Below, one piece after another: positions 1-64,000 of a DNA stretch of 64,000 bases. The DNA comes from Candidatus Omnitrophota bacterium. Lineage in GTDB: Bacteria; Omnitrophota; Gorgyraeia; Duberdicusellales; 4484-171. A program made the translations under genes and the position numbers. Each line of letters starts with the position of its first letter. Positions within the stretch are counted from its first letter, which is position 1. The stretch is taken from assembly GCA_014729775.1 (NCBI GenBank), contig WJJJ01000007.1, positions 30,302 to 94,301 of the forward strand, in the 5' to 3' direction. The notes beneath the pieces were generated by a model. It saw only the letters and a program-made list of their open reading frames with translations. It was not told the origin of the DNA and made no database searches.

Positions 1-210
1 GTTCGACAGAACGAAGCCGATATCGAACTTTATCAATATGCCCGAAAGATGTTCCGACAGCAGCTTGCCGCCCTTGTGCCGTCTCTGACGGCCGAACTCC
101 GCCGGTTTAAGCTGTCCCAATTTGCGTATGAAACAGTGTATGGGGGGGCGCTTTGGGGTGCACGCAAGTTTATTCAAGCCCTGTCGCGGCAGAGATCTCG
201 ACCGGAATGA
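1..210 (+). CDS. 3' end of an upstream gene (partial, no start in window); product unknown
   Basis: Frame +1 is open from the window edge to TGA at 208-210 (69 codons ending ...FIQALSRQRSRPE*). I recognise no family from this fragment. Confidence 0.3.
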   Translation, partial: VRQNEADIELYQYARKMFRQQLAALVPSLTAELRRFKLSQFAYETVYGGALWGARKFIQALSRQRSRPE

Positions 211-364
211 ATTCCCAGGGATGCGGGAAGGGGGCCAACGAGTTGAATTATCAATTTTTAACAGGAATACACAAAGATATAATCTAAAGTGTTTTTTTAA
301 ACTTCCGTTGACTCTTTTTAGGAAATATGATATCACTATTTTTGATGGGATATTGAGGACAGTT

Positions 365-628
365 ATGCCGTACGACCTTCCTAAACAACCAAATCAAGAC
401 CGGCCACAGATTATGACCCCTAAAGAAACTGCGCAGTATCTCGGGGTGCATTTGATGACGGTATATCGGCTGATTCATAAGGGGGAGCTTCCCGGATTTA
501 AGATCGGCGGACAATGGAGGATCAAAAAAGACGTGCTGGACACCTGGATTCTGGATCAAACCCCCAGAAAGGCTGAGAAAAGGGATCCGGTGGAGGGGGA
601 TGACCGACAATCGACGGATGCCGGATGA
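365..628 (+). CDS. Excisionase-family helix-turn-helix DNA-binding protein (MerR-superfamily HTH_17-like)
   Basis: Internal ATG at 365 in ORF 122-628. The sequence TPKETAQYLGVHLMTVYRLIHKGELPGFKIGGQWRIKKDVLDTWI is the classic excisionase/Xis-type HTH signature. The 5' extension from a TTG start carries no recognisable domain. Confidence 0.7.
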   Translation: MPYDLPKQPNQDRPQIMTPKETAQYLGVHLMTVYRLIHKGELPGFKIGGQWRIKKDVLDTWILDQTPRKAEKRDPVEGDDRQSTDAG

Positions 629-1116
629 ATATGCGGCGGCAATTCAGTATTCTGTTGGGCGTATGGTGTCTCGGCATTGCCGCGTGCGTTCCACCCCAGG
701 AGCAGCGGGTGAGGATTGGCGATGCGGTGTTTGTCGTGCAGACCGCTGCGTCTCCGCGTGCCCGGCGAACCGGGTTGATGGGAAGGCGGTCGCTGGATGA
801 CAATGAAGGGATGCTGTTTGTATTCGAGCGCTCGGGGCGGTATCCGTTCTGGATGAAGAATATGAAAATTCCGCTGGATATTCTGTGGATTGATGCGCAG
901 TTTCGCATCGTCCACATTGAACCGTCTGTTCCGCCTTGCACCATGGAGCCCTGCCCGGGATATCATCCTGCGCTGGCAGCGCGCTATGTCCTGGAACTGC
1001 CCGCAGGTTCGGTTGTGCGTCACCGGATCGGTAGGGGAGATACAGTGGAGTTTTTAGAAAAGCGAGATCCGCCGAAGACAGTGTTTCCCCGGGGATCTGC
1101 CGGAGTGATTCTGTGA
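625..1116 (+). CDS. DUF192 (COG1430) family lipoprotein
   Basis: Signal peptide with lipobox (LGIAAC). The conserved DUF192 core is present (GLMGR...EGMLFVF...FWMKNMKIPLDILWID...). The start overlaps the upstream stop in an ATGA junction. Confidence 0.7.
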   Translation: MNMRRQFSILLGVWCLGIAACVPPQEQRVRIGDAVFVVQTAASPRARRTGLMGRRSLDDNEGMLFVFERSGRYPFWMKNMKIPLDILWIDAQFRIVHIEPSVPPCTMEPCPGYHPALAARYVLELPAGSVVRHRIGRGDTVEFLEKRDPPKTVFPRGSAGVIL

Positions 1117-1179
1117 CGGAGCGCCGCACCTGCGTTCGGCGGCTCCAAGGGGGGAAGGAAAAGTAAAAAAAAAGATCCA

Positions 1180-3033
1180 ATGAGTATACGGGTGAGAACA
1201 AAAAATCAGGAACCGCGAGGGGTTCGGGGGGTCAGGAAATACTGGTATTTCCTGAAGATGATGCAGGTTTCCCCGTGGTATTTTCTGATACAGATCGTCT
1301 CTTCTTTGTGCGTGGCAGGGTTTGACGGATTGAGTTTGGGGTTGCTCGCCCCGTTACTCAAGGGAATTATTGAGAAAGATTTTTCGTTCCTGGGCAATAT
1401 CACTGGGGTTCCCTGGCTGATGCGCGTGACCGGGATTCATATTCAGGACGTGCCCAGCCGGTTCCTTTTCCTGGGACTTGTGGGGGTTATTTTTGTTTCC
1501 GCGTTGCTCAAGAACGTGGTGTTTTATTTGTCTCAGGTATATATGGTGAAGCAGCGGGAAGGGTCCGCCTTTTATCTGAAGAATTTCGTGTTCCAGCGGT
1601 ATTTGACCTTCGGGAAATTATACCTGGATAAAATCAGCCAGGGGTATATCCAATCGGATCTCCTTTTCGCGGATCGGGTGGTCCGTCTCCTGGATGCGTT
1701 AGGGAAATTGCTGATCGCCGGGTTTACGCTGGTCGTCTATTTTTCGATCATGGTCTTTGTCGAATGGCGGCTGGCGCTGTTTGCGGTGGTAGTGTTGCCG
1801 GCACTCCATTTTTCGTTGCGGTGGTTAATTAAGAAGATCAGGCGAACGGCGCAACTTCAATCCAGAGTCGCGCTGAAGATGGGACGGCAAGTGTTCGATA
1901 TCCTTTCCGGGATCACGGTAGTGCACGCGTACAACAAGGAAGAGCCGATGTTCCGGAGATTCCGACAGATCAACGATGATATCAAACGGCATAATATCAG
2001 TCAGGATAAAAAGTTGCGAATGATCCAGCCCTTTCAGGAAGTGCTGACGATGATCGCGATCCTCTTTTTCGTTTCAGCGGTGGCGTTTATTTTTGTGACG
2101 GGCCGGGCAGGGCAGGTGTCGGAATATTTTCTGTTTCTCATTTTGGTCCGGCGGTGCGCCCCGGTGTTGATTCAGCTCAACCGGGTGAAATCAGATGTGG
2201 CGCAGCTTGACGGTCCGATGAATCGTTTGCTGAAGGTTGCGGAGGAAAAAGATAAACATGTCGTATCTTCCGGAGAAGAAGAGTTCAGCGGGATCAATTC
2301 CCACATTGAGATCCGAAATCTGAATTTTCAATACCGTCAGCATCTGCCGGTGGTCCGGGGAGTGAGCTTTACGATCCCCAAAGGGCAGATGACCGCGATC
2401 GTGGGGCCGACTGGTTCCGGGAAAACGACGTTGATCAATTTGATTATGCGGTTTTATGAGTGTCCGCCGGGGACGATTTTCCTTGACGGGAAAGATATTC
2501 GAGAGTATTCGATAGAGTCGTTGCGACGAAGTATTTCATTGGTCTCACAGGAGGTTACGTTATTTAACGATACTTTGAAAAACAATGTGCTCTTTGGGAG
2601 CCGACGGGATCAACGGCCCGGAAACGAGGAAGTACTCAGCGTATTTAAAAAAGCCCGGTTGGATGAGTTCGTCGCGAAGCTGCCGCAGGGGATACACACC
2701 GAGATCGGGGACAGGGGGGTGCGTCTCTCCGGCGGCGAGAAACAGCGGGTATCGATTGCGCGGGCGTTGCTGCGCCAGCCGGACATTATGATCTTGGATG
2801 AGGCGACCAGTTCTCTGGATACGACGACTGAACGGTTGGTTCAGGAAGCGATCGAGGAAGCGGTGAAAGGGCGTACCGCGATTGTGATCGCCCACCGGTT
2901 ATCCACCGTGAAAAACGCGGATAAGATAGTGGTCATTGAGGAAGGACGAAAGATAGAAGAAGGGCATTTGTCGGAGTTGATCGAAAGACGGGGAGCGTTT
3001 TATCATTACTGGCAGGCCCAGCGGTTTGAATAA
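1180..3033 (+). CDS. ABC transporter permease/ATP-binding fusion protein (MsbA/lipid-exporter-like)
   Basis: N-terminal 6-TM exporter domain followed by an NBD. Walker A is GPTGSGKTT, the ABC signature is LSGGEKQR and Walker B is IMILDEAT. An alternative ATG start lies at 1255/1258. Confidence 0.9.
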   Translation: MSIRVRTKNQEPRGVRGVRKYWYFLKMMQVSPWYFLIQIVSSLCVAGFDGLSLGLLAPLLKGIIEKDFSFLGNITGVPWLMRVTGIHIQDVPSRFLFLGLVGVIFVSALLKNVVFYLSQVYMVKQREGSAFYLKNFVFQRYLTFGKLYLDKISQGYIQSDLLFADRVVRLLDALGKLLIAGFTLVVYFSIMVFVEWRLALFAVVVLPALHFSLRWLIKKIRRTAQLQSRVALKMGRQVFDILSGITVVHAYNKEEPMFRRFRQINDDIKRHNISQDKKLRMIQPFQEVLTMIAILFFVSAVAFIFVTGRAGQVSEYFLFLILVRRCAPVLIQLNRVKSDVAQLDGPMNRLLKVAEEKDKHVVSSGEEEFSGINSHIEIRNLNFQYRQHLPVVRGVSFTIPKGQMTAIVGPTGSGKTTLINLIMRFYECPPGTIFLDGKDIREYSIESLRRSISLVSQEVTLFNDTLKNNVLFGSRRDQRPGNEEVLSVFKKARLDEFVAKLPQGIHTEIGDRGVRLSGGEKQRVSIARALLRQPDIMILDEATSSLDTTTERLVQEAIEEAVKGRTAIVIAHRLSTVKNADKIVVIEEGRKIEEGHLSELIERRGAFYHYWQAQRFE

Positions 3034-3052
3034 ACGGAAAGGAGAAACAGAG

Positions 3053-4771
3053 ATGGAAACGCAGCAGGGAACCAATATTATTGCGCCGTACGGAGAGACG
3101 CTCGTTGATCTGGTGGCTGCCGGCGGGGAGCGGGATGAATTGCTCGCCCGGTCGCGGGAAATGCCTTCATTGCAAGTGTCATTCCGGTCGCTTTGTGATC
3201 TGGAATTATTAGCTACTGGAGCTTTTTCGCCGGTCGATCGATTTATGAGCAGTAAAGATTATCTTCGCGTAAAAGAAGAAATGCGTCTGGCCGACGGCAC
3301 GTTCTTTCCCATCCCGGTCACGCTTCCCGCCGAAGATGTCAGCAGTTTCAAAACGGGCCGTCCGGTATGTATCCGCGGACCTCACAACGATGTCTTGGCC
3401 GTTTTGGAAGTAGAAGAAATCTATAAGTGGGACCGTGAGGACGAAGCCAGGAAGGTGTTCGGCACGACCGATTCCTACCATCCCCTCGTTGCCGAAATGG
3501 CAAGCTGGGGGAAGTACTATCTTTCGGGACCGATGAAAGTAGTGAACTTGCCGTGTCACTATGATTTTGCCGGGTTGCGCCGTACTCCCGCGCAGGTGAG
3601 AGCGTTTCTTTCGGAAATGGATGTGGCAAATGTCGTCGCATTTCAAACGAGAAATCCTCTGCACCGGGCGCACGAAGAACTTACCAAACGCGCCGCAGAG
3701 AAAATTAACGGGGCGCTCCTGCTTCATCCGGTCGTCGGGGCAACGCGTCCCGGAGATATCGATCACTTTATCCGAGTGCAGACGTACAAAGCGCTGGTGG
3801 AGAAGTATTACGACCCGCGGAAAACAGTGCTCAGCCTGCTGCCGCTGGCCATGCGGATGGCCGGTCCCCGGGAAGCGGTGTGGCACGCGATTATCCGCCG
3901 GAACTACGGAGCAAATCATTTTATCGTCGGCCGGGGGCATGCAGGCCCGGGAAAAGACTCTCATGGCCGCCCTTTTTACGGGCCTTACGACGCACAGGAG
4001 TTGATGCAGAAGGCAGAGCCCGAAATAGCGGTAAAGATGGTTGCCTTTCAGGAAATGGTGTATCTTCCGGACGAAGAACGTTTTGAAGAGCGGGCAAAAC
4101 TGGATCCTTCGGTTCGGATTCAGACCTTATCCGGCACGCAGGTAAGGAATGAATACCTGGCAAAAGGAAAATCTCTGCCGGAATGGTTTACCCGGCCGGA
4201 AGTTGCCCGGATTCTGGCGCACGCCTATCCTCCCTGTGAAGAAAAAGGGTTTTGTTTGTGGTTTACGGGCTGTCCGAGTGCGGGCAAGTCTACCATTGCT
4301 CAGATCGTGCAGGTACTGTTGAAAGAAAAAGGCAAGGAAGTGAGCATGCTTGACGGCGACGTGGTACGGACGCATCTTTCCAAGGGGCTCGGCTTTTCCC
4401 GCGAGGACCGGGATACCAATATCCTGAGGATTGGATTTGTGGCGTCGGAAATCGTCCGGCATCGCGGTACCGTGATCTGTGCCGCGGTCAGTCCGTACGA
4501 AGAAACCAGGAATCAGGTGCGGAGCATGGTCGGCGACGACCGGTTCGTGCTGGTGTTTGTCGATACTCCCCTCGAAGTCTGTGAACAGCGGGATATCAAA
4601 GGATTGTATGCCCAGGCCCGGTCGGGAAAGATTAAGGGGTTTACCGGAATCGATGATCCCTATGAACGTCCCGAAGCGCCGGATTTGCGGTTTACTACGA
4701 CCGAACAGAGTCCCGAGGAATGTGCGCGCGAAATTGTGCGGTATCTTGTCCAAAACGGATTTGTACGGTAA
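3053..4771 (+). CDS. sat: Bifunctional sulfate adenylyltransferase (ATP sulfurylase) / adenylyl-sulfate kinase (PAPS synthesis)
   Basis: The N-terminal ATP-sulfurylase motifs are QTRNPLHRAHE and GRGHAGPG. The C-terminal APS-kinase domain has the P-loop GCPSAGKST. The RBS is aaaggag 9 nt upstream of ATG 3053; the ORF tracker began at an upstream TTG (3026). Confidence 0.9.
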   Translation: METQQGTNIIAPYGETLVDLVAAGGERDELLARSREMPSLQVSFRSLCDLELLATGAFSPVDRFMSSKDYLRVKEEMRLADGTFFPIPVTLPAEDVSSFKTGRPVCIRGPHNDVLAVLEVEEIYKWDREDEARKVFGTTDSYHPLVAEMASWGKYYLSGPMKVVNLPCHYDFAGLRRTPAQVRAFLSEMDVANVVAFQTRNPLHRAHEELTKRAAEKINGALLLHPVVGATRPGDIDHFIRVQTYKALVEKYYDPRKTVLSLLPLAMRMAGPREAVWHAIIRRNYGANHFIVGRGHAGPGKDSHGRPFYGPYDAQELMQKAEPEIAVKMVAFQEMVYLPDEERFEERAKLDPSVRIQTLSGTQVRNEYLAKGKSLPEWFTRPEVARILAHAYPPCEEKGFCLWFTGCPSAGKSTIAQIVQVLLKEKGKEVSMLDGDVVRTHLSKGLGFSREDRDTNILRIGFVASEIVRHRGTVICAAVSPYEETRNQVRSMVGDDRFVLVFVDTPLEVCEQRDIKGLYAQARSGKIKGFTGIDDPYERPEAPDLRFTTTEQSPEECAREIVRYLVQNGFVR

Positions 4772-4811
4772 GAACAGAATGGCCAGGAGTTCGTGAAACC
4801 GGGAGCGGGAT

Positions 4812-7647
<2,836 letters not shown>

Positions 7648-7677
7648 GCGAACGAGGCACCGAAGAGGACAGCGGTA

Positions 7678-9444
7678 ATGAGCGGTACAAAGATGTTGAC
7701 CGATGAGATTCCGCGGTATCCCGATACGCTTCCCGGAAGCGTGTGGGGGCTTACCACGTACTATAATCCGGCTCAATACCGGAACAAACTAGCGAATTAT
7801 CGAATATTTAGAGAACGGGTTAAACGGCAGGGATTATCTCTGATCACGGTGGAAATCGCGTTCGGCCGGCGGCCGTTCGAGTTAGAGAACAGTGACGCCG
7901 AAGTCCTGATTCAGCGGCGGACACGCGGAGTGTTGTGGCAAAAAGAACGAGCGTTGAACATCGCCCTGCAGGCTCTGCCGGATGAGTGCGATAAAATTAT
8001 CTGGCTAGACGCGGATGTGCTGTTTTATGATGACCGGTGGATCGTGCGGACGTGTCGCGCGTTGCAGGAATACGTCGTTGTCCAGCCGTTTTCCTTTTTC
8101 TTCCGGCTGCCGAAAGGGTTCGAGGATTTGGAGGAATATACGCGGAGATATCCGGATGCCTGCCGCCGGATTACCGCCGGATATGGGATCGGGTACGGGA
8201 TCGCGCATTTAGGACGGGAATTTTTACGGGAAGTTTCGGTGCGGGAAGCCGGAACGGTAGGTTTTGCCTGGGCGGCGCGGCGGAGCGTATTTTCGTCCGT
8301 TGGGTTTTATGACGCTTCTCCGGTCGGAGTTGCGGATGCCGTTATGGCCTATGGATTTTACGGTGCCCAGTGCCGGCCATACCAACGCTATTGGACGGAG
8401 TCAATGAGGAGAGACCAAGCCCTTTGGACGGAGGAGATTTATCGCCGGGTGCGGGGCAGTGTGTTTTGGGTCGATGGGCGGCTGGGACATCTTTGGCACG
8501 GGGATGTAGCTTCACGGATGTACGTACGCCGGCAATCGATTGAGAAGAAATGCCGGTTCAACCCGCGTACGGATATCAAAAAAGATGCGCAAGACTGCTG
8601 GATATGGGCGACGCGTAAAAAGAAACGGTTGCGGTTCTGGGTTCGTTGGTATTTCTGGATGAGGAACGAAGAATGCAACGCGGCGGTACGGTGTCTGCGC
8701 GGGGTTACGCAGATGGGTACGTATCTGGCGAGAGTTCTGTGGGCGGCGTTTCCCCGGAGGATAAAAACGAGGTATTGGCAGGCAAAGGAACGTGTACTTT
8801 TGCGCAGAGGGAAGTTCCCCGTGCAGACCGCCGGACTGGTGTCCGGACGGTATCGGTGTCTCTATGTGGGGGTTCCGACCAGCTCCGGTTCATCGTGGAC
8901 ACAGCGTCTAGCCGGAGATCTGGGGATGAAGTTTGAACTTTTTCCGGGCTGTTCGCGGTTTTGGGCCGTGACGGATATACGTGCGCGTGAATTCCACCGG
9001 TATTTCAAATTTTGTTTCGTCCGGAATCCGTGGGAACGGGCAGCTGCCGGGTATGTGGAAAATATTCGACCATTGCCGGGGGGGCCGTACGGCCGCGGCG
9101 GTGGCGGCCGGGCATTTCCGTTTTTCCGGCCGGGGATGAGCTTCGAGGAGTTCATCAGGGTCATCCACCGTATTCCTGATTATGCCGCTGAACGATGGTT
9201 CCGTTCAAATTACGCCTGTATTTGCGATCCGCAGGGAAGGAAGGTAGTCGATTTCGTGGGCCGGTATGAACACTGGGAACGGGATTGGGCAACGGTGTAT
9301 GCGCGGCTGGGGTTGGTGAATAGGTCTGCTCCCGGTAAGGACGTCCGGTGTCCGGAGTACCGGCACTATTATAATGAAACGACCAAAGCGTTAGTGGAAC
9401 AGCGCTATCGCCGGGATATCGAGTTGTTTGGGTATGAGTTTTGA
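7678..9444 (+). CDS. Two-domain protein: N-terminal GT-A-like putative glycosyltransferase fused to a C-terminal carbohydrate sulfotransferase (Sulfotransfer_2-like) domain
   Basis: N-terminal half: WLDADVLF (DxD-like) and GHLWHGD. Middle: a Trp/Arg-rich linker. C-terminal half: a 5'-PSB-like YVGVPTSSGSSW, a 3'-PB motif FVRNPWERAAAGY, and the C-terminal Y..D..LFGYEF typical of CHST-type sulfotransferases. Confidence 0.7.
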   Translation: MSGTKMLTDEIPRYPDTLPGSVWGLTTYYNPAQYRNKLANYRIFRERVKRQGLSLITVEIAFGRRPFELENSDAEVLIQRRTRGVLWQKERALNIALQALPDECDKIIWLDADVLFYDDRWIVRTCRALQEYVVVQPFSFFFRLPKGFEDLEEYTRRYPDACRRITAGYGIGYGIAHLGREFLREVSVREAGTVGFAWAARRSVFSSVGFYDASPVGVADAVMAYGFYGAQCRPYQRYWTESMRRDQALWTEEIYRRVRGSVFWVDGRLGHLWHGDVASRMYVRRQSIEKKCRFNPRTDIKKDAQDCWIWATRKKKRLRFWVRWYFWMRNEECNAAVRCLRGVTQMGTYLARVLWAAFPRRIKTRYWQAKERVLLRRGKFPVQTAGLVSGRYRCLYVGVPTSSGSSWTQRLAGDLGMKFELFPGCSRFWAVTDIRAREFHRYFKFCFVRNPWERAAAGYVENIRPLPGGPYGRGGGGRAFPFFRPGMSFEEFIRVIHRIPDYAAERWFRSNYACICDPQGRKVVDFVGRYEHWERDWATVYARLGLVNRSAPGKDVRCPEYRHYYNETTKALVEQRYRRDIELFGYEF

Positions 9445-9476
9445 CCCGCGGCAGGCGTGAGTTTCCGGGGAAACGA

Positions 9477-10364
9477 ATGAAGAAGATGAAAGTATCGGTA
9501 GTGATCCGCAACCGTAATGAGGCGAGGTATCTCGAGAAAATCTTATATGCACTTTCTTTGCAGCGTGTGCCCCCTGATGAAATCATCGTGGTTGATAATG
9601 CCTCCGAAGACAACAGTGCCGAAGTGGCCGCGCGCGCGCAGGCGAAGCTCGTTTCGATCGACACAAAAACGTTTACCTATGGCAGAGCGTTGAATAGGGG
9701 GATTCGGGAAGCGAGCGGCGAAATTTGTGTCGTGCTGAGCGCGCACACGCTGCCGGTGGGCAGGAATTTCATCGAAGAATGCCTAGTTCCGTTTGAAGAT
9801 GAACGCATTGCAGGGGTTCGCTGTGTTCACGGCGCCAAGCAGCGTGATCTGGAAGAATGGATTAGCCCGCAAGTGCTGCGTTCTCCCGTTGATCCTGAAA
9901 AAGTAATTGCGTACGGACCTGGATGCGGATACGCGATTCGCCGAAGCGTATGGCAGGAGATTCCGTTTGAGGAAGATCTGGAAATGATCGAGGACAAGGC
10001 CTGGGCTTGGGAAGTGCTGCGTAACGGGTATCATATCTATTCTGCGTGTCCCGCGGTGTACACTCATATTCGGCCGCGCCGAACCCTGGAAAAAATATGG
10101 CGAACGAATCAGGAAGGGCGGGCGGTATACCGGAGATTCGCCCGGCGGTTCCCGGTGCGATCCCCGATGCAAGCGATCGGGGGTATCGTTGCGGCCGTCT
10201 GCTGGCGGGCTCCCCGGGCGGCGGTGTCGGTACTCGTCACAACGATAGGGACACACATTTTTTCCTTGATGTTGCCGATTATAGCCAGGAAAAAAGCATC
10301 ACAGGGGTCGCGTCCGTTTTTCGAAGTGTCACGGAGCTGGAAGGGGAGCAAGAAGAATGAGTGA
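9477..10364 (+). CDS. Family 2 glycosyltransferase
   Basis: ATG at 9477 (the tracker began at TTG 9441). KVSVVIRNRNEARYLEKILYALSLQRVPPDEIIVVDNASEDNS is a canonical GT2 N-terminus. Confidence 0.8.
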   Translation: MKKMKVSVVIRNRNEARYLEKILYALSLQRVPPDEIIVVDNASEDNSAEVAARAQAKLVSIDTKTFTYGRALNRGIREASGEICVVLSAHTLPVGRNFIEECLVPFEDERIAGVRCVHGAKQRDLEEWISPQVLRSPVDPEKVIAYGPGCGYAIRRSVWQEIPFEEDLEMIEDKAWAWEVLRNGYHIYSACPAVYTHIRPRRTLEKIWRTNQEGRAVYRRFARRFPVRSPMQAIGGIVAAVCWRAPRAAVSVLVTTIGTHIFSLMLPIIARKKASQGSRPFFEVSRSWKGSKKNE

Positions 10365-11085
10365 CACGAAGTACCGGTGTGTCGCGATTATCCCGGCCAG
10401 AGGAGGATCGAAAGGGATCCCGCAGAAGAACCTTGTAAAATTACATCGCCGTCCGCTACTGGCCTACACGATCGAAGCCGCTCGACAGAGCGGTTTGTTC
10501 GAGAAGGTACTCGTGTCGACCGAGAATGAAAAAATCAGGCAAACGGCGCATCGCTACGGTGCGCAATCCATCTGTCGCCCGGCGAACCTTTCCGGCGACC
10601 GCGCCGCTACCGAGCCGGTGGTTCTCCATGCGCTGAACCGGCTGCGCAAAACCGAAAGATACCGGCCCGATGTCGTATTCCTTTTACAGGCGACGTCGCC
10701 GTTGCGGGACGAGGACGATATTCGCGCGGCGTATCGGCAGTTTTTGCGGCAGAAGGTCGATTCGCTCCTTTCCGTGGAAAAAAACACCGATTTCCTGTGG
10801 AAAGAGTCCCGCAGGGGACTGGCTCCGATCAATTATTCGTATTCTCGACGGCCTCGCCGACAGGATATGCCGGTGCAATTCAAGGAAAACGGGGCAATTT
10901 ACATCACGAAATACGAGATATGGATGCGGCACGGAAATCGGTTAGGCGGAAGGATCGGGTATTCGCTGATGGATCCGATGAACTCGATCGAGATCGATGT
11001 TCCGTTTGATGTCATTGTTGCCGCGGCAGCGGTGCGCCGCCGGGGAAAAATACGCAAGAAGAAAGGGGGGAGTCATGACAGATAA
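10357..11085 (+). CDS. neuA: Acylneuraminate (nonulosonate) cytidylyltransferase, CMP-sugar synthetase
   Basis: CVAIIPARGGSKGIPQKNLVKLHRRPLLAYTIEAARQS matches the CMP-NeuAc/CMP-Kdn synthetase family N-terminus. It overlaps the upstream GT2 by 8 nt. Confidence 0.85.
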   Translation: MSDTKYRCVAIIPARGGSKGIPQKNLVKLHRRPLLAYTIEAARQSGLFEKVLVSTENEKIRQTAHRYGAQSICRPANLSGDRAATEPVVLHALNRLRKTERYRPDVVFLLQATSPLRDEDDIRAAYRQFLRQKVDSLLSVEKNTDFLWKESRRGLAPINYSYSRRPRRQDMPVQFKENGAIYITKYEIWMRHGNRLGGRIGYSLMDPMNSIEIDVPFDVIVAAAAVRRRGKIRKKKGGSHDR

Positions 11086-11947
11086 AGTACAGATCGCAGA
11101 CCGATTGGTGGGGAACGGCGAATCTTGTTTTGTAGTAGCCGAGATCGGCATCAATCACAACGGAGATCTGGATGTCGCCCGGAAGCTTATCTCCGCGGCG
11201 AATCTGGCGGGATGTGATGCGGTGAAATTTCAGAAAAGAACTGTGGAAACGGTATATACCCAGGAAGAACTCGCCAAGCCGAGGGAAAATCCCTTTGGGC
11301 CGACCAACGGAGATTTGAAACGAGGGTTGGAGTTTGACCGGGAGGAGTATGCACAGATCGCCGAATATTGCAAGACAAACAATCTTGTATGGTATGCGTC
11401 TTGCTGGGACGAAGGGTCGGTTGATTTTATGGAACAATTTAATCCGCCGTGCTACAAAATAGCTTCTCCGTTGTTAACCGACGATAAATTGTTGCGGTAT
11501 CATCGGCGGTACAAACGGCCGGTGATTCTTTCTACCGGGATGAGCACAATGGATCAGATCGATCACGCTGTCGAGGTGCTGGGAACGGAAAGGCTGATTT
11601 TGCTGCATTGTACCAGCACGTATCCGGCGCAGGTAGGGGAGCTCAATCTTCGCATGATTCCGGTATTGAAACAACGGTACCGGGTGCCGGTGGGCTATTC
11701 CGGGCATGAGGTTGGACTTGCGACCAGTATCGCCGCCGTTGCGTTGGGTGCATGCATGGTAGAGAGGCATATCACGCTGGACCGGGCGATGTGGGGAAGC
11801 GATCAGGCGGCGTCGGTCGAGCCGCACGGCTTCAGCCGACTGGTGCGCGACGCGCATGTAGTTGAGCAGGCTATGGGAGACGGGCAGAAGAGGGTATACG
11901 AGAGCGAAGTCCCCATCATTAAGAAGCTGCGGCGCGTGGGGAAGTAG
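11075..11947 (+). CDS. neuB: N-acetylneuraminate synthase family protein (NeuB-like nonulosonate / 9-phosphate synthase), lacks C-terminal SAF domain
   Basis: The NeuB TIM-barrel signature CFVVAEIGINHNGDLDVARKLI...CDAVKFQK is present. The RBS is ggggggag before ATG 11075. At 290 aa it has no antifreeze-like SAF domain. Confidence 0.85.
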   Translation: MTDKVQIADRLVGNGESCFVVAEIGINHNGDLDVARKLISAANLAGCDAVKFQKRTVETVYTQEELAKPRENPFGPTNGDLKRGLEFDREEYAQIAEYCKTNNLVWYASCWDEGSVDFMEQFNPPCYKIASPLLTDDKLLRYHRRYKRPVILSTGMSTMDQIDHAVEVLGTERLILLHCTSTYPAQVGELNLRMIPVLKQRYRVPVGYSGHEVGLATSIAAVALGACMVERHITLDRAMWGSDQAASVEPHGFSRLVRDAHVVEQAMGDGQKRVYESEVPIIKKLRRVGK

Positions 11948-11967
11948 TGCAAGCGAAGCGAGGCGGG

Positions 11968-12471
11968 ATGATGGAGCAGGAAAAAAAGAAAATTCGGTTC
12001 TCCGAGGTCAAACTGTTGGTCCTGGATTTCGACGGGGTGCTTACCGATAATAATGTCTATGTATCCGAGGACGGAAAAGAATCGGTGTGTTGTTCCCGGA
12101 GCGACGGTCTGGGAATAGAAATGGTGCAGAGCCGCGGGATACCCGTGGTGGTTTTATCCAAGGAAAAGAACAAGGTCGTAAAGGCCCGGTGCCGGAAGTT
12201 ACGCGTCCGGGTCACACAGGGGATCGACGAAAAACTCAGTGAACTAAAGCGAATTGCCGCGAACGCGAATGTTTCTCCCCGGCAAGTTTGTTATTTGGGT
12301 AACGACGTTAATGACCTGGAATGCGTAGAGTTTGCGGGGGCTGGCTGTGCGGTAAATGACGCCCATCCCGCGTTGCGCAATGCGGCCGATTATGTGACCA
12401 GGAACACCGGCGGGCACGGGGCTGTCAGAGAGATTTGTGAGTGTATCCTTGAAAGAGCAGATGAGCGGTAA
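11968..12471 (+). CDS. HAD-superfamily subfamily IIIA phosphatase (KdsC / Kdn-9-phosphate phosphatase family)
   Basis: VKLLVLDFDGVLTDNNVY...LGNDVNDLECVEFAGAGCAVNDA is the YrbI/KdsC family signature. The RBS gaggcggg precedes ATG 11968; the tracker began at GTG 11947. Confidence 0.8.
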   Translation: MMEQEKKKIRFSEVKLLVLDFDGVLTDNNVYVSEDGKESVCCSRSDGLGIEMVQSRGIPVVVLSKEKNKVVKARCRKLRVRVTQGIDEKLSELKRIAANANVSPRQVCYLGNDVNDLECVEFAGAGCAVNDAHPALRNAADYVTRNTGGHGAVREICECILERADER

Positions 12472-13906
12472 TTCTTTCGACATCCCGAATATCATTCTTA
12501 TTATTCCCCGAGGGGAGGCGGTACGAAATTTCCTGTACTCCGATACCCTTGCGGTACTGAGCGCGCATGCCCGGGTTACGCTGCTCTCGATTATCGACGA
12601 TGCGCGGTTCCTTGCCCGGTTCCGTCCGGCCGCGGAAAAGATCGTGCCGTTGGTGTCTTTCCATGAGCACCGTGCCCTTGCCTATCTTCGGGGAGTCATC
12701 CAGGAAGCGCATTTTCGCTGGATGTGGAGTAAGGTTGCGCAAAACCACTGGGAAACAAAGGATGCGAGGGCTGTACGTCCGGGCGAACGGCTTAAGTGGA
12801 CTGCGCTTAAAGCGGCTGCCCGGCTGGCGGCCAATTCTCCGTCGCTCACCGCCCTTACCAGATTGGAAAATTTCCTTACCTGGGCGATGCGACCCGATGA
12901 TGCATATCGCCGGGTGTTCGAGGCGGTGAAGCCGGATATCGTGTTTAATACCTCGCAAATCCATGGTCCGGCCGGAGATCTTCCGGTGAAGATCGCTCAT
13001 CGCTGCGGGATCCCTACGGCGTGTTTTATCTTTTCCTGGGATAATCCGACGTCGCGCAGCCGTATTACCGCTCCTTATGATTACTTCTTCGTGTGGAACC
13101 GGCACATGTGCGGGCAGATTCTTTCTTTGTATCCCCAGGTGCACCGTTCACAGGTGTTCGTTACCGGAACTCCCCAGTTTGATTTTCATTTTAAGCCGGA
13201 ATTCTGGCTGGAACGCAGAGACTTGTGCCGCCGGATCGGGGCCGATCCCGACCGGCCGTTCATCCTCTATACTACGGGAATGGATCGGGATTTCCCCGAA
13301 GAACATCGTACCGTCGAATATATCGCCCGGATCTTGCATACGATCGATGTATCCCCTCGGCCGCAGTTGATTGTGCGGACATACGTGAAAGGAACGAGTC
13401 CGCAGATGAATGCTCTGGCCGGACGGCGTCTGCCCGGCGTAATTTTCCCTCCTCAGCTGTGGGATGAAAAGTGGCTGTATACGCCGCGGTATGAGGATTT
13501 AGCGGTATACACCAGTCTTTTGCGGGAGTGCAGTGCGGGCATAAATGCGGCATCAACGGTTTCCCTGGAATTGATGATGCATGATAAGCCGGTGATCAAT
13601 TTAGCATTTAATCCGCCGGGGAGTACTCTGCCGCATCATTTACGGTGGAGGCGGCACATCGAGTACGACCATTACCGGCCTGTAGCGGAAAGCGGGGCGG
13701 TTGATGTTGCACGGTTTCCGGAAGATCTGCCTGGAATGATCCGGCGGAGTATATTACATCCTGAAGCGGGGCGTGAGCAGCGGGAGCAGTTTGTCCGCCG
13801 GATGTTTGCCGATACGCTGGACGGCAAATCCGGCATACGCGTGGCGCAAAAGTTGATCTCCGTCGCCGGATCCGCACATGGGTCCAGCCGGCATGACGAT
13901 ACGTAG
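12461..13906 (+). CDS. Hypothetical soluble protein, possible GT-B-like (capsule-synthesis/CDP-glycerol-transferase-like) glycosyltransferase
   Basis: 482 aa with no TM segments and an alternating alpha/beta pattern (PDIVFNTSQIHGPAGD...FILYTTGMDRDF...). Its position directly after the CMP-nonulosonate genes suggests a transferase role. I recognise no confident motif. Confidence 0.4.
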   Translation: MSGNSFDIPNIILIIPRGEAVRNFLYSDTLAVLSAHARVTLLSIIDDARFLARFRPAAEKIVPLVSFHEHRALAYLRGVIQEAHFRWMWSKVAQNHWETKDARAVRPGERLKWTALKAAARLAANSPSLTALTRLENFLTWAMRPDDAYRRVFEAVKPDIVFNTSQIHGPAGDLPVKIAHRCGIPTACFIFSWDNPTSRSRITAPYDYFFVWNRHMCGQILSLYPQVHRSQVFVTGTPQFDFHFKPEFWLERRDLCRRIGADPDRPFILYTTGMDRDFPEEHRTVEYIARILHTIDVSPRPQLIVRTYVKGTSPQMNALAGRRLPGVIFPPQLWDEKWLYTPRYEDLAVYTSLLRECSAGINAASTVSLELMMHDKPVINLAFNPPGSTLPHHLRWRRHIEYDHYRPVAESGAVDVARFPEDLPGMIRRSILHPEAGREQREQFVRRMFADTLDGKSGIRVAQKLISVAGSAHGSSRHDDT

Positions 13907-13907
13907 T

Positions 13908-14900
13908 ATGAAGAACGGAAGCGGACTTCGTACCCGGATTTCCGTGGTGACTCCGACTCTTTTCCGTCCGGAGGAGGTCATGGGGCTGCTGGAGAACTTG
14001 TGCCGGCAGATTCTTCTGCCGGAGGAAGTGATCATCGTTGACGGCGCGCCGCAGGAGGAAAAATCTACGGAAGCGCGCGTGGTCCGGGCGCATGCGCGGC
14101 TCCCCTTTCGCTGTCATTATATCCGTGCCGGCGGCGGAACCGCGGTACAGCGGAATATCGGCATCGATGCTGCATCCGGAAACTTCCTTGCATTCATCGA
14201 CGACGATGTCCGCCTCGATCGGGATTTCTTTGAACGGATAGTGGAAGTGTTCGCAGACGATGACGGATGCCGGATCGGCGGAATTGCGGGGTATATCACA
14301 AATCAGTATTTTGATCCGCAGAGGTCTCTCCGTTGGAAGTGGTACCGGAGATTGAGGTTGTTGTCAACATATGAGCCGGGACGGTATGATTTCAATACAG
14401 GGTATCCCGTAAATAGGTATATGTATCCTCCTCATTCCGGCGTACGGAAAATCGATTTCATGGGAGCAAATTGTGCGGTGTGGCGCAAGGCGGTGTTTTC
14501 GCAAGGGTTCCGGTTCGATGAGTTCTTTGCTGATTACGGGGTGCTTGAAGACGTTCATTTTGCGCTGCGGGCCGGGAGAAAATGGGATCTGTATGAATGC
14601 GGGCGTGCCCGGTGTGTGCATTTACGCTCGCCGGGAGGACGGGTGAATTCCGGTCAAATGAATTATAAAACCGCCGTGAATTACCGGTACGTATTCGTTG
14701 ATGCCGTGCCTCGTCGTACCTGGAGGCAGGAGTGTGCCTTTTGGAGAATGCAGATTTTTGATTTGTGCCGACTGGCATACGTTGCGCTGCGTTCCGGGAA
14801 TCCGGCTGACTGGCATGCGGTCGGTGGAAAATGCGCAGGGATCAGGGACGCGGTCGGCGTAAGACCGCCGCCCCGGGGACCGGGGGAATGGCGCCGATGA
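13908..14900 (+). CDS. Family 2 glycosyltransferase
   Basis: RISVVTPTLFRPEEVMGLLENLCRQILLPEEVIIVDGAP...FIDDDV has GT2 motifs. Alternative in-frame ATGs lie at 13878 and 13893. Confidence 0.8.
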   Translation: MKNGSGLRTRISVVTPTLFRPEEVMGLLENLCRQILLPEEVIIVDGAPQEEKSTEARVVRAHARLPFRCHYIRAGGGTAVQRNIGIDAASGNFLAFIDDDVRLDRDFFERIVEVFADDDGCRIGGIAGYITNQYFDPQRSLRWKWYRRLRLLSTYEPGRYDFNTGYPVNRYMYPPHSGVRKIDFMGANCAVWRKAVFSQGFRFDEFFADYGVLEDVHFALRAGRKWDLYECGRARCVHLRSPGGRVNSGQMNYKTAVNYRYVFVDAVPRRTWRQECAFWRMQIFDLCRLAYVALRSGNPADWHAVGGKCAGIRDAVGVRPPPRGPGEWRR

Positions 14901-15667
14901 CAATTTTTGAGTGGGGGTATCTTTTTGGCGCACCGTTTTTATTGCCGTTGCACCGGACGGTGCGAAAATTGCTGCGGGAGGTGACGGCACAGTATCCGTA
15001 CCGTCCGGAGGTGCTTGATGTGGGAGGGAGACAGTCTCCCTATACGATCGGGATCCCGGCAGACATTACTATTACCGATCTTGCCCGGTACAGCGCATTG
15101 CAACACCGGCTTCGGTTGGGACTGACTCCGGAGCTCATCAATAGGATACGGAGGCGACGGAGCAACGTGCGGCGTATTTTTTTCGACGACATGACCTGCT
15201 CGTCGATTCCGGACCGCGTATATGACGGGGTTGTTGCCGTCGAGGTGCTTGAGCATGTGGGGGACGGCGAAGCATTCGTCAACGAAGTGTGCCGGGTATT
15301 GAAGCCCGGCGGGATGTTCCTCATGACGACGCCCAATGCCGAATACCTGACAAGAACCGGGGGGAAGGCGGGAATGAATCCTGATGATAAACGGGTGTAT
15401 ACACGTATGGAATTACGCATGCTCCTCTCTCCGGGGTTTGAAAAGATCAGGATCGTTCCGGTCATCAATAAAAAGAGCCGTTGGCATTCGTGGGGGCTGC
15501 GCTCGTGGTCTTTGCGTCATCCGGCCGTAACCCTCATGAGCGCGCTGGGAAATTTTTTGAATTTTATCGGATCTTCCTCTACCCGACACTGCATCCGTGT
15601 CGAGGACGCAGGGCATTTGGCCGTGATTGCGAAAAAACGTATCGAAAAAGAATGCGACTTGCGGTAA
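14897..15667 (+). CDS. Class I SAM-dependent methyltransferase
   Basis: ATGA overlap with the upstream gene. VLDVGGRQSPY (motif I)...VEVLEHVGDGEAFVNEVCRVLKPGGMFLMTTPN is typical of the Methyltransf_11/23 family. Confidence 0.8.
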   Translation: MTIFEWGYLFGAPFLLPLHRTVRKLLREVTAQYPYRPEVLDVGGRQSPYTIGIPADITITDLARYSALQHRLRLGLTPELINRIRRRRSNVRRIFFDDMTCSSIPDRVYDGVVAVEVLEHVGDGEAFVNEVCRVLKPGGMFLMTTPNAEYLTRTGGKAGMNPDDKRVYTRMELRMLLSPGFEKIRIVPVINKKSRWHSWGLRSWSLRHPAVTLMSALGNFLNFIGSSSTRHCIRVEDAGHLAVIAKKRIEKECDLR

Positions 15668-16812
15668 TTTCATACAAAACGTGTTGGATCAGCCCGCAGT
15701 CTCCTACCGGGTATGCGACCGACGGAGGGTTCCCTCTGCAAATGCAGGCGTTGGCACAGCTGTTCTCGGCAACCGAGGTTCTGGTTCCTTGTTCCGCCCG
15801 TCCGCCTGGTGCCGGAGAAATGCCGCTGAGCGGCAAAGCTCTGTCGGTAACTCCGCTTACAAGGCCGCCCGGCCGCGGCGGCGTGCGAAAAGGGTTATTG
15901 CTATACTGGCTGGTGCGCAACAGCGTCCGGCTGGTCCGGGCATTGCGCGCTGCCGATGCGGTCCATACCCCGGTGCCCGGAGATATCCCTGCAGCAGGAA
16001 TGATCATGGCTTTTCTCTTGCGTAAGCGGCTGTTCGTAAGGTACTGCGGGAATTGGTTCGTTCAGCGGACCTGGGCGGAGAAAATGATCAAGAAAGTAAT
16101 GGAGCGCACCGCGGGGGGGATTCGGGTGATGCTGGCAACCGGAGCCGGTGTGTATCCTCCGTCCGCAAACCGAGCGATACAATGGATTTTTGCGAGTACC
16201 CTCACTGAAAGAGAACTTCGGCAGGTGGGGCAACCCCGGGTGTATCCGCAGGACGGGGTCCGGCTGATCATCGTTGGGCGTCAGGAAACCACAAAAGGAA
16301 CCGACGTCCTGATCAGGAGCGTTCCGTTGCTCAAGCAGATCTATTCGCAAGTGTGCGTTGAAGTGGTAGGTGACGGCGCGGCGCTGGGTGACTTTCAGCA
16401 ATTGGCGCGGGAACTCTCTCTTGAGTCGGAGGTGCGGTTCCACGGACGGGTTGATCACGCAGGGGTACTCGCGCTGTTATCGCGGGCGACGGTGTTTTGT
16501 TGCCCGACTGTTTCGGAAGGGTTTCCCAAAAGTGTTCATGAGGCATTGGCCTGCGGTCTGCCGGTAGTCGCGACCAGGGTGGGCGCGTTGCCGTATCTGA
16601 TCGGACGCGGCAACTGCGGGGTGTTGATCGAACGGGCAGTTCCAGAAGAAGTTACGGCGGCAGTCCAGACAATCCTTGCCGATGAACAGCAATATCAGGA
16701 AATGTCAGCGCGTGCGGTGCGGACCGCTTCCGCATATTCCCTCGAGCGGTGGCGGGATCGTATCCGGGAGAGTTTAACCCAGGCCTGGGGGGCACTGAGC
16801 AAAACGGAATGA
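15652..16812 (+). CDS. Family 4 (GT-B) glycosyltransferase
   Basis: C-terminal CPTVSEGFPKSVHEALACGLPVVATRVGALP is the GT4 EX7E region. Internal ATG at 15652. Confidence 0.85.
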   Translation: MRLAVISYKTCWISPQSPTGYATDGGFPLQMQALAQLFSATEVLVPCSARPPGAGEMPLSGKALSVTPLTRPPGRGGVRKGLLLYWLVRNSVRLVRALRAADAVHTPVPGDIPAAGMIMAFLLRKRLFVRYCGNWFVQRTWAEKMIKKVMERTAGGIRVMLATGAGVYPPSANRAIQWIFASTLTERELRQVGQPRVYPQDGVRLIIVGRQETTKGTDVLIRSVPLLKQIYSQVCVEVVGDGAALGDFQQLARELSLESEVRFHGRVDHAGVLALLSRATVFCCPTVSEGFPKSVHEALACGLPVVATRVGALPYLIGRGNCGVLIERAVPEEVTAAVQTILADEQQYQEMSARAVRTASAYSLERWRDRIRESLTQAWGALSKTE

Positions 16813-17963
16813 ATATGCAGCAGGATCTGCGGGGAATAAAAATCGATTTTCTGTCCGGGACACTGGAGCGGGGCGGTGCGGAACGGCAGTTGTGGTATAT
16901 GACGCGAGTGTGCGTTCAAGCGAAGATGCGGGTGCGGGTCCTGACGTTGAACCGGGGTGGTCCCTATGAGAGGATGCTCCGGGATGAAGGGGTCCCGGTG
17001 CTTTGGGTCGGGCAACCTCGGTCGCGGTTTCATCGGTTGTGGTCGATTATCCGGCAGACCCGTGCACACCGGCCGCATTGTATCCACAGTGCACATTTTT
17101 ACTCGAACTTGTATGCGGTGTGTGCGGCCCGGCTGTGCGGTGCTGCGGATATTGGCGCAATCCGGACCGATGTGGTGCACGAAGTCTCAACAATGCCGTT
17201 TTTAGGCCGGGCCGGCGTTCATCTGCCGCGATACCTGGTGGCGAATTCCGCTCAGGCGATCGAAACGTTGCGGGCCCGCGGGTTAAGAAAAAGATCTCTA
17301 TTCCTGTTGGAGAATGGGGTCGATACCGAGAAGTTTTCGCCGGCTGAACCGAATGATGACGATCCCCGGGCGCAGACCGAAATTTGTTTCGTGTGCGCAG
17401 GGTCCTGTGCGTCACAGAAACGGATTGATCTGTTCCTGTCCGCGCTTACACAAGTACGGAAGTCAGGATACCCGCGCGTACGCGGGATCGTGGCCGGCGA
17501 CGGTCCGTTGAGAGGAGTGCTTCAGCGGCAGGCCCGGGAACTGGGGTTAGGCGAAGATGCGGTGCAGTTCCTCGGTGAAGTCGGTGATATCCAGGAGGTG
17601 TACCGCAAGGCGGACGTGTGTGTATTGACGTCCGATTATGAAGGGATGCCGAATGTGGTGTTGGAAGCGATGGCCTGCGGGTTACCGGTCGTTGCGACCG
17701 CGGTCGGCGCGGTGCCGGATTTGCTGACGGATTCAGTGAACGGCTACGTAGTTGAGCGGGGAAACGTGACGATGCTGGCGGATCGTCTACGACGGCTGGT
17801 CCAAGACCCACGGCTTTGCCGGGAGATGGGGCAAAGGGCTCGTTCTTCGGTGAAAACCCGTTTTTCTCTCGCGGCGCTCAGCGCACGTGCGATCTCGTTG
17901 TATACGAGTATTCTCGCAAGAGAAGGCTCCCGGGGCAGAAGCTGGCCGGCGTTACGCCGGTGA
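16809..17963 (+). CDS. Family 4 (GT-B) glycosyltransferase
   Basis: LTSDYEGMPNVVLEAMACGLPVVATAVGAVPDLL is the GT4 signature. ATGA overlap with the upstream gene. Confidence 0.85.
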   Translation: MNMQQDLRGIKIDFLSGTLERGGAERQLWYMTRVCVQAKMRVRVLTLNRGGPYERMLRDEGVPVLWVGQPRSRFHRLWSIIRQTRAHRPHCIHSAHFYSNLYAVCAARLCGAADIGAIRTDVVHEVSTMPFLGRAGVHLPRYLVANSAQAIETLRARGLRKRSLFLLENGVDTEKFSPAEPNDDDPRAQTEICFVCAGSCASQKRIDLFLSALTQVRKSGYPRVRGIVAGDGPLRGVLQRQARELGLGEDAVQFLGEVGDIQEVYRKADVCVLTSDYEGMPNVVLEAMACGLPVVATAVGAVPDLLTDSVNGYVVERGNVTMLADRLRRLVQDPRLCREMGQRARSSVKTRFSLAALSARAISLYTSILAREGSRGRSWPALRR

Positions 17964-17975
17964 GGAGGTGAACCT

Positions 17976-19370
17976 ATGCGTTTTCAGATAGAGAATATCG
18001 GAATTACTCCGCGGCCGACGTTGGCTTTTTTCCTCGTCCACATTGGGTTGGGATTGATGTTTGTTCTTGGGGGGCTGCCTGCTGCCGCCGCTGTCCATTC
18101 CCTTATTGTCCTTTTGCTGGGAGTTATGTGTGCCCTAAAAGGACGGGATGTGTGGGTTGCCTGTATCATAAGCTATATTATGGGTGCGGAGGTGCTTTGG
18201 CGGATGGGGGGCGGGGGGATCGTCTGGGAAATGGCAAAATACGGCGTGACGCTTATTTTGACGATCGCTCTCCTGATTAAGCCTTCCCGCATTCGATCGC
18301 CGGCCGCGCTCGTGACATATTTTCTCTTGTTACTGCCCGCGATTCTCGATGCTCCGGCGGAGTCATTTACCCAATGGAAAGAAGCGGTGAGCTTTAACCT
18401 TTCCGGTCCATTGTCGCTGCTGCTGTGCGGAATATTCTTTTCAAAAATGGAGTTTGAAACAGACGATCTCAAACGGTTTTTTTCATGGTTCCTGGCACCG
18501 GTCGCCGGGGTTGCTGCGGTTTCGGCCTTCTCTCTTACGCAGGCGGAAAATATTCAGTGGGGAAGAGCTTCGGTATACGCGGCCAGTGCGGGATTTGGAC
18601 CGAACCAGGTATCCAGTGTGTTGGGGACCGGCGCGTTTTTTTGTGTGATTGCCTATGTACTGTATACCCGGAAGCCGTTGATTAAAACGATTTTATTGGT
18701 ATCCGGAATATGGTTCATTACCCAGGCCTTCTTGACGTTTTCGAGGGGAGGGGTTATTCAGTCCATCCTGGCGGTCGGCCTGTTTTTTGTTTATTTAATA
18801 CGGGCCCGGGGCGGACGCTATTTTATTCCGATCACGATGTTAGCAGTTTCCCTGGTGTGTTTTGGGATATATTACCTGATCCCAAAATTGGATGAATTCA
18901 CTCAAGGGGGGCTTACGCAACGATACCAGGAACGTGAACAGGTCGGCGGCGTGGAATTACTTGATACTACCGGACGGTGGGAACTCGTCCAGGCCGATTT
19001 GCAGATTTTCCTTACGCATCCAATGGGGAGCGGGGTCGGGCGCTTGCGCTCGCTGCATAAAAAGATCCTGGGAACTCGTAAAGCGGCGCATACCGAATGG
19101 ACCAGGATGCTGGCCGAGCACGGCTGGCCTGGATTACTGGCGATTATCGCGCTCGCGGTGTGGGCATGGAAGCAGTATCGGGCAACCCGGGATCCGTTTT
19201 TGAAAGCCGTTAAAGCGTCATTCTTCTTCTCTGCGGCGGTGTTTATGGGGCATGCGGCGATGCGCCTGGTCCTTCCCGGTGTGCTCATTGGATTTCTAGG
19301 CGGGTGCAGGCGCGCGGAGGACGGTGTGCATGCTGAAAGAATATCGGAAGGGAGAACCCGCCGTTTATGA
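17976..19370 (+). CDS. O-antigen ligase / polymerase (Wzy_C) family integral membrane protein
   Basis: About 10-12 TM segments with a large periplasmic loop carrying the Wzy_C-type motif (LTFSRGGVIQS...HPMGSGVG). A strong RBS (aggagg) is present. Confidence 0.75.
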   Translation: MRFQIENIGITPRPTLAFFLVHIGLGLMFVLGGLPAAAAVHSLIVLLLGVMCALKGRDVWVACIISYIMGAEVLWRMGGGGIVWEMAKYGVTLILTIALLIKPSRIRSPAALVTYFLLLLPAILDAPAESFTQWKEAVSFNLSGPLSLLLCGIFFSKMEFETDDLKRFFSWFLAPVAGVAAVSAFSLTQAENIQWGRASVYAASAGFGPNQVSSVLGTGAFFCVIAYVLYTRKPLIKTILLVSGIWFITQAFLTFSRGGVIQSILAVGLFFVYLIRARGGRYFIPITMLAVSLVCFGIYYLIPKLDEFTQGGLTQRYQEREQVGGVELLDTTGRWELVQADLQIFLTHPMGSGVGRLRSLHKKILGTRKAAHTEWTRMLAEHGWPGLLAIIALAVWAWKQYRATRDPFLKAVKASFFFSAAVFMGHAAMRLVLPGVLIGFLGGCRRAEDGVHAERISEGRTRRL

Positions 19371-20359
19371 AGATTCTCACGGTGACCAGTGAATGGCCTA
19401 CCCCGACATCTCCGGGGCGCGTGCCGTTTCTCGTCCAGCGGATCAAGTACTTGCGGCGGGAAGGGGTGGAAACAAAAGTGTTCTTCTTCCGCGGAAATAA
19501 AAACCCGTTGAATTACCTTGCCGCTCATCGATGTTTGCGGCGGAAGTATGATCTCAGGCAGTTCGATGTGGTCCATGCTCATTTTGGACAGAGCGGGCTG
19601 GTCACGCTGCCGTCTCCGCGGCCGGTGGTGGTGACTTTTTACGGCAGTGACCTGCAGGGAATCGTCACACCGTCCGGAAGCTATTCATGGAAAGGAATCG
19701 CGAGCCGGGAATTGGGACGGATGATCGCCAGACAGGCGACGAAAGTAGTGGTCGTGGCGCGAAGGCTGGCTGAATATCTGCCTTCGGAAGTATCCCCGGA
19801 GGTCATCCCCTGCGGCGTGGATCGTGAATTGTTTTTTCCCGTTCCTCGGACAGAGGCGCGGGCCCGCTTAGGATGGTCTCAAGAAAAGCGCGTAGTACTA
19901 TTTGCGGCAGATCCGCGGCGGCCAGTCAAACGGTATAAGCTGGCCCAGGAGTCGATTTCCCGTGTGCCGGCGCTCGGCGAGGTAGAGCTGTGTGTGTTGG
20001 CTGACGTGCCGCATGAGCAGGTTCCGTGGTATATGAATGCGAGCGATGCCCTTGTGCTTACTTCGCGGCATGAAGGGTCTCCTACCGTTGTGCGTGAAGC
20101 TCTGGCGTGCGATCTGCCCGTGGTTTCGGTTGATGTCGGCGACGTGCGGGAATCTGTTCACGGGATCGACGGGTGCCATGTTTGTGAAGAGGCCTCTCCC
20201 GGATGCATTGCGCGTGCGTTATCCCGCGTTCTTGGCCCGCGACGGCGGGTGGACGGTCGGCCCGCGGCCGCAGTGTATGACGAAAAACGCTTGGCGCAGA
20301 AACTCATTTCGCTCTACCGTGCGGCGCAGAGTGTAACGAGGAGGCCTGAGGACGCATGA
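19367..20359 (+). CDS. Family 4 (GT-B) glycosyltransferase
   Basis: LTSRHEGSPTVVREALACDLPVVSVDVGDV is the GT4 signature. ATGA overlap. Confidence 0.85.
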   Translation: MKILTVTSEWPTPTSPGRVPFLVQRIKYLRREGVETKVFFFRGNKNPLNYLAAHRCLRRKYDLRQFDVVHAHFGQSGLVTLPSPRPVVVTFYGSDLQGIVTPSGSYSWKGIASRELGRMIARQATKVVVVARRLAEYLPSEVSPEVIPCGVDRELFFPVPRTEARARLGWSQEKRVVLFAADPRRPVKRYKLAQESISRVPALGEVELCVLADVPHEQVPWYMNASDALVLTSRHEGSPTVVREALACDLPVVSVDVGDVRESVHGIDGCHVCEEASPGCIARALSRVLGPRRRVDGRPAAAVYDEKRLAQKLISLYRAAQSVTRRPEDA

Positions 20360-21408
20360 ATCAGCCGTTTGTATCGGTGGTGATGCCTTGTGCAAATGAA
20401 ATAGATTTTATTTCTAAGTCTCTCGGTTCGCTGTTGCGGACCGAGTATCCGATGCACCGGTTGGAAATATTAGTTGTGCTCGACAGCTACAGCGACGACG
20501 GGACAAGAGCCGTGGTAAAGCAGCTGCACGAAGTTCATTCGCAAATACGACTGGTTGAAAATCCGTATCGGATTGTTCCTGTTGCGATGAACATCGGGAT
20601 TCGTGCGGCAAAAGGAGAAATTATCGTGCGGGTCGATGCTCATACTGAGTATCCGCCGGAGTATATTTGTAAATGCGTGGAATATCTTGAGAAGACCGAT
20701 GCCTGGTGTGTGGGCGGGCCGTTTTATAACGTTCCCGCCACGAATACATTGATGGCCAAGGTGATCTCCGCGGTGCTCTCTTGTCCGTTCCTTGTCGCCG
20801 ACGCCCGGTTCCGGACGAAGCAGAAACCGATGTATGTGGAGACGGTTCCCTACGGCGCATTTCGTAGGGAAGTGTTTGATCGTGTAGGATTTTACGACGA
20901 GCGCCTGACCCGGCATCAGGATTTTGAATTATGCCGCAGGATTTCACGGGCCGGAGGTAAGATTTTTCTTACACCGGAAATAAAAAATTATTATTATCCC
21001 CGCAAGACCCTCCGCGCGTTTCTGCGTATGGCGGTCCAAAACGGGTATTGGGATGCGGTGAGCACCGGGTTGTGTCCCCACTCCTTTGCCTGGCGGCACT
21101 TTGTGCCCGGGCCGTTTTTTTTGGGAACGGTTGCGGGAATCGGATGTGTGGTGATTGGCGCAGCCACCGGGGACCCGGTGTGGTTCCTCGGCGCGGCACC
21201 GGTAGCTCTTTACTTCGGGTTGGCGTGCTTTTTTTCCGCTTCTCTTTGCAGAATGCATCGATTCGGCGTTGCGGCGTTTTCCCTGATCCCGTTCGTGTGT
21301 TTTCTCTTTCATTTTTGGTTTGGTTTCGGACTGATCAAAGGGCTGGCGCAGTGGCTTTGTATCCGATGGCCGCGGGAACGCAGTGAAAGGGGAACGAATA
21401 CAGATTGA
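20356..21408 (+). CDS. Family 2 glycosyltransferase with C-terminal transmembrane anchor (possibly polyprenyl-phosphate sugar transferase, GtrB/DPM1-like)
   Basis: GT2 N-terminus (FVSVVMPCANEIDFI...VVLDSYSDDGT...RVDAHTEYP) followed by 3-4 C-terminal TM helices. ATGA overlap. Confidence 0.75.
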   Translation: MNQPFVSVVMPCANEIDFISKSLGSLLRTEYPMHRLEILVVLDSYSDDGTRAVVKQLHEVHSQIRLVENPYRIVPVAMNIGIRAAKGEIIVRVDAHTEYPPEYICKCVEYLEKTDAWCVGGPFYNVPATNTLMAKVISAVLSCPFLVADARFRTKQKPMYVETVPYGAFRREVFDRVGFYDERLTRHQDFELCRRISRAGGKIFLTPEIKNYYYPRKTLRAFLRMAVQNGYWDAVSTGLCPHSFAWRHFVPGPFFLGTVAGIGCVVIGAATGDPVWFLGAAPVALYFGLACFFSASLCRMHRFGVAAFSLIPFVCFLFHFWFGFGLIKGLAQWLCIRWPRERSERGTNTD

Positions 21409-22031
21409 TGAGTGATGTGCAGAGAGAATATCGTCTCAAGCGACCGGTTGATTTTTTTCTGGGGGTCCTCGCAGTTTTTCTCTCTCTGCCCCTATGGGGG
21501 TTGTGTGCCTACGCGGTGCTGGCGGAGGACGGCCGCCCGGTATTTTACGGACAATATCGGATTGGGCGAGCCGGGCGAAGGTTTCGGGTATTTAAATTCC
21601 GGTCGATGATCAAAAATGCCGAAGCGCTGACCGGGCCTGTATTCGCTCAGGAGAATGATTCCCGGTTGACCAAGACCGGCCAGGTCATGCGGGCGACCGC
21701 GCTGGATGAACTTCCGCAAATATTGAGTATTCTCAAAGGAGATATGAGTTTTGTCGGACCTCGGCCGGAGCGTCCCGAATTCGTGGCGACGTTTGCGGCC
21801 GAAGTGAGAAATTATATGATGCGGCATGCCGTCCGTCCCGGGTTAACGGGAGTTGCTCAGATTTTCGGGCAATACGATACCCCACCGCGGCATAAACTCC
21901 GTTATGATCTGTTCTACATAAGGAGGCAGAGTTTACTGTTCGATTTGGTTCTCATTACTATTTCTTTGTATCTGAGCATATGCGGAAAATGGAGGTTTCG
22001 CCGGCGAAAGTTTCCTCGGCGGTATCGATAA
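21408..22031 (+). CDS. Polyprenyl-phosphate sugar phosphotransferase (small bacterial sugar transferase, PglC/WbaP-C-like)
   Basis: One N-terminal TM then FKFRSM...DELPQILSILKGDMSFVGPRPERPEFV, the Bac_transf signature of initiating phosphoglycosyltransferases. Confidence 0.85.
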   Translation: MSDVQREYRLKRPVDFFLGVLAVFLSLPLWGLCAYAVLAEDGRPVFYGQYRIGRAGRRFRVFKFRSMIKNAEALTGPVFAQENDSRLTKTGQVMRATALDELPQILSILKGDMSFVGPRPERPEFVATFAAEVRNYMMRHAVRPGLTGVAQIFGQYDTPPRHKLRYDLFYIRRQSLLFDLVLITISLYLSICGKWRFRRRKFPRRYR

Positions 22032-22088
22032 AAGGTGTTGCGTTGTTTCATCTCTCCCCGTAGAATAATATCGGGGGGAGAAAGGGTT

Positions 22089-23219
22089 ATGAAAGAAATG
22101 TCAATTGTCATCGTCGGTGCCGGTCCGATCGGGTGCTATGTGGGGCAGCTTTTGACCCGGCAGGGATACCGTGTCCGAATTATTGAGGAGCACAATGAGA
22201 TCGGGAAACCGGTGCATTGTGCGGGATTAATCGGGAAAAAGGTGCTGGATGAGATGCGAATCCCTTTCCCCAGGGAGAGCGTACTCAACCGTATTGACGG
22301 GGGGATTGTGCATCTCAATGGGGATTGTTTCCGTCTCCGGCGAGAAGAAGTTGCCTATGTGATCGACCGGGAAAAATTCGATAAAGCTATGGGGGCGGGA
22401 TTGAATGTGACCTATGGAACCCGGTGTGTCGGGATTGAGGAGAACGGAAGAGGGTATATTCTTGAAACTGACAGAGGAGAAATAAAAGCGGACGCGATCA
22501 TCGGTGCTGACGGCGCGCATTCTGCGGTCCGGGAATACGTGCATCAGAAAACCCCGGTCGAATATCTGAAAGGGGTACAGTTCCGGATGGAGCAGGCTCC
22601 TTCTGATATCAATATGGTGGAGATCTTTCTCAAAAAGCCTTATTTCTTCTGGAGCATCCCTGAAAATGAGAAAATCGTCCGGGTCGGGGTTCTTTCCCGG
22701 AATCCGTACTATGATCTTCTCGATTTTATCAAGGAAAGAGGTTTTCAGGGACGGGTGATCGAGAAATTCGCGGGACTTGTGCCCTTTTCGCATTTTTCCA
22801 CGTTTTCCAAAGGAAACGTATTTTTGGTGGGGGACAGCGCCGCACAAATAAAACCGTTGTCTTACGGCGGTGTCTATCTGGGGATGCGCGCTGCGGAACT
22901 TCTCGCGGATTGCCTGTGCAGTGAAAGGCATCAAGAATATTCTTCCCTGTGGAAGCGCCGTTTCGGCAGGGAACTCGCGATTACACTGAAGGCCCGCCGT
23001 TATTTTCATACGCTGAGCGAAGAAGATTTAGAACGAATATTTTTCTTCGTGAAAGATAATACTTCTCTTATAGAGGAAAAAGCCGATTTTGAAAATCACG
23101 CGGTGATGGTTTGGGAGTTCTTAAAACGGCCGAACGTATCAAAAGAAATATTGAGCATATTGCTGAAACTCGTGAAAAACAATTTTTTTCAGAATGAAGT
23201 CAATTACGCTACAAAGTAG
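22089..23219 (+). CDS. Geranylgeranyl reductase family FAD-dependent oxidoreductase
   Basis: MSIVIVGAGPIGCYVGQ...IIEEHNEIGKPVHCAGLIG is the GGR-type dinucleotide-binding fold with the PxCGG-like motif. ATG at 22089 (the tracker began upstream). Confidence 0.8.
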   Translation: MKEMSIVIVGAGPIGCYVGQLLTRQGYRVRIIEEHNEIGKPVHCAGLIGKKVLDEMRIPFPRESVLNRIDGGIVHLNGDCFRLRREEVAYVIDREKFDKAMGAGLNVTYGTRCVGIEENGRGYILETDRGEIKADAIIGADGAHSAVREYVHQKTPVEYLKGVQFRMEQAPSDINMVEIFLKKPYFFWSIPENEKIVRVGVLSRNPYYDLLDFIKERGFQGRVIEKFAGLVPFSHFSTFSKGNVFLVGDSAAQIKPLSYGGVYLGMRAAELLADCLCSERHQEYSSLWKRRFGRELAITLKARRYFHTLSEEDLERIFFFVKDNTSLIEEKADFENHAVMVWEFLKRPNVSKEILSILLKLVKNNFFQNEVNYATK

Positions 23220-24498
23220 AATTATTATTCTCTTTGTGATTTTTACCATTTTCACGATCGGCATTTTCGTCGTGATTCAGCTGTCGCATGAGTTGAATTC
23301 GGTTAACCAGGAGATTGAGTACCGGGCCCGCGCGAATTCAAATGAAGTAGAGGAGGAATTCCGGGAGATTCTTCTCCGGTTCCCGGACCGCGCGGAGGCG
23401 ATCGAAGTGATGGGTGAAAAACTCCAGGCGCTGAAAACCTCCGGGTTTCTCGAGCGTGCCTATGTGCTTGATTCTTCGGGTGAAATTGTATTCTCTACCG
23501 AGGGCTGGTTTGGAGGACAAAAGGGGAGTTTTACCGATTTTAATATACTGCAAAAATTTTTCGCGGAGGATTCGAGACGGAGAGAGGCTGTTACCGATAA
23601 AAAGAGCCGGTTACTCTCGGTGTATATCCCTCTTGACCAGGAAGATGAGTTGCGTTATTTGGTGCGGTTGTTTTTCCCTCTGGGCGATATTTGGACGGCG
23701 ATGCGGCAGGTCTATCAGCCGGCGTTTGCGGTCGGGCTGTTGTTTATCGTATTGAATGTATTGTTCGGGATATCTCTTTCCCGGGCGATTATCGGTCCGA
23801 TTAAGGTGGTAAGCGAGGCGGCAAAAAAAATCGCCGCGGGAAATCTTGATTTACGCGTACGAATGTCCACGAACGACGAGCTGGAGGAGTTGGCCAATAC
23901 GTTTAATGTGATGACAGTTGAATTAGACAAGATGAAACGACAAGCTGAGGATGCCAATCCTCTGACAAAACTTCCAGGGAACGTATTGATTCGCGAAGAG
24001 ATCGAGATGCGAATTCAAAACAAGGAAAAATTCGCGGTCGTATATTGCGACTTGGATAATTTCAAAGCGTTCAATGACAAATACGGAATCGGTAAAGGAG
24101 ATGAGGCAATCAAGCTTACCGGGGAGATTTTCAAACGGGCCGTAGAGCACAAAGGGGAATCAGATGATTTTATCGGACATGAAGGCGGGGACGATTTTTT
24201 ATTGGTATGCCGGCTTTCCCGGGTGGAAGAGGTGGCCAATTACATAATTGAAGAATTCGATGTGCGCATACGGGATTTATACGACAAAGAAGACAAAGCG
24301 CAGGGCTATATTATCGCAACGGGACGGGACGGGGTAAAGCGGCAGTTTTCCATTATGACCATTTCTCTGGCGGGAATTACGAACGGCCGCCGGGAGCTGC
24401 ACAGCTACGGTGAAATCACCAATATTGCGGCCGAAGTGAAAAAGAAAGCAAAAAACCAGGAGCGCAGCTGTTTGGTGTTTGACGAACGGACCGGGTAG
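23194..24498 (+). CDS. Membrane-bound HAMP-GGDEF domain protein (diguanylate-cyclase family; signature motif is GGDDF)
   Basis: Two TM segments flank a ~150-aa periplasmic region, then HAMP (IGPIKVVSEAAKKIAAGNLDLRV). The GGDEF domain has LTKLPGN, YCDLDNFKAFND, and GGDDF at 24184-24198 in place of GG(D/E)EF. Confidence 0.8.
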   Translation: MKSITLQSRIIILFVIFTIFTIGIFVVIQLSHELNSVNQEIEYRARANSNEVEEEFREILLRFPDRAEAIEVMGEKLQALKTSGFLERAYVLDSSGEIVFSTEGWFGGQKGSFTDFNILQKFFAEDSRRREAVTDKKSRLLSVYIPLDQEDELRYLVRLFFPLGDIWTAMRQVYQPAFAVGLLFIVLNVLFGISLSRAIIGPIKVVSEAAKKIAAGNLDLRVRMSTNDELEELANTFNVMTVELDKMKRQAEDANPLTKLPGNVLIREEIEMRIQNKEKFAVVYCDLDNFKAFNDKYGIGKGDEAIKLTGEIFKRAVEHKGESDDFIGHEGGDDFLLVCRLSRVEEVANYIIEEFDVRIRDLYDKEDKAQGYIIATGRDGVKRQFSIMTISLAGITNGRRELHSYGEITNIAAEVKKKAKNQERSCLVFDERTG

Positions 24499-24508
24499 TG
24501 TATTAGTA

Positions 24509-24835
24509 TTAGGAGAGGTTATCTAAGAGACTTTCCGTAAGATCTTTATACGGGTTCAAATACGGATGCGGCTCGTCTAATGCGAAATCCGGGATGTTTT
24601 CCTTTTCCTGGATACGAGGCGCGGGGTTGATAATGTTGGAAATAATTTGTTTCCATTTAGGGATGTCCGTCGGGGGCTGGGGATCGTTGCGGTCTGCATG
24701 GTAATCGGGCGAAGCGCTGTTGTCTTCGGGCCACTCCACCTGCGATGGTTCGGGTTGGGCGAGCGCCCAGAAACCACCGGTTCCCAATAACAGAACTACC
24801 GCACATATGAAAATCATATCTTTGTGTATGCTCAT
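24509..24835 (-). CDS. Small secreted hypothetical protein (108 aa, Pro/Asp-rich)
   Basis: This is the only convincing minus-strand gene. The Met at 24835 gives MSIHKDMIFICAVVLLLGTGGFWALA|QP, a typical Sec signal peptide. It lies in the 425-nt gap between convergent and divergent + strand genes. Confidence 0.4.
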   Translation of the reverse strand: MSIHKDMIFICAVVLLLGTGGFWALAQPEPSQVEWPEDNSASPDYHADRNDPQPPTDIPKWKQIISNIINPAPRIQEKENIPDFALDEPHPYLNPYKDLTESLLDNLS

Positions 24836-24922
24836 CTCAATTAAAGGATACCATACCCTGCCCCCCGATGTCAATAAAATCGCCGATGGCGAAAAACCAT
24901 TGAAAATAAAGGAGAATACGTT

Positions 24923-26761
24923 ATGATGCGCCGAGTTTTCCAGCGCTCCGTGCTTACTCTGATCGTGGTTGTGGTGACAATGGGGACGTTTCTTTTTATT
25001 TATAATACCTATATGTTGGATCATTCTCTCTTTAATCTGAAGGTTTCGCTCAAACATCTGGCTACCGTGGAAAATCCCAGGGAAATGGAGGAAATCCGGC
25101 AAATCCTGGACGTTGTATTGGTCCAGGAAATTGCCCGGGATTCGTCCGACTTTTTAGCGGCGGCAAAACTGGAATTTTCCGGTCAGATTGCGGGGCGGAT
25201 GAAGCAATATCAGCAGATTCAGGATATCCGGTTTCTCTTGGGGGATATCGTGGAACAACGGGAGGAGCGACGCAATCCTTTTTTTGCTCTGCTGGACAGC
25301 ATTTTGATGAAACTCTTCCCCCATGTGCGGCAGGACCAGCCGCAGAAGATACGCGCAATGATCAGCGAAATGGAAAAGAAAATTCCCCTTTACGACGGAA
25401 TTAAGCTGCAGGCGCATTTAATCCGTCTGGCACAGATGAATATGCGTCTTCGGGAGTGGCCTGTCGCATTGGAGTTGTTGCAGCGGGCGGCTTCAGCCGG
25501 GCCGGAAAGTAAGGAGGGCCGTATCGCGAAGCTATATGTGGGAATCGTATATAAATTTACCGGAGAGTATGAGCGTGCCCGGAAAGTATTCAGCGAGCTT
25601 CGTTCGGTGTTAGAGAAAGATCTGAAAAAATACGCAATATATCAGGAAGCCCAAATCTTGTATGCAGAAGGGCGAAAGGGACAGGCCTTGCAGAAGTTAG
25701 AAGAGTTCTTTGATGATTCGCCCGGAGAAGAATTCCATCAATTCTCGCAGTTCCGGGCGGCATACGAGTATCTATACACCATACACGACCACCAGAAGGC
25801 GTATCAGTCGTTTCAAAAACTGCATGAATATGCACCCCAAAGCAAGTATGACGAATATGCGGTTACCTATCTCTATCCCCGGAATGCGGAGCCGTATGTA
25901 GAAGAAGGAGCAATTTTGTTGGATGAAGGGTATAATCTGGTGCGGTTGGCACATGAAAAAGAGGCACGCGAACGATATCAGGGTGCATTGAACCTGTTCC
26001 ACCAGGCGGTAAAAATTTGTCCGCCGGAAACCAATGATACCGTGGTGTCGATTATCGCCCGCAATTATCGGGAAACCGGATTCAAACTGGTCGAACAAGG
26101 ATATTTGTCTCAACAGGCGAACCAGAAAGCGGAAGCGACGTTGTTTTTTTCCGATGCGATCGAGAAATTTGATCTTGCAACGCAATTCTTCGACCGCGAA
26201 GCGTTAGCATACAGCGGGAAAGGACTGACGTTATTGTTTCTCGGGAAGCCGCAGGAAGCGCTGGATGCCGCGCGGGAAGCCGTCCGTCTCAATCCCGAGA
26301 ATGAAGAAACACTGGCTCATTTGGGGTATGTGTATTATCGGGTGGGAATGCTTGACGAAGCGATCGATGTGTATCGAAAATCGATGTTGGTATTACGAGA
26401 TTCTCCGCTATTGCATTATAATCTGGGGACAATGTTGGTTAAAAAAGGCAACCTTGTGGGAGCGATCGAAAATTTCAAACAGGCGATTGATGCTGATCCG
26501 AAATATTCGTACGCATATAATAACCTAGGATACATTTTGTGGGTAAAGGGCGCCTATCAGGAGGCGCAGACAAATTTGGAGCGAGCCGTGAGTTTGAGCC
26601 CCGATTATGTGGATGCCAGGTATAATCTCGGAGTCTTGTTTTTTACCATCGGAAAGTACGAACAGGCCCAGGAGCAGTTCCAAGTGATCAACCGTTTGCA
26701 TCCGGGGTTCAAAAAAAGCCAACAGTTTCTGAGAGCGATTGAAAAGAGAGCTGCACAATAA
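24923..26761 (+). CDS. TPR-repeat protein with N-terminal membrane anchor
   Basis: RBS aaggag 7 nt before ATG. An N-terminal TM (LTLIVVVVTMGTFLFIY) is followed by multiple TPR-like repeats (YNLGTMLVKKGNLVGAIENFKQAIDADPKYSYAYNNLGYI...). Confidence 0.8.
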   Translation: MMRRVFQRSVLTLIVVVVTMGTFLFIYNTYMLDHSLFNLKVSLKHLATVENPREMEEIRQILDVVLVQEIARDSSDFLAAAKLEFSGQIAGRMKQYQQIQDIRFLLGDIVEQREERRNPFFALLDSILMKLFPHVRQDQPQKIRAMISEMEKKIPLYDGIKLQAHLIRLAQMNMRLREWPVALELLQRAASAGPESKEGRIAKLYVGIVYKFTGEYERARKVFSELRSVLEKDLKKYAIYQEAQILYAEGRKGQALQKLEEFFDDSPGEEFHQFSQFRAAYEYLYTIHDHQKAYQSFQKLHEYAPQSKYDEYAVTYLYPRNAEPYVEEGAILLDEGYNLVRLAHEKEARERYQGALNLFHQAVKICPPETNDTVVSIIARNYRETGFKLVEQGYLSQQANQKAEATLFFSDAIEKFDLATQFFDREALAYSGKGLTLLFLGKPQEALDAAREAVRLNPENEETLAHLGYVYYRVGMLDEAIDVYRKSMLVLRDSPLLHYNLGTMLVKKGNLVGAIENFKQAIDADPKYSYAYNNLGYILWVKGAYQEAQTNLERAVSLSPDYVDARYNLGVLFFTIGKYEQAQEQFQVINRLHPGFKKSQQFLRAIEKRAAQ

Positions 26762-26762
26762 A

Positions 26763-26791
26763 TTGACAGCAGCATGAAAATATACTAAACT
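26763..26791 (+). promoter_or_regulatory. Putative sigma70-type promoter (TTGACA-17-TAAACT) giving a near-leaderless PilZ mRNA
   Basis: TTGACA at 26763-26768 and TAAACT at 26786-26791 with a 17-nt spacer. The predicted TSS is ~3-4 nt before ATG 26802. Confidence 0.45.
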
Positions 26792-26801
26792 TATCGTTGA
26801 G

Positions 26802-27377
26802 ATGCTGAAATCATTCAAGAAACATTTCTTCCGCAAGAAAGGCCGTGACCGGAGAAAATATGTCCGGTTGCGTGCGCATCATTTGCTGAAGTATAAAATT
26901 CTTTCTCCCCAAGAACATCTGACCTTTGTCCGCGATATCAGCGGCGGCGGACTCCTCTTTTTCTCGAGAGAGGATATTCCTGTGGGGAGTGTAGTGGAAC
27001 TTGCCGTTAATTTTCCCGCATCTCCCTTGCCGATTGAAGGGGTAGCCAAGGTGATCCGGACCCGGCATCTTAAAAAGATGGGCGGCTACGAGATCGCAGT
27101 CGAATTTCTCGAGCTGGACGAAGAAAACCGGGAACGGATTCAACGGCAAATAGCGTGTGTATATGAAAAAAAAGAACAAAGAAAGGGGGAGCGAATGGGC
27201 AGAGTAGCGAAAATATTCCTGGGACTCGCGATTGTCGGCGCGCTTTTCGGGACGGCAACGCGATTCTTTGATGTGAGTGTCCCGGTTGCCCCGCTCAGTT
27301 GGGTTATGTTGACCAATATGTTTTTGCTGTTCTCTATCGCGGTCACTTTGTTGGCAATTGCTCGGAAGATCAAATAG
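26802..27377 (+). CDS. PilZ-domain c-di-GMP receptor with C-terminal two-TM anchor
   Basis: Canonical PilZ motifs RKYVRLR (RxxxR) and DISGGG (DxSxGG), followed by two hydrophobic helices at the C-terminus. Confidence 0.8.
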   Translation: MLKSFKKHFFRKKGRDRRKYVRLRAHHLLKYKILSPQEHLTFVRDISGGGLLFFSREDIPVGSVVELAVNFPASPLPIEGVAKVIRTRHLKKMGGYEIAVEFLELDEENRERIQRQIACVYEKKEQRKGERMGRVAKIFLGLAIVGALFGTATRFFDVSVPVAPLSWVMLTNMFLLFSIAVTLLAIARKIK

Positions 27378-27418
27378 GTTCTTTTGAGGATATACGGGGC
27401 AGACGGAATTTTATTCGT

Positions 27419-28747
27419 ATGGGCAGGTGGATTACCACAGGAATATGCATGGTTGCGTGTGCTGTCCTTCCCGCAGCGGGATGGGGGGAAGTGACGAGGG
27501 GAGACCTTATCGACGGATATCTTAAATATTATCAGCTGGAAGAAAAAGAACGGGAAGAAAAGGAACGGCAGGAAGAGCTCCGGCGGCAAAAGGAAGAGGC
27601 TTTGATGCGGGAGCGGGAAGCCCGGCGGGATAAAAGCGAGCAACGTGCGAGAAAAATGAAAAAAGTGCTTGAGAGAGTAAAAGAGGATCTTTTGTTTGTC
27701 GCGGAACTCGAGAGTATTTATAGCGATAACGTATTTAAAACCAGCGAAGACGAAGAATCAGATTTCGTCACTTCTCTCACCCTGGGATTGAGCTACGAAC
27801 CAGAAATTGCATGGAGGAAGGGGCATACTTCGGTAAAATTCGATCTGGAAGGCGGTCCGAACATCACCATTACGGATAATGACGAGCTGAACGCGAACCG
27901 GTTCCTTGCCGCCGGTGCGGTCCAGCATGTCCGGGGGAAATACGGTGTCGGTATTGAAGGAGGCGCGGAACGGGATTTCTCTACGGCGAGCGATTTTACC
28001 CTTACGGGAGAAAAAAAGCTCGTGGAATTCTGGCGGTATCGGTACGGAGTGGAGCTGTTCGCCGACTGGGCATATCTCCCTTCCTCGCTTCAGTACACGC
28101 ACAAAACAACCGAACACGACGGAGAGTTTTCTGCGGCGGATTTAGACGAGGACGTCATTGAATTGACGACGAAAGTGAACGTTTTCCCCAAGACCGGAAT
28201 TAAATTTGACTATCAATATGGTTCTGACGAATATCCGAACCGCGGAAATAAAGACGGTACGTATCATTCGTTTCAACTCGGGCTGTCCGGAAAGATTTCG
28301 CCGAAGATCAAAGGGGATATCCTTGGAGGCATCAAGCAGAGAGAAATCGATGACGGCAGCGATGTCGAAGAAACTACGACGACGGTGGACCTTGTGTATG
28401 ATATCTCCGAACATCTGAGCGCCGCCTTCGAAGCAAGCCGGGATGTCTCCGCGACGGCGGTCATCGGAGAATCTTGGAGCAAAGACTGGGAGATCATTCT
28501 GGGGCTGGAATACCGGCCGCCGTTCAACCGAAGGTTAACCATGTTCGCCGGAGGGGAATATAAGAGTTCAGAGTATTCTTCCGCCCGGGAAGACGAATAT
28601 CTTGAGCTGTCTTTGCGGTCACGGCTCGCGTTGAATCAATGGCTTTCCTGTGAAGGTGCATATACGTTCGAAGACAGGACCTCGAACACTGCCCTGGCCG
28701 AATACACGCAAAACGAAATTACGCTGTCACTCACCGCGGAGTTTTAA
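27419..28747 (+). CDS. Putative outer-membrane beta-barrel protein with N-terminal charged coiled-coil region
   Basis: Signal peptide (MGRWITTGICMVACAVLPAAG), a K/E/R-rich low-complexity stretch, then alternating amphipathic beta-strand pattern. The C-terminus ...ITLSLTAEF ends in Phe, the OMP signature. Confidence 0.6.
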   Translation: MGRWITTGICMVACAVLPAAGWGEVTRGDLIDGYLKYYQLEEKEREEKERQEELRRQKEEALMREREARRDKSEQRARKMKKVLERVKEDLLFVAELESIYSDNVFKTSEDEESDFVTSLTLGLSYEPEIAWRKGHTSVKFDLEGGPNITITDNDELNANRFLAAGAVQHVRGKYGVGIEGGAERDFSTASDFTLTGEKKLVEFWRYRYGVELFADWAYLPSSLQYTHKTTEHDGEFSAADLDEDVIELTTKVNVFPKTGIKFDYQYGSDEYPNRGNKDGTYHSFQLGLSGKISPKIKGDILGGIKQREIDDGSDVEETTTTVDLVYDISEHLSAAFEASRDVSATAVIGESWSKDWEIILGLEYRPPFNRRLTMFAGGEYKSSEYSSAREDEYLELSLRSRLALNQWLSCEGAYTFEDRTSNTALAEYTQNEITLSLTAEF

Positions 28748-30088
28748 ATGAAGATGCGAACAAAAATCATAGGTGTGCTTCTCGTTTGCTTCCCGCTGGC
28801 TGTTTCCGCACAACAGGAGGAGGAGAACATTGCCGCAGGGGATATTCTCCATATTACCGTATACGGGGAGCCGGGGCTTGATCAAAAGGTCCAGGTGTCT
28901 GGTACGGGGGATGTCGAATTCGTTCCTCTCGGACAGGTTCCCGTGGCCGGGCTCTCTCCGGTCGGGGCGGGAGAGAAAATCGAACGGGAACTGAAAAATG
29001 AGTTTTATTTGGATGCGGAAGTAAGCGTGATCCGGAACCGGTCCGCCGGGGAGTCGACGCAGGAGCCTCTTCCTTATTTTTCCGGTGAGGATTCCGGAAT
29101 TCCCTCTGCGGAAGACGATTTGTTTTACCGGGTTGGTCCGTACGATACAATTGAGATATCCGTTTACGGAGAGCCGGATTTAAGTAAAACCGTCAAAGTT
29201 TCCGAGGTAGGAAATATCCGTTTTCCGCTGCTGGGAGACGTGCAAGTCGAAGGACTGACTGCTGAAGAAATCGCCAGAAAAATTGAAGAATTGCTTGAGG
29301 ACGAATATTTAGTGAATCCACAGGTGAGTGTGATGATCGAGGAATACGGAAAAGTCTATGTGTTCGGCGCGGTGAATCAGCCGGGGGAATACGAGTTAAA
29401 AGGGCCTCTTACGCTCGTTGATATCCTCGTGCTAGCCGGCGGGGCCCAAGAAAACGCCAATCTTTCAAAAGTAAAAGTGGTGCGAAGGACCGGAGGCGAC
29501 CGGGGGTACGTGGTGGACGTAGACGATGTGGGCAACCGTTTCTACCTGAAACCCTTAGATAAGGTGATTGTGGAAGAATACGGGGAGATATATATCGTTG
29601 GCGCCGTCGAGAATCCTGGAGCTTATAATCTCGAAACGAGCGACTTGACGCCGTTGGATGCAATCATATTTCTGGCCGGAGGAGCTGCGGAAAATGCGAA
29701 CCTTACCGCGGTGACCGTGATCCGGTCGGCCGAAGATGGGAAAGAAGAGATCGTCGTTGACACTTCCCGGCCCGATCAGGAGTTTTATCTTCAGGAAGGC
29801 GACCGGGTGGTGGTAACGCTGTACGAGGATGTTTCGGTGTTTGGTGAAGTGCGGGAACCGGGTAATTACCCGTACAAAAAGGGGATAACGGTGATTGATG
29901 CCATTAGCCAGGCTGGCGGATTTACCGAGGTCGCGAGTAAAAACGGCGTACGAGTTATTCGGCAGCAGGGAGGGGAAAAGAAAATTATCAAAGTGCCTGT
30001 CGGATATATTTTAAAAACCGGAGATAAAGAGAGAGACATAGAGCTCCAGGAGGGCGATGCGGTAGTCGTCCCGGAATCGTGGTTTTGA
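28748..30088 (+). CDS. wza: Polysaccharide export protein (Wza/GumB/EpsA-like; Poly_export + SLBB domains)
   Basis: Signal peptide and repeated SLBB motifs (VYVFGAVNQPGEYELKGPLTLVDILVLAGG; IYIVGAVENPGAYNL...LDAIIFLAGG). Confidence 0.85.
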   Translation: MKMRTKIIGVLLVCFPLAVSAQQEEENIAAGDILHITVYGEPGLDQKVQVSGTGDVEFVPLGQVPVAGLSPVGAGEKIERELKNEFYLDAEVSVIRNRSAGESTQEPLPYFSGEDSGIPSAEDDLFYRVGPYDTIEISVYGEPDLSKTVKVSEVGNIRFPLLGDVQVEGLTAEEIARKIEELLEDEYLVNPQVSVMIEEYGKVYVFGAVNQPGEYELKGPLTLVDILVLAGGAQENANLSKVKVVRRTGGDRGYVVDVDDVGNRFYLKPLDKVIVEEYGEIYIVGAVENPGAYNLETSDLTPLDAIIFLAGGAAENANLTAVTVIRSAEDGKEEIVVDTSRPDQEFYLQEGDRVVVTLYEDVSVFGEVREPGNYPYKKGITVIDAISQAGGFTEVASKNGVRVIRQQGGEKKIIKVPVGYILKTGDKERDIELQEGDAVVVPESWF

Positions 30089-30094
30089 GGAACG

Positions 30095-31933
30095 ATGATA
30101 CCTTCACCGGAAGTTAAAGAACTGACGCTCAAGGATTACGTCGACATATTGCTGCGGCGGGTGTGGATACTTATGCTTTTTTTGGTCGTTATCCCCTCGA
30201 TCGTCGCAATCCGCGATCTGCGCATGGAGAAAGTGTATGAAGTAGAGACGAAGATCCTGTTAAAAAGCGAGATGCCGCAGATTTCCGGTAAAGAAGGGTT
30301 ATTATACCGTCAGGGAATGCCTGCGAAAGAGGACCAGGTTAATCTGCTTCAATCCCGGGCGCTTGCCGAGCGAGTGATCAAAACCTTGAATTTATCAAGC
30401 GAAGAAGAGTTTTCCGGAGCTTCCGATCCGGCGAGGTCTTTGCTTGAGAGGGTGACCGTAGAACAGGAGGACCAGCGCCGAAGCAATGTGGTATGGCTGC
30501 GGGTGGAGGGGAGTGATCCTCTGAAAATTACTAATATCGCCAATACCTGGGCCCAAGAGTTCATCGAACTGGATGTCGAACAAAGGATTTCTACGGCAAA
30601 ATACGGGGTAGCTTGGCTGAAGGAGCAGCTCGACCAAACACTCCAGAATCTTCAGGCGGCCGAAAAGAATCTCAATGCGTTTATTAAGAAAAACAAGATC
30701 GTGGCCATCCCTGACGTGGGAGAGCAGAAAGAGACTTTGATCGAACGGTTGAAAGAGCAAAAAGTTGATCTCGAAAAAGAATTGTTCGAGATGTCGAAAA
30801 AATATAAACTGAATCATCCCGATATGCTCGCCCTTCGTTCTCAGCTGGAGGCCGTCGAGAAATCTTTGGCAAAAGAAAAAAAGGCGGTGTTCGAATTGCA
30901 GGAGAAATCGCTCGAATACAGGATCCTTAAGCGGAATGTCGCTGCGCATAAATCGTTGTATGACGATTTTCTAAGGCGCATCAATGAACTTGAAGTGACC
31001 AAAGAGATGGTCAATTCGAACATCATGGTCGTTGAAGAAGCGCATATCCCTTCGGTTCCGATCAGGCCCCGGTTTGCCAGCGACATGGTCAAGGCGATTC
31101 TCATAAGTTTGGCGCTTGGCGCCGGGCTGTGCTATTTTCTCGAATACACCGATACTTCGCTCAAGACTTCGGAAGACGTCGAATTCTACACCCGGCTGCC
31201 ATTTCTCGGCTATGTACCTTCGGCAAAAAAAGGAGGGAAACGGGGAGATCCCAGTGTGCTCATCTCTTCTGCCGAGCCGTATTCTCAGGTGGCCGAAGCA
31301 TTAAGGAATCTGCGCGTATCTTTGATTTTTTCCTTTCCGGAGGATCATCCTTTGCGGTCGGTCATGGTGACGAGTGCCGTTCCCCGAGAAGGGAAAAGCT
31401 TTATCGCCGCCAATCTTGCGGTGATTTTTGCTCAGGCGAACGAAGAAACACTCTTGATCGAGACCGACATGCGCAAGGGGAAGCTTTCAAAGATATTTGA
31501 GATTGACGCAAAACACGGGCTCAGCAGTGTGTTAGCCGGACTTTGCCCCCTTGAAGATGCGGTGTCGCCTACTTCCATTCCCCATCTTTCCGTGATGCTT
31601 GCCGGGCCGTACACTCCGAATCCCGCGGAATTGTTGAGCTCGCATAAACTTGTCGAAATTATGGAAGAAGCAAAAAAGAAATATAAGCGAATCGTAGTGG
31701 ACGCGCCGCCGGTATTGGGGGTTGCCGATACGGTATTGGTCGGCGATAAATGCGACGGTGTTGTGTTCGTGGTGAAAACCGCCAGTACTTCCCTGAAGCT
31801 TGTAGAAGAGGCAAAAAAAATGATCACCGATAAAATGAAGGTGATCGGGGCGACATTGAATAATGTCGAAATGGAACGCGACCGGTATTACTACTACCAC
31901 TACTATTCTTATGCACCCGAGAAAAAAGGTTGA
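30095..31933 (+). CDS. wzc: Polysaccharide co-polymerase / BY-kinase (Wzc/EpsB-like tyrosine autokinase)
   Basis: N-terminal TM plus periplasmic coiled-coil (Wzz/GNVR-like), a second TM, a cytoplasmic P-loop ATPase (VTSAVPREGKSFIAANLA; VVDAPPVLGVADT), and the terminal Tyr cluster RDRYYYYHYYSY. Confidence 0.9.
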   Translation: MIPSPEVKELTLKDYVDILLRRVWILMLFLVVIPSIVAIRDLRMEKVYEVETKILLKSEMPQISGKEGLLYRQGMPAKEDQVNLLQSRALAERVIKTLNLSSEEEFSGASDPARSLLERVTVEQEDQRRSNVVWLRVEGSDPLKITNIANTWAQEFIELDVEQRISTAKYGVAWLKEQLDQTLQNLQAAEKNLNAFIKKNKIVAIPDVGEQKETLIERLKEQKVDLEKELFEMSKKYKLNHPDMLALRSQLEAVEKSLAKEKKAVFELQEKSLEYRILKRNVAAHKSLYDDFLRRINELEVTKEMVNSNIMVVEEAHIPSVPIRPRFASDMVKAILISLALGAGLCYFLEYTDTSLKTSEDVEFYTRLPFLGYVPSAKKGGKRGDPSVLISSAEPYSQVAEALRNLRVSLIFSFPEDHPLRSVMVTSAVPREGKSFIAANLAVIFAQANEETLLIETDMRKGKLSKIFEIDAKHGLSSVLAGLCPLEDAVSPTSIPHLSVMLAGPYTPNPAELLSSHKLVEIMEEAKKKYKRIVVDAPPVLGVADTVLVGDKCDGVVFVVKTASTSLKLVEEAKKMITDKMKVIGATLNNVEMERDRYYYYHYYSYAPEKKG

Positions 31934-33231
31934 TGAGAAGAAACGGATCAGAGATTTTCTTTGAGGGTGTGATTTGGTTCCTTATCTTTTTCCCGCCTCT
32001 TTTCTCCGGGGGGCTTCCCTTTCTGCCCAGGGTAATCCTTTTCACCGTAATTTTTAGTTTAGTCCCGCTCGTATTGTTGCGCGCCGCAGTGCGGTCTGAG
32101 TGGAGTGTTTGTTTTCCCCGAGAAATTTGGATATTGGGGGGTTTTTTTGCGGTGTTGGTGTTCCAGCTCATTCCTTTACCTGAGGGAATGCTTGGATTTT
32201 TTTCTCCGGCAACGGCGGCTATTTACCGGACCTATGCAGCCGAAGTTTCCCCGCGGGTATTCAGCATAAGCATTTATCCGTATGTGACTCTTCTTGAACT
32301 GGTGTATTGGGCCGGGTATGCGGGGCTTTTCCTGGTGGCGGTCAATTTGTTCAATACGCGCAGACGTATGATGCGTGTGGTGTACGTGATGATTCTTTGG
32401 GCGTTTGTGCTCGGAGCGTACGGAGTGATTGAAAAGTATATCCTTGGGTGGAGTGCGGGGAGATTAACGTTCAGCACATTCGGGAATAAGAATCACTTTG
32501 CCGGGTACATGGTGCTTATCTCGCCATTGGCATTTTCATTTGCATTTTACGAAAAAGATCGGGCAAAAAAATTGGTGCTTGGGTTTCTGGGCGGACTGTT
32601 ATCCCTGATGGTATTTTTATCGTTTTCCCGGGCAGGGACGATCGCGCTTCTTGGCGCACTGGGTTTTATGGGGCTGTTGGTATGGCAGCAGTCCAAAACA
32701 GCCAAAGCAGTGGGCGGGGTGGTGGCTGCGGTTTTGCTGGTCGCGGGGTTGCTGTCGCTGGCCGGTATCGATCAATTTATTCAGCGTTTTTCGTCCCTTC
32801 CTTCCGGGTTATACACCCGAACGATGCTGTTCCAGGATGCCTTAGAAATTATCGGAGACTTTCCGCTTTTCGGAACGGGTGAAGGAACTTTCCGCTATAT
32901 TTATCCGATGTATAAGGATATTATTACTACGAGGTTTACTTACCATCTTCTGAATGATCATCTGGAATTGCTCTTGGAAACGGGTCTCGCGGGTGCCTGT
33001 GCGTATTTTGGGTTTTTGAGTGCGGTATTCGTCCGAATCGTCCGGAAGCTGTCCGAACGGAAAGATCCTTTTGCGAAGTATCTCGTGATCGGCGGCCTGA
33101 GCGGAACCGCGGGGCTTCTGTTCCATAGTTTTTTTGAATTCAATTTTTTTGTGCCGGCGGTGGCCTGTATGTTTTGGCTGATTCTGGGGATTACTTATAA
33201 AGGAGTGCATACGAGGTTCGCGAGGCAATGA
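31933..33231 (+). CDS. O-antigen ligase / polymerase (Wzy_C) family integral membrane protein (second copy)
   Basis: A >=10-TM protein with the Wzy_C-like loop (LSFSRAGTIALLGALGF...LFGTGEGTF). The TGATG junction overlaps the wzc stop. Confidence 0.75.
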   Translation: MRRNGSEIFFEGVIWFLIFFPPLFSGGLPFLPRVILFTVIFSLVPLVLLRAAVRSEWSVCFPREIWILGGFFAVLVFQLIPLPEGMLGFFSPATAAIYRTYAAEVSPRVFSISIYPYVTLLELVYWAGYAGLFLVAVNLFNTRRRMMRVVYVMILWAFVLGAYGVIEKYILGWSAGRLTFSTFGNKNHFAGYMVLISPLAFSFAFYEKDRAKKLVLGFLGGLLSLMVFLSFSRAGTIALLGALGFMGLLVWQQSKTAKAVGGVVAAVLLVAGLLSLAGIDQFIQRFSSLPSGLYTRTMLFQDALEIIGDFPLFGTGEGTFRYIYPMYKDIITTRFTYHLLNDHLELLLETGLAGACAYFGFLSAVFVRIVRKLSERKDPFAKYLVIGGLSGTAGLLFHSFFEFNFFVPAVACMFWLILGITYKGVHTRFARQ

Positions 33232-34202
33232 AGTGGAACGCGCAGCATAGGTGTGGGATCTGGGCTGCAGCCGCGTTTCTGTGTGCGGTATCCGCGGTGA
33301 CTTTTCTTGTTTCCTCTTACCGTGCCGCAGCGCTGTATGCACGGATCGACCGGGCGACCGTGCCGCAATTGGAACGGGAAAGGGTGCGGTACTATGCGAA
33401 ACTGGGGCAGTTGTTCGTCAGGGCAACCACGCTTCAGCCGTTGAATGCCGACCTGTTGGCCCGGCGTGCCGATTTTATTCTCCGTGCTGGGGTTTGGCTG
33501 AATGATCAGCGGCCGGAGGCCCGGCGTCTGCTGAGACGTGCCGTGGAGGAAAATCCCACCAATTTTGTGTATCATCTTAAATTGGGGATGCTGGCCGAAG
33601 AACAGGGCCGTTATGAGGCAGCCGAACGTTTTTACCGGCAGGCGATGTCGTTACACCCAACCGATTATCAGGGGTATTTTCGTCAAAGCGTATTGGCACT
33701 TAAACAGGGACGGCAGGAGGCTGCCTTTCGCAATTTTTTTACGGCGATGTATTGCGTCGGCGGCAGGCGAAAAAAACTGTTTATGATGTTTGATGAGCTC
33801 TCTGCGGCAAATCCGGAGAGGTCACGGTTATCGTTTCGGGAGGAAATCCGCCGCCGGTGGATAGAGTACCGGGTTGTGCCGCTCAAGGTGGCATATCATT
33901 TTGGCGCACACGGGTTTCCGTCCATCCGGCACTACGAGCGACCGGACCCGCAGTATCGCTATCTTTCGTTTGATGTGGATATCCAGGCGCAGGGAAGCGA
34001 AGCTGTCCACCGGATTACTTTTGAGAATCAGGATTCATTTGAACGGGAATTCTTGAGCCGGGATGACCGCTGGTACGAAGTCCGGCTCGATGAATTCCCG
34101 GCACGAACACCATTGAGTCAAAATGCGATTAAAACGTATCCCCCCGGGCTTATCGAAGAACTCGTTTTTGAAATCCGGTTTGAATATAAACTGCTAAAGT
34201 AG
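33228..34202 (+). CDS. TPR-like repeat protein, probably exported
   Basis: ATGA overlap with the upstream Wzy-like gene. N-terminal hydrophobic segment (WAAAAFLCAVSAVTFLV) and TPR-like helical repeats (YHLKLGMLAEEQGRYEAAERFYRQAMSLHP...). Confidence 0.6.
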   Translation: MKWNAQHRCGIWAAAAFLCAVSAVTFLVSSYRAAALYARIDRATVPQLERERVRYYAKLGQLFVRATTLQPLNADLLARRADFILRAGVWLNDQRPEARRLLRRAVEENPTNFVYHLKLGMLAEEQGRYEAAERFYRQAMSLHPTDYQGYFRQSVLALKQGRQEAAFRNFFTAMYCVGGRRKKLFMMFDELSAANPERSRLSFREEIRRRWIEYRVVPLKVAYHFGAHGFPSIRHYERPDPQYRYLSFDVDIQAQGSEAVHRITFENQDSFEREFLSRDDRWYEVRLDEFPARTPLSQNAIKTYPPGLIEELVFEIRFEYKLLK

Positions 34203-34205
34203 TTA

Positions 34206-34233
34206 TTGAATTTAGTCCAGAAATTGTTACAAT
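34206..34233 (+). promoter_or_regulatory. Putative sigma70-type promoter TTGAAT-16-TACAAT
   Basis: TTGAAT at 34206-34211 and TACAAT at 34228-34233. The TSS is predicted ~10 nt before ATG 34251. Confidence 0.45.
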
Positions 34234-34250
34234 AACTGCGCGGAGCGTAT

Positions 34251-34571
34251 ATGATCACATTTGAAGATTTTTCCAAGGTGAATCTGCGAACCGGACGCAT
34301 CGATGATGTGCGCAGCCACCCGCAGGCGGAACAGCTGTATTTGCTGACGGTTGATCTGGGAGAAAAAACGATCCAGCTCGTGGCCGGGCTGAAGAAATAT
34401 TATTCGCCGGATGAGCTTCGGGAGAAAAATATCGTCGTGGTCACTAATCTTGCCCCCCGAAAGATCAGGGGGGAATTGTCTGAAGGGATGCTGCTCGCGG
34501 CCCAATCGGGAGATACCGCGAGCATTCTCGCCCCGGAAAAACCGCTCCCGCCGGGAAGTTTGATACGGTAA
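34251..34571 (+). CDS. csaA: tRNA-binding protein (CsaA/Trbp111/EMAP-like OB-fold)
   Basis: FSKVNLRTGRIDDVRSHPQAEQLYLLTVDLGEKTIQLVAGLKKYY...RKIRGELSEGMLLAA matches the tRNA_bind domain family. Confidence 0.8.
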   Translation: MITFEDFSKVNLRTGRIDDVRSHPQAEQLYLLTVDLGEKTIQLVAGLKKYYSPDELREKNIVVVTNLAPRKIRGELSEGMLLAAQSGDTASILAPEKPLPPGSLIR

Positions 34572-34573
34572 CA

Positions 34574-34984
34574 GTGAATACGAGAGTAATTGAATTTAGT
34601 ACCAAGGGGAACACGCATATTTTGAATATCACTCCCGAGCTTGATCGAATTCTGCGGGAAGAAAACGTGCGGGACGGGATCCTGTTTCTTTCGGCCATCG
34701 GGTCGACCGGGGGAATTACTACTATGGAATACGAGCCGGGTTTGGAAAAAGACCTGCGCCAGACCTTTGAGCAGTTATTCCCTTACAAAACCAACTATGC
34801 GCACAACTCCACGTGGGCGGATGACAACGGTCATTCCCATTTGCGGAGTTCTTTCCTTAAAACCAGCAGTTTTGTGTCTGTGACCGGAGGGAAGCTCGAT
34901 CTCGGCACCTGGCAGCAGGTAGTTTTTATTGATTTTGATACGAGACCCAGAGACCGCAGGATCCTAGTGAAGATCGTGACTTGA
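34574..34984 (+). CDS. YjbQ/UPF0047 family protein (secondary thiamin-phosphate synthase-like)
   Basis: GTG start 2 nt after the csaA stop. The conserved HLRSSFL...GKLDLGTWQQVVFIDFD motif of the YjbQ family is present. Confidence 0.8.
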   Translation: MNTRVIEFSTKGNTHILNITPELDRILREENVRDGILFLSAIGSTGGITTMEYEPGLEKDLRQTFEQLFPYKTNYAHNSTWADDNGHSHLRSSFLKTSSFVSVTGGKLDLGTWQQVVFIDFDTRPRDRRILVKIVT

Positions 34985-35020
34985 AGCAGCTCTTACCCCG
35001 TCGCACACTTCTTTGTATGC

Positions 35021-35866
35021 ATGAATCTTGCGCAGACAATTGAACGCACGCCCCTAGTCTTCCTTGACCTGGAAACAACCGGATTGGATGCAGAAAAGGG
35101 GGAATGTGTCTGTGAGATCGGAGCACTTCGCATCCGGGAAAGTTCCGTGAGCGAAACATTCCATACCCTGGTAAATCCGGGGAAAAAAATGCCCGAAGAG
35201 GCGTTTCGTATTCATAATATTTCGGATGAAGATCTCCGATCCGCTCCTTTTTTTCCGGATGTCGCCGGCAAACTTAAAGCTTTTTTGGACGGGGTGATCC
35301 TTTGCGCGTATAATGCCAGATTTGACGTCGGATTCCTGGATGCCGAATTCCGGAAGATCGGACTGCCTCTCTTATCATTGCCCATACTGGATGTCTATCG
35401 GATGGCCCGCCAGACGCTTTTGCTCGACAGATACACGCTTGCGGCGGTCGCGACTCATTTTCACATTGAGCCCTCCGGTGCGCACCGCGCGGTGGAAGAC
35501 GCGTCGGTGACGTTTCAGGTGTTTGAGAAAATGAGGGAAGCGCTTGCGCTGCAGGGGGTATGGTCATTGAAAGATTTTCTCACGCTGTTCGGTCTGCCCA
35601 ACAGCGTGTTCTTTGCGCTTCAGGAAAAAAAAGTAGCCTGCATGGCCGAATGCATAGAAAAAGATCAACCGGCGAAGGTCCGCTGGTTTTCCCGAAAGGC
35701 GGGAGTGAAAACCGAGGTCATGATACCATCACGCATTACGAAAGAGGAATGCGCTTTTATTTTCTTGTTCCGCGCCGCGGGCGGGAAAGAGAGCCGGATT
35801 TCCTGTGCCTATGTGTTGGATATCGAAAAAGTGCATTCTGCCGAAGACCGGGAAAATACGCTATGA
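35021..35866 (+). CDS. DEDDh 3'-5' exonuclease (DnaQ/Pol III epsilon-like) with extra C-terminal domain
   Basis: Exo motif I VFLDLETTGLD, motif II YNARFDVGFL, motif III HRAVEDA. About 110 aa of uncharacterised C-terminal extension follows. Confidence 0.8.
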   Translation: MNLAQTIERTPLVFLDLETTGLDAEKGECVCEIGALRIRESSVSETFHTLVNPGKKMPEEAFRIHNISDEDLRSAPFFPDVAGKLKAFLDGVILCAYNARFDVGFLDAEFRKIGLPLLSLPILDVYRMARQTLLLDRYTLAAVATHFHIEPSGAHRAVEDASVTFQVFEKMREALALQGVWSLKDFLTLFGLPNSVFFALQEKKVACMAECIEKDQPAKVRWFSRKAGVKTEVMIPSRITKEECAFIFLFRAAGGKESRISCAYVLDIEKVHSAEDRENTL

Positions 35867-35954
35867 AGGAAGAATGTAATTTGGTACAATAAAAAGCGGA
35901 ATAATCGATGCAGAGGGCTAACGTCGCGCACGTGAGTGAAAAAGAGGAGGGAAG

Positions 35955-36437
35955 ATGGATGATATTTTGGAAATTCTGGAAACAAATGCCCGGGTTTCTC
36001 TCGAAGAGCTTGAGAGGCTCACCGGAAAAAAGAAAAAGGATATTTCCCGGGCGCTGAAAAAGTACGAAAAGCAGGGGGTTATTGTAAAGTACAAGACCCT
36101 GCTGAATAAAGAAAAACTGAAAGAAGAAAAAAGCGTAATGGCGATCATAGAGGTGCAGGTAAGTCCGCAGAAAGATGTGGGGTTTGACCGGGTCGCTGAA
36201 AGGATTTACCGGTTTCCCGAGGTGAAGTATTGCTATTTACTGTCGGGGACCTATGATTTGCTGTTGATCGTAGAAGGGAAAGATATACATACCGTGGCCC
36301 GGTTTGTGTCCGAGAAGCTGGCACCGCTCAGTTCAGTGAAAGGAACCGTGTCGCATTTCCTTTTGAAAAAATACAAGGAAGACGGCGTCACCCTGGTGAA
36401 GAATGAAAAGAATCAACGGCTGGCGATAACCTACTAG
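35955..36437 (+). CDS. Lrp/AsnC family transcriptional regulator
   Basis: RBS aggaggg. N-terminal HTH (ILEILETNARVSLEELERLTG) plus a C-terminal RAM domain. At 160 aa it is the typical Lrp size. Confidence 0.85.
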   Translation: MDDILEILETNARVSLEELERLTGKKKKDISRALKKYEKQGVIVKYKTLLNKEKLKEEKSVMAIIEVQVSPQKDVGFDRVAERIYRFPEVKYCYLLSGTYDLLLIVEGKDIHTVARFVSEKLAPLSSVKGTVSHFLLKKYKEDGVTLVKNEKNQRLAITY

Positions 36438-36445
36438 GAGAAAGA

Positions 36446-37612
36446 ATGATTGCTGATCGCGTAAAAAATACTCCTCCCTCGGGAATCCGGGAGTTTTTTG
36501 ATTTAGTGCTGGGAATGCCGGAAGTGATCTCTCTCGGCGTAGGGGAACCCGATTTTATCACTCCCTGGCGGATCAGGGAAAAGGCGATTACCGCGCTGGA
36601 AGAAGGGTATACTTCCTATACATCCAATAAGGGGCTTCGGGTATTGCGGGAGGGGATCTCCCGGCGGATAAAGAAGAGGTATGATATCTCTTATGATCCG
36701 GACGAAGAAGTTTTGATTACCGTGGGGGTGAGTGAAGGGCTTGATCTGGCATTGCGCGCGGTGCTCAATCCGGGAGATGCGGTGGTTGTGGTCAGCCCGC
36801 ACTATGTCGCATACCCGGCATTAGTGGCGATGAATCACGGAAAAGTGCTGCCGTTGATTACCACCGAACAGGAACAGTTTAAAATAAATCCGGACCGGCT
36901 TGAACGGCTGCTGAAAAAGAATCCCAAAGCCATTATTCTAAATTATCCTTCGAATCCCACCGGCGCAACCTATCGGAGAGATGAGTTGCGCACACTATGG
37001 AAATACCTCCGAAGAAAAGATACCGTGGTCATTACCGACGAGGCCTACGAGGATATTTCTTTTGATGTCGCGCACACTCCTTTTGCGGTCCTGGATTCCC
37101 GGGCCAGAGATCGGACGATTCATCTGAGTGGATTTTCAAAAGGGTGTGCGATGACCGGTTTCCGGGTAGGCTACGCCTGCGCTTCTCAAAAGTTTATCGG
37201 TGCGATGACCAAAATTCATTCGTTTTCCATGCTGTGCGGGCCAATTGTATCCCAATTGGCGGGGATTGAAGCGTTGCGGACCGAAAAGGAGATCGCCCAA
37301 ATGACCAAAGCCTACCGCCGTCGCCGGGAATTTATGGTGAAGGAACTGAACCGGATCGGTTTGCCCGCACACATGCCCCAAGGCACGTTTTACTGTTTTC
37401 CTTCGGTATCGGCAACCGGACTCACCGCGATGGAGTTCGCCAAACGCTTGTTGTTCGAAGAGAAGGTTGCCGTGGTGCCGGGAACCGCGTTCGGGCAGGA
37501 ATTCGGAGAATATGTGCGAATGTCCTGTGCCAATACATTGGACAGTCTTAAGGAAGCGGCGATTAGGATAGAACGGTTCGTGGGAAGGGTATGCTGCGAA
37601 GGAAAAAGATAA
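36446..37612 (+). CDS. Pyridoxal-phosphate-dependent aminotransferase, class I (aspartate/aromatic aminotransferase family)
   Basis: NYPSNPTGATY and the SGFSKGCAMTGFRVGY PLP-lysine motif are present. RBS taggag. Confidence 0.9.
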   Translation: MIADRVKNTPPSGIREFFDLVLGMPEVISLGVGEPDFITPWRIREKAITALEEGYTSYTSNKGLRVLREGISRRIKKRYDISYDPDEEVLITVGVSEGLDLALRAVLNPGDAVVVVSPHYVAYPALVAMNHGKVLPLITTEQEQFKINPDRLERLLKKNPKAIILNYPSNPTGATYRRDELRTLWKYLRRKDTVVITDEAYEDISFDVAHTPFAVLDSRARDRTIHLSGFSKGCAMTGFRVGYACASQKFIGAMTKIHSFSMLCGPIVSQLAGIEALRTEKEIAQMTKAYRRRREFMVKELNRIGLPAHMPQGTFYCFPSVSATGLTAMEFAKRLLFEEKVAVVPGTAFGQEFGEYVRMSCANTLDSLKEAAIRIERFVGRVCCEGKR

Positions 37613-37881
37613 AAATAGGGAAAAAATACATCCAAGGGTATCTTATCCCCCTGCAGAAAAACGTGTGTATCGTGTTGCGGGGATCGAACGGATACGTGAT
37701 GTGCGGTTACCTGGATATCCGTACGGCGAACAAGAGCCGAGAATGCGCCGTGAGGATATCGGGCGTCACTACCTTTGAGGAGGCGTTGAATGCGCGGGCT
37801 GAGTCGGTTTCCCGTGCCGCTGAATCAAGAGGGGTGAAGAAAAATCAGAGAATTCGCGAGATCCTGCCGCGCATCGTGTGA
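37591..37881 (+). CDS. Small conserved hypothetical protein (possibly DUF1805/YunC-like)
   Basis: ATG at 37591 with RBS ggaagg; it overlaps the aminotransferase 3' end by 22 nt. The motif VLRGSNGYVMCGYLDI...VRISGVTTFEEALNA resembles the YunC-like family, but the assignment comes from memory only. Confidence 0.4.
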   Translation: MLRRKKIKIGKKYIQGYLIPLQKNVCIVLRGSNGYVMCGYLDIRTANKSRECAVRISGVTTFEEALNARAESVSRAAESRGVKKNQRIREILPRIV

Positions 37882-37902
37882 GAAACCTGCATCCCCGGAA
37901 TA

Positions 37903-40269
37903 ATGAAACGAAGAGTCGACAAGACGCTGTGGTTTGCGGTCTGCGGGATTGTGCTTCTGCAGGGATGCCGCCAATTCGGATTACTCGACAAGATCACCCA
38001 CGCCTATCGAACGGTCACTTCCCGGTACGAAGCCCGTCTCGAACGGAATCCCCGGAATGATTCTCTCCGTTACGAACTTGCACAGTTCTATTACGCTTTT
38101 CGTGATTACGACCGTGTCAAAACGCTTTTGCGGGGATTCGCGAAGGAGGACGCGCAGCGGCTGCTCGCGAACGCGCACGTCCGTACCGGGGAACATACTT
38201 GCGCGCTGGCGCTGTATGAGCGGTCTGGTGCCGGGAGCGACGACGAAACTTTATACTTGTACGCGCGCGCCTGCGAGGAAAAAAATTTATTCTCCCGCGC
38301 GCTGGCGCTGTATGAGAAAACCGGAGGAAAGTTCCGCGCAAAAGCCCGGGAACGGATTCTGAGGATCAGGTCTAAAACGGAAGATCATCCGCCGGAGAAC
38401 GTGATCGATCTTCTGGAACGCGAAAAAGAGTTTATTGACCGGTACCGAGAGCATCCGGTGATCGTTTTGTATTCCGATGAATCGATGACCGTTTCCTCCG
38501 ACGGCCGTTCCACGTTCATGATTCACCGGATTCAAAAGATCATGAACGAAAAGGGGAAAAACGAAGCCGAAATACGGATTGGATACGATTCCACGTACGA
38601 AACCGTTGAGTTAGAGTACGCGCGGACCGTTACTCCGGAGGGACGGGTGATTTATGCCGGAGAGGAACACCGGAGAGATACCGCCAAATATGCGCATTAT
38701 CCGTTGTACAGCAATGCCCGCGCGCTGATCGTGTCAATGCCCGCGGTAGAAATCGGCGCGGTGATCGAATACAAGGTGAAAATACGCGCCTCAAAACTTA
38801 TCGCCGGCGGAAATTTTTCTTTGTTTTACCGTCTCTATGAAGCGTTCCCGGTCGCGCAGGCGCGGTTTACTCTTTCTGTGCCTCCGGCGTTCTCTGTTTT
38901 TTTTGACCCGTGTCACGAACCGGCCGCCGCCGGCCGGTCCCTTCTTCCAGAAAAAACTCCTCAGCCGGGCGGGGTGCGCTATCGCTGGGAGTACCGTTGT
39001 CTTCCCCCCCTCCTGCCGGAAGAACGGATGCCACCGCTGGCGGACGTGGTTCCGGCAGTGCATATATCGACTTTTTCTTCCTGGGAACAGATATACCAAT
39101 GGTGGAGCGGACTGATAGAAGGGAAGTTCTCGCTTACTCCCGAAATGGAGCGGCTGGTGAGCGAACGCGCTCCGGCCACCCTCCCTCCCCGCGAGCGGGT
39201 GAAAGCTCTGTATGAGTTCTGCGCCCGGCAGATACGGTATGTTGGCGTTGAATACGGGGAGAGCGGATATGAACCTCACGCCGCTGCGGAAGTGTTTGAG
39301 AACCGGTACGGTGACTGTAAAGATAAAGCGGTGCTGCTGACGGCACTGCTGCGCGAAGCGGGATTCGAAGCGGCGCCGGTGCTTATCCCCACAAGAGAAC
39401 AGTACCCTCTCAACCGAGAATTTCCCTCGGTAGATTTTAACCACGCGATCGCGCTCGTCCGGATAGACGGGAAGGAGATCTATATGGATCCTACCGCGTC
39501 CACCGTTTCCTGGGGCGATCTGCCCCTGGATGATCAAAACCGCAACGTGTTGATTTGCGCCCGGGATTCCTATAGGTTTGGAAAAACCCCGCTCAGAAGT
39601 GAAAACCGCATGAGGTATAGAACGGAAATCATGTTCACTCCCGAGGAGCAGGCGCGATTTACCCGTGCCCTGACCGCGACCGGAAATTTCGCCGCCTACC
39701 AGCGGTTTTATCTCGAATACACCCATCCTCAGAAAGTCGAGGAGGACATCCGGAAACAAATATTGGAACTGAGTCCGTTCGCTACGCTGACCGGATATAC
39801 CGTCGAAAATAAAGAAAATTTGTCAAAGCCCCCCGTCATAAGGTATTCTTTTTATGCGCCGGCCGTATTGCAAAGTGCGGGACGGATGAGAATTCTCTCT
39901 CTCCCCGACGATATTAAAATCGACACGGGATTCGCGGGGAAAGAAGCGCGGCGGTTCCCGGTGGAGTTTAAAGGATTGTTCCGGAAATTTTCGGAAGTGT
40001 CAGTTTCTCTTTCCGACGGGATGAAAGTTCTGTCTGCGCCGAAAAACGTCCGGGTAGACACGCCGTGGTTCGTGTTTGCCTCCGAAACTGAACGGAGCGG
40101 AAAAGTGTTCCGTATTGTCCGGGAGTTTCGCGTCAAAACGACGCATGTACCGGTGGACCGGTATAAGGAATTCAAGCAGCGCCTCGCGGAAGTGTATGCG
40201 TTCCTTCGCGCCGGGATTATTTTGGAAAAAACGGAAAAAGATGGCGGGGAGAAAAAAGAAAAATTTTGA
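37903..40269 (+). CDS. Lipoprotein with TPR repeats, DUF3857-like region and transglutaminase-like cysteine-protease core
   Basis: Lipobox LLQGC. N-terminal TPR-like repeats. Transglutaminase core motif YGDCKDKAVLLTALLREAGFEAAPVLI (Cys nucleophile), with downstream FNHAIALV...YMDPT (His/Asp). Confidence 0.75.
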   Translation: MKRRVDKTLWFAVCGIVLLQGCRQFGLLDKITHAYRTVTSRYEARLERNPRNDSLRYELAQFYYAFRDYDRVKTLLRGFAKEDAQRLLANAHVRTGEHTCALALYERSGAGSDDETLYLYARACEEKNLFSRALALYEKTGGKFRAKARERILRIRSKTEDHPPENVIDLLEREKEFIDRYREHPVIVLYSDESMTVSSDGRSTFMIHRIQKIMNEKGKNEAEIRIGYDSTYETVELEYARTVTPEGRVIYAGEEHRRDTAKYAHYPLYSNARALIVSMPAVEIGAVIEYKVKIRASKLIAGGNFSLFYRLYEAFPVAQARFTLSVPPAFSVFFDPCHEPAAAGRSLLPEKTPQPGGVRYRWEYRCLPPLLPEERMPPLADVVPAVHISTFSSWEQIYQWWSGLIEGKFSLTPEMERLVSERAPATLPPRERVKALYEFCARQIRYVGVEYGESGYEPHAAAEVFENRYGDCKDKAVLLTALLREAGFEAAPVLIPTREQYPLNREFPSVDFNHAIALVRIDGKEIYMDPTASTVSWGDLPLDDQNRNVLICARDSYRFGKTPLRSENRMRYRTEIMFTPEEQARFTRALTATGNFAAYQRFYLEYTHPQKVEEDIRKQILELSPFATLTGYTVENKENLSKPPVIRYSFYAPAVLQSAGRMRILSLPDDIKIDTGFAGKEARRFPVEFKGLFRKFSEVSVSLSDGMKVLSAPKNVRVDTPWFVFASETERSGKVFRIVREFRVKTTHVPVDRYKEFKQRLAEVYAFLRAGIILEKTEKDGGEKKEKF

Positions 40270-40633
40270 ACTGCGTTTTTACGAGGAACTCGCGGAAAAA
40301 ATTCCGCGGTTCCCCCACGTGCTTGTCTGTTTGGGCGAACTTTACACGCGGCAGGGATTTTACAGGGAAGGTCTTCGCGTAGATAAGCGGCTGGTGCGTC
40401 TCCGTCCGCGGGATCCGACGGTGCGCTACAATCTTGCCTGTTCCCATGCGCTGATGGGAAACATACCGGAATCATTTACGGAGCTGCGCCGGGCGGTGTT
40501 GTGCGGATATGAGGATTTCTCCCTGTTGCGGGAGGATCCCGATCTCGAGCGCCTCCGCGCATATCCGCCCTTCCGCGAATATATTACCCGGGCGTCGGTG
40601 TTGCTGGAAAGAGAAAAAAAGGGAAGCGATTGA
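40241..40633 (+). CDS. Small TPR-like repeat protein
   Basis: Internal ATG at 40241 (MAGRKKKNFELRFYEELAEKIP...). Helical TPR-like repeats (LGELYTRQGFYREGLRVDKRLVRLRPRDPTVRYNLACSHALMGN). It overlaps the upstream stop. Confidence 0.5.
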   Translation: MAGRKKKNFELRFYEELAEKIPRFPHVLVCLGELYTRQGFYREGLRVDKRLVRLRPRDPTVRYNLACSHALMGNIPESFTELRRAVLCGYEDFSLLREDPDLERLRAYPPFREYITRASVLLEREKKGSD

Positions 40634-42651
40634 TGAGCGAGAAGCGAAAATATATCCGTATCGCAGGGGTGCTGCCGGTTGAATTTTACGTGATCGACGA
40701 GTTCGGCAAGCGGATCACGCCCTGGCTCCAGGGGTTTACTCAGGATATCGGCAGAGGCGGCGTCTGTTTGTGCGTGAACGATCTATGGTGGGGGTTCTGG
40801 GATCGATTCCATCCCAGGGGCGTGAAACTGGTAGTGAAGATCGATCTTCCGTTTCGGACGGAGCCTCTGTACGCGCACGCGAAAGTCGCCTGGTCCGCGC
40901 AGCGTTCGCTCGCGGATTTCGTGCAGTACCGGTTTGGAGTGGAGTTTACCGGCGCCGCCGTCAAGAACGCGCAGGCACTGTTCCGTTACGCGGTCATAAA
41001 AAAGACGATGCCCGCGGCAGCGGGTATTCTTCTTTTCGCTCTCGTAGCCATCGCGGGATTTTCTTTTGTGCAGATGCGCATGGCTGCCCAGAAAAACAGA
41101 GAGATGGTGGGTGCCTACGCGCGGACAATAGACCGCCTTTCGGCTCTGAAGGATTCCATGGAAGAGGCGGAGGAAAGCGGCGTGTATTTTGCCCGCCGCC
41201 GTCAGGCGGTCGAAGAGAGTATCGGGGTATTCGAGCAGGAATTGGAACGTCTGCAAAACGTATATCTGGAGATAAGACGGGATCGTGCGCCCACGGCACG
41301 CGAGGAACAAACGCGGCTGGAGAAGCAAATACACACGCTTTCGACACGATTGGACGCGATGCAGCGCGAGAACCGTTTTTTAAAGCAAAAACAGCGCCGG
41401 CGGGCTTTATTATCGGAAGAGCTGAGAACAGAGGCGCGAGAATTGCGTCAGCAAAAGCGGCAGTCTTCTTCACGTATTATCGATGGGCTTTACCGCTGGA
41501 TCGCCAACCGGCAGAATTTAGTGAGCGGACTGGTGCTCAGTTACGAAGGGGACCGGAATCTTGACCGGGTATGTTTTACCTATGACCAGTCGCTGGCGGC
41601 GATCGTTTTTCTGCTGTTCGACGAGCAGGAGAAAGCGAAAAAAATCATGGATTTTTATTTGGGCCAAGTCCGGAAAGAGGGGAAGATTTACAACGCGTAT
41701 CATACCCGGGGACATGTGTACGAATATGTCAGGCATTCCGGACCGTATGCGTGGATTGGGATCGCGGCGCTGACCTACGTAAAAAAAACAGGGGACCGCA
41801 CCTATTTGCCGGTTGCCGAACATGTGGCGGAGTTCCTGTGGGCGATGATGGATGAAGAGGGCGGAATCAAAGGGGGGCCGCAGGTTGACTGGTATTCGAC
41901 CGAACATAACCTCGACGCTTACGCGTTTTTTCGGATGTACCGCGCGATTGCTCCGCAGGCGCGCTACCGTGGCGCAGCCGACAAGGTGAAAACCTGGATG
42001 AGCACCTACGCTTACAGCTCATACGGTCCGCCGGTAAAGCGCGGCAAGGGGGATTCTACGATCGCGACCGATACCTACTCCTGGTCGCTCACCGCGATCG
42101 GTCCGGCGCAGCTGCGGTCGCTGCAGATGAATCCGGAACGGATTATGGAGTTCGCGGTGAAGAACTGTGAAGTGGAAACGACCTTTTCTTTTGGCGGACG
42201 TCAGCACCGGGTGCGCGGGTTTGATTTTGCGAAATTCCGCAATTCGGCGCGCGGCGGGGTGATTTCCTGCGAGTGGACCGCGCAGATGATTCTCGCCTTT
42301 GAAATCCTCGCCGATTACTATCGGGAGCGCAGCGAAAGAAAATACCGCTACTATTATGAAAAAGCTGAAAGGTATCTCACCGAACTGCAGAAGATGATTA
42401 TTACTTCTCTGTCCCGTGTGGGAAGAGAAGAACCCTGTTTCCCTTACGCTTCGGCGGCAGCGGTTGATACGGGTCACGGGTGGCGGACGCCCAAGGGAGA
42501 CCGTACCGGGTCCCTGGCGGCTACCGCGTATTTTTTAATCGCATACCACGGTTATAATCCCCTTACCGGCGAATATTTGGGCGTGTCGTTTCTCACTCAA
42601 GACACGAACGAGATTCCGACTGTTCGCGAGGACCTGGGCGATGCCCGATGA
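40633..42651 (+). CDS. PilZ domain - TM - coiled coil - large C-terminal (alpha/alpha)-barrel glycoside-hydrolase-like domain fusion protein
   Basis: N-terminal PilZ motifs KRKYIRI (RxxxR) and DIGRGG (DxSxGG). One TM (AAAGILLFALVAIAGFSFV). A ~150-aa coiled coil (LERLQNVYLEIRRDR...). Then a ~380-aa soluble domain with aromatic-rich repeats (YDQSLAAIVFLLFDEQ...AWIGIAALTYVKK...) suggesting an alpha/alpha toroid; the fold is unverified. Confidence 0.7.
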   Translation: MSEKRKYIRIAGVLPVEFYVIDEFGKRITPWLQGFTQDIGRGGVCLCVNDLWWGFWDRFHPRGVKLVVKIDLPFRTEPLYAHAKVAWSAQRSLADFVQYRFGVEFTGAAVKNAQALFRYAVIKKTMPAAAGILLFALVAIAGFSFVQMRMAAQKNREMVGAYARTIDRLSALKDSMEEAEESGVYFARRRQAVEESIGVFEQELERLQNVYLEIRRDRAPTAREEQTRLEKQIHTLSTRLDAMQRENRFLKQKQRRRALLSEELRTEARELRQQKRQSSSRIIDGLYRWIANRQNLVSGLVLSYEGDRNLDRVCFTYDQSLAAIVFLLFDEQEKAKKIMDFYLGQVRKEGKIYNAYHTRGHVYEYVRHSGPYAWIGIAALTYVKKTGDRTYLPVAEHVAEFLWAMMDEEGGIKGGPQVDWYSTEHNLDAYAFFRMYRAIAPQARYRGAADKVKTWMSTYAYSSYGPPVKRGKGDSTIATDTYSWSLTAIGPAQLRSLQMNPERIMEFAVKNCEVETTFSFGGRQHRVRGFDFAKFRNSARGGVISCEWTAQMILAFEILADYYRERSERKYRYYYEKAERYLTELQKMIITSLSRVGREEPCFPYASAAAVDTGHGWRTPKGDRTGSLAATAYFLIAYHGYNPLTGEYLGVSFLTQDTNEIPTVREDLGDAR

Positions 42652-42752
42652 TCGATTTTTTTGTAAGACGGGTGCGGTCGGTTCGGATTGTGTTCATTTT
42701 GCGGGAGAGATCCGCGGCCAGAGGAAACAATATTGCTCCTCGTGCGAATCTT

Positions 42753-42761
42753 TGATAGAAT
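42753..42761 (+). promoter_or_regulatory. Putative extended -10 promoter element (TGaTAGAAT) for pyrK, leaderless arrangement
   Basis: TG-n-TAGAAT at 42753-42761, ending 9 nt before ATG 42771. The predicted TSS is within ~3 nt of the start codon. Confidence 0.35.
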
Positions 42762-42770
42762 AGCTGTTTC

Positions 42771-43589
42771 ATGAAAGAACGAGCAGTTGAAATTCGCCGG
42801 ATCACCCAGAAGAGGCCGGATATCTTTTTGCTTACCGTCCGTTCTGCCGCGCTGGCAAATCAGGCGCGGCCCGGTCAGTTCCTGCACGTCAAGACGGACG
42901 AGTGCACCACGATCTTACGACGCCCGCTCAGTATTCATCGACGGGAAAAACAGGACCTCTCGCTACTGGTAAAAGTAAGAGGAAGAGGGACCCGCGCGCT
43001 TCTGCGGCGCGCGCCGGGCGAACGCCTGAACGTCATCGGCCCGCTGGGTAACGGGTTTACCCTTTCTCCGTTTCCCGATGGGGGGACCACGATGCTCATT
43101 GCCGGAGGGATCGGGGTGGCGCCGCTGGTGTTTCTCGCCCAGCGGCTCACGGGGACCGCGAAAAGACCGAGTACGGGCCGAAAAATTGCCCTGATCGGAG
43201 CGCGCACCCGGGGAGAGGTGCTCTGCGCGCCGGAGTTTCGCCGGAGGGGATTTACCGTGAAAAAGGCGACCGAAGACGGCAGCGCCGGCCGAAAGGGAAG
43301 TGTCATTGAGCTGGCCCGCGACCTGCTCGCCGCTCGCGGCGATGCCCGGCCGTTACGGATTTTCGCCTGCGGTCCGGAACAGATGTTTTTTCGCCTCCGC
43401 GCCGCGATAAATGAATTATGTCCCGAGCCCGAACGGGTTCGCTGTCAGGTTTCTTTTGAACAATTTATGGGCTGCGGGGTCGGCGTGTGCTGTGCCTGCG
43501 CCATTCCCACGCGGCAGGGATACAAAAAGGTGTGTAAAGACGGACCGGTATTTTCCCTTCACGAATTGAAGGAACGCGGGACGGAATGA
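42771..43589 (+). CDS. pyrK: Dihydroorotate dehydrogenase electron-transfer subunit
   Basis: FNR-like FAD/NAD fold (RPLSIH...; GGIGVAPL) and a C-terminal 2Fe-2S cysteine cluster (CQVSFEQFMGCGVGVCCACA). Confidence 0.85.
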   Translation: MKERAVEIRRITQKRPDIFLLTVRSAALANQARPGQFLHVKTDECTTILRRPLSIHRREKQDLSLLVKVRGRGTRALLRRAPGERLNVIGPLGNGFTLSPFPDGGTTMLIAGGIGVAPLVFLAQRLTGTAKRPSTGRKIALIGARTRGEVLCAPEFRRRGFTVKKATEDGSAGRKGSVIELARDLLAARGDARPLRIFACGPEQMFFRLRAAINELCPEPERVRCQVSFEQFMGCGVGVCCACAIPTRQGYKKVCKDGPVFSLHELKERGTE

Positions 43590-44415
43590 GTACGCGGAGC
43601 GCTTTTGGTGCTTCACGGAAACCGTGCGGGATCAAGCACTGGCCGCACGAAGACCGGCCGCGCGAGAAACTTCTGCGGCGCAAAGAACACCGCTTGACCG
43701 ACGCGGAATTGCTGGCGGTGCTTCTGGGTACCGGGGTACCGGGAAAGAACGCGGTGGATTTGGCCCGGGAGGTCTTACGGACGTTCAAGACCTTTCGAAA
43801 CATGGCGCATTCGGCGCCGTCCCGGTGGAAACAGCTGAAAGGGCTTGGTCCGGCAAAGCTGGCCCATATCCGTGCCGCGTTGGAAATCGGCCGTCGGTTC
43901 CAGGAGGAGCCGTCTTCCCGCCGCCGCTGCATCCGTTCTTCCGCGGACGTGGCGAGGCGGTTCATGGCCAGGCTGAGAGATTTAAAAAAGGAAGTTTTTT
44001 CGTGGTGCTGGTGAATTCCCGCAATATGATTCTGTCGTGCGAAGAGGTGGGCCAGGGGACGGTGGATTGCGTGAGTCTGTTTTTGAGAGAGATCTTTCAG
44101 AAAGCATTCGAACAGTTCGCATCCGGCGTGCTGTGCGTGCATAATCATCCCTCCGGGGATCCGCATCCCAGCCGGCCGGACAGAGAATTCACCCGTCAGC
44201 TGAACCAGTGCGCGCAGGTGCTGCAGCTGCGATTTTTGGATCACGTGATTATCGGAGATAACACCTATTTCAGCTTTGCCGACGAAGGACTTCTTGTTCC
44301 GGATGCGGCGCAGCAGCGCGGCGCCGCGCCGCGCGCGGGATACCGTTCGCTTCGGCGGCGGTGCTCTCCGGTGCGGCCGGATCAGCTGCGAAAACGGAGG
44401 CGAGTATGTGGATAG
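43586..44415 (+). pseudogene. radC: radC (JAMM-motif DNA repair protein RadC family) interrupted by a 1-nt frameshift in an A6T6 homopolymer (or sequencing error)
   Basis: The N-terminal HhH part (EKLLRRKEHRLTDAELLAVLLGTG...) is in the frame of ORF 43586-44014. The JAMM part (FFVVLVNSRNMIL...LCVHNHPSGDPHPSRPD) is in the frame of ORF 43624-44415. The two frames meet at aaaaaaggaagtttttt (43983-43999), and one extra T would restore ...LRDLKKEVFFVVLVNS.... Confidence 0.6.
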
Positions 44416-44762
44416 GATATGTGACCGCGGGGCTTGCCGCGGGAATCGCGAGCGGTTTCTTCGGTATCGGCGGAGGTACGCTGCTCATTCCGGTGATGGT
44501 GTATTTGTTCGGTTTGACCCAGCATCAGGCCCAGGGAACGACGCTGGCGCTGATGGTTCCTCCGATCGGACTGCTCGCGGCCTGGCGGTATTACGTTGAA
44601 GGGAACGTGAATATTTCCATGGCCTTATGTATTTGCGCGGGGTTTTTCCTGGGAGGGCTCATCGGGGCCCATTACGTGCAGGAAGTGCCTGATCCGGTGT
44701 TAAAAAGAGTGTTCGGGGGATATTTATTAGTGGTTGCCGTAAAAATGATTATCGGGAAATGA
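44406..44762 (+). CDS. Half-size TauE/SafE (TSUP) family membrane protein (4 TM)
   Basis: RBS ggagg 5 nt before ATG 44406. The sequence GFFGIGGGTLLIPVMVYLFG...GTTLALMVPPIGLLAAW is one TSUP 4-TM repeat. Family members are usually ~250 aa with two repeats. Confidence 0.6.
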   Translation: MWIGYVTAGLAAGIASGFFGIGGGTLLIPVMVYLFGLTQHQAQGTTLALMVPPIGLLAAWRYYVEGNVNISMALCICAGFFLGGLIGAHYVQEVPDPVLKRVFGGYLLVVAVKMIIGK

Positions 44763-45697
44763 ACAGGCGCGGGCCGTCGATGAATGTGCGGGTGGGGAGA
44801 TGCAGATATCGGTCTCCCGTGATCTGCGCCTCTGGGACGTTCGGCTACGGGACTGAACTGGGTGCGCTTGCCGATTATTCCGCGATCGGCGCGGTCACGA
44901 CCAAGACCGTGACGCTCGATCCCAGGGAGGGGAATCGTCCTCCCCGTATTTTTGAAACAGCGCATGGCGTGCTGAATTCAATCGGTCTGGAGAACCCGGG
45001 AATTGAACGGTTCTGCCGCGAAATCGTGCCCGCCCTGCGGAGGATGAAAATTCCCTTTATCGTGAGTATCGGCGGGACTACCCAAAGCGAATACGAAGAA
45101 TTGGCGCGTATCCTGGACCGCGTTGCCGGCGTGAAGGCGGTCGAACTCAATCTTTCCTGTCCCAACCTGCGGCTTAAAAAGATGGTTTCTCAGGAAAAAG
45201 TATTGACCAAAAAACTTGTAGCCGGCGTTCGCCGCCGTACGACAAAAACGGTGATCGCCAAGCTGACCCCGGAAGTGACCGATATTACCGAAATTGCCCG
45301 CGCCGCTGAAGCGGGCGGGGCGGACGCGCTTTCGTTGGTGAACACCTATTACGGGATGGCGCTGAATGTGGAAACCGGCGTTCCCCGGCTGGGCAGCGTC
45401 TACGGCGGTTATTCAGGACGGGCGATCAAGCCGTTGAGCCTCTACCGGGTGTGGAGAGTATACCAAGCCGTTTCAATCCCGGTCATCGGCGGGGGAGGGA
45501 TTGAAACCGCGGATGACGCGATTGAATTTTTTCTGGCCGGCGCCTCAGCGGTGAGTCTGGGGACGGTCAATATGGTGTATCCGAAATGCGCCGCGGGGAT
45601 AAAGAAAGGGCTCCAGGCGTATCTGCGGCGGCGGGGGATCCCGCGAATCGCGCGGTTGACCGGAGAGGGACATGAGCGAGCAAAACGTGTGGGATAA
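44759..45697 (+). CDS. pyrD: Dihydroorotate dehydrogenase catalytic subunit (class 1B)
   Basis: SPVICASGTFGYG...NLSCPN...IGGGGIETADDAIEFFLAGASAV is the PyrD 1B signature. ATGA overlap with the TSUP gene. Confidence 0.9.
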   Translation: MNRRGPSMNVRVGRCRYRSPVICASGTFGYGTELGALADYSAIGAVTTKTVTLDPREGNRPPRIFETAHGVLNSIGLENPGIERFCREIVPALRRMKIPFIVSIGGTTQSEYEELARILDRVAGVKAVELNLSCPNLRLKKMVSQEKVLTKKLVAGVRRRTTKTVIAKLTPEVTDITEIARAAEAGGADALSLVNTYYGMALNVETGVPRLGSVYGGYSGRAIKPLSLYRVWRVYQAVSIPVIGGGGIETADDAIEFFLAGASAVSLGTVNMVYPKCAAGIKKGLQAYLRRRGIPRIARLTGEGHERAKRVG

Positions 45698-46364
45698 ATT
45701 AATCGTCGCGCTGGATATCGGACAGCGGGAAAGAATCACCGCGATCGTCAACGCGCTTGGTTCACGGGTGCAGAAGTATAAAATCGGCCTGTTTCCCTTC
45801 ACGCTGTTTGGCCCGGATCTGGTACGGGATCTTATCGCCGACGGCCGTGAGATTTTTCTTGATTTGAAAATGCATGACATTCCCCATACCATGCGCAATA
45901 CCGCCGCGGCGGTCACGGAAATGGGCTGTTGGGCCTATACCGTGCACATTAAGGCCGGACCGGAGGCCCTGCGCGCGGTCGTGGAGGAAACGCGCCTCGT
46001 GTCCGCGCGGCTCAACCGCCGGCCGCCGCTGATTTTGGGGGTGACTGAGCTGACCAGCACGGCGGCGGCACAGGCGCAGGTGCTCGATCTGGTCGGGCAG
46101 GCGGTGGATACCGGGATAAACGGGGTCGTCGCTTCGGCGCAGGAGGCGGCCGCAGTGCGCGCGTTGATGCAGCAGGCGGGGGCGGATATGAAAATCGTCA
46201 CGCCGGGCATTCGGGGAGCCTCGGACGCGGCCGGAGATCAAAAACGGGTTGCCACGGCCCGCTACGCGTGCGCGCACGGATCGGATTATATTGTGGTGGG
46301 GCGGCCCATTATCGAAGCTTCCGATCCTTCGGCCGCTGCCCGGAGAATATTGTACGAAGAGTAA
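45672..46364 (+). CDS. pyrF: Orotidine 5'-phosphate decarboxylase
   Basis: KLIVALDIGQRERITAIVNALGSRVQKYKIGLFPF (active-site DxK...K) and the C-terminal GSDYIVVGRPI. Confidence 0.85.
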   Translation: MSEQNVWDKLIVALDIGQRERITAIVNALGSRVQKYKIGLFPFTLFGPDLVRDLIADGREIFLDLKMHDIPHTMRNTAAAVTEMGCWAYTVHIKAGPEALRAVVEETRLVSARLNRRPPLILGVTELTSTAAAQAQVLDLVGQAVDTGINGVVASAQEAAAVRALMQQAGADMKIVTPGIRGASDAAGDQKRVATARYACAHGSDYIVVGRPIIEASDPSAAARRILYEE

Positions 46365-46383
46365 CAAGAAAAGGGAGGAAAAT

Positions 46384-46986
46384 ATGGATGTGAAGATCGA
46401 TCAGTTGATAGAACAGATCCGCCGGGAAGGGGTGGATGAAGCCCAGGCCAAGGCCGAGCAGATTCTCGCCCGGGCGGAGTCGGACGCGGAGGAAATCGTG
46501 CGCCGGGCGCGCGAGCAGGCCCGGCAGGAACGGGAAGAGGCGAAAAATCAGGCGGTACAGTTTGAACGGAGCGCGCAGGCGTCTCTCCGGCATGCCGCGC
46601 GAGATCTAGTGTTAGTGTTAAAGGAAAAACTGGAAAGTTTATGCGCCGGCGTATTCACCCGGCAGATCGGGGAAAGCTTTACTCCTGAGTTTTTGCAGGA
46701 AATGATCCGGAAAGTCGTGGACGGCTGGGCGAAAGGAGAATCGGTGGAGGCTCTCCTCAGCGAGCAGGATGCCGCTCGGTTAAAGGAGCATCTCCTCCTG
46801 GCCGTACAAGGCAAGACTTCATTTCCGGTGGAGATTAAAGTCGATAACCGGATCGAACACGGGTTCCGGATCGGAAAGAAAAACGAATCGGTATATTTCG
46901 ACTTTACCGAAGAAGGGATTTTTGAAGCGTTGCAGCAGTATGTCAGCCCCGCGTTGCGGGAAATCTTAAACCGGACCGATGGGTAA
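46384..46986 (+). CDS. atpE: V/A-type ATP synthase subunit E
   Basis: RBS aagggagg. The highly charged coiled-coil N-terminus (KIDQLIEQIRREGVDEAQAKAEQILARAESDAEEIVRRAREQARQE) is typical of subunit E. It is the first gene of the V-ATPase operon. Confidence 0.8.
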   Translation: MDVKIDQLIEQIRREGVDEAQAKAEQILARAESDAEEIVRRAREQARQEREEAKNQAVQFERSAQASLRHAARDLVLVLKEKLESLCAGVFTRQIGESFTPEFLQEMIRKVVDGWAKGESVEALLSEQDAARLKEHLLLAVQGKTSFPVEIKVDNRIEHGFRIGKKNESVYFDFTEEGIFEALQQYVSPALREILNRTDG

Positions 46987-47482
46987 TTATTACTACCTGA
47001 CCGCGCAGCTGCCGCTCCTGCAGTTTGCCCAGCAGCGGGAGGTGCCCTCCCGGGAGGAATTTCTTGAGGAGGCGCGGAAATGGCTCACCCCGCGGGATTT
47101 TTCGGTGCTGGAAAAAGTCGCGCCGGAGGAAACGCGTCTTTTTCCCGGGGAGCCCGGCGTGCTTCGGCAATGGAAACGCATGCGTGAACACATGCGGGAT
47201 GAGATCGGACGCTGGCGCCGGAGTAAACGGGAAGGGCGGGCATACAGGGAGGGCTTCCTGCCGCTGGGAAAGATCACGGCGCAGAATCCGCTTGCGCAGG
47301 AACAGGCGCTGCTGAAATTTCAATGGGAATGGATCGATGAGCGGTTAAGCGGGCACGTGTTTGATCTTGGGTTCGTGATCCTGTATTTTTTGCAGCTGCA
47401 GATTTTACTGCGGCTGAAGTCTTTTACACAGGAAGAAGGCATGAAAATCTTTGAAAAAGTCTGCGAGGTAAACCATGAATAA
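46979..47482 (+). CDS. Hypothetical protein conserved in minimal V-ATPase operons (between E and A; DUF2764-like)
   Basis: Its position and size match the uncharacterised ORF found between atpE and atpA in chlamydial and spirochaetal V-ATPase operons. Both ends overlap the neighbouring genes. Confidence 0.5.
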   Translation: MGNYYYLTAQLPLLQFAQQREVPSREEFLEEARKWLTPRDFSVLEKVAPEETRLFPGEPGVLRQWKRMREHMRDEIGRWRRSKREGRAYREGFLPLGKITAQNPLAQEQALLKFQWEWIDERLSGHVFDLGFVILYFLQLQILLRLKSFTQEEGMKIFEKVCEVNHE

Positions 47483-49220
47483 TCCACAGGGAAGCGTACG
47501 GTCGATCAACGGGAATTTGCTGGCGGTAGAGTTTGAAGAGAACATTCTACAGAACGAAGTCGGGTATGTGGTCTGCGGAGAGGAACGGCTGAAGTCGGAA
47601 GTGATCCGCATTCAGGACACTACCGCGTTTATGCAGGTATTCGAAAGCACCAAGGGACTGAAAGTCGGGGATCCTGTGGCGTTTTCCCGGGAGATGCTTT
47701 CGGTTCAGCTGGGGCCGGGTCTGCTGGGACAGATTTACGACGGCCTGCAGAATCCTCTCCCGGAGCTCGCCTCCCGGCACGGGCATTTCCTTCCCCGGGG
47801 CGTGACGCTGGATGCGCTGGACGCGGAATCAAAATGGGAATTCACGCCGCTGGTGGAACCGGGCGCGACCGTGCGGGCCGGTATTCCGCTCGGCCGGGTT
47901 CCCGAAGGGATTTTTACTCATTATATCATGGTTCCTTTTTCGCTGGCGGGGGAGTACCGGGTTGAAGAGATTGTTCCCGCGGGAGAGCGCCGGCTGACTG
48001 ATACAATCGCGAAGCTGAAAGATGCGCGGGGCAATATCCATGAGATTTCCATGGTGTTTGAATGGCCGGTGAAGGTGCCGATTCAGACGTACCGCCAGCG
48101 CTACGCGCCGGTGGAGCCGCTTACGACCAAGGTGCGGATTATTGATACTTTTTTCCCGGTTGCCAAAGGAGGTACTTACTGTATCCCTGGCCCGTTCGGC
48201 GCGGGGAAAACGGTACTCCAGCAAATTACCAGCCGCTACGCCGAAGTGGATATCGTGATTATTGCGGCCTGCGGCGAGCGCGCCGGGGAAGTAGTGGAAA
48301 CGCTGCGGGAGTTTCCGGAAATTACCGATCCCCGGACCGGGAAATCTTTGATGGAACGGACGATCATTATCTGTAATACCAGTTCCATGCCGGTGGCCGC
48401 CCGGGAGGCCTCAGTGTATACCGCGGCAACGTTAGGCGAATATTACCGGCAGATGGGGTTGCATGTGCTGTTGCTGGCCGATTCTACTTCCCGCTGGGCG
48501 CAGGCGATGCGGGAGGTTTCAGGGCGGCTGGAGGAAATCCCGGGAGAAGAAGCGTTTCCCGCCTATCTTGAATCGCGCATTGCCGAATTCTATGAACGCG
48601 CCGGATTGGTTGAACTGCCGTTCGGCGAAAAGGGAAGTCTGACCATCGGCGGGACCGTGTCCCCCGCCGGAGGAAATTTTGAAGAGCCGGTGACGCAGTC
48701 AACGCTCAAAGTGGTCGGCGCGTTTCTCGGATTGTCCCGCGACCGGGCCAACGCGCGGAAATTCCCCTCGATCCATCCGCTGGAGAGCTGGTCAAAGTAT
48801 CCCACGCTGGTGGAGTCAGCGCAGGTAAGCCGGGCCAAAAATATTCTTTTCCAGGGAAACGAAGTGGATCAGATGATGAAAGTAGTGGGGGAGGAAGGCA
48901 CTTCGCTTGACGACTTCACGGTATATTTGAAAGCGGAGTTCCTCGACGGAGTATACCTGCAGCAGAATGGGTTCGATGAGGTGGATGCGGTGACCTCCCC
49001 CCAGCGGCAGCAGTATGTGTTCGGCAAGGTGTTCGAAGTGCTCACCGCTGCGTTCCGGTTTGACGGCAAAGAAGACGCGCGGAAGTTTTTTTACGAACTC
49101 AGACAGCGGTTTATTGACTGGAACTACGCTCCCTGGGAGTCGGACGAATTCCGGGCTCAGGAGCAAAAGATTGAAGAGTTCTTGAGAGAAAGGATTGTCC
49201 ATGAAGAAAGTGTACAATAA
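47475..49220 (+). CDS. atpA: V/A-type ATP synthase catalytic subunit A
   Basis: Walker [10 protein letters not shown] and the non-homologous insert region typical of V/A-type A subunits. Confidence 0.95.
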
Positions 49221-50511
49221 AATTAAAAGTATCGCCGGGAACGTGATCACCGTCCAGGCTGAAGGGGTCAGTTACGAGGAGCTGGCGGAAATTTCTTCCC
49301 GGCGGGGGAAATCCCTGGCGCAGGTGATCAAGATCGAGAACGACCTGGTCTCTCTGCAGGTCTTCGCCGGCAGCCGCGGGATTTCGACCAATGACGAGGT
49401 GCGGTTTTTAGGCCGTCCGATGCAGGTGGCCTTTTCGGAAAAAATGGTCGGCCGGATCTTTGACGGTAGCGGCGCGCCGCGGGATAACGGCCCGGACCTG
49501 ACAGAGAATCTGGTGCCGATTGCCGGACCGTCGGTGAATCCGACCAAACGGATTATTCCCCGGAAGATGATCCGCACCAATATCCCGATGATCGACGTGT
49601 TTAATTCGCTGGTCGTCTCCCAGAAGCTTCCGATCTTTTCGGTATCGGGCGAACCGTATAATGAGCTCCTGGCGCGTATCGCACTGCAGGCCGAAGTGGA
49701 CATGATCGTGCTGGGAGGAATCGGGCTGAAACACGACGAGTATCTCTTCTTCCGGGACACGCTGGAGAAAGGCGGAGCGCTGCAGCGCAGTATCTTTTTC
49801 ATTCATACCGCGTCCGATCCGGTAGTGGAAGGACTGATGGTTCCGGATCTTTCGCTGGCGGTGGCGGAGAAATTCGCCCTGCAGGGGAAGAGTGTGCTGG
49901 TGCTGCTCACTGACATGACCAATTTTGCCGACGCGTTGAAGGAAATTTCCATTACCATGGAACAGGTTCCTTCCAACCGCGGGTATCCGGGCGATCTGTA
50001 CAGTCAGCTTGCCGCGCGGTACGAGAAAGCGGTGGATTTTGATGATGCCGGTTCGATCACGGTGCTGGCGGTAACGAGTATGCCCGGTGACGACGTGACG
50101 CATCCCGTGCCGGATAATACCGGATACATCACGGAAGGGCAGTTTTATCTGCGCAACGGCCGGATTGAACCGTTTGGTTCGCTCAGCCGTCTCAAGCAGC
50201 TGGTGAACAAAAAAACGCGTAAAGATCACCGGGCGATTATGGACGGGATGATCCAGCTCTACGCGGAGTACAAGGAAACCGAAGAAAAAAGGGCTATGGG
50301 ATTCCGGATGAATCCCTGGGATCAGAAGCTGTTACGCTACGGGGAACTGTTTGAACGCAATATGATGGATTTGTCGGTGAATATCCCGCTGGAGGCCGCG
50401 CTGGACAAGGGCTGGGAGATTCTTGCCGAGTGTTTTGAGCCCCAGGAGACCAGTTTCCGTTCGGATCTCACCGAGGAGTTCTGGCCGAAGACGGAGGCGG
50501 CATCGGAATAA
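49195..50511 (+). CDS. atpB: V/A-type ATP synthase subunit B
   Basis: High similarity to the regulatory B subunit ([19 protein letters not shown]...[22 protein letters not shown]). Confidence 0.95.
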
Positions 50512-50521
50512 AGAGACCGCG

Positions 50522-51136
50522 ATGGCGAAGGTACGGTTTACCAAAAACGAACTGAAACGGCAGAAAGACGGGCTGAAACGGTTCAGCCGTTACCTGCCGA
50601 CGCTGAAGCTCAAAAAACAGCAGCTCCAGTCGGAAATAATGAAGATCCGCCGTCAGGAAGAAGAGCAGCGGTCGGCGATCCGTGCGTTTGGGGAACGCGT
50701 CCGGGCATGGGCGGGGATCTATGCCGATACGCGGGTGCGGATCGCCGAGCAGGTCAAGGTGGAGCAGGTGTCCGTCGGCCGCGGCAACATCGCCGGGATC
50801 GATATCCCGGTGTTTGAGCGGATACGGTTCGGCCCGGCCGAATACGACGAGCGGACGACACCGCTTTGGGTGGATGCCGGCCGGGAGGCCTGCGAGGAGA
50901 TGATCACCTTGAGGGCCAAGGCGGAGGTGCTGCGCCGCCAGCGGGAAAAACTCCAGGAAGAACTGAGGGTTACCGTCCAGCGGGTGAATTTGTTCGAAAA
51001 GGTGAAAATACCCGAAACCAGGGAAAACATCCGCAAGATCAACATATATCTCGGCGATTTACAGACCGCGGCAGTTGTCCGCGGGAAAATCGCCAAGGCC
51101 AAGATCGAAAAAAAGAAAGCAGGCGCGCCGCGATGA
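50522..51136 (+). CDS. atpD: V/A-type ATP synthase subunit D
   Basis: MAKVRFTKNELKRQKDGLKRFSRYLPTLKLKKQQLQ is the canonical subunit D N-terminus. Internal ATG at 50522. Confidence 0.85.
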   Translation: MAKVRFTKNELKRQKDGLKRFSRYLPTLKLKKQQLQSEIMKIRRQEEEQRSAIRAFGERVRAWAGIYADTRVRIAEQVKVEQVSVGRGNIAGIDIPVFERIRFGPAEYDERTTPLWVDAGREACEEMITLRAKAEVLRRQREKLQEELRVTVQRVNLFEKVKIPETRENIRKINIYLGDLQTAAVVRGKIAKAKIEKKKAGAPR

Positions 51137-52929
51137 TTGTGCCGATGGAACAGGTCTATTTGATCGTGACCGAACGAGCCAAAGATGACGCTCTGCGGAA
51201 ACTGCGGTCTTTGGGCGTGGTCCACGTGTCTTCTCTGGCCGAGACGTCTTCGGCGCCGCTTGCCGAATACCGGCAGCGCAGGGAGCGGGTGAAGGAAGCG
51301 CTGCGTCTCCTTCCTCCGGAGTCTTCTCACCCGGAGAAAAAAACTTCCGTTGCCGACGGTGATACCGCGGCGGCAAAAGTCCTCGATGTTGAAAATGCCC
51401 TGCGGCAGGCGCAGAAGAGTCTCAGTGATTTGGTGCGGCAGAGTCAATGGTACCGGGAGTGGGGACGGGTTTCCCTTGAGTCTCTGCGGCGGCTGGCGGA
51501 CCGGAGCATTTTCGTGAAATTTTACCGGATCCCGGTGAAGAAATTCCCGGCACTTTCCGGAGCCGTGCCGGTATATAGAGCAAAAGAGGAAAGAGGGACC
51601 GTGTATGCGGTATTGATCACCCGGGATTCCGACCATGTCCTGGAGTTCCCCGAAGATCCTCCGCCGGGGGAAACCGCGCAGGAGCTTAGCCGCCGCAGCG
51701 ATCGGCTCCGTCAGCGGATCGCACAGCTTCAAAAAGAGAAACAGGCCTGCGCCTCGTGGCGGGACATTTTGACGGAGGCCGACCGTGCGATGGAGAAACA
51801 GATTGAATTTGCCCGGGTGCGCCAGGGGATGATGCAGGCAGCGGCAGTAGCCTATCTGACCGGGTATTGCCCAAAAGAGGCGGTCGCCCGTTTGCAGGAA
51901 GCCGCGGAGAAAGAACGGTGGGGATACGCCGGCAGTGAGCCGGCGAATCCCCAGGAGGTCCCGACGTTGCTGCGCAATCCCCGATGGCTTCGGATCGTCA
52001 ATCCGGTGTTTCACTTCATGGGGACCCTGCCCGGGTACCGGGAATTTGACGTGAGTCTGTGGTTTCTGGTATTTTTCAGCCTGTTTTTCGCCATGCTCAT
52101 CGGCGATGCCGGATACGGAGTGCTGTTTTTGGCCGCGGGGATCTGGGCGCGGCATAAATTCCGTTCCGCGCCAAAAGAGCCGTTCCAACTGCTCTACGTC
52201 CTCGCCGGCAGTACTATTTTCTGGGGCGCGATCAGCGGGACCTGGTTCGGGTACGAGGGGTTCGCCCGCCTGCCGTTGCTGGAGGCGGTGGTGATCGAAC
52301 GGATTGACAGTTTTGTGAGCGGGAATGAAGAGTTCCTGATGTATTTTTGTTTTGTGATCGGCGCGGTCCATTTGTCTATCGCCCATGCGCTGCGGGCGGC
52401 CGCCATGCTCAATTCTTTGCGGGCAGTGGCGCAGTTGGGGTGGATATTCATTGTCTGGGGGGTCTTTTTTGCGGCCAATGCGTTGGTGTTGGCGCAGCCG
52501 TTTCCCCGGGCCGGAGGATTTTTGCTGGCCGCGGGGGCGGGGCTGGCCGTGCTTTGTTCCTCGCCGCAGAAGAATATGCTCAAAGGCGTCGGTCTCGCGC
52601 TGGCCGATCTGCCGCTGAAGGTGATCAACGCTTTTGCCGATGTAGTGTCCTATTTGCGGCTGTTCGCGGTGGGATACGCCTCGGTGATCGTGGCCTCCAG
52701 CTTTAATCAGATGGCGCTGGGAACCGGGATGCATCCGGTTGCGGCCGGGTTCATTGCGCCGCTCATTTTGTTCCTGGGGCATTCGCTCAATATTATCCTG
52801 GGACTGATGGCGGTGATCGTGCACGGAGTGCGGCTGAATATGCTCGAGTTTTCCAGCCATCTGGACATGCAGTGGTCGGGCAAGCCCTACCGGCCGTTCG
52901 CTGAAGAGCAAGGCGCGAAAATAAAATAA
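51133..52929 (+). CDS. atpI: V/A-type ATP synthase subunit I (a-subunit, proton channel)
   Basis: ATGA overlap with atpD. A soluble N-terminal half and a 7-8-TM C-terminal half containing the conserved Arg region (VSYLRLFAVGYA). Confidence 0.85.
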   Translation: MIVPMEQVYLIVTERAKDDALRKLRSLGVVHVSSLAETSSAPLAEYRQRRERVKEALRLLPPESSHPEKKTSVADGDTAAAKVLDVENALRQAQKSLSDLVRQSQWYREWGRVSLESLRRLADRSIFVKFYRIPVKKFPALSGAVPVYRAKEERGTVYAVLITRDSDHVLEFPEDPPPGETAQELSRRSDRLRQRIAQLQKEKQACASWRDILTEADRAMEKQIEFARVRQGMMQAAAVAYLTGYCPKEAVARLQEAAEKERWGYAGSEPANPQEVPTLLRNPRWLRIVNPVFHFMGTLPGYREFDVSLWFLVFFSLFFAMLIGDAGYGVLFLAAGIWARHKFRSAPKEPFQLLYVLAGSTIFWGAISGTWFGYEGFARLPLLEAVVIERIDSFVSGNEEFLMYFCFVIGAVHLSIAHALRAAAMLNSLRAVAQLGWIFIVWGVFFAANALVLAQPFPRAGGFLLAAGAGLAVLCSSPQKNMLKGVGLALADLPLKVINAFADVVSYLRLFAVGYASVIVASSFNQMALGTGMHPVAAGFIAPLILFLGHSLNIILGLMAVIVHGVRLNMLEFSSHLDMQWSGKPYRPFAEEQGAKIK

Positions 52930-52958
52930 GTGAACTTTTACAACGAAAAGGAGGGAAT

Positions 52959-53411
52959 ATGTTTGAAGGGATGATTGCAGGGTTCGGCGACATGAAAGCG
53001 TCGCTGGTATTGGCGGCGATCGGCTCGGCATTCGGCACCGGGATCGCGGGCATGGCGGCGATCGGGGCCTGGAAAAAAGCGTTCGCCCAGAACAAGGACG
53101 CGCCGTTTATTCTGATCGCGTTTGTGGGCGCGCCGTTGTCCCAGACCATCTATGGAATGATTTTGATGAACGCGATCCGCAATGCGAATTTACCGCCATC
53201 GACGTATCTCTTGCAGCTGCTGGTGGGCGTTTTCGCGGGAGCGGCCATGGGGTTTTCGGCCTATTTTCAGGGCAAGGCCGGCGCCCGGGCGGCCGACGCG
53301 CTGGCGGAGACCGGCAAGGGGTTTGGAAATTACATTATGGTCGTCGGCGTTATCGAAACCGTGGCCCTGTTTGTGATGGTCTTCAGCATGACCACCCTGC
53401 CGCAGGGATAA
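52959..53411 (+). CDS. atpK: V/A-type ATP synthase proteolipid subunit K (c-ring)
   Basis: RBS aaaggaggg. A 150-aa four-helix proteolipid with Gly-rich helices (AAIGSAFGTGIAGMAAIGA) and the conserved acidic residue in the final helix. Confidence 0.85.
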   Translation: MFEGMIAGFGDMKASLVLAAIGSAFGTGIAGMAAIGAWKKAFAQNKDAPFILIAFVGAPLSQTIYGMILMNAIRNANLPPSTYLLQLLVGVFAGAAMGFSAYFQGKAGARAADALAETGKGFGNYIMVVGVIETVALFVMVFSMTTLPQG

Positions 53412-53572
53412 TTCTTTCGTGTATCCGCGCGTGCTTTTTTGAAAAAGGGTGGAGGGCTTGATTTTTTTTCAATATTTAGTAAGATAAGGTCTTTTCCCGT
53501 CCGGGAAGGCGTGTCAAGAAAGAATTTGAAAACACTGGTCATTCTTGATAGACTAATGTACGTTTATCCGGT

Positions 53573-53644
53573 GGGCGGTTGGCGCAGCGGAAGCGCATCT
53601 CGCTTACAACGAGAGGGTCAGAGGTTCGAATCCTCTACCGCCCA
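53573..53644 (+). tRNA. tRNA-Val (anticodon UAC)
   Basis: Manual fold: acceptor GGGCGGT/ACCGCCC, D-arm GCGC-AGCGGAA-GCGC, anticodon arm TCTCG-CT[TAC]AA-CGAGA, variable loop GGGTC, T-arm AGAGG-TTCGAAT-CCTCT, discriminator A. CCA is not encoded. Confidence 0.85.
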
Positions 53645-53685
53645 TTTTATTCCATTTCGAAGGAGGGTGATCCTGTGCGAGGGGA

Positions 53686-55473
53686 ATGGTGCGCGCGGGA
53701 GGGAAAACGGAGAAAAACGAGAACGGTATGGAAACATCGCAGGAAAAATTGCACTCATTGCGTCATTCGTGTGCGCATTTGCTGGCGTCATCGGTGAAAA
53801 AACTGTATCCGCAGGCAAAACTGGGAATCGGGCCGGCGATTGAAGACGGGTTTTATTATGATTTTGACGTGCCGGAACCGTTTACCGACGAGGATTTGGC
53901 CCGGATCGAGGAAAAGATGCACGAAGAGAGCCGGGAAAACCTGCCGTTTGAGCGGAAGGAAATGGACGCCGCAGACGCGGTGTCTTTTTTCCGTGAACGG
54001 AATGAGCCTTATAAAGTAGAACTTATCCAGGACTTGGGCCAAGAGCGGGTGTCGCTCTACCGGCATAACGGATTTATCGATCTATGTAAGGGCCCGCACG
54101 TGGCCCGGTCCGGAGAAATAGCCCATTTCAAACTGTTATCGACCTCCGGCGCGTATTGGCGTGGCGATGAGCGGAATCCCCAGCTGTTCCGCATTTACGG
54201 GACGGTGTTCCCCGGCAAAGACGAGCTGGATGCGTATCTCAACAAGCTTGAGGAAATCAAAAAACGGGATCACCGGGTGCTGGGCCGGACACTAGGGCTG
54301 TTCGAAATGTACCCGGAGCAAGCCGGCGCGGGACTGGTGTTTTATCTGCCCCGCGGCGCGCAGCTGCGGCGGACGATCGAAGAATGGGAACGCGCCGAAC
54401 ATCGGCGCCGCGGATATCAGGAAGTCATGACTCCGCATATTATGGATCAAAAGCTCTGGGAGAAAAGCGGGCATTTGGAGTTTTACCGGGAGTACATGTA
54501 TCCGATTGAGAAGGAGCATCAGGGATTCGTGCTGAAACCGATGAATTGTCCCGGGCATATTCTCCTGTATAAATCACAGCTTCGCAGCTGGCGAGATTTG
54601 CCGCTGCGTTTGTTCGAGCTGGGAACGGTATACCGGTATGAAAAAAGCGGGGTGCTCCATGGATTGCTGCGTGTGCGGGGGTTTACCCAGGATGACGCGC
54701 ATATTTTCTGCCGCAAGGAAGATTTGGAAGCGGAAATCGACGGGGTCCTGCAGTTCGTGCAGGACACCATGCAGAAATTCGGGTTTTGTGATTTCGACGC
54801 CGAAATCAGCACCCGGCCCGGGGAGTATATCGGTGAAGCGCAAGATTGGGATCTGGCGGAGAAGGTTTTGGAGGAAGTGCTCAAACGAAAGAGAATCTCC
54901 TACCGCGTCAATCCCGGAGACGGGGCTTTTTACGGGCCCAAGATCGACATAAAACTGAACGACGCGCTTGGCCGGCAATGGCAGTGCGCGACGGTCCAGC
55001 TGGACTATAATATCCCGAAGCGGTTTGATCTCACCTACCGATCGTCCTCCGGGGAAGACCTGCGGGTAGTGATGATTCACCGGGTACTGCTGGGGAGCGT
55101 GGAGCGGTTCATCGCCACGCTTATCGAACATTACGGAGGCCGTTTCCCGTTCTGGCTGGCGCCTGTGCAGGCAGTAGTGTTAAGCGTGAGCGAGGATACC
55201 CGGGAGTATGCCGGCCGCGTGAGGGCGGCGTTGACTGCGCAGGGCATCCGTGCCGAAGCCGACGTGCGGGACGAAACGCTCCAGAAAAAAATACGGGAGA
55301 ATGAACTGCAGAAAATTCCGTATTTATTAATCGTGGGCCGCCGCGAACAGGACGCGGAAAAAGTGTCGGTGCGGCGGCGGGGAGGGAAAAATATTGGGAC
55401 GATGACCCCAGAAGAATTTGTGCAACGGATAAACAAGGAGGAAAACGCGAGTGAAGTATGTGAGAGTCAATGA
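53686..55473 (+). CDS. thrS: Threonine--tRNA ligase lacking the N-terminal TGS domain
   Basis: It starts at the second N-terminal domain (LRHSCAHLLASSVKKLYP). Class II motifs and the anticodon-binding domain are present (FELGTVYRYEKSGVLHGLLRVRGFTQDDAHIF...). An alternative start lies at ATG 53728. Confidence 0.9.
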   Translation: MVRAGGKTEKNENGMETSQEKLHSLRHSCAHLLASSVKKLYPQAKLGIGPAIEDGFYYDFDVPEPFTDEDLARIEEKMHEESRENLPFERKEMDAADAVSFFRERNEPYKVELIQDLGQERVSLYRHNGFIDLCKGPHVARSGEIAHFKLLSTSGAYWRGDERNPQLFRIYGTVFPGKDELDAYLNKLEEIKKRDHRVLGRTLGLFEMYPEQAGAGLVFYLPRGAQLRRTIEEWERAEHRRRGYQEVMTPHIMDQKLWEKSGHLEFYREYMYPIEKEHQGFVLKPMNCPGHILLYKSQLRSWRDLPLRLFELGTVYRYEKSGVLHGLLRVRGFTQDDAHIFCRKEDLEAEIDGVLQFVQDTMQKFGFCDFDAEISTRPGEYIGEAQDWDLAEKVLEEVLKRKRISYRVNPGDGAFYGPKIDIKLNDALGRQWQCATVQLDYNIPKRFDLTYRSSSGEDLRVVMIHRVLLGSVERFIATLIEHYGGRFPFWLAPVQAVVLSVSEDTREYAGRVRAALTAQGIRAEADVRDETLQKKIRENELQKIPYLLIVGRREQDAEKVSVRRRGGKNIGTMTPEEFVQRINKEENASEVCESQ

Positions 55474-55954
55474 ACGGATTCTTGCCCCTACCGTGAGATT
55501 GATCGGTCCTGACGGGAGCCAGATGGGGATTTTCCCTCAGAAGAAGGCCCTGCAGAAAGCGGAAGAGGCTGATCTCGATCTGGTGGAGGTGGCCCCTCAA
55601 GCCAAACCTCCGGTCTGCCGGATTATGGATTTCGCTAAGTACCGGTATGAACAGGAGAAACGTGAGCGGGAATTGAAACGCCACAAGCGTCATTCGCAAT
55701 TGAAAGAAATCCGTATGCGTCCCAATATCGAAAGTCATGATTATGAGGTGAAGCTGAAGCATATCAAGGAATTCCTGTCAAAGGGACACAAGGTCCGCAT
55801 CCGTATGTTTTTCCGCGGACGGGAAATTACCCATAAAGAGATCGGGAAGCGGGTGCTGGAAAAAATCGTGCAGGATACCGAGAAAATAGGAAAAGTCGAC
55901 CGAGATTCTCAGATGATGGGAAAAGCGATGATCATGACGCTCGGGCCCAAGTAG
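55451..55954 (+). CDS. infC: Translation initiation factor IF-3
   Basis: GTG start 8 nt after the RBS aaggagg. VRLIGPDGSQMGI...DLVEVAPQAKPPVCRIMDF is the IF3 signature. It overlaps the thrS 3' end. Confidence 0.9.
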   Translation: MKYVRVNERILAPTVRLIGPDGSQMGIFPQKKALQKAEEADLDLVEVAPQAKPPVCRIMDFAKYRYEQEKRERELKRHKRHSQLKEIRMRPNIESHDYEVKLKHIKEFLSKGHKVRIRMFFRGREITHKEIGKRVLEKIVQDTEKIGKVDRDSQMMGKAMIMTLGPK

Positions 55955-55992
55955 GTGCCGGGCGATCTTTTGAGTAAAGGAGGGCGGACAAA

Positions 55993-56190
55993 ATGCCGAA
56001 AGTAAAAACAAGAAAAGCTTTAGCAAAGCGGGTACGGATCACGAAAAACGGGAAGGTGGTCCGGAAGAAAGCGGGTACCCGCCATTTGTTGAGCGGAAAG
56101 AACCGGAAACGAAAACGGAGACTGAAACAGCGGGATGTCGTTGCCCCGCAGGACGCAAAGATGATCAAAAGAGCGATGCCCTATGATTGA
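55993..56190 (+). CDS. rpmI: 50S ribosomal protein L35
   Basis: MPKVKTRKALAKRVRITKNGKVVRKKAGTRHLL is the L35 signature; RBS aggagg. Confidence 0.9.
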   Translation: MPKVKTRKALAKRVRITKNGKVVRKKAGTRHLLSGKNRKRKRRLKQRDVVAPQDAKMIKRAMPYD

Positions 56191-56230
56191 GGCGCGGCGT
56201 CGTATCAGGAAGAAAACGAAAGGAGAATAA

Positions 56231-56575
56231 ATGAAAACGTCGCATTCGCCGGCACGGCGGCGCAAGAAAAAGAAGGTGTTGCATTCAGCGAAAGGATACT
56301 GGGGCGACAGGTCGAAACAGTACCGCCGGGCAGTCGAAACCGTGCGCAGGGCGCTGGCCTATGCCTATCGCGACCGCCGGGTCAAAAAAAGAGAATTCCG
56401 GTCATTATGGATCACCCGGATCAATGCCGCGGCGCGGGCCGAAGGGCTCAGTTATCGGGAATTGATGCACGTGCTGAAGAAAAAAAATGTGCTGCTGTCC
56501 AGAGATATGCTGGCGAAGATCGCCGCGGAACAGCCGGACGCTTTCCAGCAGCTCGTACAGCAGGTCACCCAGTAA
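56231..56575 (+). CDS. rplT: 50S ribosomal protein L20
   Basis: RRRKKKKVLHSAKGYWGDRSKQYRRAVETVRRALAYAYRDRRVKKREFRSLWITRINAAAR is the L20 signature. Confidence 0.9.
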   Translation: MKTSHSPARRRKKKKVLHSAKGYWGDRSKQYRRAVETVRRALAYAYRDRRVKKREFRSLWITRINAAARAEGLSYRELMHVLKKKNVLLSRDMLAKIAAEQPDAFQQLVQQVTQ

Positions 56576-56590
56576 TACTATTCACACACG

Positions 56591-56986
56591 ATGAAGTACA
56601 TTGTAATCGTCGGCTGCGGGAGAACGGGGGCGGAACTTGCCCGCGATCTTTCTCCTTCCGCGAATGTGGTGATTATCGACAAGAACCTCAAAGCGCTTGA
56701 TAGTCTCGGGGAGGATTTTAACGGGAAAAAAGTGTGGGGCGATGGTCTTGATCTGCACACATTGGAAGAGGCCGAAATTAAACAGGCTCACGCATTATTC
56801 CTTTTGACCGGCAATGATAATCTGAATCTGGTAGTCGGGAAAGTGGTAAAACGCAGGTACCAGGTGCCGAGGGTGATCTTGCAGGTGAATGACGTGGTAA
56901 AGGAGAAGATTTTCCGGGAAGCAGGATTGACGATTGTCAACCGCACTTCGCTGTTAATTGATGTGCTGAAAAAGTACATTACGTAA
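56591..56986 (+). CDS. TrkA-N (NAD-binding) domain protein, K+ transport regulatory subunit
   Basis: MKYIVIVGCGRTGAELARDL is a Rossmann GxGxxG. It is a short (131 aa) TrkA-N-only protein. Confidence 0.8.
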   Translation: MKYIVIVGCGRTGAELARDLSPSANVVIIDKNLKALDSLGEDFNGKKVWGDGLDLHTLEEAEIKQAHALFLLTGNDNLNLVVGKVVKRRYQVPRVILQVNDVVKEKIFREAGLTIVNRTSLLIDVLKKYIT

Positions 56987-56996
56987 GGACATCGAT

Positions 56997-57662
56997 ATGT
57001 ATATTGTAATTGCCGGCGCCGGACGGTTAGGGCTGGTTCTCGCAAAGAAATTAAAAGAGGATCGCCATCAGGTGTGTCTGATCGACAAGCATGAAGGCTT
57101 GTGTAACAGGCTCGCCAGAGAACTCAAGGATATCCTTATTATCTGGGGAGACGCGACCTATCCGGAGATTCTCAAAGAGGCCAAGATTCACAAAGCGCGC
57201 GTCTGTGTGAGCGCGACCTCCAGTGACGAAGACAATATTATTATCGCCAACCTCGCCAAAGAACTGTTCGGGACCAAGCGCACGGTCGCGCGGGTAAACG
57301 ATCCGAAACATCTTTCCCTGTATAAATATATGGACGTGGATAATCCCGTTGATTCCACTTCAATTATCGCCCGGGTAGTCGAAGAAGAAGCGTCTTTTAC
57401 CGACGTGATGACATTGCTTTCGATCAAAAAAGGGAGGCTGTCGATCGTCCGCGTGGATATTCCGCCCGATTCTCCGGTAGTGAACAAAACGCTGACGGAA
57501 GTCCAGCTTCCGCCCAATTCCGTTCTGGTTTCGATCTTGCGCGGCCCCGATATTATTATTCCGTCGGGAAGCACGAAGATTTATCCGGACGATGAAATTA
57601 TTGCCGCGACCCTGATAGACGCGGAAAAAGATTTGATCAAAGCTTTGATAGGGAAGATATAA
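56997..57662 (+). CDS. trkA: Trk system potassium uptake protein TrkA (TrkA-N + TrkA-C)
   Basis: MYIVIAGAGRLGLVLAKKL Rossmann motif plus a C-terminal TrkA-C/RCK_C domain (RLSIVRVDIPPDSPVVNKTLTEVQLPPNSVLVSILRG). Confidence 0.85.
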   Translation: MYIVIAGAGRLGLVLAKKLKEDRHQVCLIDKHEGLCNRLARELKDILIIWGDATYPEILKEAKIHKARVCVSATSSDEDNIIIANLAKELFGTKRTVARVNDPKHLSLYKYMDVDNPVDSTSIIARVVEEEASFTDVMTLLSIKKGRLSIVRVDIPPDSPVVNKTLTEVQLPPNSVLVSILRGPDIIIPSGSTKIYPDDEIIAATLIDAEKDLIKALIGKI

Positions 57663-57692
57663 GGCCGGACTCCAAAACCATGATGAGGCGTA

Positions 57693-57779
57693 ATGAAAAG
57701 TATCGGCGGCATTCTTGTTGAGCTGTGCTTTTGCCTGCTTTGTCTGCTCGTAGGCTACGCGCTCACCTTCCTCTTTTAA
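57693..57779 (+). CDS. Candidate 28-aa hydrophobic micro-protein (KdpF-like single-TM peptide) upstream of trkH
   Basis: ATG at 57693 preceded by gagg 5 nt upstream. It encodes MKSIGGILVELCFCLLCLLVGYALTFLF*, a single TM helix. It was not in the ORF track because of the length cut-off. Confidence 0.3.
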   Translation: MKSIGGILVELCFCLLCLLVGYALTFLF

Positions 57780-57791
57780 CGAACACACACG

Positions 57792-59276
57792 ATGATCATA
57801 TCGCCGGAACGCAGCGATTTTTCTACGATTTTTAACATTTTGGGCAAACTTTTGCTCGCCCTCGCGGGATTTATGCTCTTGCCTTTGGCCGTCGCCTGGG
57901 GGCACGGAGAGATTTCACCTTTCTGGGATTTTCTGCTCAGTTTTTTCCTTGCCGCCTCGGCGGGGTTGGCACTGGTGATCCTGTTCCCTCTTCGGGAAGA
58001 GATCAGCTGGATCCACGCGTTTTTCACGGTGAGTATGGGATGGCTGGTGTTTTCTCTGTTCGGGGCCGTTCCCCTTTATCTTTCCGGTCATTTCCTCTGT
58101 TTTTTAGACGCGTGGTTTGAATCGATGAGCGGGTTCGCCACCACTGGACTGGTATTGATTCAGGATTTGGATCATCTCTCTTACGCGCACAACATGTGGC
58201 GGCACCTTACCATGTTTATCGGCGGCCAGGGGATCATCCTCGCCAGCCTTTCTATCCTGACCAAGGCCCGGCCGGTCGCGGTGGGGTTTTACATGGGAGA
58301 AGGGCGGCAGGAAAAGATTCTGCCCAACGTGATCGGTACCGCCCGGTTTATCTGGAAAGTGAGCTTCGTTTATCTTCTCCTGGGTGTCACCGTGTTCAGC
58401 GCAATTTTGATGGGAAAGGGGCTTGATCCGCTGAAAGCCGTATATCATGGTTTGTGGCTTTTTTTCGCCGCGTTTGATACCGGAGGGTTCGCGCCGCAAG
58501 CGCAAAATATCGCCTACTACCACAGTCCGGTGCTGGAAGCGGCAACCGTGGTATTTATGATGCTCGGCGCGTTCAATTTTAATCTTCATTTCTGGGTGTG
58601 GTTAAAGAACAAGCGGGAGATATACCGCAACTTTGAAGTGCGGATATTTCTGCTCACCCTGTTTTCACTTGCCGCATTGCTTTATTTTTCGCTGAAAGGA
58701 ATGAGCAATTTAGGGCTGTTCCGCACGGGTTTCTACCAGCTGATTTCGGCGCATACCGGATGCGGCTTTACCAACGTGTCTTCCGCGGAGCTTCCTTTAT
58801 TCCCGTCGCTGGGGCTGATCGCGGTGATTTTCGCGATGATGATCGGAGGCGGAGTCTGTTCGACCACCGGGGCGATCAAAATCATGAGGGTCGGTATTAT
58901 TCTGAAATCTCTTCTGAGCGAAATAAAACGGTGGATGATGCCTTTTAAATCAGTATACCGGGATCGGATCCACCACTTGCAGGATGTGATCCTTTCCGAT
59001 AAGCGGGTCCGGGAAGCATACGTGTATTTTTCGCTTTTTTTGATGTCATATATCGGCGGGGCGGTGGTAGGCGTTATGAACGGATATCCGTTGGTGTTAT
59101 CGCTGTTTGAATCGGTGTCCGCCGCCGCCAACGTGGGGCTTTCGGTGGGGATCACGGCACCTTCGATGCCGGCGGTGATGAAGGTGGTATACATTCTGCA
59201 GATGTGGACCGGCAGATTGGAATTTTTGTCGATTTTTGTGGCGATCGGATTTCTTGTATCCTATTTTAAACGATGA
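57792..59276 (+). CDS. trkH: TrkH/KtrB family potassium transporter membrane subunit
   Basis: A 494-aa polytopic protein with repeated M-P-M pore motifs (FATTGLVLI; FAAFDTGGF; NVGLSVG), typical of the Trk/Ktr/HKT family. Confidence 0.9.
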   Translation: MIISPERSDFSTIFNILGKLLLALAGFMLLPLAVAWGHGEISPFWDFLLSFFLAASAGLALVILFPLREEISWIHAFFTVSMGWLVFSLFGAVPLYLSGHFLCFLDAWFESMSGFATTGLVLIQDLDHLSYAHNMWRHLTMFIGGQGIILASLSILTKARPVAVGFYMGEGRQEKILPNVIGTARFIWKVSFVYLLLGVTVFSAILMGKGLDPLKAVYHGLWLFFAAFDTGGFAPQAQNIAYYHSPVLEAATVVFMMLGAFNFNLHFWVWLKNKREIYRNFEVRIFLLTLFSLAALLYFSLKGMSNLGLFRTGFYQLISAHTGCGFTNVSSAELPLFPSLGLIAVIFAMMIGGGVCSTTGAIKIMRVGIILKSLLSEIKRWMMPFKSVYRDRIHHLQDVILSDKRVREAYVYFSLFLMSYIGGAVVGVMNGYPLVLSLFESVSAAANVGLSVGITAPSMPAVMKVVYILQMWTGRLEFLSIFVAIGFLVSYFKR

Positions 59277-59797
59277 ATATGAGAGGACAGAGAGGAAAAT
59301 GGGTTATTCTGATCGCGGCCGCCGGAGTGCTCTGGGGGGTACCCCGGTGCGAGGCGGGACGTTCTCTGCGCAATGTATCCGCCGCTCCCGAGGAGTTTCA
59401 CCGCACTCAGGTGACGATTCAGGGAGAAGCGATCGGAGAACCGCTCAAAACAGTTGAAGGATTCTGGGTGAATCTGTCGTCCGAAGGAGCGCATCTCTCG
59501 GCGTGGGTCAAAGACCGGGAAGCCGTCGATAAAATTGTGCACTGGGGCCGGTATGGAATGCGGGGAGATAGGGTAGAGGTGACCGGGGTTTTTTATCGAA
59601 AATGCCCGGTACACCATACCAGCGGAATTCACGTCCAATCCTTGCGGGTGCGCGAGCGCGGGGGGCGCGTTTTTCATCCCGTGTCCGCGCGAAAAAAGAC
59701 GGGTACCCGCGCGGCGGCAATAATCTGTTTGACATTTTTTTTGATTTATCTTATAAAGGAAAGAAATCGCCGCCGGCAAGCGAAGGACATGTCATGA
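59273..59797 (+). CDS. Hypothetical exported protein with C-terminal membrane anchor (possible OB-fold/BOF-like)
   Basis: ATGA overlap with trkH. Signal peptide (WVILIAAAGVLWGVPRCEA), a ~110-aa beta-rich domain, and a C-terminal TM (AAAIICLTFFLIYLI). Confidence 0.5.
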   Translation: MNMRGQRGKWVILIAAAGVLWGVPRCEAGRSLRNVSAAPEEFHRTQVTIQGEAIGEPLKTVEGFWVNLSSEGAHLSAWVKDREAVDKIVHWGRYGMRGDRVEVTGVFYRKCPVHHTSGIHVQSLRVRERGGRVFHPVSARKKTGTRAAAIICLTFFLIYLIKERNRRRQAKDMS

Positions 59798-60834
59798 TCG
59801 CCCGGGAAGAAATCGCACAAATCGTTCAGGAATTTGAAACCGATCTTGCTCAGGCCGGGTCTGCTGAAGCCCTGGAGAAGATACGGATCAAGTATTTAGG
59901 ACGAAAATCCCGTCTTTCTCGGATGTTTGCGAAGATCCCTTCCTTGCCTCCCCGGGAAAAGGGGGTTTTGGGCAAGGAACTGAACGTGACCAAGCAGAAA
60001 ATCGCGGCAAAACTGGAAGAAAAGTCGCAGCAGAACGCGCAGGCGGAAGAAGGCATGGATCTTACCTTCCCCGGAGAAAAGATATCCCACGGCGGCAGGC
60101 ACTTGCTGAGCCGGGTGTTAGAGGATATTTGTACCACGTTTGAGAATTTGGGGTTCAGCGTCAAGGAAGGGGCGGAAATAGACGACGAGTGGCATAATTT
60201 CAGCGCGTTGAACATTCCGCTGGAACATCCTTCCAGAGACGTCTTTGACACGTTTTATCTGAATCTTCCCGCACAGGGAAAAGGGAAGCTGCTGCTGCGC
60301 AGCCACACGTCTCCTTCACAAATCCATTTTATGGAGGAGGCGTCCCCTCCTTTTGCGATCGTATCTCCGGGCAGAGTGTACCGGCCCGATCAAGTCGATG
60401 CGACCCACTCATTCATGTTTCATCAGGTGGAAGGCTTTGCCGTGAGCGAACATATCCGGTTTTCCGATCTGAAAGGAGTGCTTCTGCGATTTGCGAAAAC
60501 CTATTTCGGGCCCGGGGTGGAATTAAGGTTCAGGCCCCATTTTTTTCCGTTTACCGAGCCTTCGGCGGAGGTGGATATCTCGTGTTTCTCCTGTGCCGCT
60601 CGTGATTCGGATGAAAAATGCAGTATATGCAAGGGGTCCCGCTGGATTGAAATCCTCGGCTGCGGAATGATCCATCCCCACGTGCTGTCCGCGTGTAAAA
60701 TAGACCCGCAGCGATACCGCGGATTTGCTTTCGGCATGGGCGTGGAGCGGATCGCCATGCTTCGCTATCGGATTCCCGATATCCGTCTTTTTTACGAAAA
60801 TGATGTCCGTTTTTTGGAGCAGTTCCGTTCCTGA
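59794..60834 (+). CDS. pheS: Phenylalanine--tRNA ligase alpha subunit
   Basis: ATGA overlap with the upstream gene. Class II motifs are present (FRPHFFPFTEPSAEVD; GFAFGMGVERIAML). Confidence 0.9.
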   Translation: MIAREEIAQIVQEFETDLAQAGSAEALEKIRIKYLGRKSRLSRMFAKIPSLPPREKGVLGKELNVTKQKIAAKLEEKSQQNAQAEEGMDLTFPGEKISHGGRHLLSRVLEDICTTFENLGFSVKEGAEIDDEWHNFSALNIPLEHPSRDVFDTFYLNLPAQGKGKLLLRSHTSPSQIHFMEEASPPFAIVSPGRVYRPDQVDATHSFMFHQVEGFAVSEHIRFSDLKGVLLRFAKTYFGPGVELRFRPHFFPFTEPSAEVDISCFSCAARDSDEKCSICKGSRWIEILGCGMIHPHVLSACKIDPQRYRGFAFGMGVERIAMLRYRIPDIRLFYENDVRFLEQFRS

Positions 60835-60887
60835 TCCGGGGATTTTCGCCGGCGGGAAATATTTTCAAAATCCGAAGAGGCAGAACG

Positions 60888-62873
60888 ATGCGATTTAGTT
60901 TGAACTTTATTCGAGAAATGGTGCCGGTTTCTTGCGAGCCCCGGGAACTCGCCCGAAAGATTACCCTGCTCGGTTTGGAGGTGGAGAATCTGGAACCGGT
61001 GGGGGATGACTGGGTGTATGAGGTGGAGGTCACCTCAAACCGTTATGACTGGCTTTCTATGGTGGGATTATCACGGGAAGTCGCCGCGGCGCTGGGGACA
61101 CGGATCTCGCTTGAGTATCCCGAGATCCGTACCTCTCCGTCACTGGAAGGTTTTATCCTTCGGATTGATGCCCCCGACGATTGTCCCTGGTATCTGGGCC
61201 GACGGATCACGAACGTGCGGGTAAAGGAATCATCCGCCCGGCTGAAAGAACGGCTTCTGCATTCAGGTCTTCCGGCAGTCAATAACGTTGTGGACGCGAC
61301 GAATTACTGCATGTTGAAATGGGGGACGCCGCTCCATGCGTTCGACGCTGATAAAATACAGGGGAACGTGACGGTACGCTATGCCCGTGACCGGGAATCG
61401 TTCGTGGGGATTGACGGAAAAACAAGAACACTCTCGTCTCAGAACCTGGTGATTGCCGATGCGGAACGGGTAATCGCGCTCGCGGGCGTAATGGGAGCGC
61501 AGAATACGGAGGTGACCGGGGAGACCAAGAATGTATTTTTGGAAGCGGCCCTGTTCGCGCCGGTTCGTGTCCGCCGGTCCCGCCGGGCGGCCGGGATCGA
61601 GAGCGAGTCTTCATACCGGTTTGAACGTTCGGTGTTTCCCGATTATATCGAATACGCGTCGGAAGAGGCAGCGCGGATTATTGAACGGGATGCGCAGGGT
61701 GAATTTGCCGGCTGTGTCTGCGCGGGCCGCAAGCCCGAAGAAGGGAAAAAAGAAGTCATCCTTGCCGGAGAGGACCTTCGCCGGACTCTTGGCGTCCAGG
61801 TACCGGAAGAAGAGGTTGAAGGGATTCTTTCGTCGCTCGGATTTTCCTGCCGGCGCAATACCCCCGGTACGTTGACCGTAACTGTGCCGGCGTTTCGTCT
61901 CGACGTGGACAGGGAAGAGGATCTCTACGAGGAAATTATCCGGGTGTACGGGTATGAACGGATTCCCGCGACTCTTCCACCGATCCAGCCCGGGACGGGA
62001 AAAGAGTCCCTGTATTCATTTAAGCAAAAAATCCGTGTGATGTGTGCGCAGCTCGGATTTCAGGAAGTGGTGACCTACAGCATCGGTGAAGAAGATTCTC
62101 TGCGCGCGGTATGCGAACGGGATCCGGTGACGCTGGTGAATCCGTTGCGCGCCCAGGAAACCGCTTTGCGCACTACGTTGTTTCCCGCATTACTCCAGGT
62201 GCTGCGATATAACCGCAACCGTTCCCGGCCGGATCTCTCGATATTCGAACTCGCCGACCGTTACGGAGTGGAAAAAACGGGATTTTCCGAAATTCCGACG
62301 TTAGCGTTTCTCGTGAGCGGACAGCGTGAGGAGTTTTTTACGCTGAAAGGTGCGCTCCGGGAAATATGCGGGCGGTTGAATATCGCCGATGTTGAATTCC
62401 GGGAAATCACCCGTGCGCATTTTTCCAGTGCCCTGGAATTACGCGGGGGAGGTACTGTATTGGGATGGGCCGGGAAAGCGGGGAGAAAAGAGTGCGATGC
62501 ACAAGGAGTATCCGGACATGTGTTTTACGGCGAAGTTGATGTTGAGGCGCTTCAGGCCCGGCAACGTCCCCTGCGCTTTGTCCCCTTTAGTCAGTATCCG
62601 GCCGTGTCCCGGGATGTCAGTCTTATCATCCGTCCTCCGGCGAGATTTCAGCAGGTGCGCGTGCTGATCGAACGACGCGCGGGGTCCTATCTCGAAGGAC
62701 TTCTGGTCGTGGACCGTTACACAGGAAAAGAAATTCCGGCCGACGCCCAGGCGGTCACGGTCCGGATTTCTTATCAGTCACGCGAAAAAACCCTGACCTC
62801 CGAAGAAGTTGATGCTCTCCATACCGGCGTTCGAGAGGAACTGCAAAATCAAACCGGCATTCTTGTGCGGTAG
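60888..62873 (+). CDS. pheT: Phenylalanine--tRNA ligase beta subunit (short form lacking the B2 tRNA-binding domain)
   Basis: B1 (MRFSLNFIREMVP...ITLLGLEVENLEP) runs directly into B3/B4 (YEVEVTSNRYDWLSMVGLSREVA). B5, the catalytic-like core and the C-terminal anticodon-binding domain are present. 661 aa versus ~795 aa in E. coli. Confidence 0.9.
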   Translation: MRFSLNFIREMVPVSCEPRELARKITLLGLEVENLEPVGDDWVYEVEVTSNRYDWLSMVGLSREVAAALGTRISLEYPEIRTSPSLEGFILRIDAPDDCPWYLGRRITNVRVKESSARLKERLLHSGLPAVNNVVDATNYCMLKWGTPLHAFDADKIQGNVTVRYARDRESFVGIDGKTRTLSSQNLVIADAERVIALAGVMGAQNTEVTGETKNVFLEAALFAPVRVRRSRRAAGIESESSYRFERSVFPDYIEYASEEAARIIERDAQGEFAGCVCAGRKPEEGKKEVILAGEDLRRTLGVQVPEEEVEGILSSLGFSCRRNTPGTLTVTVPAFRLDVDREEDLYEEIIRVYGYERIPATLPPIQPGTGKESLYSFKQKIRVMCAQLGFQEVVTYSIGEEDSLRAVCERDPVTLVNPLRAQETALRTTLFPALLQVLRYNRNRSRPDLSIFELADRYGVEKTGFSEIPTLAFLVSGQREEFFTLKGALREICGRLNIADVEFREITRAHFSSALELRGGGTVLGWAGKAGRKECDAQGVSGHVFYGEVDVEALQARQRPLRFVPFSQYPAVSRDVSLIIRPPARFQQVRVLIERRAGSYLEGLLVVDRYTGKEIPADAQAVTVRISYQSREKTLTSEEVDALHTGVREELQNQTGILVR

Positions 62874-62881
62874 TACCCGCC

Positions 62882-62910
62882 TTGAAAATGCCCGGTGAGA
62901 ATGGTATAAT
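62882..62910 (+). promoter_or_regulatory. Near-consensus sigma70 promoter TTGAAA-17-TATAAT
   Basis: TTGAAA at 62882-62887, a 17-nt spacer, and TATAAT at 62905-62910, directly after the pheT stop. The predicted TSS is ~62917. Confidence 0.55.
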
Positions 62911-62916
62911 CGTAAC

Positions 62917-63082
62917 ACAAAAAACCCTGCTGGTCTCGTTGACAGGCATAAGTGCTACAGACAACACCTTTTCGAAGGGAGCCAAATCTTCCTTGTGCTT
63001 TGGCGGAAGGAACGCGGCGCCCACGTGTATGAGGAGAGGACTGATAGCAGCGGCCTGGGACGGACTCACAGCAGGGTTTTTT
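62917..63082 (+). ncRNA. Candidate ~165-nt structured small RNA (family unknown; end-to-end closing helix plus U-tract)
   Basis: Downstream of the consensus promoter, 5' CCCTGCTG (62925-62932) is the exact reverse complement of CAGCAGGG (63069-63076), which is followed at once by TTTTTT (63077-63082). There is no convincing ORF; a further 200 nt precede the rarA start. Confidence 0.4.
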
Positions 63083-63284
63083 ATTTCTTCCCTGTTCCCC
63101 CGTTTGCCGGAAGCGGTCCAAAGGGAATCCCTCTCTCATCACGGAGGGAGCGGAGAAAGGCTCTTCTTTTTCCCTCCAAGGAAAAAAGAGGGAGAAGCGA
63201 AGATTCGTTGCGCAGAGGTTTTGCAAAAGGTCCACACCCGGACTTCGGGGCCAGCACAGCCGTTTCTTTGCACGCATATAGGAA

Positions 63285-64000
63285 AAACAGATGAAAAAAG
63301 AGATTCCTTTAGCCGTACGCATGCGCCCCGTGACGCTGGATGAATTTATCGGCCAGGAACATATTCTGGGAAAAGAGCAGCTTCTGCGGCGGGCGATAGA
63401 GTCAAAAAAGATTCCGTCGGTGATCCTTTCCGGTCCACCCGGGTGCGGGAAGACGACCCTGGGAACGATCATTGCCCGGGAGCTCAGCGCGGCGTTCGTC
63501 CATTTGAACGCGGCGTTCAGTTCCGTGGCGGATCTGCGGAAGGTCGTCCGGGAGGCCCGCCGGAAAGAAGAAGAGCGGGGCGAAAAGACCGTGCTTTTCA
63601 TCGATGAGATTCATCGGTTCAATAAAACCCAGCAGGAGGCACTGATCCCCGATACCGAAAACGGCACGTTGGTGGTAGTGGGAGCGACAATTTATCAACC
63701 GACTTTTTATCTTATCCCTTCGCTGATTTCCCGTTCGATTGTCGCCGCGTTCCGGCCGTTGGGTTCGGCCGAGGTGGAGCAAATTCTGAAACGGGCCCTG
63801 CGCGACAGGGAACGCGGGGTGGGAAAGGAACCGGTCAATATTACCAATAAAGCGATTTCTTTTCTCGCCGAAGTATCCTCAGGGGACGCCCGCGCCGCGC
63901 TTACTGCGCTGGAAATCGGGGTGGCAAGTACTCCGCCGGGGAAAGACGGAAAGATTCTTTTCGATCTTAAGACGGCGCAGAACTGCATGCAGAAAAATGT
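63285..64000 (+). CDS. rarA: Replication-associated recombination protein A (AAA+ ATPase RarA/MgsA), 3' end outside the window
   Basis: VRMRPVTLDEFIGQEHILGKEQLLRRAIESKKIPSVILSGPPGCGKTTLGTIIA...VLFIDEIHRFNKTQQEALIP shows co-linear identity to the RarA N-terminus, with Walker A and B present. The reading frame runs open to the window edge. Confidence 0.85.

Follow-up and report, generated by a model that had tools for sequence, protein, structure and literature searches.

A polysaccharide synthesis and export locus with predicted PAPS, GDP-6-deoxyhexose and CMP-nonulosonate supply in an uncultured Omnitrophota bacterium

We identified a polysaccharide-synthesis and export locus of roughly 33 kb in an uncultured Omnitrophota bacterium. 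The family assignments and the comparative genomics support a locus with its own dedicated supply of GDP-6-deoxyhexose, CMP-nonulosonate and PAPS, and we consider it somewhat better than an even bet that positions 1180-34202 serve the assembly and export of an acidic heteropolysaccharide built from lipid-linked repeat units. The polymer predicted from these genes probably contains fucose and Kdn-type acidic sugars. The source is a metagenome-assembled genome (MAG; Candidatus Omnitrophica/Omnitrophota), of which we analysed a stretch of 64 kb, referred to as the window; a search gave a 100% match to GF333_01600 of a Candidatus Omnitrophica MAG. Family assignments cover all 30 genes of the locus, and family memberships, motifs, folds and synteny are reported as directly observed.

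The initial annotation had placed the start of the locus at position 3053. This coordinate is the ATG of the sat/cysC gene; the last gene, which codes for a TPR protein (33228-34202, TPR families) and is followed by housekeeping genes, has its stop at 34202. However, the true start is most likely 1180, the first position of an ABC exporter gene. The genes had also been described as one co-directional, coupled block. The packing is indeed tight, with ten 4-nt overlaps, but a gap of 424 nt (24499-24922) divides the locus into a biosynthesis block (1180-24498) and an export block (24923-34202). Furthermore, the entire window lies on the + strand, as do all features given below, and the co-directionality of the locus is therefore not special.

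The genes proposed for PAPS, GDP-fucose and nonulosonate synthesis were all recovered with Pfam and NCBIfam profiles. GDP-mannose 4,6-dehydratase (Gmd, 4812-5858) matches PF16363 over its full length with 454 bits. It is followed by an Fcl-like GDP-4-keto-6-deoxymannose epimerase/reductase of the SDR Epimerase family (GDP-L-fucose synthase-like, 5855-6808), whose best NCBIfam match is the GDP-L-fucose synthase NF047922 (E 1.4e-89, 300 bits, cutoff 500). The nonulosonate genes comprise a CMP-nonulosonate synthetase (CTP_transf_3, 10357-11085; PF02348, 90.9 bits) with PseF as top NCBIfam match below cutoff, a NeuB-family nonulosonate(-9-P) synthase (11075-11947; PF03102, 267 bits) and a KdsC/YrbI-type C0 HAD phosphatase with DFDG and GNDVND motifs (11947-12471). 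The synthase lacks a SAF domain, its match stops at profile position 277 of 329, and its PDB matches are PseI, SpsE and NeuB, while the NeuB and PseI equivalogs stay below cutoff. The phosphatase, a candidate Kdn-9-P phosphatase, passes the subfamily model TIGR01670 (120 bits, cutoff 107) and reaches 98.7 against the cutoff of 180 for the KDN-9-P phosphatase equivalog; its PDB matches include KdsC and 3e81/3e8m of B. thetaiotaomicron. As the Fcl-like protein, the synthase, the phosphatase and the CMP-transferase all fall below equivalog cutoffs, the sugar identities are not fixed. We infer that the product of Gmd and the Fcl-like reductase is most likely GDP-L-fucose and that the nonulosonate pathway most likely starts from mannose-6-P and yields CMP-Kdn. 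CMP-Kdn is favoured because the phosphatase is present and precursor genes of the ManNAc, Pse or Leg type are absent; the Pfam tables of the window list neither Epimerase_2 nor any genes for Pse/Leg precursors. One protein counts against this explanation. The conserved soluble GT-B protein p489 (12461-13906), a candidate CMP-nonulosonate transferase or NeuC-like enzyme, has NeuC-type hydrolysing epimerases as its nearest folds, which would favour a ManNAc-type over a Kdn-type route.

Seven glycosyltransferases and one methyltransferase had been proposed, and the Pfam profiles agree with both counts. We found four GT2 enzymes (6805-7647, 9441-10364, 13878-14900 and 20356-21408, all PF00535) and three GT4 enzymes (15481-16812, PF00534, start codon uncertain; 16749-17963, PF00534/PF13439; 19367-20359, PF13439/PF13692), together with a SAM-dependent methyltransferase (14888-15667, Methyltransf_23/11). 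The last of the GT2 enzymes (90 bits) carries C-terminal TM segments at residues 249-320 and resembles GtrB/polyprenyl-phosphate glycosyltransferases in its architecture. It is followed by the predicted priming enzyme, a small monotopic PglC-like phosphoglycosyl transferase of 208 aa (21405-22031; PF02397 Bac_transf, 190 bits) with the motif DELPQ...GDMSFVGPRP. A geranylgeranyl-reductase-family flavoprotein (22035-23219; TIGR02032, 170 bits, cutoff 159) might possibly act on the polyprenol carrier.

For assembly and export the profiles likewise returned the two Wzy_C proteins, the beta-barrel and the Wzc-like protein that had been named at the outset. Assembly had been called Wzx/Wzy-type. The Wzy half of this label holds, with an 11-TM membrane protein that is a predicted repeat-unit polymerase or ligase (17976-19370; PF04932, 47.9 bits; weak TIGR04370 match) and a second, IctB/O-antigen-ligase-like protein with 10 TM (31930-33231; PF04932, 65.6 bits; TIGR00947 below cutoff). 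The Wzx half does not, as we found no Wzx/MOP flippase anywhere in the 64-kb window. Because Wzx is missing, the best candidate flippase is the HepA/MsbA/PglK-like ABC exporter directly upstream of sat/cysC (1180-3033; Pfam ABC_membrane and ABC_tran), which is likely the first gene of the locus. It has six hydrophobic TM segments and an NBD, and its NCBIfam scores were 462 bits for the HepA family, 391 for MsbA and 222 for PglK, all below cutoff. The export block opens with a TPR protein (24923-26761, TPR families) that has an N-terminal TM or signal segment and weak PrsT/PilW/PgaA-type matches. The BBP2_2/EpsL-like outer-membrane beta-barrel (27449-28747; PF10082, 50 bits; weak TIGR03016/TIGR03014 matches) has an uncertain start codon in an ORF that opens at 27299. 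The adjacent protein (28748-30088) had been labelled Wza. It is an OPX protein with two Poly_export and three SLBB domains (Pfam; TIGR03027, 206 bits, cutoff 180), but its sequence stops within the last SLBB domain and has no Wza_C outer-membrane helix, which makes it class 3; its pairing with the beta-barrel fits the published definition of that class (PMC9603273). The Wzc-like PCP-2a/BY-kinase (30095-31933; Wzz, GNVR, AAA_31; TIGR01007, 159 bits, cutoff 108) shows a Walker A P-loop GKS and a Tyr-rich C-terminal tail YYYYHYYSY.

The full set of PCP-2a/BY-kinase, OPX and beta-barrel is typical of secretion of high-molecular-weight capsule or EPS. It thus speaks against a glycan that is attached to lipid A-core (O-antigen) or to proteins (S-layer/O-glycan), where one Wzy_C protein would serve as ligase (WaaL-type) or O-oligosaccharyltransferase (PglL-type) and the role of the ABC exporter would be PglK-like. 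Such a fate would accommodate the presence of two Wzy_C-domain proteins, given that the Pfam family spans Wzy, WaaL and PglL/PilO enzymes, and the small PglC-like transferase together with a PglK-like exporter. It also gains from p489, whose only characterised relatives, BFO_1060/Tanf_01245, attach nonulosonates to the O-glycan of a protein (PMC5420450). Overall we regard attachment as distinctly unlikely. Free and attached fates are not mutually exclusive.

A GGDEF protein and two PilZ receptors had been assigned to the locus. We observed a membrane HAMP-GGDEF protein (23194-24498) that covers profile positions 5-94 of 161, but its HEGGDDF lines up with RVGGEEF of solved cyclases. As it thus carries the non-canonical signature GGDDF, it is a doubtful local source of c-di-GMP. 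Only one PilZ protein lies within range (26802-27377; PF07238). It has two C-terminal TM helices and the canonical motifs RxxxR (R18-R22) and DISGGG, and this membrane-anchored receptor is the probable c-di-GMP input of the locus. The second PilZ protein (40630-42651) lies 6.4 kb beyond the range end and has the non-canonical motif DIGRGG.

The bifunctional ATP sulfurylase/APS kinase (PAPS synthase; 3053-4771, PUA_2, ATP-sulfurylase and APS_kinase domains) matches the NCBIfam equivalog NF004040 with 809 bits (cutoff 669). Its motifs include QTRNPLHRAH, the P-loop GCPSAGKST, DGDVVR and KGFTG. With the entire window co-directional, operon membership of sat/cysC rests only on its short spacers, of 19 nt to the ABC exporter gene upstream and 40 nt to gmd downstream. 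We also compared the gene with its relatives. Among close Sat/CysC relatives (56-66% identity), 12 of 68 adjoin CMP-transferase, HAD and NeuB homologs. Three of the relatives' loci (L005, L049 and L020) hold intact sulfotransferases, Capsule_synth proteins and glycosyltransferases, and one of them, L049, also has Gmd (64%) and Fcl (60%). The nearest relatives are mostly from Chloroflexota, with the nonulosonate (NulO) cassette and intact sulfotransferases alongside, and on this comparison the Sat/CysC clade is linked to the sulfation of glycans. No Omnitrophota occurred among the best 80 relatives, which suggests that sat/cysC came with glycan genes and not as part of core metabolism.

Whether the polymer is sulfated hinges on the fusion protein at 7678-9444, described as a carbohydrate sulfotransferase fused to a GT-A-like domain. 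The fusion stands, with a glycosyltransferase domain without a Pfam match (aa 1-~330) that has a GT-A fold and a DxD at D111/D113, followed by a Sulfotransfer_2 domain (aa ~372-588). The catalytic assignment fares less well. Thr replaces the 5'-PSB Lys (the 120 closest homologs show K in 113 cases, R in 3 and a gap in 4), Ala replaces the 3'-PB Ser (Ser in 120/120 and 66/67 homologs), Trp stands at the position of a His kept in 108/120 and Asn at that of a Gln kept in 118/120. We fetched 187 (about 190) homologs, 7 of them N-terminally truncated at the PSB position; all full-length homologs examined keep the PAPS-loop Lys/Arg, and only the Omnitrophota fusion lacks it. The rest of the domain is well conserved (FVRNP and R83 motifs; 39% identity to the closest homolog over a full-length alignment).

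Sulfation is plausible, since the locus contains its own PAPS synthesis and the Sat/CysC clade is glycan-linked elsewhere, but unproven, since the residues for binding and activating PAPS are missing from the sole sulfotransferase domain. A genuinely sulfated exopolysaccharide with fucose and nonulosonate, fed by the in-locus Sat/CysC, is a serious possibility that we place a little short of an even chance. Sulfate would be transferred by the fused domain, its substitutions notwithstanding, or by a sulfotransferase from another part of the genome; no second one was found in the window with Pfam or with phmmer searches using three intact sulfotransferases of related loci, and no CysQ or sulfate permease/transporter was found there either. 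In its favour, PAPS genes with sulfotransferases in capsule loci are a published hallmark of sulfated polysaccharides (PMC11641403). Alternatively, the domain could be degenerate, or a module that binds without catalysis, and Sat/CysC, merely located among glycan genes, would provide general sulfur assimilation or other acceptors with APS/PAPS. The four lost residues point this way, and the same GT-A family is also fused to Sulfotransfer_3-like domains without the PSB Arg (GAPFSGAT), which suggests that non-catalytic sulfotransferase-like modules recur with it. Sat itself reads GRGHAG, a variant of GRDHAG, and in a single-strand window adjacency is weaker evidence of co-function. Against an unsulfated polymer, we found no cysH, sir/sulfite reductase, cysIJ or other assimilatory genes in the window, and most of the nearest Sat/CysC relatives occur in the context of glycan genes or sulfotransferases and not in assimilatory settings. 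Overall we consider an unsulfated polymer rather unlikely.

For the favoured lipid-linked repeat-unit polymer we infer the following order of steps. The PglC-like transferase would prime polyprenyl phosphate, and the seven GT2/GT4 enzymes would extend the unit together with the fusion's GT-A domain and possibly p489. Gmd and the Fcl-like reductase would supply GDP-6-deoxyhexose; the NeuB-family synthase, the KdsC-type phosphatase and the CMP-transferase would supply CMP-nonulosonate. The methyltransferase may decorate the unit, and Sat/CysC would make PAPS locally. The ABC exporter would then flip the unit and a Wzy_C protein polymerise it. Export would proceed via the Wzc-like kinase, the class-3 OPX protein and the adjacent porin with the TPR proteins as accessories, and the membrane-anchored PilZ protein would provide the c-di-GMP input.

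The combination of sulfation, fucose and nonulosonate had been regarded as nearly unique among bacterial polysaccharides, a view that does not agree with the published loci and the MAGs. PAPS genes with sulfotransferases are known from capsule loci of Vibrio and Cobetia (PMC11641403, PMC11766843), sulfated EPS loci have been published for Synechocystis (PMC8205485), and for wastewater granular sludge, measurements on the same EPS preparations showed both Kdn and sulfated glycoconjugates (PMC10483923). The Sat/CysC and NulO cassette of the Omnitrophota locus recurs in Chloroflexota MAGs, in one case with Gmd and Fcl. Judged by gene content, sets similar to that of the Omnitrophota locus occur in other phyla.

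Positions 1180-34202 of the window hold 30 genes in a row which Pfam and NCBIfam assign to glycan synthesis, glycan export or the regulation thereof. The locus is delimited by gene function: upstream it is flanked by HTH_17 and DUF192 genes, and downstream follow genes for a tRNA-binding protein, UPF0047, RNase T, AsnC and an aminotransferase, pyrimidine genes, a V/A-ATPase, tRNA synthetases and Trk. The initial annotation had described a co-directional 31-kb polysaccharide island. Most of its gene list was verified at the family level by Pfam and NCBIfam; the island is largely real and the general reading of it reasonable, but it begins at 1180, and co-directionality is uninformative about it because every long ORF chain of the 64-kb window lies on the + strand. 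The GC skew is positive across the whole window. Within the locus the gene spacers are short, with 4-nt overlaps at 10 junctions and a single 424-nt gap (24499-24922) that sets the export block off from the biosynthesis block. The GC content falls from ~0.55 to ~0.48 from 22 kb onward (regulatory/export block, 22000-32000). A scan of 22-36 kb for promoters and terminators yielded promoter-like sites no more often than shuffled sequence did, with no informative signal in the 424-nt gap, and an Rfam scan of the window returned one tRNA and no riboswitch, for c-di-GMP or any other ligand. In the literature, no relevant match was obtained for Omnitrophota combined with exopolysaccharide, sialic acid or sulfate adenylyltransferase. 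Further downstream, directly after the genes for the A and B subunits of the V/A-type ATPase, two ORFs without a Pfam match overlap on opposite strands at 50719-53031: 50866-52929 on the + strand (687 aa) and 50719-53031 on the − strand (770 aa).

The fused ATP sulfurylase/APS kinase (Sat/CysC, 3053-4771) scored above its NCBIfam equivalog cutoff (809 vs 669 bits), and the P-loop, DGDxxR and KGFTG motifs of the kinase part are all present. Residues 293-298 of the sulfurylase part read GRGHAG, compared to GRDHAG in 62 of the 68 loci with close relatives. These loci stem from a scan in which each species was represented by one genome and which yielded 80 loci in total. The best matches (56-66% identity) were found in Binatia, Acidiferrales, Syntrophobacteraceae and above all Chloroflexota, and no Omnitrophota occurred among the 80 best relatives; together with the drop in GC content this hints that the export block and the biosynthesis block differ in origin. 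Among the 68 close relatives there are 12 (L005, L006, L013, L028, L031, L037, L039, L042, L049, L064, L066 and L067) in which Sat/CysC adjoins genes homologous to the CMP-transferase, HAD phosphatase and NeuB genes of the window, and the Chloroflexota loci of this group encode intact sulfotransferases and Capsule_synth (KpsC/S-like) proteins beside it. A Pfam scan around Sat/CysC in L049, L005 and L020 detected stand-alone Sulfotransfer_1/_3 proteins, Capsule_synth, GT2/GT4 and methyltransferases, and L049 additionally has Gmd (64%) and Fcl (60%). When we read the sequences, the Lys/Arg of the 5'-phosphosulfate-binding (PSB) loop was kept in the sulfotransferases of L005 and L049 and in one enzyme of L082 encoded beside a homolog of p489, the conserved GT-B protein discussed below.

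This Sat/CysC clade typically supplies PAPS for glycan sulfation, and its link to glycan genes gives general support to the idea that the polymer is sulfated. The alternative is that the enzyme serves assimilatory sulfate reduction, for which adjacent cysH/cysIJ genes would speak; neither cysH nor a sulfite reductase gene lies within the 64-kb window. The proposed co-occurrence of sat/cysC with the other pathway genes was recovered for the nonulosonate (NulO) genes and sulfotransferases, and in L049 also for Gmd and Fcl, but not for the export genes: the OPX and Wzc proteins of the window had no tblastn match in the related loci and 10 kb of flank on each side. As Sat/CysC and the NulO cassette also occur together in other phyla, this organism is not the only one with the combination. 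We found no description of the linkage in Chloroflexota in the searchable literature.

The only sulfotransferase domain of the locus belongs to a fusion protein (588 aa, 7678-9444), 100% identical to 'hypothetical protein GF333_01600' of a Candidatus Omnitrophica MAG, in which a GT-A domain (aa 1-~330) is followed by a Sulfotransfer_2 (ST) domain (aa ~372-588). The ST domain matches PF03567 with an E-value of 3.4e-11 (44.2 bits vs a cutoff of 22), covering profile positions 74-252 only. Its nearest relatives are stand-alone sulfotransferases of 200-270 aa with 28-40% identity, and none closer turned up when 1.84 billion representatives were searched exhaustively with HMMER. We aligned the 120 closest relatives and observed the following differences: the PSB loop (IPKVAxSS) has K in 113 homologs, R in 3 and a truncation gap in 4, and T in the fusion protein (VPTSSGSS). 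The Ser of the 3'-phosphate-binding (3'-PB) motif (RNPWDRLVSCY) is present in all 120 and replaced by A in the fusion protein (RNPWERAAAGY), where the Arg residues are retained. A conserved His (108 homologs) is W and a conserved Gln (118 homologs) is N. For a wider check we examined 67 of the top hits of the exhaustive search by regular expressions and sequence reading; the PSB Lys was found in all full-length members and the 3'-PB Ser in 66. The labels of both motifs are supported by a weak match of the ST-domain profile to the PDB sulfotransferase 3rnl and by the known features of PAPS sulfotransferases. Neither the fusion protein nor its N-domain family gave a usable match when PDB was searched by sequence and by profile.

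With four conserved residues lost, the family membership of the ST domain is confirmed but a canonical catalytic site is not, and the domain is degenerate and apparently inactivated. The initial annotation had listed a carbohydrate sulfotransferase. This part was borne out at the family level: the lone ST domain is the degenerate one, and no second sulfotransferase was detected in the window by Pfam or by phmmer queries with the intact enzymes of related loci. Searching the window's ORFs by phmmer with the Capsule_synth proteins of related loci did not uncover a hidden homolog either. The example cautions that sulfation is over-predicted if annotation stays at the level of domains.

The GT-A N-domain (7678-8757) belongs to a large Pfam-less family with an invariant DxD and H..WHG (P0002-P0120), whose members elsewhere are duplicated or fused to GT2, GT8, Glyco_transf_64, methyltransferase or Sulfotransfer_3-like domains. 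In four Sulfotransfer_3-type fusions whose sequences we read, the PSB loop is GAPFSGAT and contains neither Lys nor Arg, so this family may repeatedly be combined with degenerate ST-like modules. The metagenomic proteins P0363, P0371, P0369 and P0364 carry intact Sulfotransfer_2 domains joined to GT2, GT4, a Wzt-like ABC ATPase or Sulfotransfer_3, and the fusion of glycosyltransferase and sulfotransferase is thus a recurrent architecture.

Of the genes for GDP-fucose supply, Gmd is unambiguous (454 bits), and the Fcl-like enzyme has GDP-L-fucose synthase as its best match, with 300 bits vs a cutoff of 500. GDP-L-fucose is our best guess, and another GDP-6-deoxyhexose is possible. All three families expected for CMP-nonulosonate supply are present (CTP_transf_3, a NeuB that lacks a SAF domain and a HAD phosphatase of KdsC/YrbI type), but every NCBIfam equivalog score of NeuB, phosphatase and CMP-transferase is below its cutoff. 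The phosphatase, with intact DxD and GDxxxD motifs, exceeds the YrbI subfamily cutoff only and reaches 98.7 vs 180 for the KDN-9-P phosphatase equivalog. Neither a UDP-GlcNAc 2-epimerase (Epimerase_2 Pfam) nor Pse/Leg precursor genes were detected in the locus. Given the motifs and subfamily of the phosphatase, the lack of precursor genes and the GDP-mannose metabolism in the locus, Kdn made from Man-6-P would be the most economical prediction and is our best guess; with all equivalog scores below cutoff, it is a product that we infer. The CMP-Kdn pathways of Bacteroides thetaiotaomicron (BT1713-BT1715) and Prymnesium parvum likewise combine a CMP-transferase and a NeuB-family synthase with a HAD phosphatase of the KdsC type (PMC6200933), and the presence of the phosphatase implies that the substrate is a phosphorylated hexose, for instance Man-6-P. 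The window differs from these systems in the sub-cutoff scores of the three proteins and in an additional GT-B partner, p489.

p489 (481 aa, 12461-13903; GF333_01625) is Pfam-less, and its family extends over Chloroflexota, Bacteroidota, Gemmatimonadota and Desulfobacterota with 50-64% identity. Homologs directly follow CTP_transf_3(+HAD) and NeuB in 80 metagenome loci and 2 genome loci (L081, L082, L084-L163), and a Sulfotransfer_3 gene is often the next one. The sole named relative is the BFO_1060 family of Tannerella forsythia, Pse/Leg transferases of TagB/GT-B-like type with genetic support in that organism (PMC5420450), and we favour a role of p489 as a putative CMP-nonulosonate transferase. 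Among 50 relatives, weak Pfam matches were to Glyphos_transf (TagF-like) in 20 cases and to Epimerase_2 in 17; PDB sequence and profile searches with the family gave no usable match. The nearest folds are those of NeuC/UDP-GlcNAc 2-epimerases, which makes a NeuC-like precursor enzyme a possible alternative; in that case the predicted sugar would change.

For the assembly of the predicted polymer the locus encodes four GT2 and three GT4 enzymes and a methyltransferase, together with a PglC-like phosphoglycosyl transferase of 208 aa and a pair of Wzy_C proteins. The priming transferase matches PF02397 with 190 bits and has the DE dyad motif; its TIGR03025 match is below the cutoff because it consists of the catalytic domain alone. 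Both Wzy_C proteins are above the Pfam cutoff and have 10-11 TM helices; the family also takes in ligases and O-OTases. The GT2 at 20356-21408 has C-terminal TM segments and resembles GtrB/polyprenyl-phosphate glycosyltransferases, an architecture which suggests a periplasmic glycosylation step from a lipid-linked monosaccharide. A flavoprotein of the geranylgeranyl-reductase family (22035-23219; TIGR02032 above cutoff) is encoded 3 nt downstream of the priming enzyme gene and might saturate the polyprenol carrier.

The assembly had been proposed to be of the Wzx/Wzy type, yet no ORF of the 64-kb window matches Polysacc_synt/MOP, the family of the Wzx flippase. Instead, the gene for a 6-TM ABC exporter with best matches to HepA, MsbA and PglK lies 19 nt upstream of sat/cysC; it extends the start of the locus to 1180 and its HepA/PglK-like product is the only flippase candidate. 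The Pfam-less 489-aa ORF, which the initial annotation might have read as a membrane protein, is soluble. The identification of Wzc held: the PCP-2a/BY-kinase (Wzz+GNVR+P-loop) has 159 bits against TIGR01007 (cutoff 108), a Walker A GKS and a YYYYHYYSY tail. The protein called Wza, in contrast, ends at residue 446 within the last SLBB domain and has no C-terminal amphipathic Wza_C helix, which by the definition of PMC9603273 makes it a class-3 OPX rather than a class-1 one. Class-3 OPX proteins work with a partner beta-barrel and such translocons are established (PMC9603273); here the OPX gene, with its start at 28748, directly follows the BBP2_2 barrel gene, whose last position is 28747. The EPS/BPS/MASC translocons of Myxococcus xanthus (PMC9603273, PMC9601211, PMC12819527) similarly place a Poly_export/SLBB-only OPX beside an outer-membrane beta-barrel and a PCP/BY-kinase. 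Their barrel is of the 18-stranded, PgaA-like Wzp type; that of the window is a BBP2_2/EpsL-like protein, and the window further differs in an OPX with two Poly_export domains, a kinase fused to the PCP and the missing Wzx. OPX, barrel and TPR proteins matched PEP-CTERM-associated NCBIfam models. A PEP-CTERM/exosortase system was rejected: there is no exosortase in the window and most of these matches are sub-cutoff.

The proposed c-di-GMP control comprised a GGDEF protein and two PilZ receptors, of which one canonical PilZ lies in the range of the locus. This protein (26802-27377) has R18-K-Y-V-R22, D45-I-S-G-G-G50 and two C-terminal TM helices, and with its canonical RxxxR and DxSxxG it is the predicted c-di-GMP receptor. 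The second PilZ is outside: it is probably the N-terminal domain of a 673-aa protein (40630-42651), which keeps RxxxR and has DIGRGG in place of DxSxxG. Upstream of this gene lies one for a 788-aa TPR/DUF3857/transglutaminase protein (37903-40269). The HAMP-GGDEF protein carries the signature GGDDF, aligned to GGEEF of solved cyclases, with His for the usual Arg two residues upstream, and its Pfam match is limited to profile positions 5-94 of 161. Its diguanylate cyclase activity appears doubtful.

We compared the locus with described sulfated systems. PAPS genes and sulfotransferases in a capsule locus have been called a hallmark of sulfated polysaccharide synthesis (PMC11641403), and the capsules of Vibrio sp. 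KMM 8419 and Cobetia marina KMM 1449 have chemically proven sulfated structures (PMC11641403, PMC11766843), whereas the window locus is known from its genes alone. As in the window, additional PAPS genes are embedded there among sulfotransferase, nucleotide-sugar and glycosyltransferase genes, but the systems use CysN/D/C and Kps-type ABC export instead of a fused Sat/CysC and Wzy/PCP/class-3 OPX. Cobetia also has CysQ and a sulfate permease in the locus; neither was found in the window, where the sole ST domain lacks the PAPS-binding residues. The synechan cluster xss of Synechocystis PCC 6803, a Wzx/Wzy sulfated-EPS system with eight glycosyltransferases, shares the repeat-unit pathway, sulfotransferase-family genes, Wzy, export by PCP-2a and OPX, and regulators of its own; EPS loci of cyanobacteria often contain Sulfotransfer_2/_3/_1 genes (PMC8205485). 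Unlike the window locus, xss has Wzx and two intact sulfotransferases, an OPX gene elsewhere, a two-component system in place of PilZ/GGDEF, and no PAPS, GDP-fucose or NulO genes. The loci of Chloroflexota and other MAGs (L005, L006, L049, L066, L082 and others) share Sat/CysC with 58-66% identity, the CMP-transferase(+HAD)/NeuB/p489 cassette, GT2/GT4 and methyltransferases, and in L049 Gmd and Fcl. They differ in their Capsule_synth proteins and in stand-alone Sulfotransfer_1/_3 with an intact PSB Lys/Arg, where the window has the degenerate fused domain. Both these MAG loci and the published PAPS and sulfotransferase capsule loci (PMC11641403, PMC11766843) contradict the claim that such a combination is nearly unique. 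The locus stands out by its phylum, by a fused Sat/CysC, by a GT-A/ST fusion whose ST domain is degenerate, by the absence of Wzx and by its PilZ input.

Of the proposed sulfated fuco-sialo-polysaccharide under c-di-GMP control, the synthesis locus thus remains; sulfation is unproven, the cyclase is doubtful, and fucose and Kdn are best guesses. We regard sulfation of the polymer as roughly an even call. The main by-products of interest are the recurrent Sat/CysC-NulO-p489 linkage and the apparently inactivated ST domain. It is conceivable, if rather unlikely, that the four-gene CMP-transferase(+HAD)/NeuB/p489 cassette together with Sat/CysC and sulfotransferases represents a widespread undescribed pathway for sulfated surface polymers with Kdn-type NulO, which may extend over environmental bacteria of the Chloroflexota, Omnitrophota and other uncultured lineages. 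p489 may then be a new family of CMP-nonulosonate transferases or NeuC-like precursor enzymes, and the GT-A/ST fusion may be a glycosyltransferase whose ST remnant serves as a PAP(S)- or sulfoglycan-binding regulatory module. In granular-sludge EPS, Kdn and sulfated glycoconjugates were measured in the same preparations, and sulfotransferase genes were not found in the dominant genera (PMC10483923). If true, the widespread pathway would give these Kdn and sulfated glycoconjugates a genetic basis, and the Sat/CysC-NulO-p489-sulfotransferase linkage provides marker genes for 'sialylated and sulfated' sludge polymers that chemistry has so far not linked to genes (PMC10483923). If the polymer is made as predicted, the locus would give Omnitrophota, a phylum known almost only through metagenomes, its first genetic blueprint of a surface polymer that is acidic, of fucose/Kdn type and perhaps sulfated.

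Follow-up and report, generated by a model that had tools for sequence, protein, structure and literature searches.

Can a single bacterial polypeptide add a sugar to a growing glycan and then sulfate it? The question is raised by an open reading frame (ORF) in a 64-kb window, the whole stretch of Omnitrophota DNA analyzed here. A sequence-only reading had taken this ORF for a glycosyltransferase fused to a carbohydrate sulfotransferase beside a dedicated PAPS synthase, an arrangement thought to be undescribed in bacteria. Here, we describe the folds of the two halves, the active-site motifs that have been lost, the anatomy of the junction and the gene context. Whether the protein sulfates anything is uncertain.

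The open reading frame and its two modules

The ORF (7678..9444, + strand) encodes 588 amino acids (aa) followed by a stop codon. It starts with ATG, preceded by a GAGGA motif 10–14 nt 5′ of the start, and its product matches, with 100% identity from end to end, the NCBI protein P0001, annotated as hypothetical protein GF333_01600 of a Candidatus Omnitrophica MAG. The ORF is real and consists of two modules, a GT-A glycosyltransferase and a sulfotransferase-like domain. All motifs named in the sequence-only reading were recovered: WLDADVLF (D111, D113), GHLWHGD (H271, H274) and GVPTSSGSSW (with T401 at the Lys position), and in the C-terminal half also FVRNPWERAAAGY (R449) and the C-terminal DIELFGYEF. 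The two halves were modeled separately; a joint MAFFT alignment put sulfotransferase homologs on the N-terminal half, at 12–23% identity.

The N-terminal glycosyltransferase module

The N-terminal module (aa 1–332; 7678..8673, +) is a glycosyltransferase of GT-A fold and belongs to a widespread, uncharacterized family for which neither Pfam nor NCBIfam has a model. Its predicted structure is of high confidence and has the single Rossmann-like alpha/beta/alpha arrangement of GT-A enzymes, which bears out the nucleotide-sugar transferase fold proposed for this half. Against the profile of its own homologs, it scores about 1e-127. For aa 1–330, there was no Pfam family at E ≤ 10, and so no GT2-type match (PF00535 and relatives), and no NCBIfam match, and neither the whole protein nor the N-terminal family profile drew more than chance-level matches from PDB sequences.

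All 26 invariant positions of the family are present in the target, including the DxD, D220 and HLWHG. The DxD motif D111-A-D113 (8008..8016, +; codons GAC GCG GAT), invariant in 34 aligned family members, directly follows strand 104–110 of the predicted model and, by analogy with GT-A enzymes in general, is the predicted binding site for nucleotide-sugar and metal. D220, in the motif G217-x-x-D220 (codon at 8335..8337, +), is likewise invariant and is a candidate catalytic base, comparable to the GGED/ED motif of GT2 and GT7 enzymes. The motif H271-L-W-H274-G275 (8488..8502, +) is also invariant in the family alignment, and H271 and H274 are candidates for a C-terminal metal ligand. The family signature comprises WQKERLLN, CDKVAWLDADxxF, HLWHG and CWxW...YFxxRxE, plus an extra C-terminal helix.

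The stretch aa 308–330, WIWATRKKKRLRFWVRWYFWMRN (8599..8667, +), had been described as an unusual Trp/Arg-rich linker between the two domains. Instead, it belongs to the GT-A domain, of which it forms the conserved last strand and helix; the family consensus for this region is CWxWxSxKPxLHxxVRxYFxxRxE. In the family alignment, W310 and R329 are invariant and conservation is 90% or higher at K315, L318, Y325 and F326, and the model places a strand at 308–310 and a helix at 316–328 with pLDDT of 92–98.

Structural likeness, at 12–14% identity to the target module, was found to several GT-A enzymes, namely K4CP (the Escherichia coli K4 chondroitin polymerase, 2z86), human B4GALNT1 (9h6j), SpsA of Bacillus subtilis (1h7l) and Drosophila beta4GalT7 (3lw6). 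The module shares the DxD with inverting GT-A enzymes of the GT2, GT7 and GT12 types, and its conserved Asp, which lies in Gly-rich sequence, and conserved C-terminal His residues are candidate counterparts of theirs. Unlike GT2 and GT7 enzymes, it has no Pfam GT2/GT7 match at E ≤ 10, and it carries the signature of its own family and the extra C-terminal helix. At least 461 loci in species-representative genomes carry a member, and they range over CPR bacteria, DPANN archaea, methanogens and many bacterial phyla. The homologs sit in glycan clusters that also encode either Wzm/Wzt or a fused ABC exporter (an ABC homolog lies within 6 kb of the GT-A gene in 20 of 79 genome loci). A general tie of this family to sulfation was considered and rejected: across the same number of loci (79), 6 kb on each side held no Sulfotransfer_2 (ST2) gene, no Sat/CysC gene and one ST3 gene.

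The junction between the modules

The true junction is aa 333–345. Among the GT-A domains of the family, 44 of 122 stop 3–5 residues past the conserved Arg (R329 in the target); P0023 and P0025 end exactly in the column of Cys333, and the commonest end of the family lies within one residue of it. At this point, where standalone members end, the target has the sense codon TGC (Cys333; 8674..8676, +), one base from TGA. A stop-free, in-frame spacer of 36 nt follows (aa 334–345; 8677..8712, +) and is probably a former intergenic region. A GGGG run within it, 9–12 nt ahead of the ATG at 8713, resembles a Shine-Dalgarno sequence but is weak next to the GAGGA/GAGGAGG that precedes other genes in the window. 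From Met346 to the end, the protein measures 243 aa, the length of P0121, and homology to P0244 starts at Met346.

The join looks like a read-through fusion that rests on a single sense codon at the stop position of the homologs. A search for the junction pattern with N at the critical base gave no match in JGI metagenomes, and no second protein combining this N-terminal domain with ST2 was present among 297 retrieved proteins. The ORF is continuous in the sequence, but the claimed fusion is a singleton that hangs on one sense codon at the usual stop position.

The sulfotransferase-like module

The C-terminal module (Met346–Phe588, 243 aa; 8713..9441, +) has the size of standalone bacterial homologs and is laid out as two N-terminal helices (aa 342–376) followed by a sulfotransferase core (aa 387–588). 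It matches Pfam Sulfotransfer_2 (PF03567) with E 3.4e-11 and 44.2 bits against a cut-off of 22, over profile positions 74–252 of 252; positions 1–73, which include the 5′-PSB, fall outside the match. Its score on this profile (44–48 bits) compares with 67–105 bits for ten fused ST2 relatives, and its closest ST2 relative among 1.84 billion representatives reaches only E 2.5e-35. The predicted model, weakest at aa 422–430 (pLDDT < 50), is a sulfotransferase alpha/beta fold with a central beta-sheet and PAPS-binding topology. With this fold and the above-threshold Pfam match, the proposed assignment of the C-terminal half to the sulfotransferases holds at the level of fold.

Across 188 ST2 domains, 30 alignment columns are at least 80% conserved; the target keeps 24 of these and differs in 6. 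It keeps all aromatic and hydrophobic core positions, as well as R449, N450, P451, R454, E531 and D580, and four of the six differences fall on conserved polar residues, namely K, S, H and Q. PAPS sulfotransferases are defined by a Lys or Arg in the PSB, a Ser in the PB helix and a beta-sheet (PMC11625862). The PSB Lys/Arg stabilizes the transition state and is stated to be required; in Stf0, the PSB carries Arg instead of Lys (PMC11625862).

In the 5′-PSB loop P400-TSSGSS-W407 (8875..8898, +), T401 (ACC, 8878–8880) stands in place of the catalytic Lys. This column contains K in 137 sequences, R in 4 and T in the target alone, and the BLASTP alignments with P0121 and P0244 concur. The loop PTSSGSS remains Ser/Gly-rich and could still bind phosphate. 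In the 3′-PB motif R449-NPWERAA-A457 (9022..9048, +), which aligns with the RNPxDxxVS of solved SULT structures, the Arg is kept (R in 184 of 184) and the Ser is replaced by A457 (column counts S 179, A 3, D 1, T 1). A third site, W507-FRS-N511 (9196..9210, +), corresponds to the H-F-R-S-Q of the subfamily (H 89%, Q 95%). A Lys codon would need two base changes to become that of T401 and the H-to-W replacement at 507 requires three, so we take these to be old changes on a domain with a conserved core.

All five residues (K/R, S/T, H, Q and R) are kept by 122 of 140 relatives, whereas the target keeps R449 alone; it is the only one among the 140 to have lost more than two of them and the only one to have lost the K/R. 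The absence of the usual PSB Lys had been noticed correctly from the sequence, as T401 shows, but that description was incomplete, since the 3′-PB Ser (A457) and the H...Q pair (W507, N511) are gone as well. With the PSB Lys/Arg, the PB Ser and two residues of 89–95% conservation missing, a combination unique among 140 relatives, the proposal of an enzyme that adds a sugar and then sulfates it is not supported. The catalytic-base His of PF03567 is in a non-conserved region (PMC11625862). G424 was entertained as a lost catalytic-base His (90% His in a small alignment) and dropped, the column being poorly aligned and 66% His over 188 domains; in the column ahead of the 3′-PB, where the alignment is unreliable, H occurs in 99 of 149 sequences and the target has G424.

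Gene context

The ORF lies in a polysaccharide biosynthesis cluster (1180..22031, +). The cluster encodes an MsbA/HepA/PglK-like ABC exporter, a PAPS synthase, Gmd, Fcl, four GT2 and three GT4 glycosyltransferases, a NeuB-like synthase with CMP-sugar cytidylyltransferase and HAD phosphatase, a methyltransferase, a Wzy_C protein and a Bac_transf initiating transferase. The PAPS synthase, a bifunctional sulfate adenylyltransferase/APS kinase three genes upstream (3026..4771, +), is a real neighbor, as had been supposed: it scores 809 bits on NF004040 against a cut-off of 669 and carries the Pfam domains PUA_2, ATP-sulfurylase and APS_kinase.

The scan for further sulfotransferases covered the 64-kb window within the 170-kb contig. 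Pfam searches of the main ORFs and of 49 further + strand ORFs, at the default or a stricter cut-off, found no second sulfotransferase-like ORF in the window, and neither did searches of 553 six-frame ORFs with the ST2 profile and, for ST1 and ST3, with phmmer. Given the co-directional PAPS synthase and the lack of any other sulfotransferase-like ORF in 64 kb, the simplest reading of the context is that the C-terminal domain is the sulfotransferase, which counts against an inactive module.

Related fusions and comparable systems

Fusions of glycosyltransferases with sulfotransferase domains are frequent in public sequence data and involve GT2, GT4, Caps_synth and the same GT-A family, so the supposition that such proteins were undescribed in bacteria is not supported at the sequence level. 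Our literature search found no characterized bacterial glycosyltransferase-sulfotransferase fusion, and the present GT-A + ST2 architecture is in no other retrieved protein. Uncharacterized prokaryotic examples include GT2+ST2 (P0151, P0217, P0280), GT4+ST2 (P0158, P0181) and Caps_synth+ST2 (P0243). Like the target, these combine a glycosyltransferase and a PAPS-type sulfotransferase on one polypeptide, mostly with the sulfotransferase at the C-terminus. Their glycosyltransferases are of families unlike that of the target, the exception being P0075, in which a Sulfotransfer_1 domain that keeps its Lys and Ser stands in front of the same GT-A. The canonical PSB Lys and PB Ser, replaced in the target, are both present in P0158, P0243 and P0280; among the aligned ST2 domains, that of the target alone has neither Lys nor Arg at the PSB position.

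Fusions of the same GT-A with other tailoring domains are very common. One group combines it with a Sulfotransfer_3-like domain (e.g., P0053, P0068 and P0088) and likewise has no basic residue in the PSB, where the sequence is GxPFSG and Phe occupies the Arg/Lys site; its PB Ser is mostly replaced. It differs from the target in its reversed domain order, its other sulfotransferase family and a region of about 150 aa in between. This group is a conserved clade, with about 24 clusters among the best 120 matches, whereas the target is a singleton.

The relatives of the C-terminal module in PF03567 include HNK-1ST/CHST10, the chondroitin 4-sulfotransferases and heparan sulfate 2-O-sulfotransferase (3f5f). 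Golgi sulfotransferases have a signal-anchor and a stem, both absent from the target. Standalone bacterial ST2 relatives measure 200–245 aa (e.g., P0121, about 40% identical to the target) and share with it the 3′-PB Arg-x-Pro and the C-terminal Y..D.ELFGY.F. Compared with PF03567 enzymes, the target is without the PSB Lys/Arg, the PB Ser and the H/Q pair of the subfamily, and is fused behind a glycosyltransferase. A known two-module enzyme of glycan tailoring, a deacetylase with a C-terminal sulfotransferase, was among the structural matches; its partner domain is not a glycosyltransferase, and its sulfotransferase domain is of the Sulfotransfer_1 type (PF00685) with a catalytic Lys (PMC11625862).

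At the level of clusters, comparable systems are synechan (xss) and other cyanobacterial gene clusters for sulfated exopolysaccharides, which are described as combining many glycosyltransferases with sulfotransferase-family genes and Wzy/Wza/Wzc-type machinery (PMC8205485), and the wps-1 cluster of Actinoplanes, described as having glycosyltransferases with sulfotransferase-family genes and such machinery (PMC13390465). In these clusters, the sulfotransferases are separate genes, and the available excerpts of the two reports mention neither a fusion nor a PAPS synthase within the cluster (PMC8205485, PMC13390465). The host of the target, a member of the Omnitrophota, is also unlike theirs.

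Proposed origin and function of the two-module protein

The reading that we prefer, and hold with about even confidence, is that of a two-module tailoring protein for surface polysaccharide or exopolysaccharide, with an active GT-A and a degenerate Sulfotransfer_2, whose likeliest origin is loss of the stop codon between adjacent genes. The loss would have joined two neighboring genes into one. Module 1 (aa 1–332) is predicted to be an active, metal-dependent and probably inverting GT-A that would add one sugar from a nucleotide-sugar to a growing lipid-linked glycan, presumably on the cytoplasmic side of the membrane. Module 2 (aa 346–588) would be a divergent Sulfotransfer_2 that has kept its fold, the 3′-phosphate-binding Arg-Asn-Pro and the hydrophobic core. 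Because K, S, H and Q are replaced (T401, A457, W507, N511), sulfate transfer from PAPS by the canonical mechanism is unlikely, or weak at most. Our best guess is that module 2 persists in a role that is non-catalytic or altered, for instance as a binder of PAPS/PAP or of a glycan; almost as likely is a residual, atypical sulfotransferase activity.

A fully bifunctional enzyme, in which the GT-A would add a sugar and the C-terminal module would sulfate it or a neighbor with PAPS, another residue replacing the PSB Lys, is a weaker but real possibility. It would account for the PAPS synthase in the same cluster and for the only sulfotransferase-like domain in the window, and it agrees with an intact ORF in which fold, RNP motif and C-terminal motifs are conserved. 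Fusions with canonical residues elsewhere indicate that the two activities are often coupled, and the PSB is variable, as the Arg of Stf0 illustrates (PMC11625862). However, the PSB basic residue is present in every relative among the 142 aligned sequences, the joint loss of four conserved polar residues is unique in the family, and the Pfam match is low-scoring (44–48 vs 67–105 bits) and lacks the PSB-containing positions 1–73. A stable alternative mechanism would also predict a conserved clade, and the target is a singleton.

Two accounts do without a fusion in the organism or without a functional second module. In one, which we regard as unlikely, there are two separate genes, for a 332-aa GT-A and a 243-aa sulfotransferase-like protein, and the single ORF reflects a consensus error of the MAG or a minor strain variant at the TGA. 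The sense codon falls exactly at the stop of P0023 and P0025, at most one residue from the commonest family end, and TGC is one base off TGA; the 36-nt spacer with its weak GGGG run leads to an ATG, each half is sized like its standalone relatives, and the architecture is unique among the retrieved proteins. Yet substitution errors are uncommon in an assembled consensus, the spacer is in frame and stop-free, the Shine-Dalgarno-like run is weak beside the GAGGA/GAGGAGG of other genes in the window, and the frequent fusion of the same GT-A to other tailoring domains makes a fusion plausible. In the other, which seems very improbable, the sulfotransferase-like part is a functionless, decaying remnant, the GT-A reading into a dying downstream gene. 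The lost catalytic residues and the singleton architecture would fit such decay, but the frame stays open over all 243 codons, free of frameshifts and stops, 24 of the 30 highly conserved positions are kept, including the whole hydrophobic core, the losses are concentrated on polar residues and not scattered, and the domain still models as a sulfotransferase fold.

Returning to the retained, degenerate module that we prefer, we also consider a broader and quite speculative idea, that this GT-A family has repeatedly been joined, under selection, by sulfotransferase-fold modules that lack the PSB Lys/Arg. Such modules would then not work as sulfotransferases but might sense PAPS/PAP or read anionic glycan caps; in ABC-transporter-linked polysaccharide pathways, they would thereby couple the addition of the terminal sugar to the state of the chain with respect to sulfation or export. 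The instances behind this idea are the Sulfotransfer_2-like module of the target and the Sulfotransfer_3-like GxPFSG module found across a whole clade.

Significance for Omnitrophota and for the GT-A family

On the ordinary side, glycosyltransferase-sulfotransferase fusions are not rare, and the target is a singleton hanging on one codon. Should the C-terminal module prove active, the superfamily would gain a sulfotransferase that does without its present defining residues, Lys/Arg and Ser, and the protein would point to the synthesis of sulfated polysaccharides in Omnitrophota. Sulfated polysaccharides in bacteria are still described, in the available text of two reports, as essentially cyanobacterial (PMC8205485, PMC13390465). 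An inactive C-terminal module would instead exemplify, alongside the GxPFSG clade, a pseudo-sulfotransferase module in the synthesis of prokaryotic glycans. Either way, the large GT-A family to which the N-terminal module belongs has neither a Pfam or NCBIfam model nor a sequence-related solved structure, and it merits family definition and the assignment of its donors and acceptors.

The open reading frame and its sulfotransferase-like module

The protein is encoded on the + strand at 7678..9444, by an ORF of 588 aa that opens with ATG and is preceded by a GAGGA motif. The ORF and all motifs quoted in the sequence-only reading are present in the sequence, and the product matches, with 100% identity along its entire length, the NCBI 'hypothetical protein GF333_01600' of a Candidatus Omnitrophica metagenome-assembled genome. 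Its sole Pfam family is Sulfotransfer_2 (ST2; PF03567, aa 434-587, profile positions 74-252 of 252, E 3.4e-11). The score of 44 bits exceeds the family's cut-off of 22, and the sulfotransferase fold proposed for the C-terminal half is confirmed.

Sulfotransferases are defined by a Lys or Arg in the 5'-phosphosulfate binding (PSB) element, a Ser in the 3'-phosphate binding (PB) helix and a beta-sheet (PMC11625862, a 2024 review); the role of the PSB Lys, which is Arg in Stf0, is to stabilise the transition state (PMC11625862). From two database searches we took 188 ST2 domains and aligned them to the family profile. The 5'-PSB column holds K in 137, R in 4 and T in 1, the last being T401 of our protein, the sole non-basic residue, so the missing Lys remarked on earlier is real. 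The 3'-PB Ser column (S 179, A 3, D 1, T 1) is occupied by A457, and the conserved His (89%) and Gln (95%) that follow the 3'-PB are W507 and N511; the Arg of the RNP motif (R in 184/184) is kept as R449. All five positions are kept in 122 of the 140 domains that cover them, one is lost in 11, and two are lost in 6 (never Lys or Ser); four are lost in our protein alone. It nevertheless keeps every conserved aromatic or hydrophobic position as well as R449, N450, P451, R454, E531 and D580. Because K to T requires two base changes in the codon and H to W three, single sequencing errors do not explain these substitutions. A further difference, His to Gly424, was discarded as an unreliable product of a small alignment, in agreement with the placing of the catalytic His of PF03567 in a non-conserved region (PMC11625862).

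The GT-A module and its family

The N-terminal 330 aa have no Pfam match even at E<=10, no NCBIfam match and no PDB match by sequence. Alignment over 180-200 residues with the GT-A structural neighbours K4CP (2z86), B4GALNT1 (9h6j), SpsA (1h7l) and beta4GalT7 (3lw6), at 12-14% identity, shows that the GT-A fold assigned to this half was right. Among 5.8 billion proteins, 450 matches were found, spanning only about 55% of the protein, that is, its N-terminal part; many members of the family are standalone (320-400 aa). In an alignment of 34 members, 26 positions are invariant, including D111 and D113 (DxD), G217, D220, W310, R329 and H271-L-W273-H274-G275, from the motif GHLWHGD. The structural neighbours, together with the DxD and His motifs, suggest an inverting, metal-dependent transferase.

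With each GTDB species represented by one genome, at least 461 confirmed loci were found, in Omnitrophota, CPR groups, DPANN archaea, Methanomicrobiales, Acidobacteriota, Gemmatimonadota, Planctomycetota, Myxococcota, Proteobacteria, Cyanobacteria and further groups. CPR bacteria and DPANN archaea carry the family with small genomes. It often occurs in two copies (99 ORFs over 79 genome loci, L006-L084), and in the homologues P0002 and P0003 the module is repeated in tandem within one protein. Homologues lie within glycan clusters: P0025 immediately upstream of wzm and a wzt with a Wzt_C domain, P0088 beside a GT2 and a fused ABC exporter, and P0049 in a neighbourhood that holds GT2, Branch, Galactosyl_T and GT9 genes as well as wzm/wzt. 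Within 6 kb of the family, the 79 loci contain no ST2 or Sat/CysC gene and one Sulfotransfer_3 (ST3) gene; the family overall has no link to sulfation. This large unannotated family is among the most durable results of the analysis.

The junction between the modules

The Trp/Arg-rich segment W308-N330, previously taken for an unusual linker, is actually part of the GT-A domain and matches the consensus CWxWxSxKPxLHxxVRxYFxxRxE. W310 and R329 never vary in the 34-member alignment, and conservation reaches 90% or more at K315, L318, Y325 and F326; in the model the segment forms a strand and a helix (pLDDT 92-98). It is more basic and aromatic here than is the family norm.

Standalone members usually stop just past the conserved Arg: for 44 of 122 domains the end falls 3-5 residues beyond this Arg, and P0023 and P0025 terminate exactly at the column of Cys333. 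The Cys333 codon (TGC, 8674-8676) is one base from TGA. It is followed by an in-frame spacer of 36 bases, in which a weak GGGG run precedes the next ATG (8713), that of Met346, by 9-12 nt. From there to Phe588 are 243 aa, the length of P0121, the closest canonical ST2 relative, and the BLASTP alignment with another ST2 homologue, P0244, starts exactly at Met346 (MGTYLARVL vs MGATATRVL). The simplest reading of these sequences would be that loss of one stop codon joined two adjacent genes. Both modules occur together in this protein alone among 297 fetched; the best non-self match of the C-terminal module in 1.84 billion representative proteins has an E of 2.5e-35, and the junction sequence was not found in JGI metagenomes. 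The architecture thus appears unique. The fusion is a singleton resting on one codon, and a consensus error or a minor strain variant at the stop codon is in our view an unlikely origin of the join.

Gene context

The gene belongs to a co-directional polysaccharide cluster (1180-22031). It begins with an MsbA/HepA/PglK-like ABC exporter and a bifunctional sulfate adenylyltransferase/APS kinase; the latter scores 809 bits with NF004040 (cut-off 669) and substantiates the dedicated PAPS synthase reported nearby. Gmd and Fcl (GDP-fucose synthesis), a GT2, our gene and another GT2 follow, and then a CMP-sugar cytidylyltransferase, a NeuB-like synthase, a HAD phosphatase, a 489-aa protein, a GT2, a methyltransferase, two GT4, a Wzy_C protein, a GT4, a GT2 and a Bac_transf initiating transferase. 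The PseF-like cytidylyltransferase, NeuB-like synthase and small HAD phosphatase (10357-12471) lie beside Gmd/Fcl, and the glycan probably contains nonulosonic acid and fucose. The cytidylyltransferase and NeuB ORFs as listed share 89 nt, which makes a more downstream start of NeuB probable. The 489-aa ORF (12437-13906) has no Pfam family and a weak match to the BFO_1060 glycosyltransferase family of NCBIfam (E 1e-10, aa 158-286), and its position makes it a possible nonulosonic acid transferase.

Downstream are GGDEF, PilZ, beta-barrel, Wza-like and Wzc-like proteins and a second Wzy_C protein. Since genes for HAMP-GGDEF (23194-24498), TPR (24923-26761) and PilZ (26802-27377) proteins separate the glycosyltransferase cluster from the Wza/Wzc-like export genes (27299-33231), cyclic di-GMP control of the polysaccharide is suggested. 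The + strand carries nearly every credible gene of the window (1-64000), and all 2-kb segments have a positive GC skew, whose cumulative value climbs steadily to 4.49; this is consistent with one long leading-strand stretch. Two opposite-strand ORFs, 50719-53031 (-, 770 aa) and 50866-52929 (+, 687 aa), overlap almost completely; the + strand ORF has no Pfam match.

Other fusions of glycosyltransferases and sulfotransferases

Fusion partners of the GT-A family were counted from the precomputed Pfam column for the best 120 clusters: ST3 in 24 (one also with Sulfotransfer_1), GT2/Glyco_transf_7C in 7, Methyltransf_24 and Glyco_transf_64 in 4 each, and GT8 in 1. The 24 ST3 clusters form a conserved clade of proteins of about 700 aa with an ST3-like domain in front of the same GT-A (P0053, P0067, P0068, P0072-P0076, P0079, P0083, P0087, P0088, P0091-P0097, P0105, P0108, P0109, P0118). 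The PSB reads GxPFSG in 21 of 23 examined, its Phe standing in the column where TPST and the OLS sulfotransferase have Arg; the motif was not found in the other two, whose listed sequences start further along the protein. Where the 3'-PB motif is locatable, its Ser is mostly replaced by His, Thr or Pro. The domains may be a non-canonical or inactive sulfotransferase-like family. The recurrence of sulfotransferase-like partners that lack canonical catalytic residues is also among the most durable results.

Fusions of ST2 with GT2, GT4, Caps_synth or an ABC ATPase are frequent in public sequence data, so the claim that such an enzyme is undescribed in bacteria fails for sequences and can hold at most for the experimental literature, where our search found no characterised glycosyltransferase-sulfotransferase fusion in bacteria. 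The P0121 locus (L086, L087; 106-3759) comprises wzm, wzt (weak Wzt_C match), Methyltransf_24 and Sulfotransfer_2, an order resembling the chain-terminator arrangement of ABC-transporter-dependent O-antigen clusters. By analogy, sulfate could be a terminal cap in some pathways.

Active or degenerate?

A sulfotransferase-family domain near a PAPS synthase is normally taken as active, and the main argument for a working enzyme here is that no other sulfotransferase-like ORF was found in the 64-kb window. This conflicts with the degenerate active site: four conserved polar residues are gone while the core is kept, and about 140 relatives provide no second case of a non-basic PSB residue. Canonical sulfotransferase activity is a serious prospect but less likely than not, and the proposed addition of a sugar and then a sulfate, although possible, is undermined by that degenerate site.

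We give about even odds to the reading that the C-terminal module keeps its fold while its canonical catalysis is lost or strongly impaired. Within that reading, a retained non-catalytic role would be more likely than simple decay, since the reading frame is unbroken and it is mainly polar positions that have been lost. The parallel clade with the same GT-A, in which the PSB is conserved as GxPFSG, supports this. Other fusions differ from our protein: P0075 (Sulfotransfer_1 with the same GT-A) keeps both the canonical Lys and Ser, and the GT-ST2 fusions P0158, P0243 and P0280 visibly keep the canonical residues.

The synechan paper (PMC8205485) presents bacterial sulfated polysaccharides as essentially cyanobacterial, as does a 2026 Actinoplanes paper (PMC13390465). 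For this reason, an Omnitrophota cluster bearing a PAPS synthase is of some interest.

Follow-up and report, generated by a model that had tools for sequence, protein, structure and literature searches.

A four-gene, translationally coupled cassette in the 64,000-nucleotide stretch of Omnitrophota DNA analysed here (the window) probably builds, by way of a phosphorylated intermediate, a nonulosonic acid (most likely Kdn) in CMP-activated form and adds it to a glycan. In the proposed pathway, a NeuB homolog without a SAF domain would condense PEP with a manno-configured aldose phosphate (most likely mannose-6-phosphate, from central metabolism) to Kdn-9-phosphate, a YrbI-family phosphatase would remove the 9-phosphate, a NeuA homolog would join Kdn and CTP to CMP-Kdn, and a GT-B-fold protein would transfer Kdn to a polymer. 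Gene content, operon structure, family placements, signature residues and conservation of the cassette across phyla were all observed directly; the substrate, Kdn as the product and all four activities are predicted by homology.

Table 1. Genes of the proposed cassette and two context genes outside it (positions in the window)
Feature	Position	Strand	Domain or family
NeuA-like CMP-nonulosonate synthetase, 242 aa	10357-11085	+	PF02348
SAF-less NeuB-family synthase, 290 aa; putative Kdn-9-P synthase	11075-11947	+	PF03102 only
YrbI/KdsC-family HAD phosphatase; putative Kdn-9-P phosphatase	11947-12471	+	TIGR01670
GT-B-fold protein, 481 aa; putative CMP-nonulosonate (Kdn) transferase	12461-13906	+	no Pfam family
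GDP-mannose 4,6-dehydratase (context, outside module)	4812-5858	+	PF16363, E 5e-136
GDP-fucose-synthase-like epimerase/reductase (context, outside module)	5855-6808	+	PF01370, E 1.2e-57

Three overlapping plus-strand genes at 10357-12471 encode a cytidylyltransferase, a NeuB-domain synthase and a YrbI/KdsC-family HAD phosphatase, as the preliminary description had read them, and chance was excluded by a wide margin for the domain match scores. The NeuA ATG overlaps the stop of an upstream GT2 gene by 8 nt, the NeuA stop (11085) runs past the NeuB start (11075), and the phosphatase stop (12471) runs past the ATG (12461) of the following gene. These overlaps and abutments indicate a single operon of the NeuA, NeuB, phosphatase and GT-B genes; the fourth gene belongs to the same module, which had earlier been drawn around the first three and must be extended beyond them.

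The surrounding region is a large Wzx/Wzy-type exopolysaccharide locus, with genes for making PAPS and GDP-fucose and for a sulfotransferase as well. The two context genes in Table 1 imply a pool of GDP-mannose, hence of mannose-phosphate, and so lend indirect support to the availability of Man-6-P as substrate. When 50 ORFs from all parts of the window were scanned against Pfam, none matched NeuC/Epimerase_2, NanE or NanK, a DegT-type aminotransferase or Pse/Leg acetyltransferase, or a SIS gene or KdsA/KdsB/KdsD, which bears out the earlier statement that NeuC and the Pse/Leg amination and acetylation genes are missing; GNE and lpt genes are likewise absent from the window.

The synthase ORF is longest from 10997 (316 aa), a strong Shine-Dalgarno sequence (GGGGGGAG) precedes ATG 11075, and the product from that ATG matches, at 100% identity, a protein of 290 aa recorded at NCBI for a 'Candidatus Omnitrophica bacterium' MAG. 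Its NeuB domain (PF03102, E 1.2e-79, 267.7 bits vs a gathering score of 22.1) occupies residues 38-272 and covers profile positions 1-241 of 241. The C-terminal end lies 18 residues past this domain and the protein has no PF08666 match, in agreement with the short, SAF-less form first described. Arg314, the sole conserved C-terminal substrate-binding residue, sits in the SAF domain (PMC8208679). The synthase reaches neither the TIGR03569 NeuB_NnaB equivalog (257.9 bits vs a cut-off of 399.65) nor the TIGR03586 PseI equivalog (221.3 vs 340.25). It shares 58% identity over 285 residues (323 bits) with the Streptomyces SCO4881-type NeuB and 37% with the characterised P. parvum Kdn-9-P synthetase.

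Phylogenetic placement, proposed earlier as a check on the Kdn-like route, was carried out with an NJ tree in which the window family grouped with Streptomyces, bearer of the Kdn-cluster NeuB, and Methylomagnum (99% bootstrap). The NeuB, Leg-type, PseI and SpsE synthases formed a separate clade (92% bootstrap) with the window synthase outside it, the BT1714-type synthases formed another (91-100% support, 33-40% identity to the window synthase), and the P. parvum Kdn-9-P synthetase was intermediate (51% bootstrap). The P. parvum, BT1714-type and Streptomyces SCO4881-type synthases were taken as the phospho-sugar working group. In the window synthase the conserved K-x-Q is followed by a KR dipeptide (K54-R55), and a loop reads F74-G75-x-T77...K82-R83..L85-E86-F87, of the pattern [FWY]-G-x-T...[KR]..L-E. 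Dipeptide and loop occur in all aligned phospho-type synthases and are missing from 7 classical ones; N. meningitidis NeuB, PseI and SpsE are without them. We treat them as an empirical signature that may have a role in phosphate binding, and infer that the window enzyme is a Kdn-9-P synthase. In the alignment, Leu stands in the window synthase where N. meningitidis NeuB has Glu134, a residue counted against the Kdn-9-P reading.

The NeuA protein matches PF02348 CTP_transf_3 (E 1.3e-25, 90.9 bits), and its closest solved relative is the N-domain of mouse CMP-Neu5Ac synthetase (1qwj, 116 bits). It scores 90 bits against N. meningitidis NeuA (1eyr) vs 35 bits or less against KdsB, falls below the PseF equivalog cut-off (139.8 vs 205.7 bits) and shares 35% identity with the CMP-Kdn synthetase of P. 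parvum, a characterised enzyme. The protein is assigned to the CMAS/NeuA type, not to KdsB.

The phosphatase ORF gives 174 aa from GTG 11947 and 167 aa from ATG 11968, the latter being the more likely start. It reaches the TIGR01670 YrbI family (120.3 bits vs a cut-off of 106.95) and keeps the catalytic DxD, the D-x-D of 'LDFDG' aligning with the catalytic Asp of BT1713 and KdsC. At BT1713 positions 56/64/67, which reportedly have a role in phosphatase specificity (Lu et al. 2009; Daughtry et al. 2013), it has Glu/Arg/Lys. These marker positions were tested by conservation pattern: the same residues are found in 83 of 83 BT1713-like sequences, and KdsC structures have Arg/Arg/Thr or Arg/Arg/Ser there. 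Among solved structures the Streptomyces avermitilis protein 3mmz matches best (E 3e-36), and the C-terminal KdsC-like domain of CMAS (3ewi) also matches (E 1e-21). The residue pattern points to a Kdn-9-P phosphatase.

The Streptomyces NeuB that shares 58% identity with the window synthase comes from a locus (L168) in synteny with S. coelicolor SCO4876-SCO4881, for which gene roles have been given (PMC3479208). The S. coelicolor cluster is cited as biosynthetic for Gal-Kdn teichulosonic acid (PMC13011467; PMC11481543), and the nonulosonic acid in the Streptomyces polymer is Kdn rather than Neu5Ac (PMC11481543). SCO4879-SCO4881 (NeuE-like, NeuA, NeuB) resemble the window in their SAF-less NeuB of about 300 aa, and the cluster further resembles it in a KdsC-like phosphatase with Glu/Arg/Lys (the S. 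avermitilis ortholog is 3mmz), the NeuA type, the lack of an adjacent NeuC and the setting in a surface-polymer locus. The Streptomyces phosphatase is fused to NeuA; in the window each has a gene of its own, NeuA coming first, then NeuB, then the phosphatase. The transferases there are of the GT38 polysialyltransferase family and NeuE-like, with no detectable similarity to the window GT-B protein; the product is a wall polymer of a Gram-positive host, and the enzyme functions of that cluster are predicted too. The S. coelicolor regulon also includes SCO4873, a putative ManNAc-6-P 2-epimerase (PMC3479208); this gene was counted against the Kdn reading.

In B. thetaiotaomicron, BT1714 is the Kdn-9-P synthase and BT1713 the Kdn-9-P phosphatase (Wang et al. 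2008, cited via PMC6200933). The likeness to this pathway drawn in the preliminary description stands in so far as a NeuB homolog adjoins a YrbI-family phosphatase with no NeuC, the phosphatase has Glu/Arg/Lys and the KR dipeptide and loop recur in the synthase. It does not extend to the missing SAF domain, which is characteristic of the enzymes from Streptomyces and Prymnesium and not of those from Bacteroides, whose BT1714-type synthases are about 346 aa long and carry SAF. The window phosphatase does not reach the Bacteroides Kdn-9-P phosphatase equivalog (NF058599, KDN-9-PPhBT; 98.7 bits vs 180), which was counted against the Kdn reading, as was the placement of the synthase in a clade other than that of the characterised BT1714-type enzymes. 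The P. parvum Kdn-9-P synthetase is SAF-less and short (312 aa), was demonstrated on Man-6-P and PEP, and has the KFQKR motif, loop and SGH motif in common with the window synthase; unlike the latter it is eukaryotic, and its cognate phosphatase has not been identified.

Among 27 well-flanked loci of the SAF-less NeuB family, 22 have the phosphatase near NeuB, 18 have NeuA and none has NeuC. NeuA-phosphatase fusions occur in Limisphaerales, Acidobacteriota, an anammox planctomycete and Streptomyces, and the cassette occurs widely among uncultured Omnitrophica, Acidobacteriota, Verrucomicrobiota, Planctomycetota and Actinomycetota. Together with the synthase clade, the KR dipeptide and loop and the phosphatase residues, the lack of NeuC from all 27 loci supports the 9-phosphate, Kdn-like route suggested at the outset. 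Many related loci add AP_endonuc_2, GFO/IDH/MocA and SDR genes, so the products of the family are not uniform, which was likewise weighed against Kdn.

A GmhA-like (sedoheptulose-7-P-isomerase-type) SIS_2 gene lies inside the operon in 11 of the 27 loci, a count also entered against Kdn. These genes fall just short of the gmhA equivalog cut-offs (191.4 vs 209.45; 220.8 vs 276) and could supply a heptose-7-phosphate substrate. The same phosphate route might accordingly start from another aldose phosphate (D-glycero-D-manno-heptose-7-phosphate or another non-hexose or modified sugar) and yield a ten-carbon or other non-Kdn ulosonic acid that is dephosphorylated, CMP-activated and transferred; we consider this unlikely for the window. 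In its favour, one of the 11 loci (L094) is the most syntenic with the window and has no nearby heptose kinase or nucleotidyltransferase to explain its isomerase otherwise, another locus (L133) fuses a GmhA-like SIS domain to a HAD phosphatase, the isomerase link is almost missing from Bacteroidota Kdn loci (1/80), and marker ions of C10 ulosonic acids have been reported from another bacterium (bioRxiv 10.64898/2026.04.20.719630). The window, however, has no SIS gene, its nearest relative of chemically known product, that of Streptomyces, makes Kdn, and its NeuA is of the nine-carbon CMAS/NeuA type. All minimal-type loci, isomerase-bearing ones included, keep the Glu/Arg/Lys phosphatase signature, and a GmhA-like enzyme might just as well serve to convert Fru-6-P to Man-6-P. 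A broader form, in which the whole SAF-less NeuB family, window enzyme included, would use D-glycero-D-manno-heptose-7-phosphate from GmhA-like isomerases to make a CMP-activated ten-carbon 3-deoxy-ulosonic acid installed by a new GT-B transferase family, is distinctly unlikely. We know of no biosynthetic genes for ten-carbon 3-deoxy-ulosonic acids.

The phosphorylated hexose substrate and 9-phosphate intermediate proposed for the window recall the vertebrate NANS/NANP/CMAS route, in which the synthase NANS, with its SAF/antifreeze-like domain, acts preferentially on ManNAc-6-P, NANP comes from a different HAD family and CMAS ends in a KdsC-like domain. An animal-like route, with ManNAc-6-phosphate made by a NanE/NanK-type enzyme elsewhere in the genome and converted through Neu5Ac-9-phosphate to CMP-Neu5Ac, would fit the NeuA-KdsC-like fusions of relatives, the vertebrate CMAS N-domain as best solved match to the window NeuA, and SCO4873 in Streptomyces; the window synthase loop presumably also resembles that of human NANS. 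Such a route is very unlikely, given that the window synthase lacks the SAF domain present in all N-acyl-sugar-using relatives compared, that NanE, NanK and GNE are absent from the window, that the Streptomyces polymer holds Kdn and not Neu5Ac, and that the phosphatase signature is that of Kdn-9-P phosphatases. In the window the active phosphatase is presumably the KdsC-like protein itself.

The GT-B-fold protein matches no Pfam family, PF02350 Epimerase_2 included, even at E <= 10. Its sole significant sequence match is to the BFO_1060-family Pse/Leg transferases (NF046086, E 1.1e-10), a partial match of about 130 residues that does not reach the cut-off (41.2 vs 200 bits). Tannerella forsythia Tanf_01245, TFUB4_00887 and BFO_1060 are Pse/Leg transferases (PMC5420450) and likewise place a TagB/GT-B-type protein beside CMP-nonulosonate genes; the window protein differs from them by an additional insertion of four helices in its model (residues ~71-142) and is not a member by the NCBI criterion. 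It is probably the CMP-nonulosonate (Kdn) transferase of the cassette. Were it instead a very divergent hydrolysing NDP-sugar 2-epimerase, the cassette would follow the classical unphosphorylated route with a cryptic NeuC, and the phosphatase would have another role. This is highly improbable: the protein resembles NeuC/Epimerase_2 epimerases in fold only, its scores barely exceed those of ordinary GT-B transferases (PimA 19.6, TarL 19.5), hhalign of its profile against a NeuC gave a probability of 1.5% and a PDB search with that profile found no match. Weak Glyphos_transf matches were seen in 7 of its 120 listed homologs (including P0267, P0282, P0288, P0310, P0324 and P0327) vs an Epimerase_2 match in 1. 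The classical NeuC-NeuB-NeuA pathway shares NeuB-family aldol condensation with PEP and NeuA-type CMP activation with the window, which differs in having a phosphatase, no NeuC, no SAF domain and a synthase outside the classical clade; a free-sugar route leaves the conserved phosphatase and the NeuA fusion unexplained.

That the phosphatase is a genuine Kdo-8-phosphate phosphatase for LPS, near NeuB by chance, is extremely improbable, for although the KdsC equivalog NF007019 is its top-scoring NCBIfam model and several KdsC structures match it (E 1e-28 to 1e-30), the score is below the cut-off (140.1 vs 208 bits), Glu ('SKEK') replaces the Arg of E. coli KdsC 'TGRK' at the Arg78 position, Lys replaces Thr/Ser at the third marker, the gene overlaps or abuts both operon neighbours, its orthologs form fusions with NeuA in several phyla and are present in Streptomyces, a genus making no LPS Kdo, and kdsA, kdsB, kdsD and lpt genes are absent from the window.

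The phosphate route preferred here has precedents in Streptomyces, Bacteroides and algae, and the value of the cassette therefore lies in annotation and candidate enzymes and not in a new principle. The PAPS synthesis, sulfotransferase and GDP-fucose genes of the locus predict a sulfated, fucosylated, Kdn-bearing polysaccharide in this Omnitrophica bacterium. In the extracellular polymers of wastewater granular sludges, which are sulfated as well, Kdn ranked second in abundance among the nonulosonic acids measured, and Kdn and Neu5Ac synthases could not be separated by annotation in that study (PMC10483923). Practical markers for a phosphate-route, probably Kdn-type, cassette are a SAF-less NeuB of about 290 aa with the KR dipeptide and loop, and a YrbI-type phosphatase that has Glu/Arg/Lys and in many cases is fused to NeuA. 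More than 8000 homologs were found with the window synthase, and the cassette synthase is annotated in databases just as 'N-acetylneuraminate synthase'.

The NeuA-like, NeuB-like and phosphatase genes of the preliminary description (10357-12471) were recovered in full as ORFs with Pfam or subfamily matches, and a fourth gene, which that description had left outside its coordinates, belongs with them. Adjacent genes abut or share 8-11 nt, the fourth included, and the four therefore form a translationally coupled operon (Table). The 290-aa length of the synthase assumes the ATG at 11075, which is preceded by GGGGGGAG, with the earliest in-frame start at 10997; the 290-aa protein is 100% identical to an NCBI entry of the same length from a 'Candidatus Omnitrophica bacterium' MAG. 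Pfam scans of 50 window ORFs gave no match to NeuC/Epimerase_2, NanE, NanK, DegT-type aminotransferases or Pse/Leg acetyltransferases, in keeping with the earlier claim that NeuC and Pse/Leg genes are absent from the window, and none to SIS isomerases or KdsA/KdsB/KdsD.

Table. Features of the window (positions in window coordinates) and of two related loci, L094 and L133.
Feature	Position	Strand	Match or remark
Bifunctional ATP-sulfurylase/APS kinase	3026-4771	+	
GDP-mannose dehydratase (Gmd)	4812-5858	+	
GDP-fucose-synthase-like (Fcl-like) gene	5855-6808	+	
588-aa protein, C-terminal sulfotransferase domain	7678-9444	+	Sulfotransfer_2, E 3.4e-11
CTP_transf_3 cytidylyltransferase (NeuA-like), 242 aa	10357-11085	+	E 1.3e-25
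NeuB-domain protein, no other domain, 290 aa	11075-11947	+	E 1.2e-79
HAD phosphatase, YrbI/KdsC subfamily	11947-12471	+	120.3 vs curated cut-off 106.95
Fourth gene, no Pfam family	12461-13906	+	ATG 12461 overlaps phosphatase stop
FAD oxidoreductase; TPR protein; BBP2_2 beta-barrel porin; second Wzy_C protein; another TPR protein	within 22035-34202	+	
HAMP-GGDEF protein	23194-24498	+	
PilZ protein	26802-27377	+	
Wza	28748-30088	+	
Wzc-like protein	30095-31933	+	
GmhA-like isomerase	L094:9377-9988		
KdsC-like HAD domain fused to GmhA-like domain	L133:7698-9005		

By curated thresholds, the cassette proteins lie outside the NeuB/LegI, PseI, KdsC and Bacteroides Kdn-9-P phosphatase equivalog families. 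The synthase scores 257.9 against a NeuB/LegI cut-off of 399.65 and 221.3 against a PseI cut-off of 340.25, and proteins of solved structure are related to it only distantly (PseI, 138 bits; SpsE, 137; a 290-aa Leptospira protein, 133; N. meningitidis NeuB, 110). It is indeed short and made of a NeuB domain only, as first described. It matches more than 8000 proteins in the database; hundreds of NeuB-only proteins of 288-292 aa share 72-78% identity with it, their sources including Acidobacteriota, Limisphaerales and an anammox planctomycete. SAF-less NeuB homologs are a known large environmental group of unassigned function, Streptomyces included, amounting to ~30% of UniProt nonulosonate synthases (PMC8208679). 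The main use of the present analysis lies in the re-annotation of a very large, mislabelled enzyme family and in the prediction of the Omnitrophica polymer described below. Throughout the SAF-less group the metal-binding His is preceded by 'SGH', and in other NeuB homologs by 'SDH'.

A genome scan with the Kdn-9-P phosphatase sequence of Bacteroides thetaiotaomicron (BT1713) returned 80 Bacteroidota loci, and a NeuB homolog is directly upstream of the phosphatase in all 80; B. thetaiotaomicron itself is not among them, and orthologs at 61-75% identity stand in for it. Loss of the SAF domain, listed in the preliminary description, is not a trait of the Bacteroides pathway: proteins of the type of BT1714, the B. 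thetaiotaomicron Kdn-9-P synthase, are ~346 aa long, carry the domain (PF08666, 36.5 bits) and share 33-40% identity with the window synthase. The P. parvum Kdn-9-P synthetase, which accepts Man-6-P and PEP but not mannose (PMC6200933), has 312 aa, no SAF domain and 37% identity to the window synthase.

A neighbour-joining tree (277 columns, 200 bootstraps) was built from a comparison set that left out the 'NeuB family' gene of an E. coli plasmid-labelled record (found in 11 of 5426 genomes). The window family stands apart from all other sequences (bootstrap 100%) and groups with the Streptomyces protein and a protein from a Methylomagnum plasmid (99%), the BT1714-type sequences are held together at 91-100%, and the P. 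parvum enzyme is placed with a bootstrap of only 51%. N. meningitidis NeuB, two 'NeuB' proteins linked to NeuC or aminotransferases, two PseI, SpsE and the Leptospira protein form a separate clade (92%); the window synthase is outside this clade and so does not cluster with Leg or Pse synthases. Its identification as PseI or LegI was rejected on this placement and on the missed equivalog cut-offs.

Two signatures occur in every phospho-sugar-associated synthase aligned and in none of the classical ones. The first is Lys-Arg directly after the conserved K-x-Q (K51-F-Q53-K54-R55 in the window), in place of which classical enzymes show T/M/A and then H/F/Y; the second is the loop [FWY]-G-x-T....[KR]..L-E (F74-G75-P-T77-N-G-D-L-K82-R83-G-L85-E86-F87). 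The window loop resembles that of human NANS. Together the Lys-Arg pair and the loop may serve phosphate binding. A review states that a loop of human NANS favours a phosphorylated substrate (PMC8208679), which is consistent with the phospho-sugar signature of the alignment. The metal-binding histidines and the other two catalytic glutamates of N. meningitidis NeuB are kept in the window synthase; where N. meningitidis NeuB has its proposed catalytic Glu134, the window synthase has Leu ('KIASPLLTDD'), and neither the Streptomyces protein nor the active P. parvum enzyme carries an acidic residue at this site.

The phosphatase scores below the equivalog cut-offs of both KdsC (140.1 vs 208) and the NCBI Bacteroides Kdn-9-P phosphatase model (98.7 vs 180), and family scores are therefore indecisive. 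Lu et al. in 2009 and Daughtry et al. in 2013 are said to have found that the specificity of BT1713 is set by Glu56, Arg64 and Lys67. Compared purely as a conservation pattern, these positions read Glu/Arg/Lys in 83 of 83 BT1713-like sequences beside BT1714-type synthases, and also in the window phosphatase, in its best solved match (3mmz, Streptomyces avermitilis), in the Streptomyces locus and in the Methylomagnum protein; three KdsC structures have Arg/Arg/Thr or Arg/Arg/Ser. NeuA carries the phosphatase at its C-terminus in Limisphaerales, Acidobacteriota, 'Ca. Wunengus', metagenomic relatives and Streptomyces, an architecture shared with vertebrate CMAS, whose C-terminal domain (3ewi) also matches the window phosphatase. 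Streptomyces makes no LPS, and the ortholog there is thus not for Kdo synthesis. Of the 27 family loci flanked by 4 kb or more on either side, 22 have the phosphatase within 6 kb of NeuB, 18 have NeuA and none has NeuC. Residue signature and genomic context together led us to reject a housekeeping KdsC, that is, a genuine KDO-8-P phosphatase. The NeuA-like protein is closer to the mouse CMAS catalytic domain (116 bits) than to bacterial NeuA (90) and far closer than to KdsB (35); it shares 35% identity with the P. parvum CMP-Kdn synthetase, a characterised enzyme.

The closest system is that of Streptomyces. Its locus, reached via 3mmz, encodes a NeuA-phosphatase fusion followed by a 312-aa NeuB-only protein (58% identity to the window synthase, 323 bits), with a NeuE-like ORF upstream and GT2, polysialyltransferase-family and acyltransferase genes divergent. 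S. coelicolor SCO4878-SCO4881 has the same arrangement (PMC3479208), and PMC13011467, citing Ostash 2014, gives this region as the teichulosonic-acid biosynthetic cluster; galactose and Kdn make up the polymer (PMC11481543). The Streptomyces SCO4879-4881 system is defined genetically, not biochemically, whereas BT1713/BT1714 of Bacteroides are characterised but more distant, the window synthase differing in clade and in the lack of a SAF domain. Further parallels to the window cassette are the P. parvum enzymes and, as regards architecture, NANS/CMAS of vertebrates. At the level of sequence, these comparisons support a cassette that would work like known phosphate-route Kdn pathways, from which we infer Kdn as the product; the 9-phosphate, Kdn-like route first proposed gains support from the synthase tree, the Lys-Arg and loop signatures, the Glu/Arg/Lys pattern and the lack of NeuC in the 27 loci.

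A heptose-7-phosphate substrate and a ten-carbon product could instead be marked by a GmhA-like SIS_2 isomerase, scoring just under gmhA equivalog cut-offs, which lies inside the operon in 11 of the 27 family loci and occurs in one of the 80 Bacteroidota Kdn loci. L094 is more syntenic with the window than any other locus; its isomerase gene falls between those of a NeuA-phosphatase fusion and of NeuB, overlapping by 4 nt, and no heptose-activating genes are nearby. L133 encodes isomerase and phosphatase as one fused protein. The isomerase could equally supply Man-6-P from Fru-6-P. Glu/Arg/Lys is kept in all minimal loci, isomerase-bearing ones included. Many family loci add AP_endonuc_2, GFO/IDH/MocA and SDR genes, and in loci with the oxidoreductase set the second and third residues of the signature differ. 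The C10 ulosonic acids of the SugarBase preprint are diacetamido sugars of Magnetospirillum, given there with no link to this NeuB family. Kdn is favoured for the window because the minimal loci keep Glu/Arg/Lys and because Streptomyces, the closest relative of known product, makes Kdn.

Other operon types were also seen. In L133:4368-7917, and similarly in L105, L106, L116 and L118, the same NeuB family (~71% identical) shares an operon with NeuA, a TIM-barrel protein of the AP_endonuc_2 family, a GFO/IDH/MocA oxidoreductase, an SDR and a HAD-SIS fusion; its phosphatase has Glu/Ile/Arg at the signature positions, and the product is probably a modified or epimeric ulosonic acid. On Methylomagnum ishizawai plasmid pRS11DPr1 (NZ_AP019784.1 157407-176285), a split transketolase, a class III aminotransferase and an SDR precede a short NeuB (57% identical) with an adjacent HAD-IIIA phosphatase and no NeuA annotated nearby; these genes may convert a sugar phosphate built by the transketolase into an aminated ulosonic acid. 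A Ginsengibacter sp. MAG encodes, beside a BT1713-like phosphatase, a 586-aa protein (L065:4391-6151) with an N-terminal cytidylyltransferase-like domain joined to NeuB and SAF, unlike the NeuA-phosphatase fusions of the SAF-less family.

The fourth gene quite likely encodes a nonulosonate transferase. Its homologs are 'hypothetical proteins' of many phyla (53-64% identity), and in several loci they directly follow the short NeuB (31% identity in L001 and L084, 58% in L094). A confident AlphaFold model (42 sequences; pLDDT 92.6, pTM 0.91) predicts a GT-B fold with a four-helix insertion, and there is a significant, if partial, match to the NCBI BFO_1060 glycosyltransferase family (E 1.1e-10; 41 bits, cut-off 200). 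BFO_1060 is an ortholog of Tannerella forsythia Pse/Leg transferases, identified by knock-out and carrying a TagB/GT-B-type domain (PMC5420450). A KpsC/KpsS-type protein takes the same operon position in other loci, and the Streptomyces locus has a polysialyltransferase-family gene nearby; the fourth protein has no similarity to the Streptomyces NeuE-like and polysialyltransferase-family proteins, and its family profile no match among PDB sequences. That it is a cryptic NeuC analogue is a minor alternative, against which a profile comparison with a NeuC gave 1.5% probability.

The cassette lies in a large surface-polysaccharide locus, followed by housekeeping genes, that in Pfam scans of the 50 ORFs also encodes an ABC exporter, several GT2 and GT4 transferases, a methyltransferase, two Wzy-like proteins and a Bac_transf initiating transferase. 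What the window has in common with related loci is confined to the four cassette genes, and the remaining glycan genes differ from locus to locus; the cassette therefore travels from one polysaccharide locus to another. The sulfurylase/kinase, Gmd, Fcl-like and 588-aa genes, with a GT2 gene in the same stretch (3026-9444), predict a sulfated, fucose-containing polysaccharide, and the product in Omnitrophica would be a sulfated, fucosylated, Kdn-bearing polymer. In the 588-aa protein the family match is limited to the last ~155 residues, the N-terminal ~430 aa have no Pfam match, and none of the related NulO loci compared has a homolog. The genes for export and regulation (22035-34202) suggest a secretion system under c-di-GMP control. 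Further on (37903-42651), a 788-aa protein combines TPR, DUF3857 and transglutaminase-core domains, and the 673-aa ORF after it (40630-42651) is without Pfam match.

The + strand carries all credible ORFs of the window, and GC skew is above zero in each of the 32 2-kb bins over 1-64000 (0.03-0.22). Many long antisense ORFs look like artefacts of strand composition, for example a 770-aa ORF on the - strand (50719-53031) opposite a V-ATPase subunit I gene.
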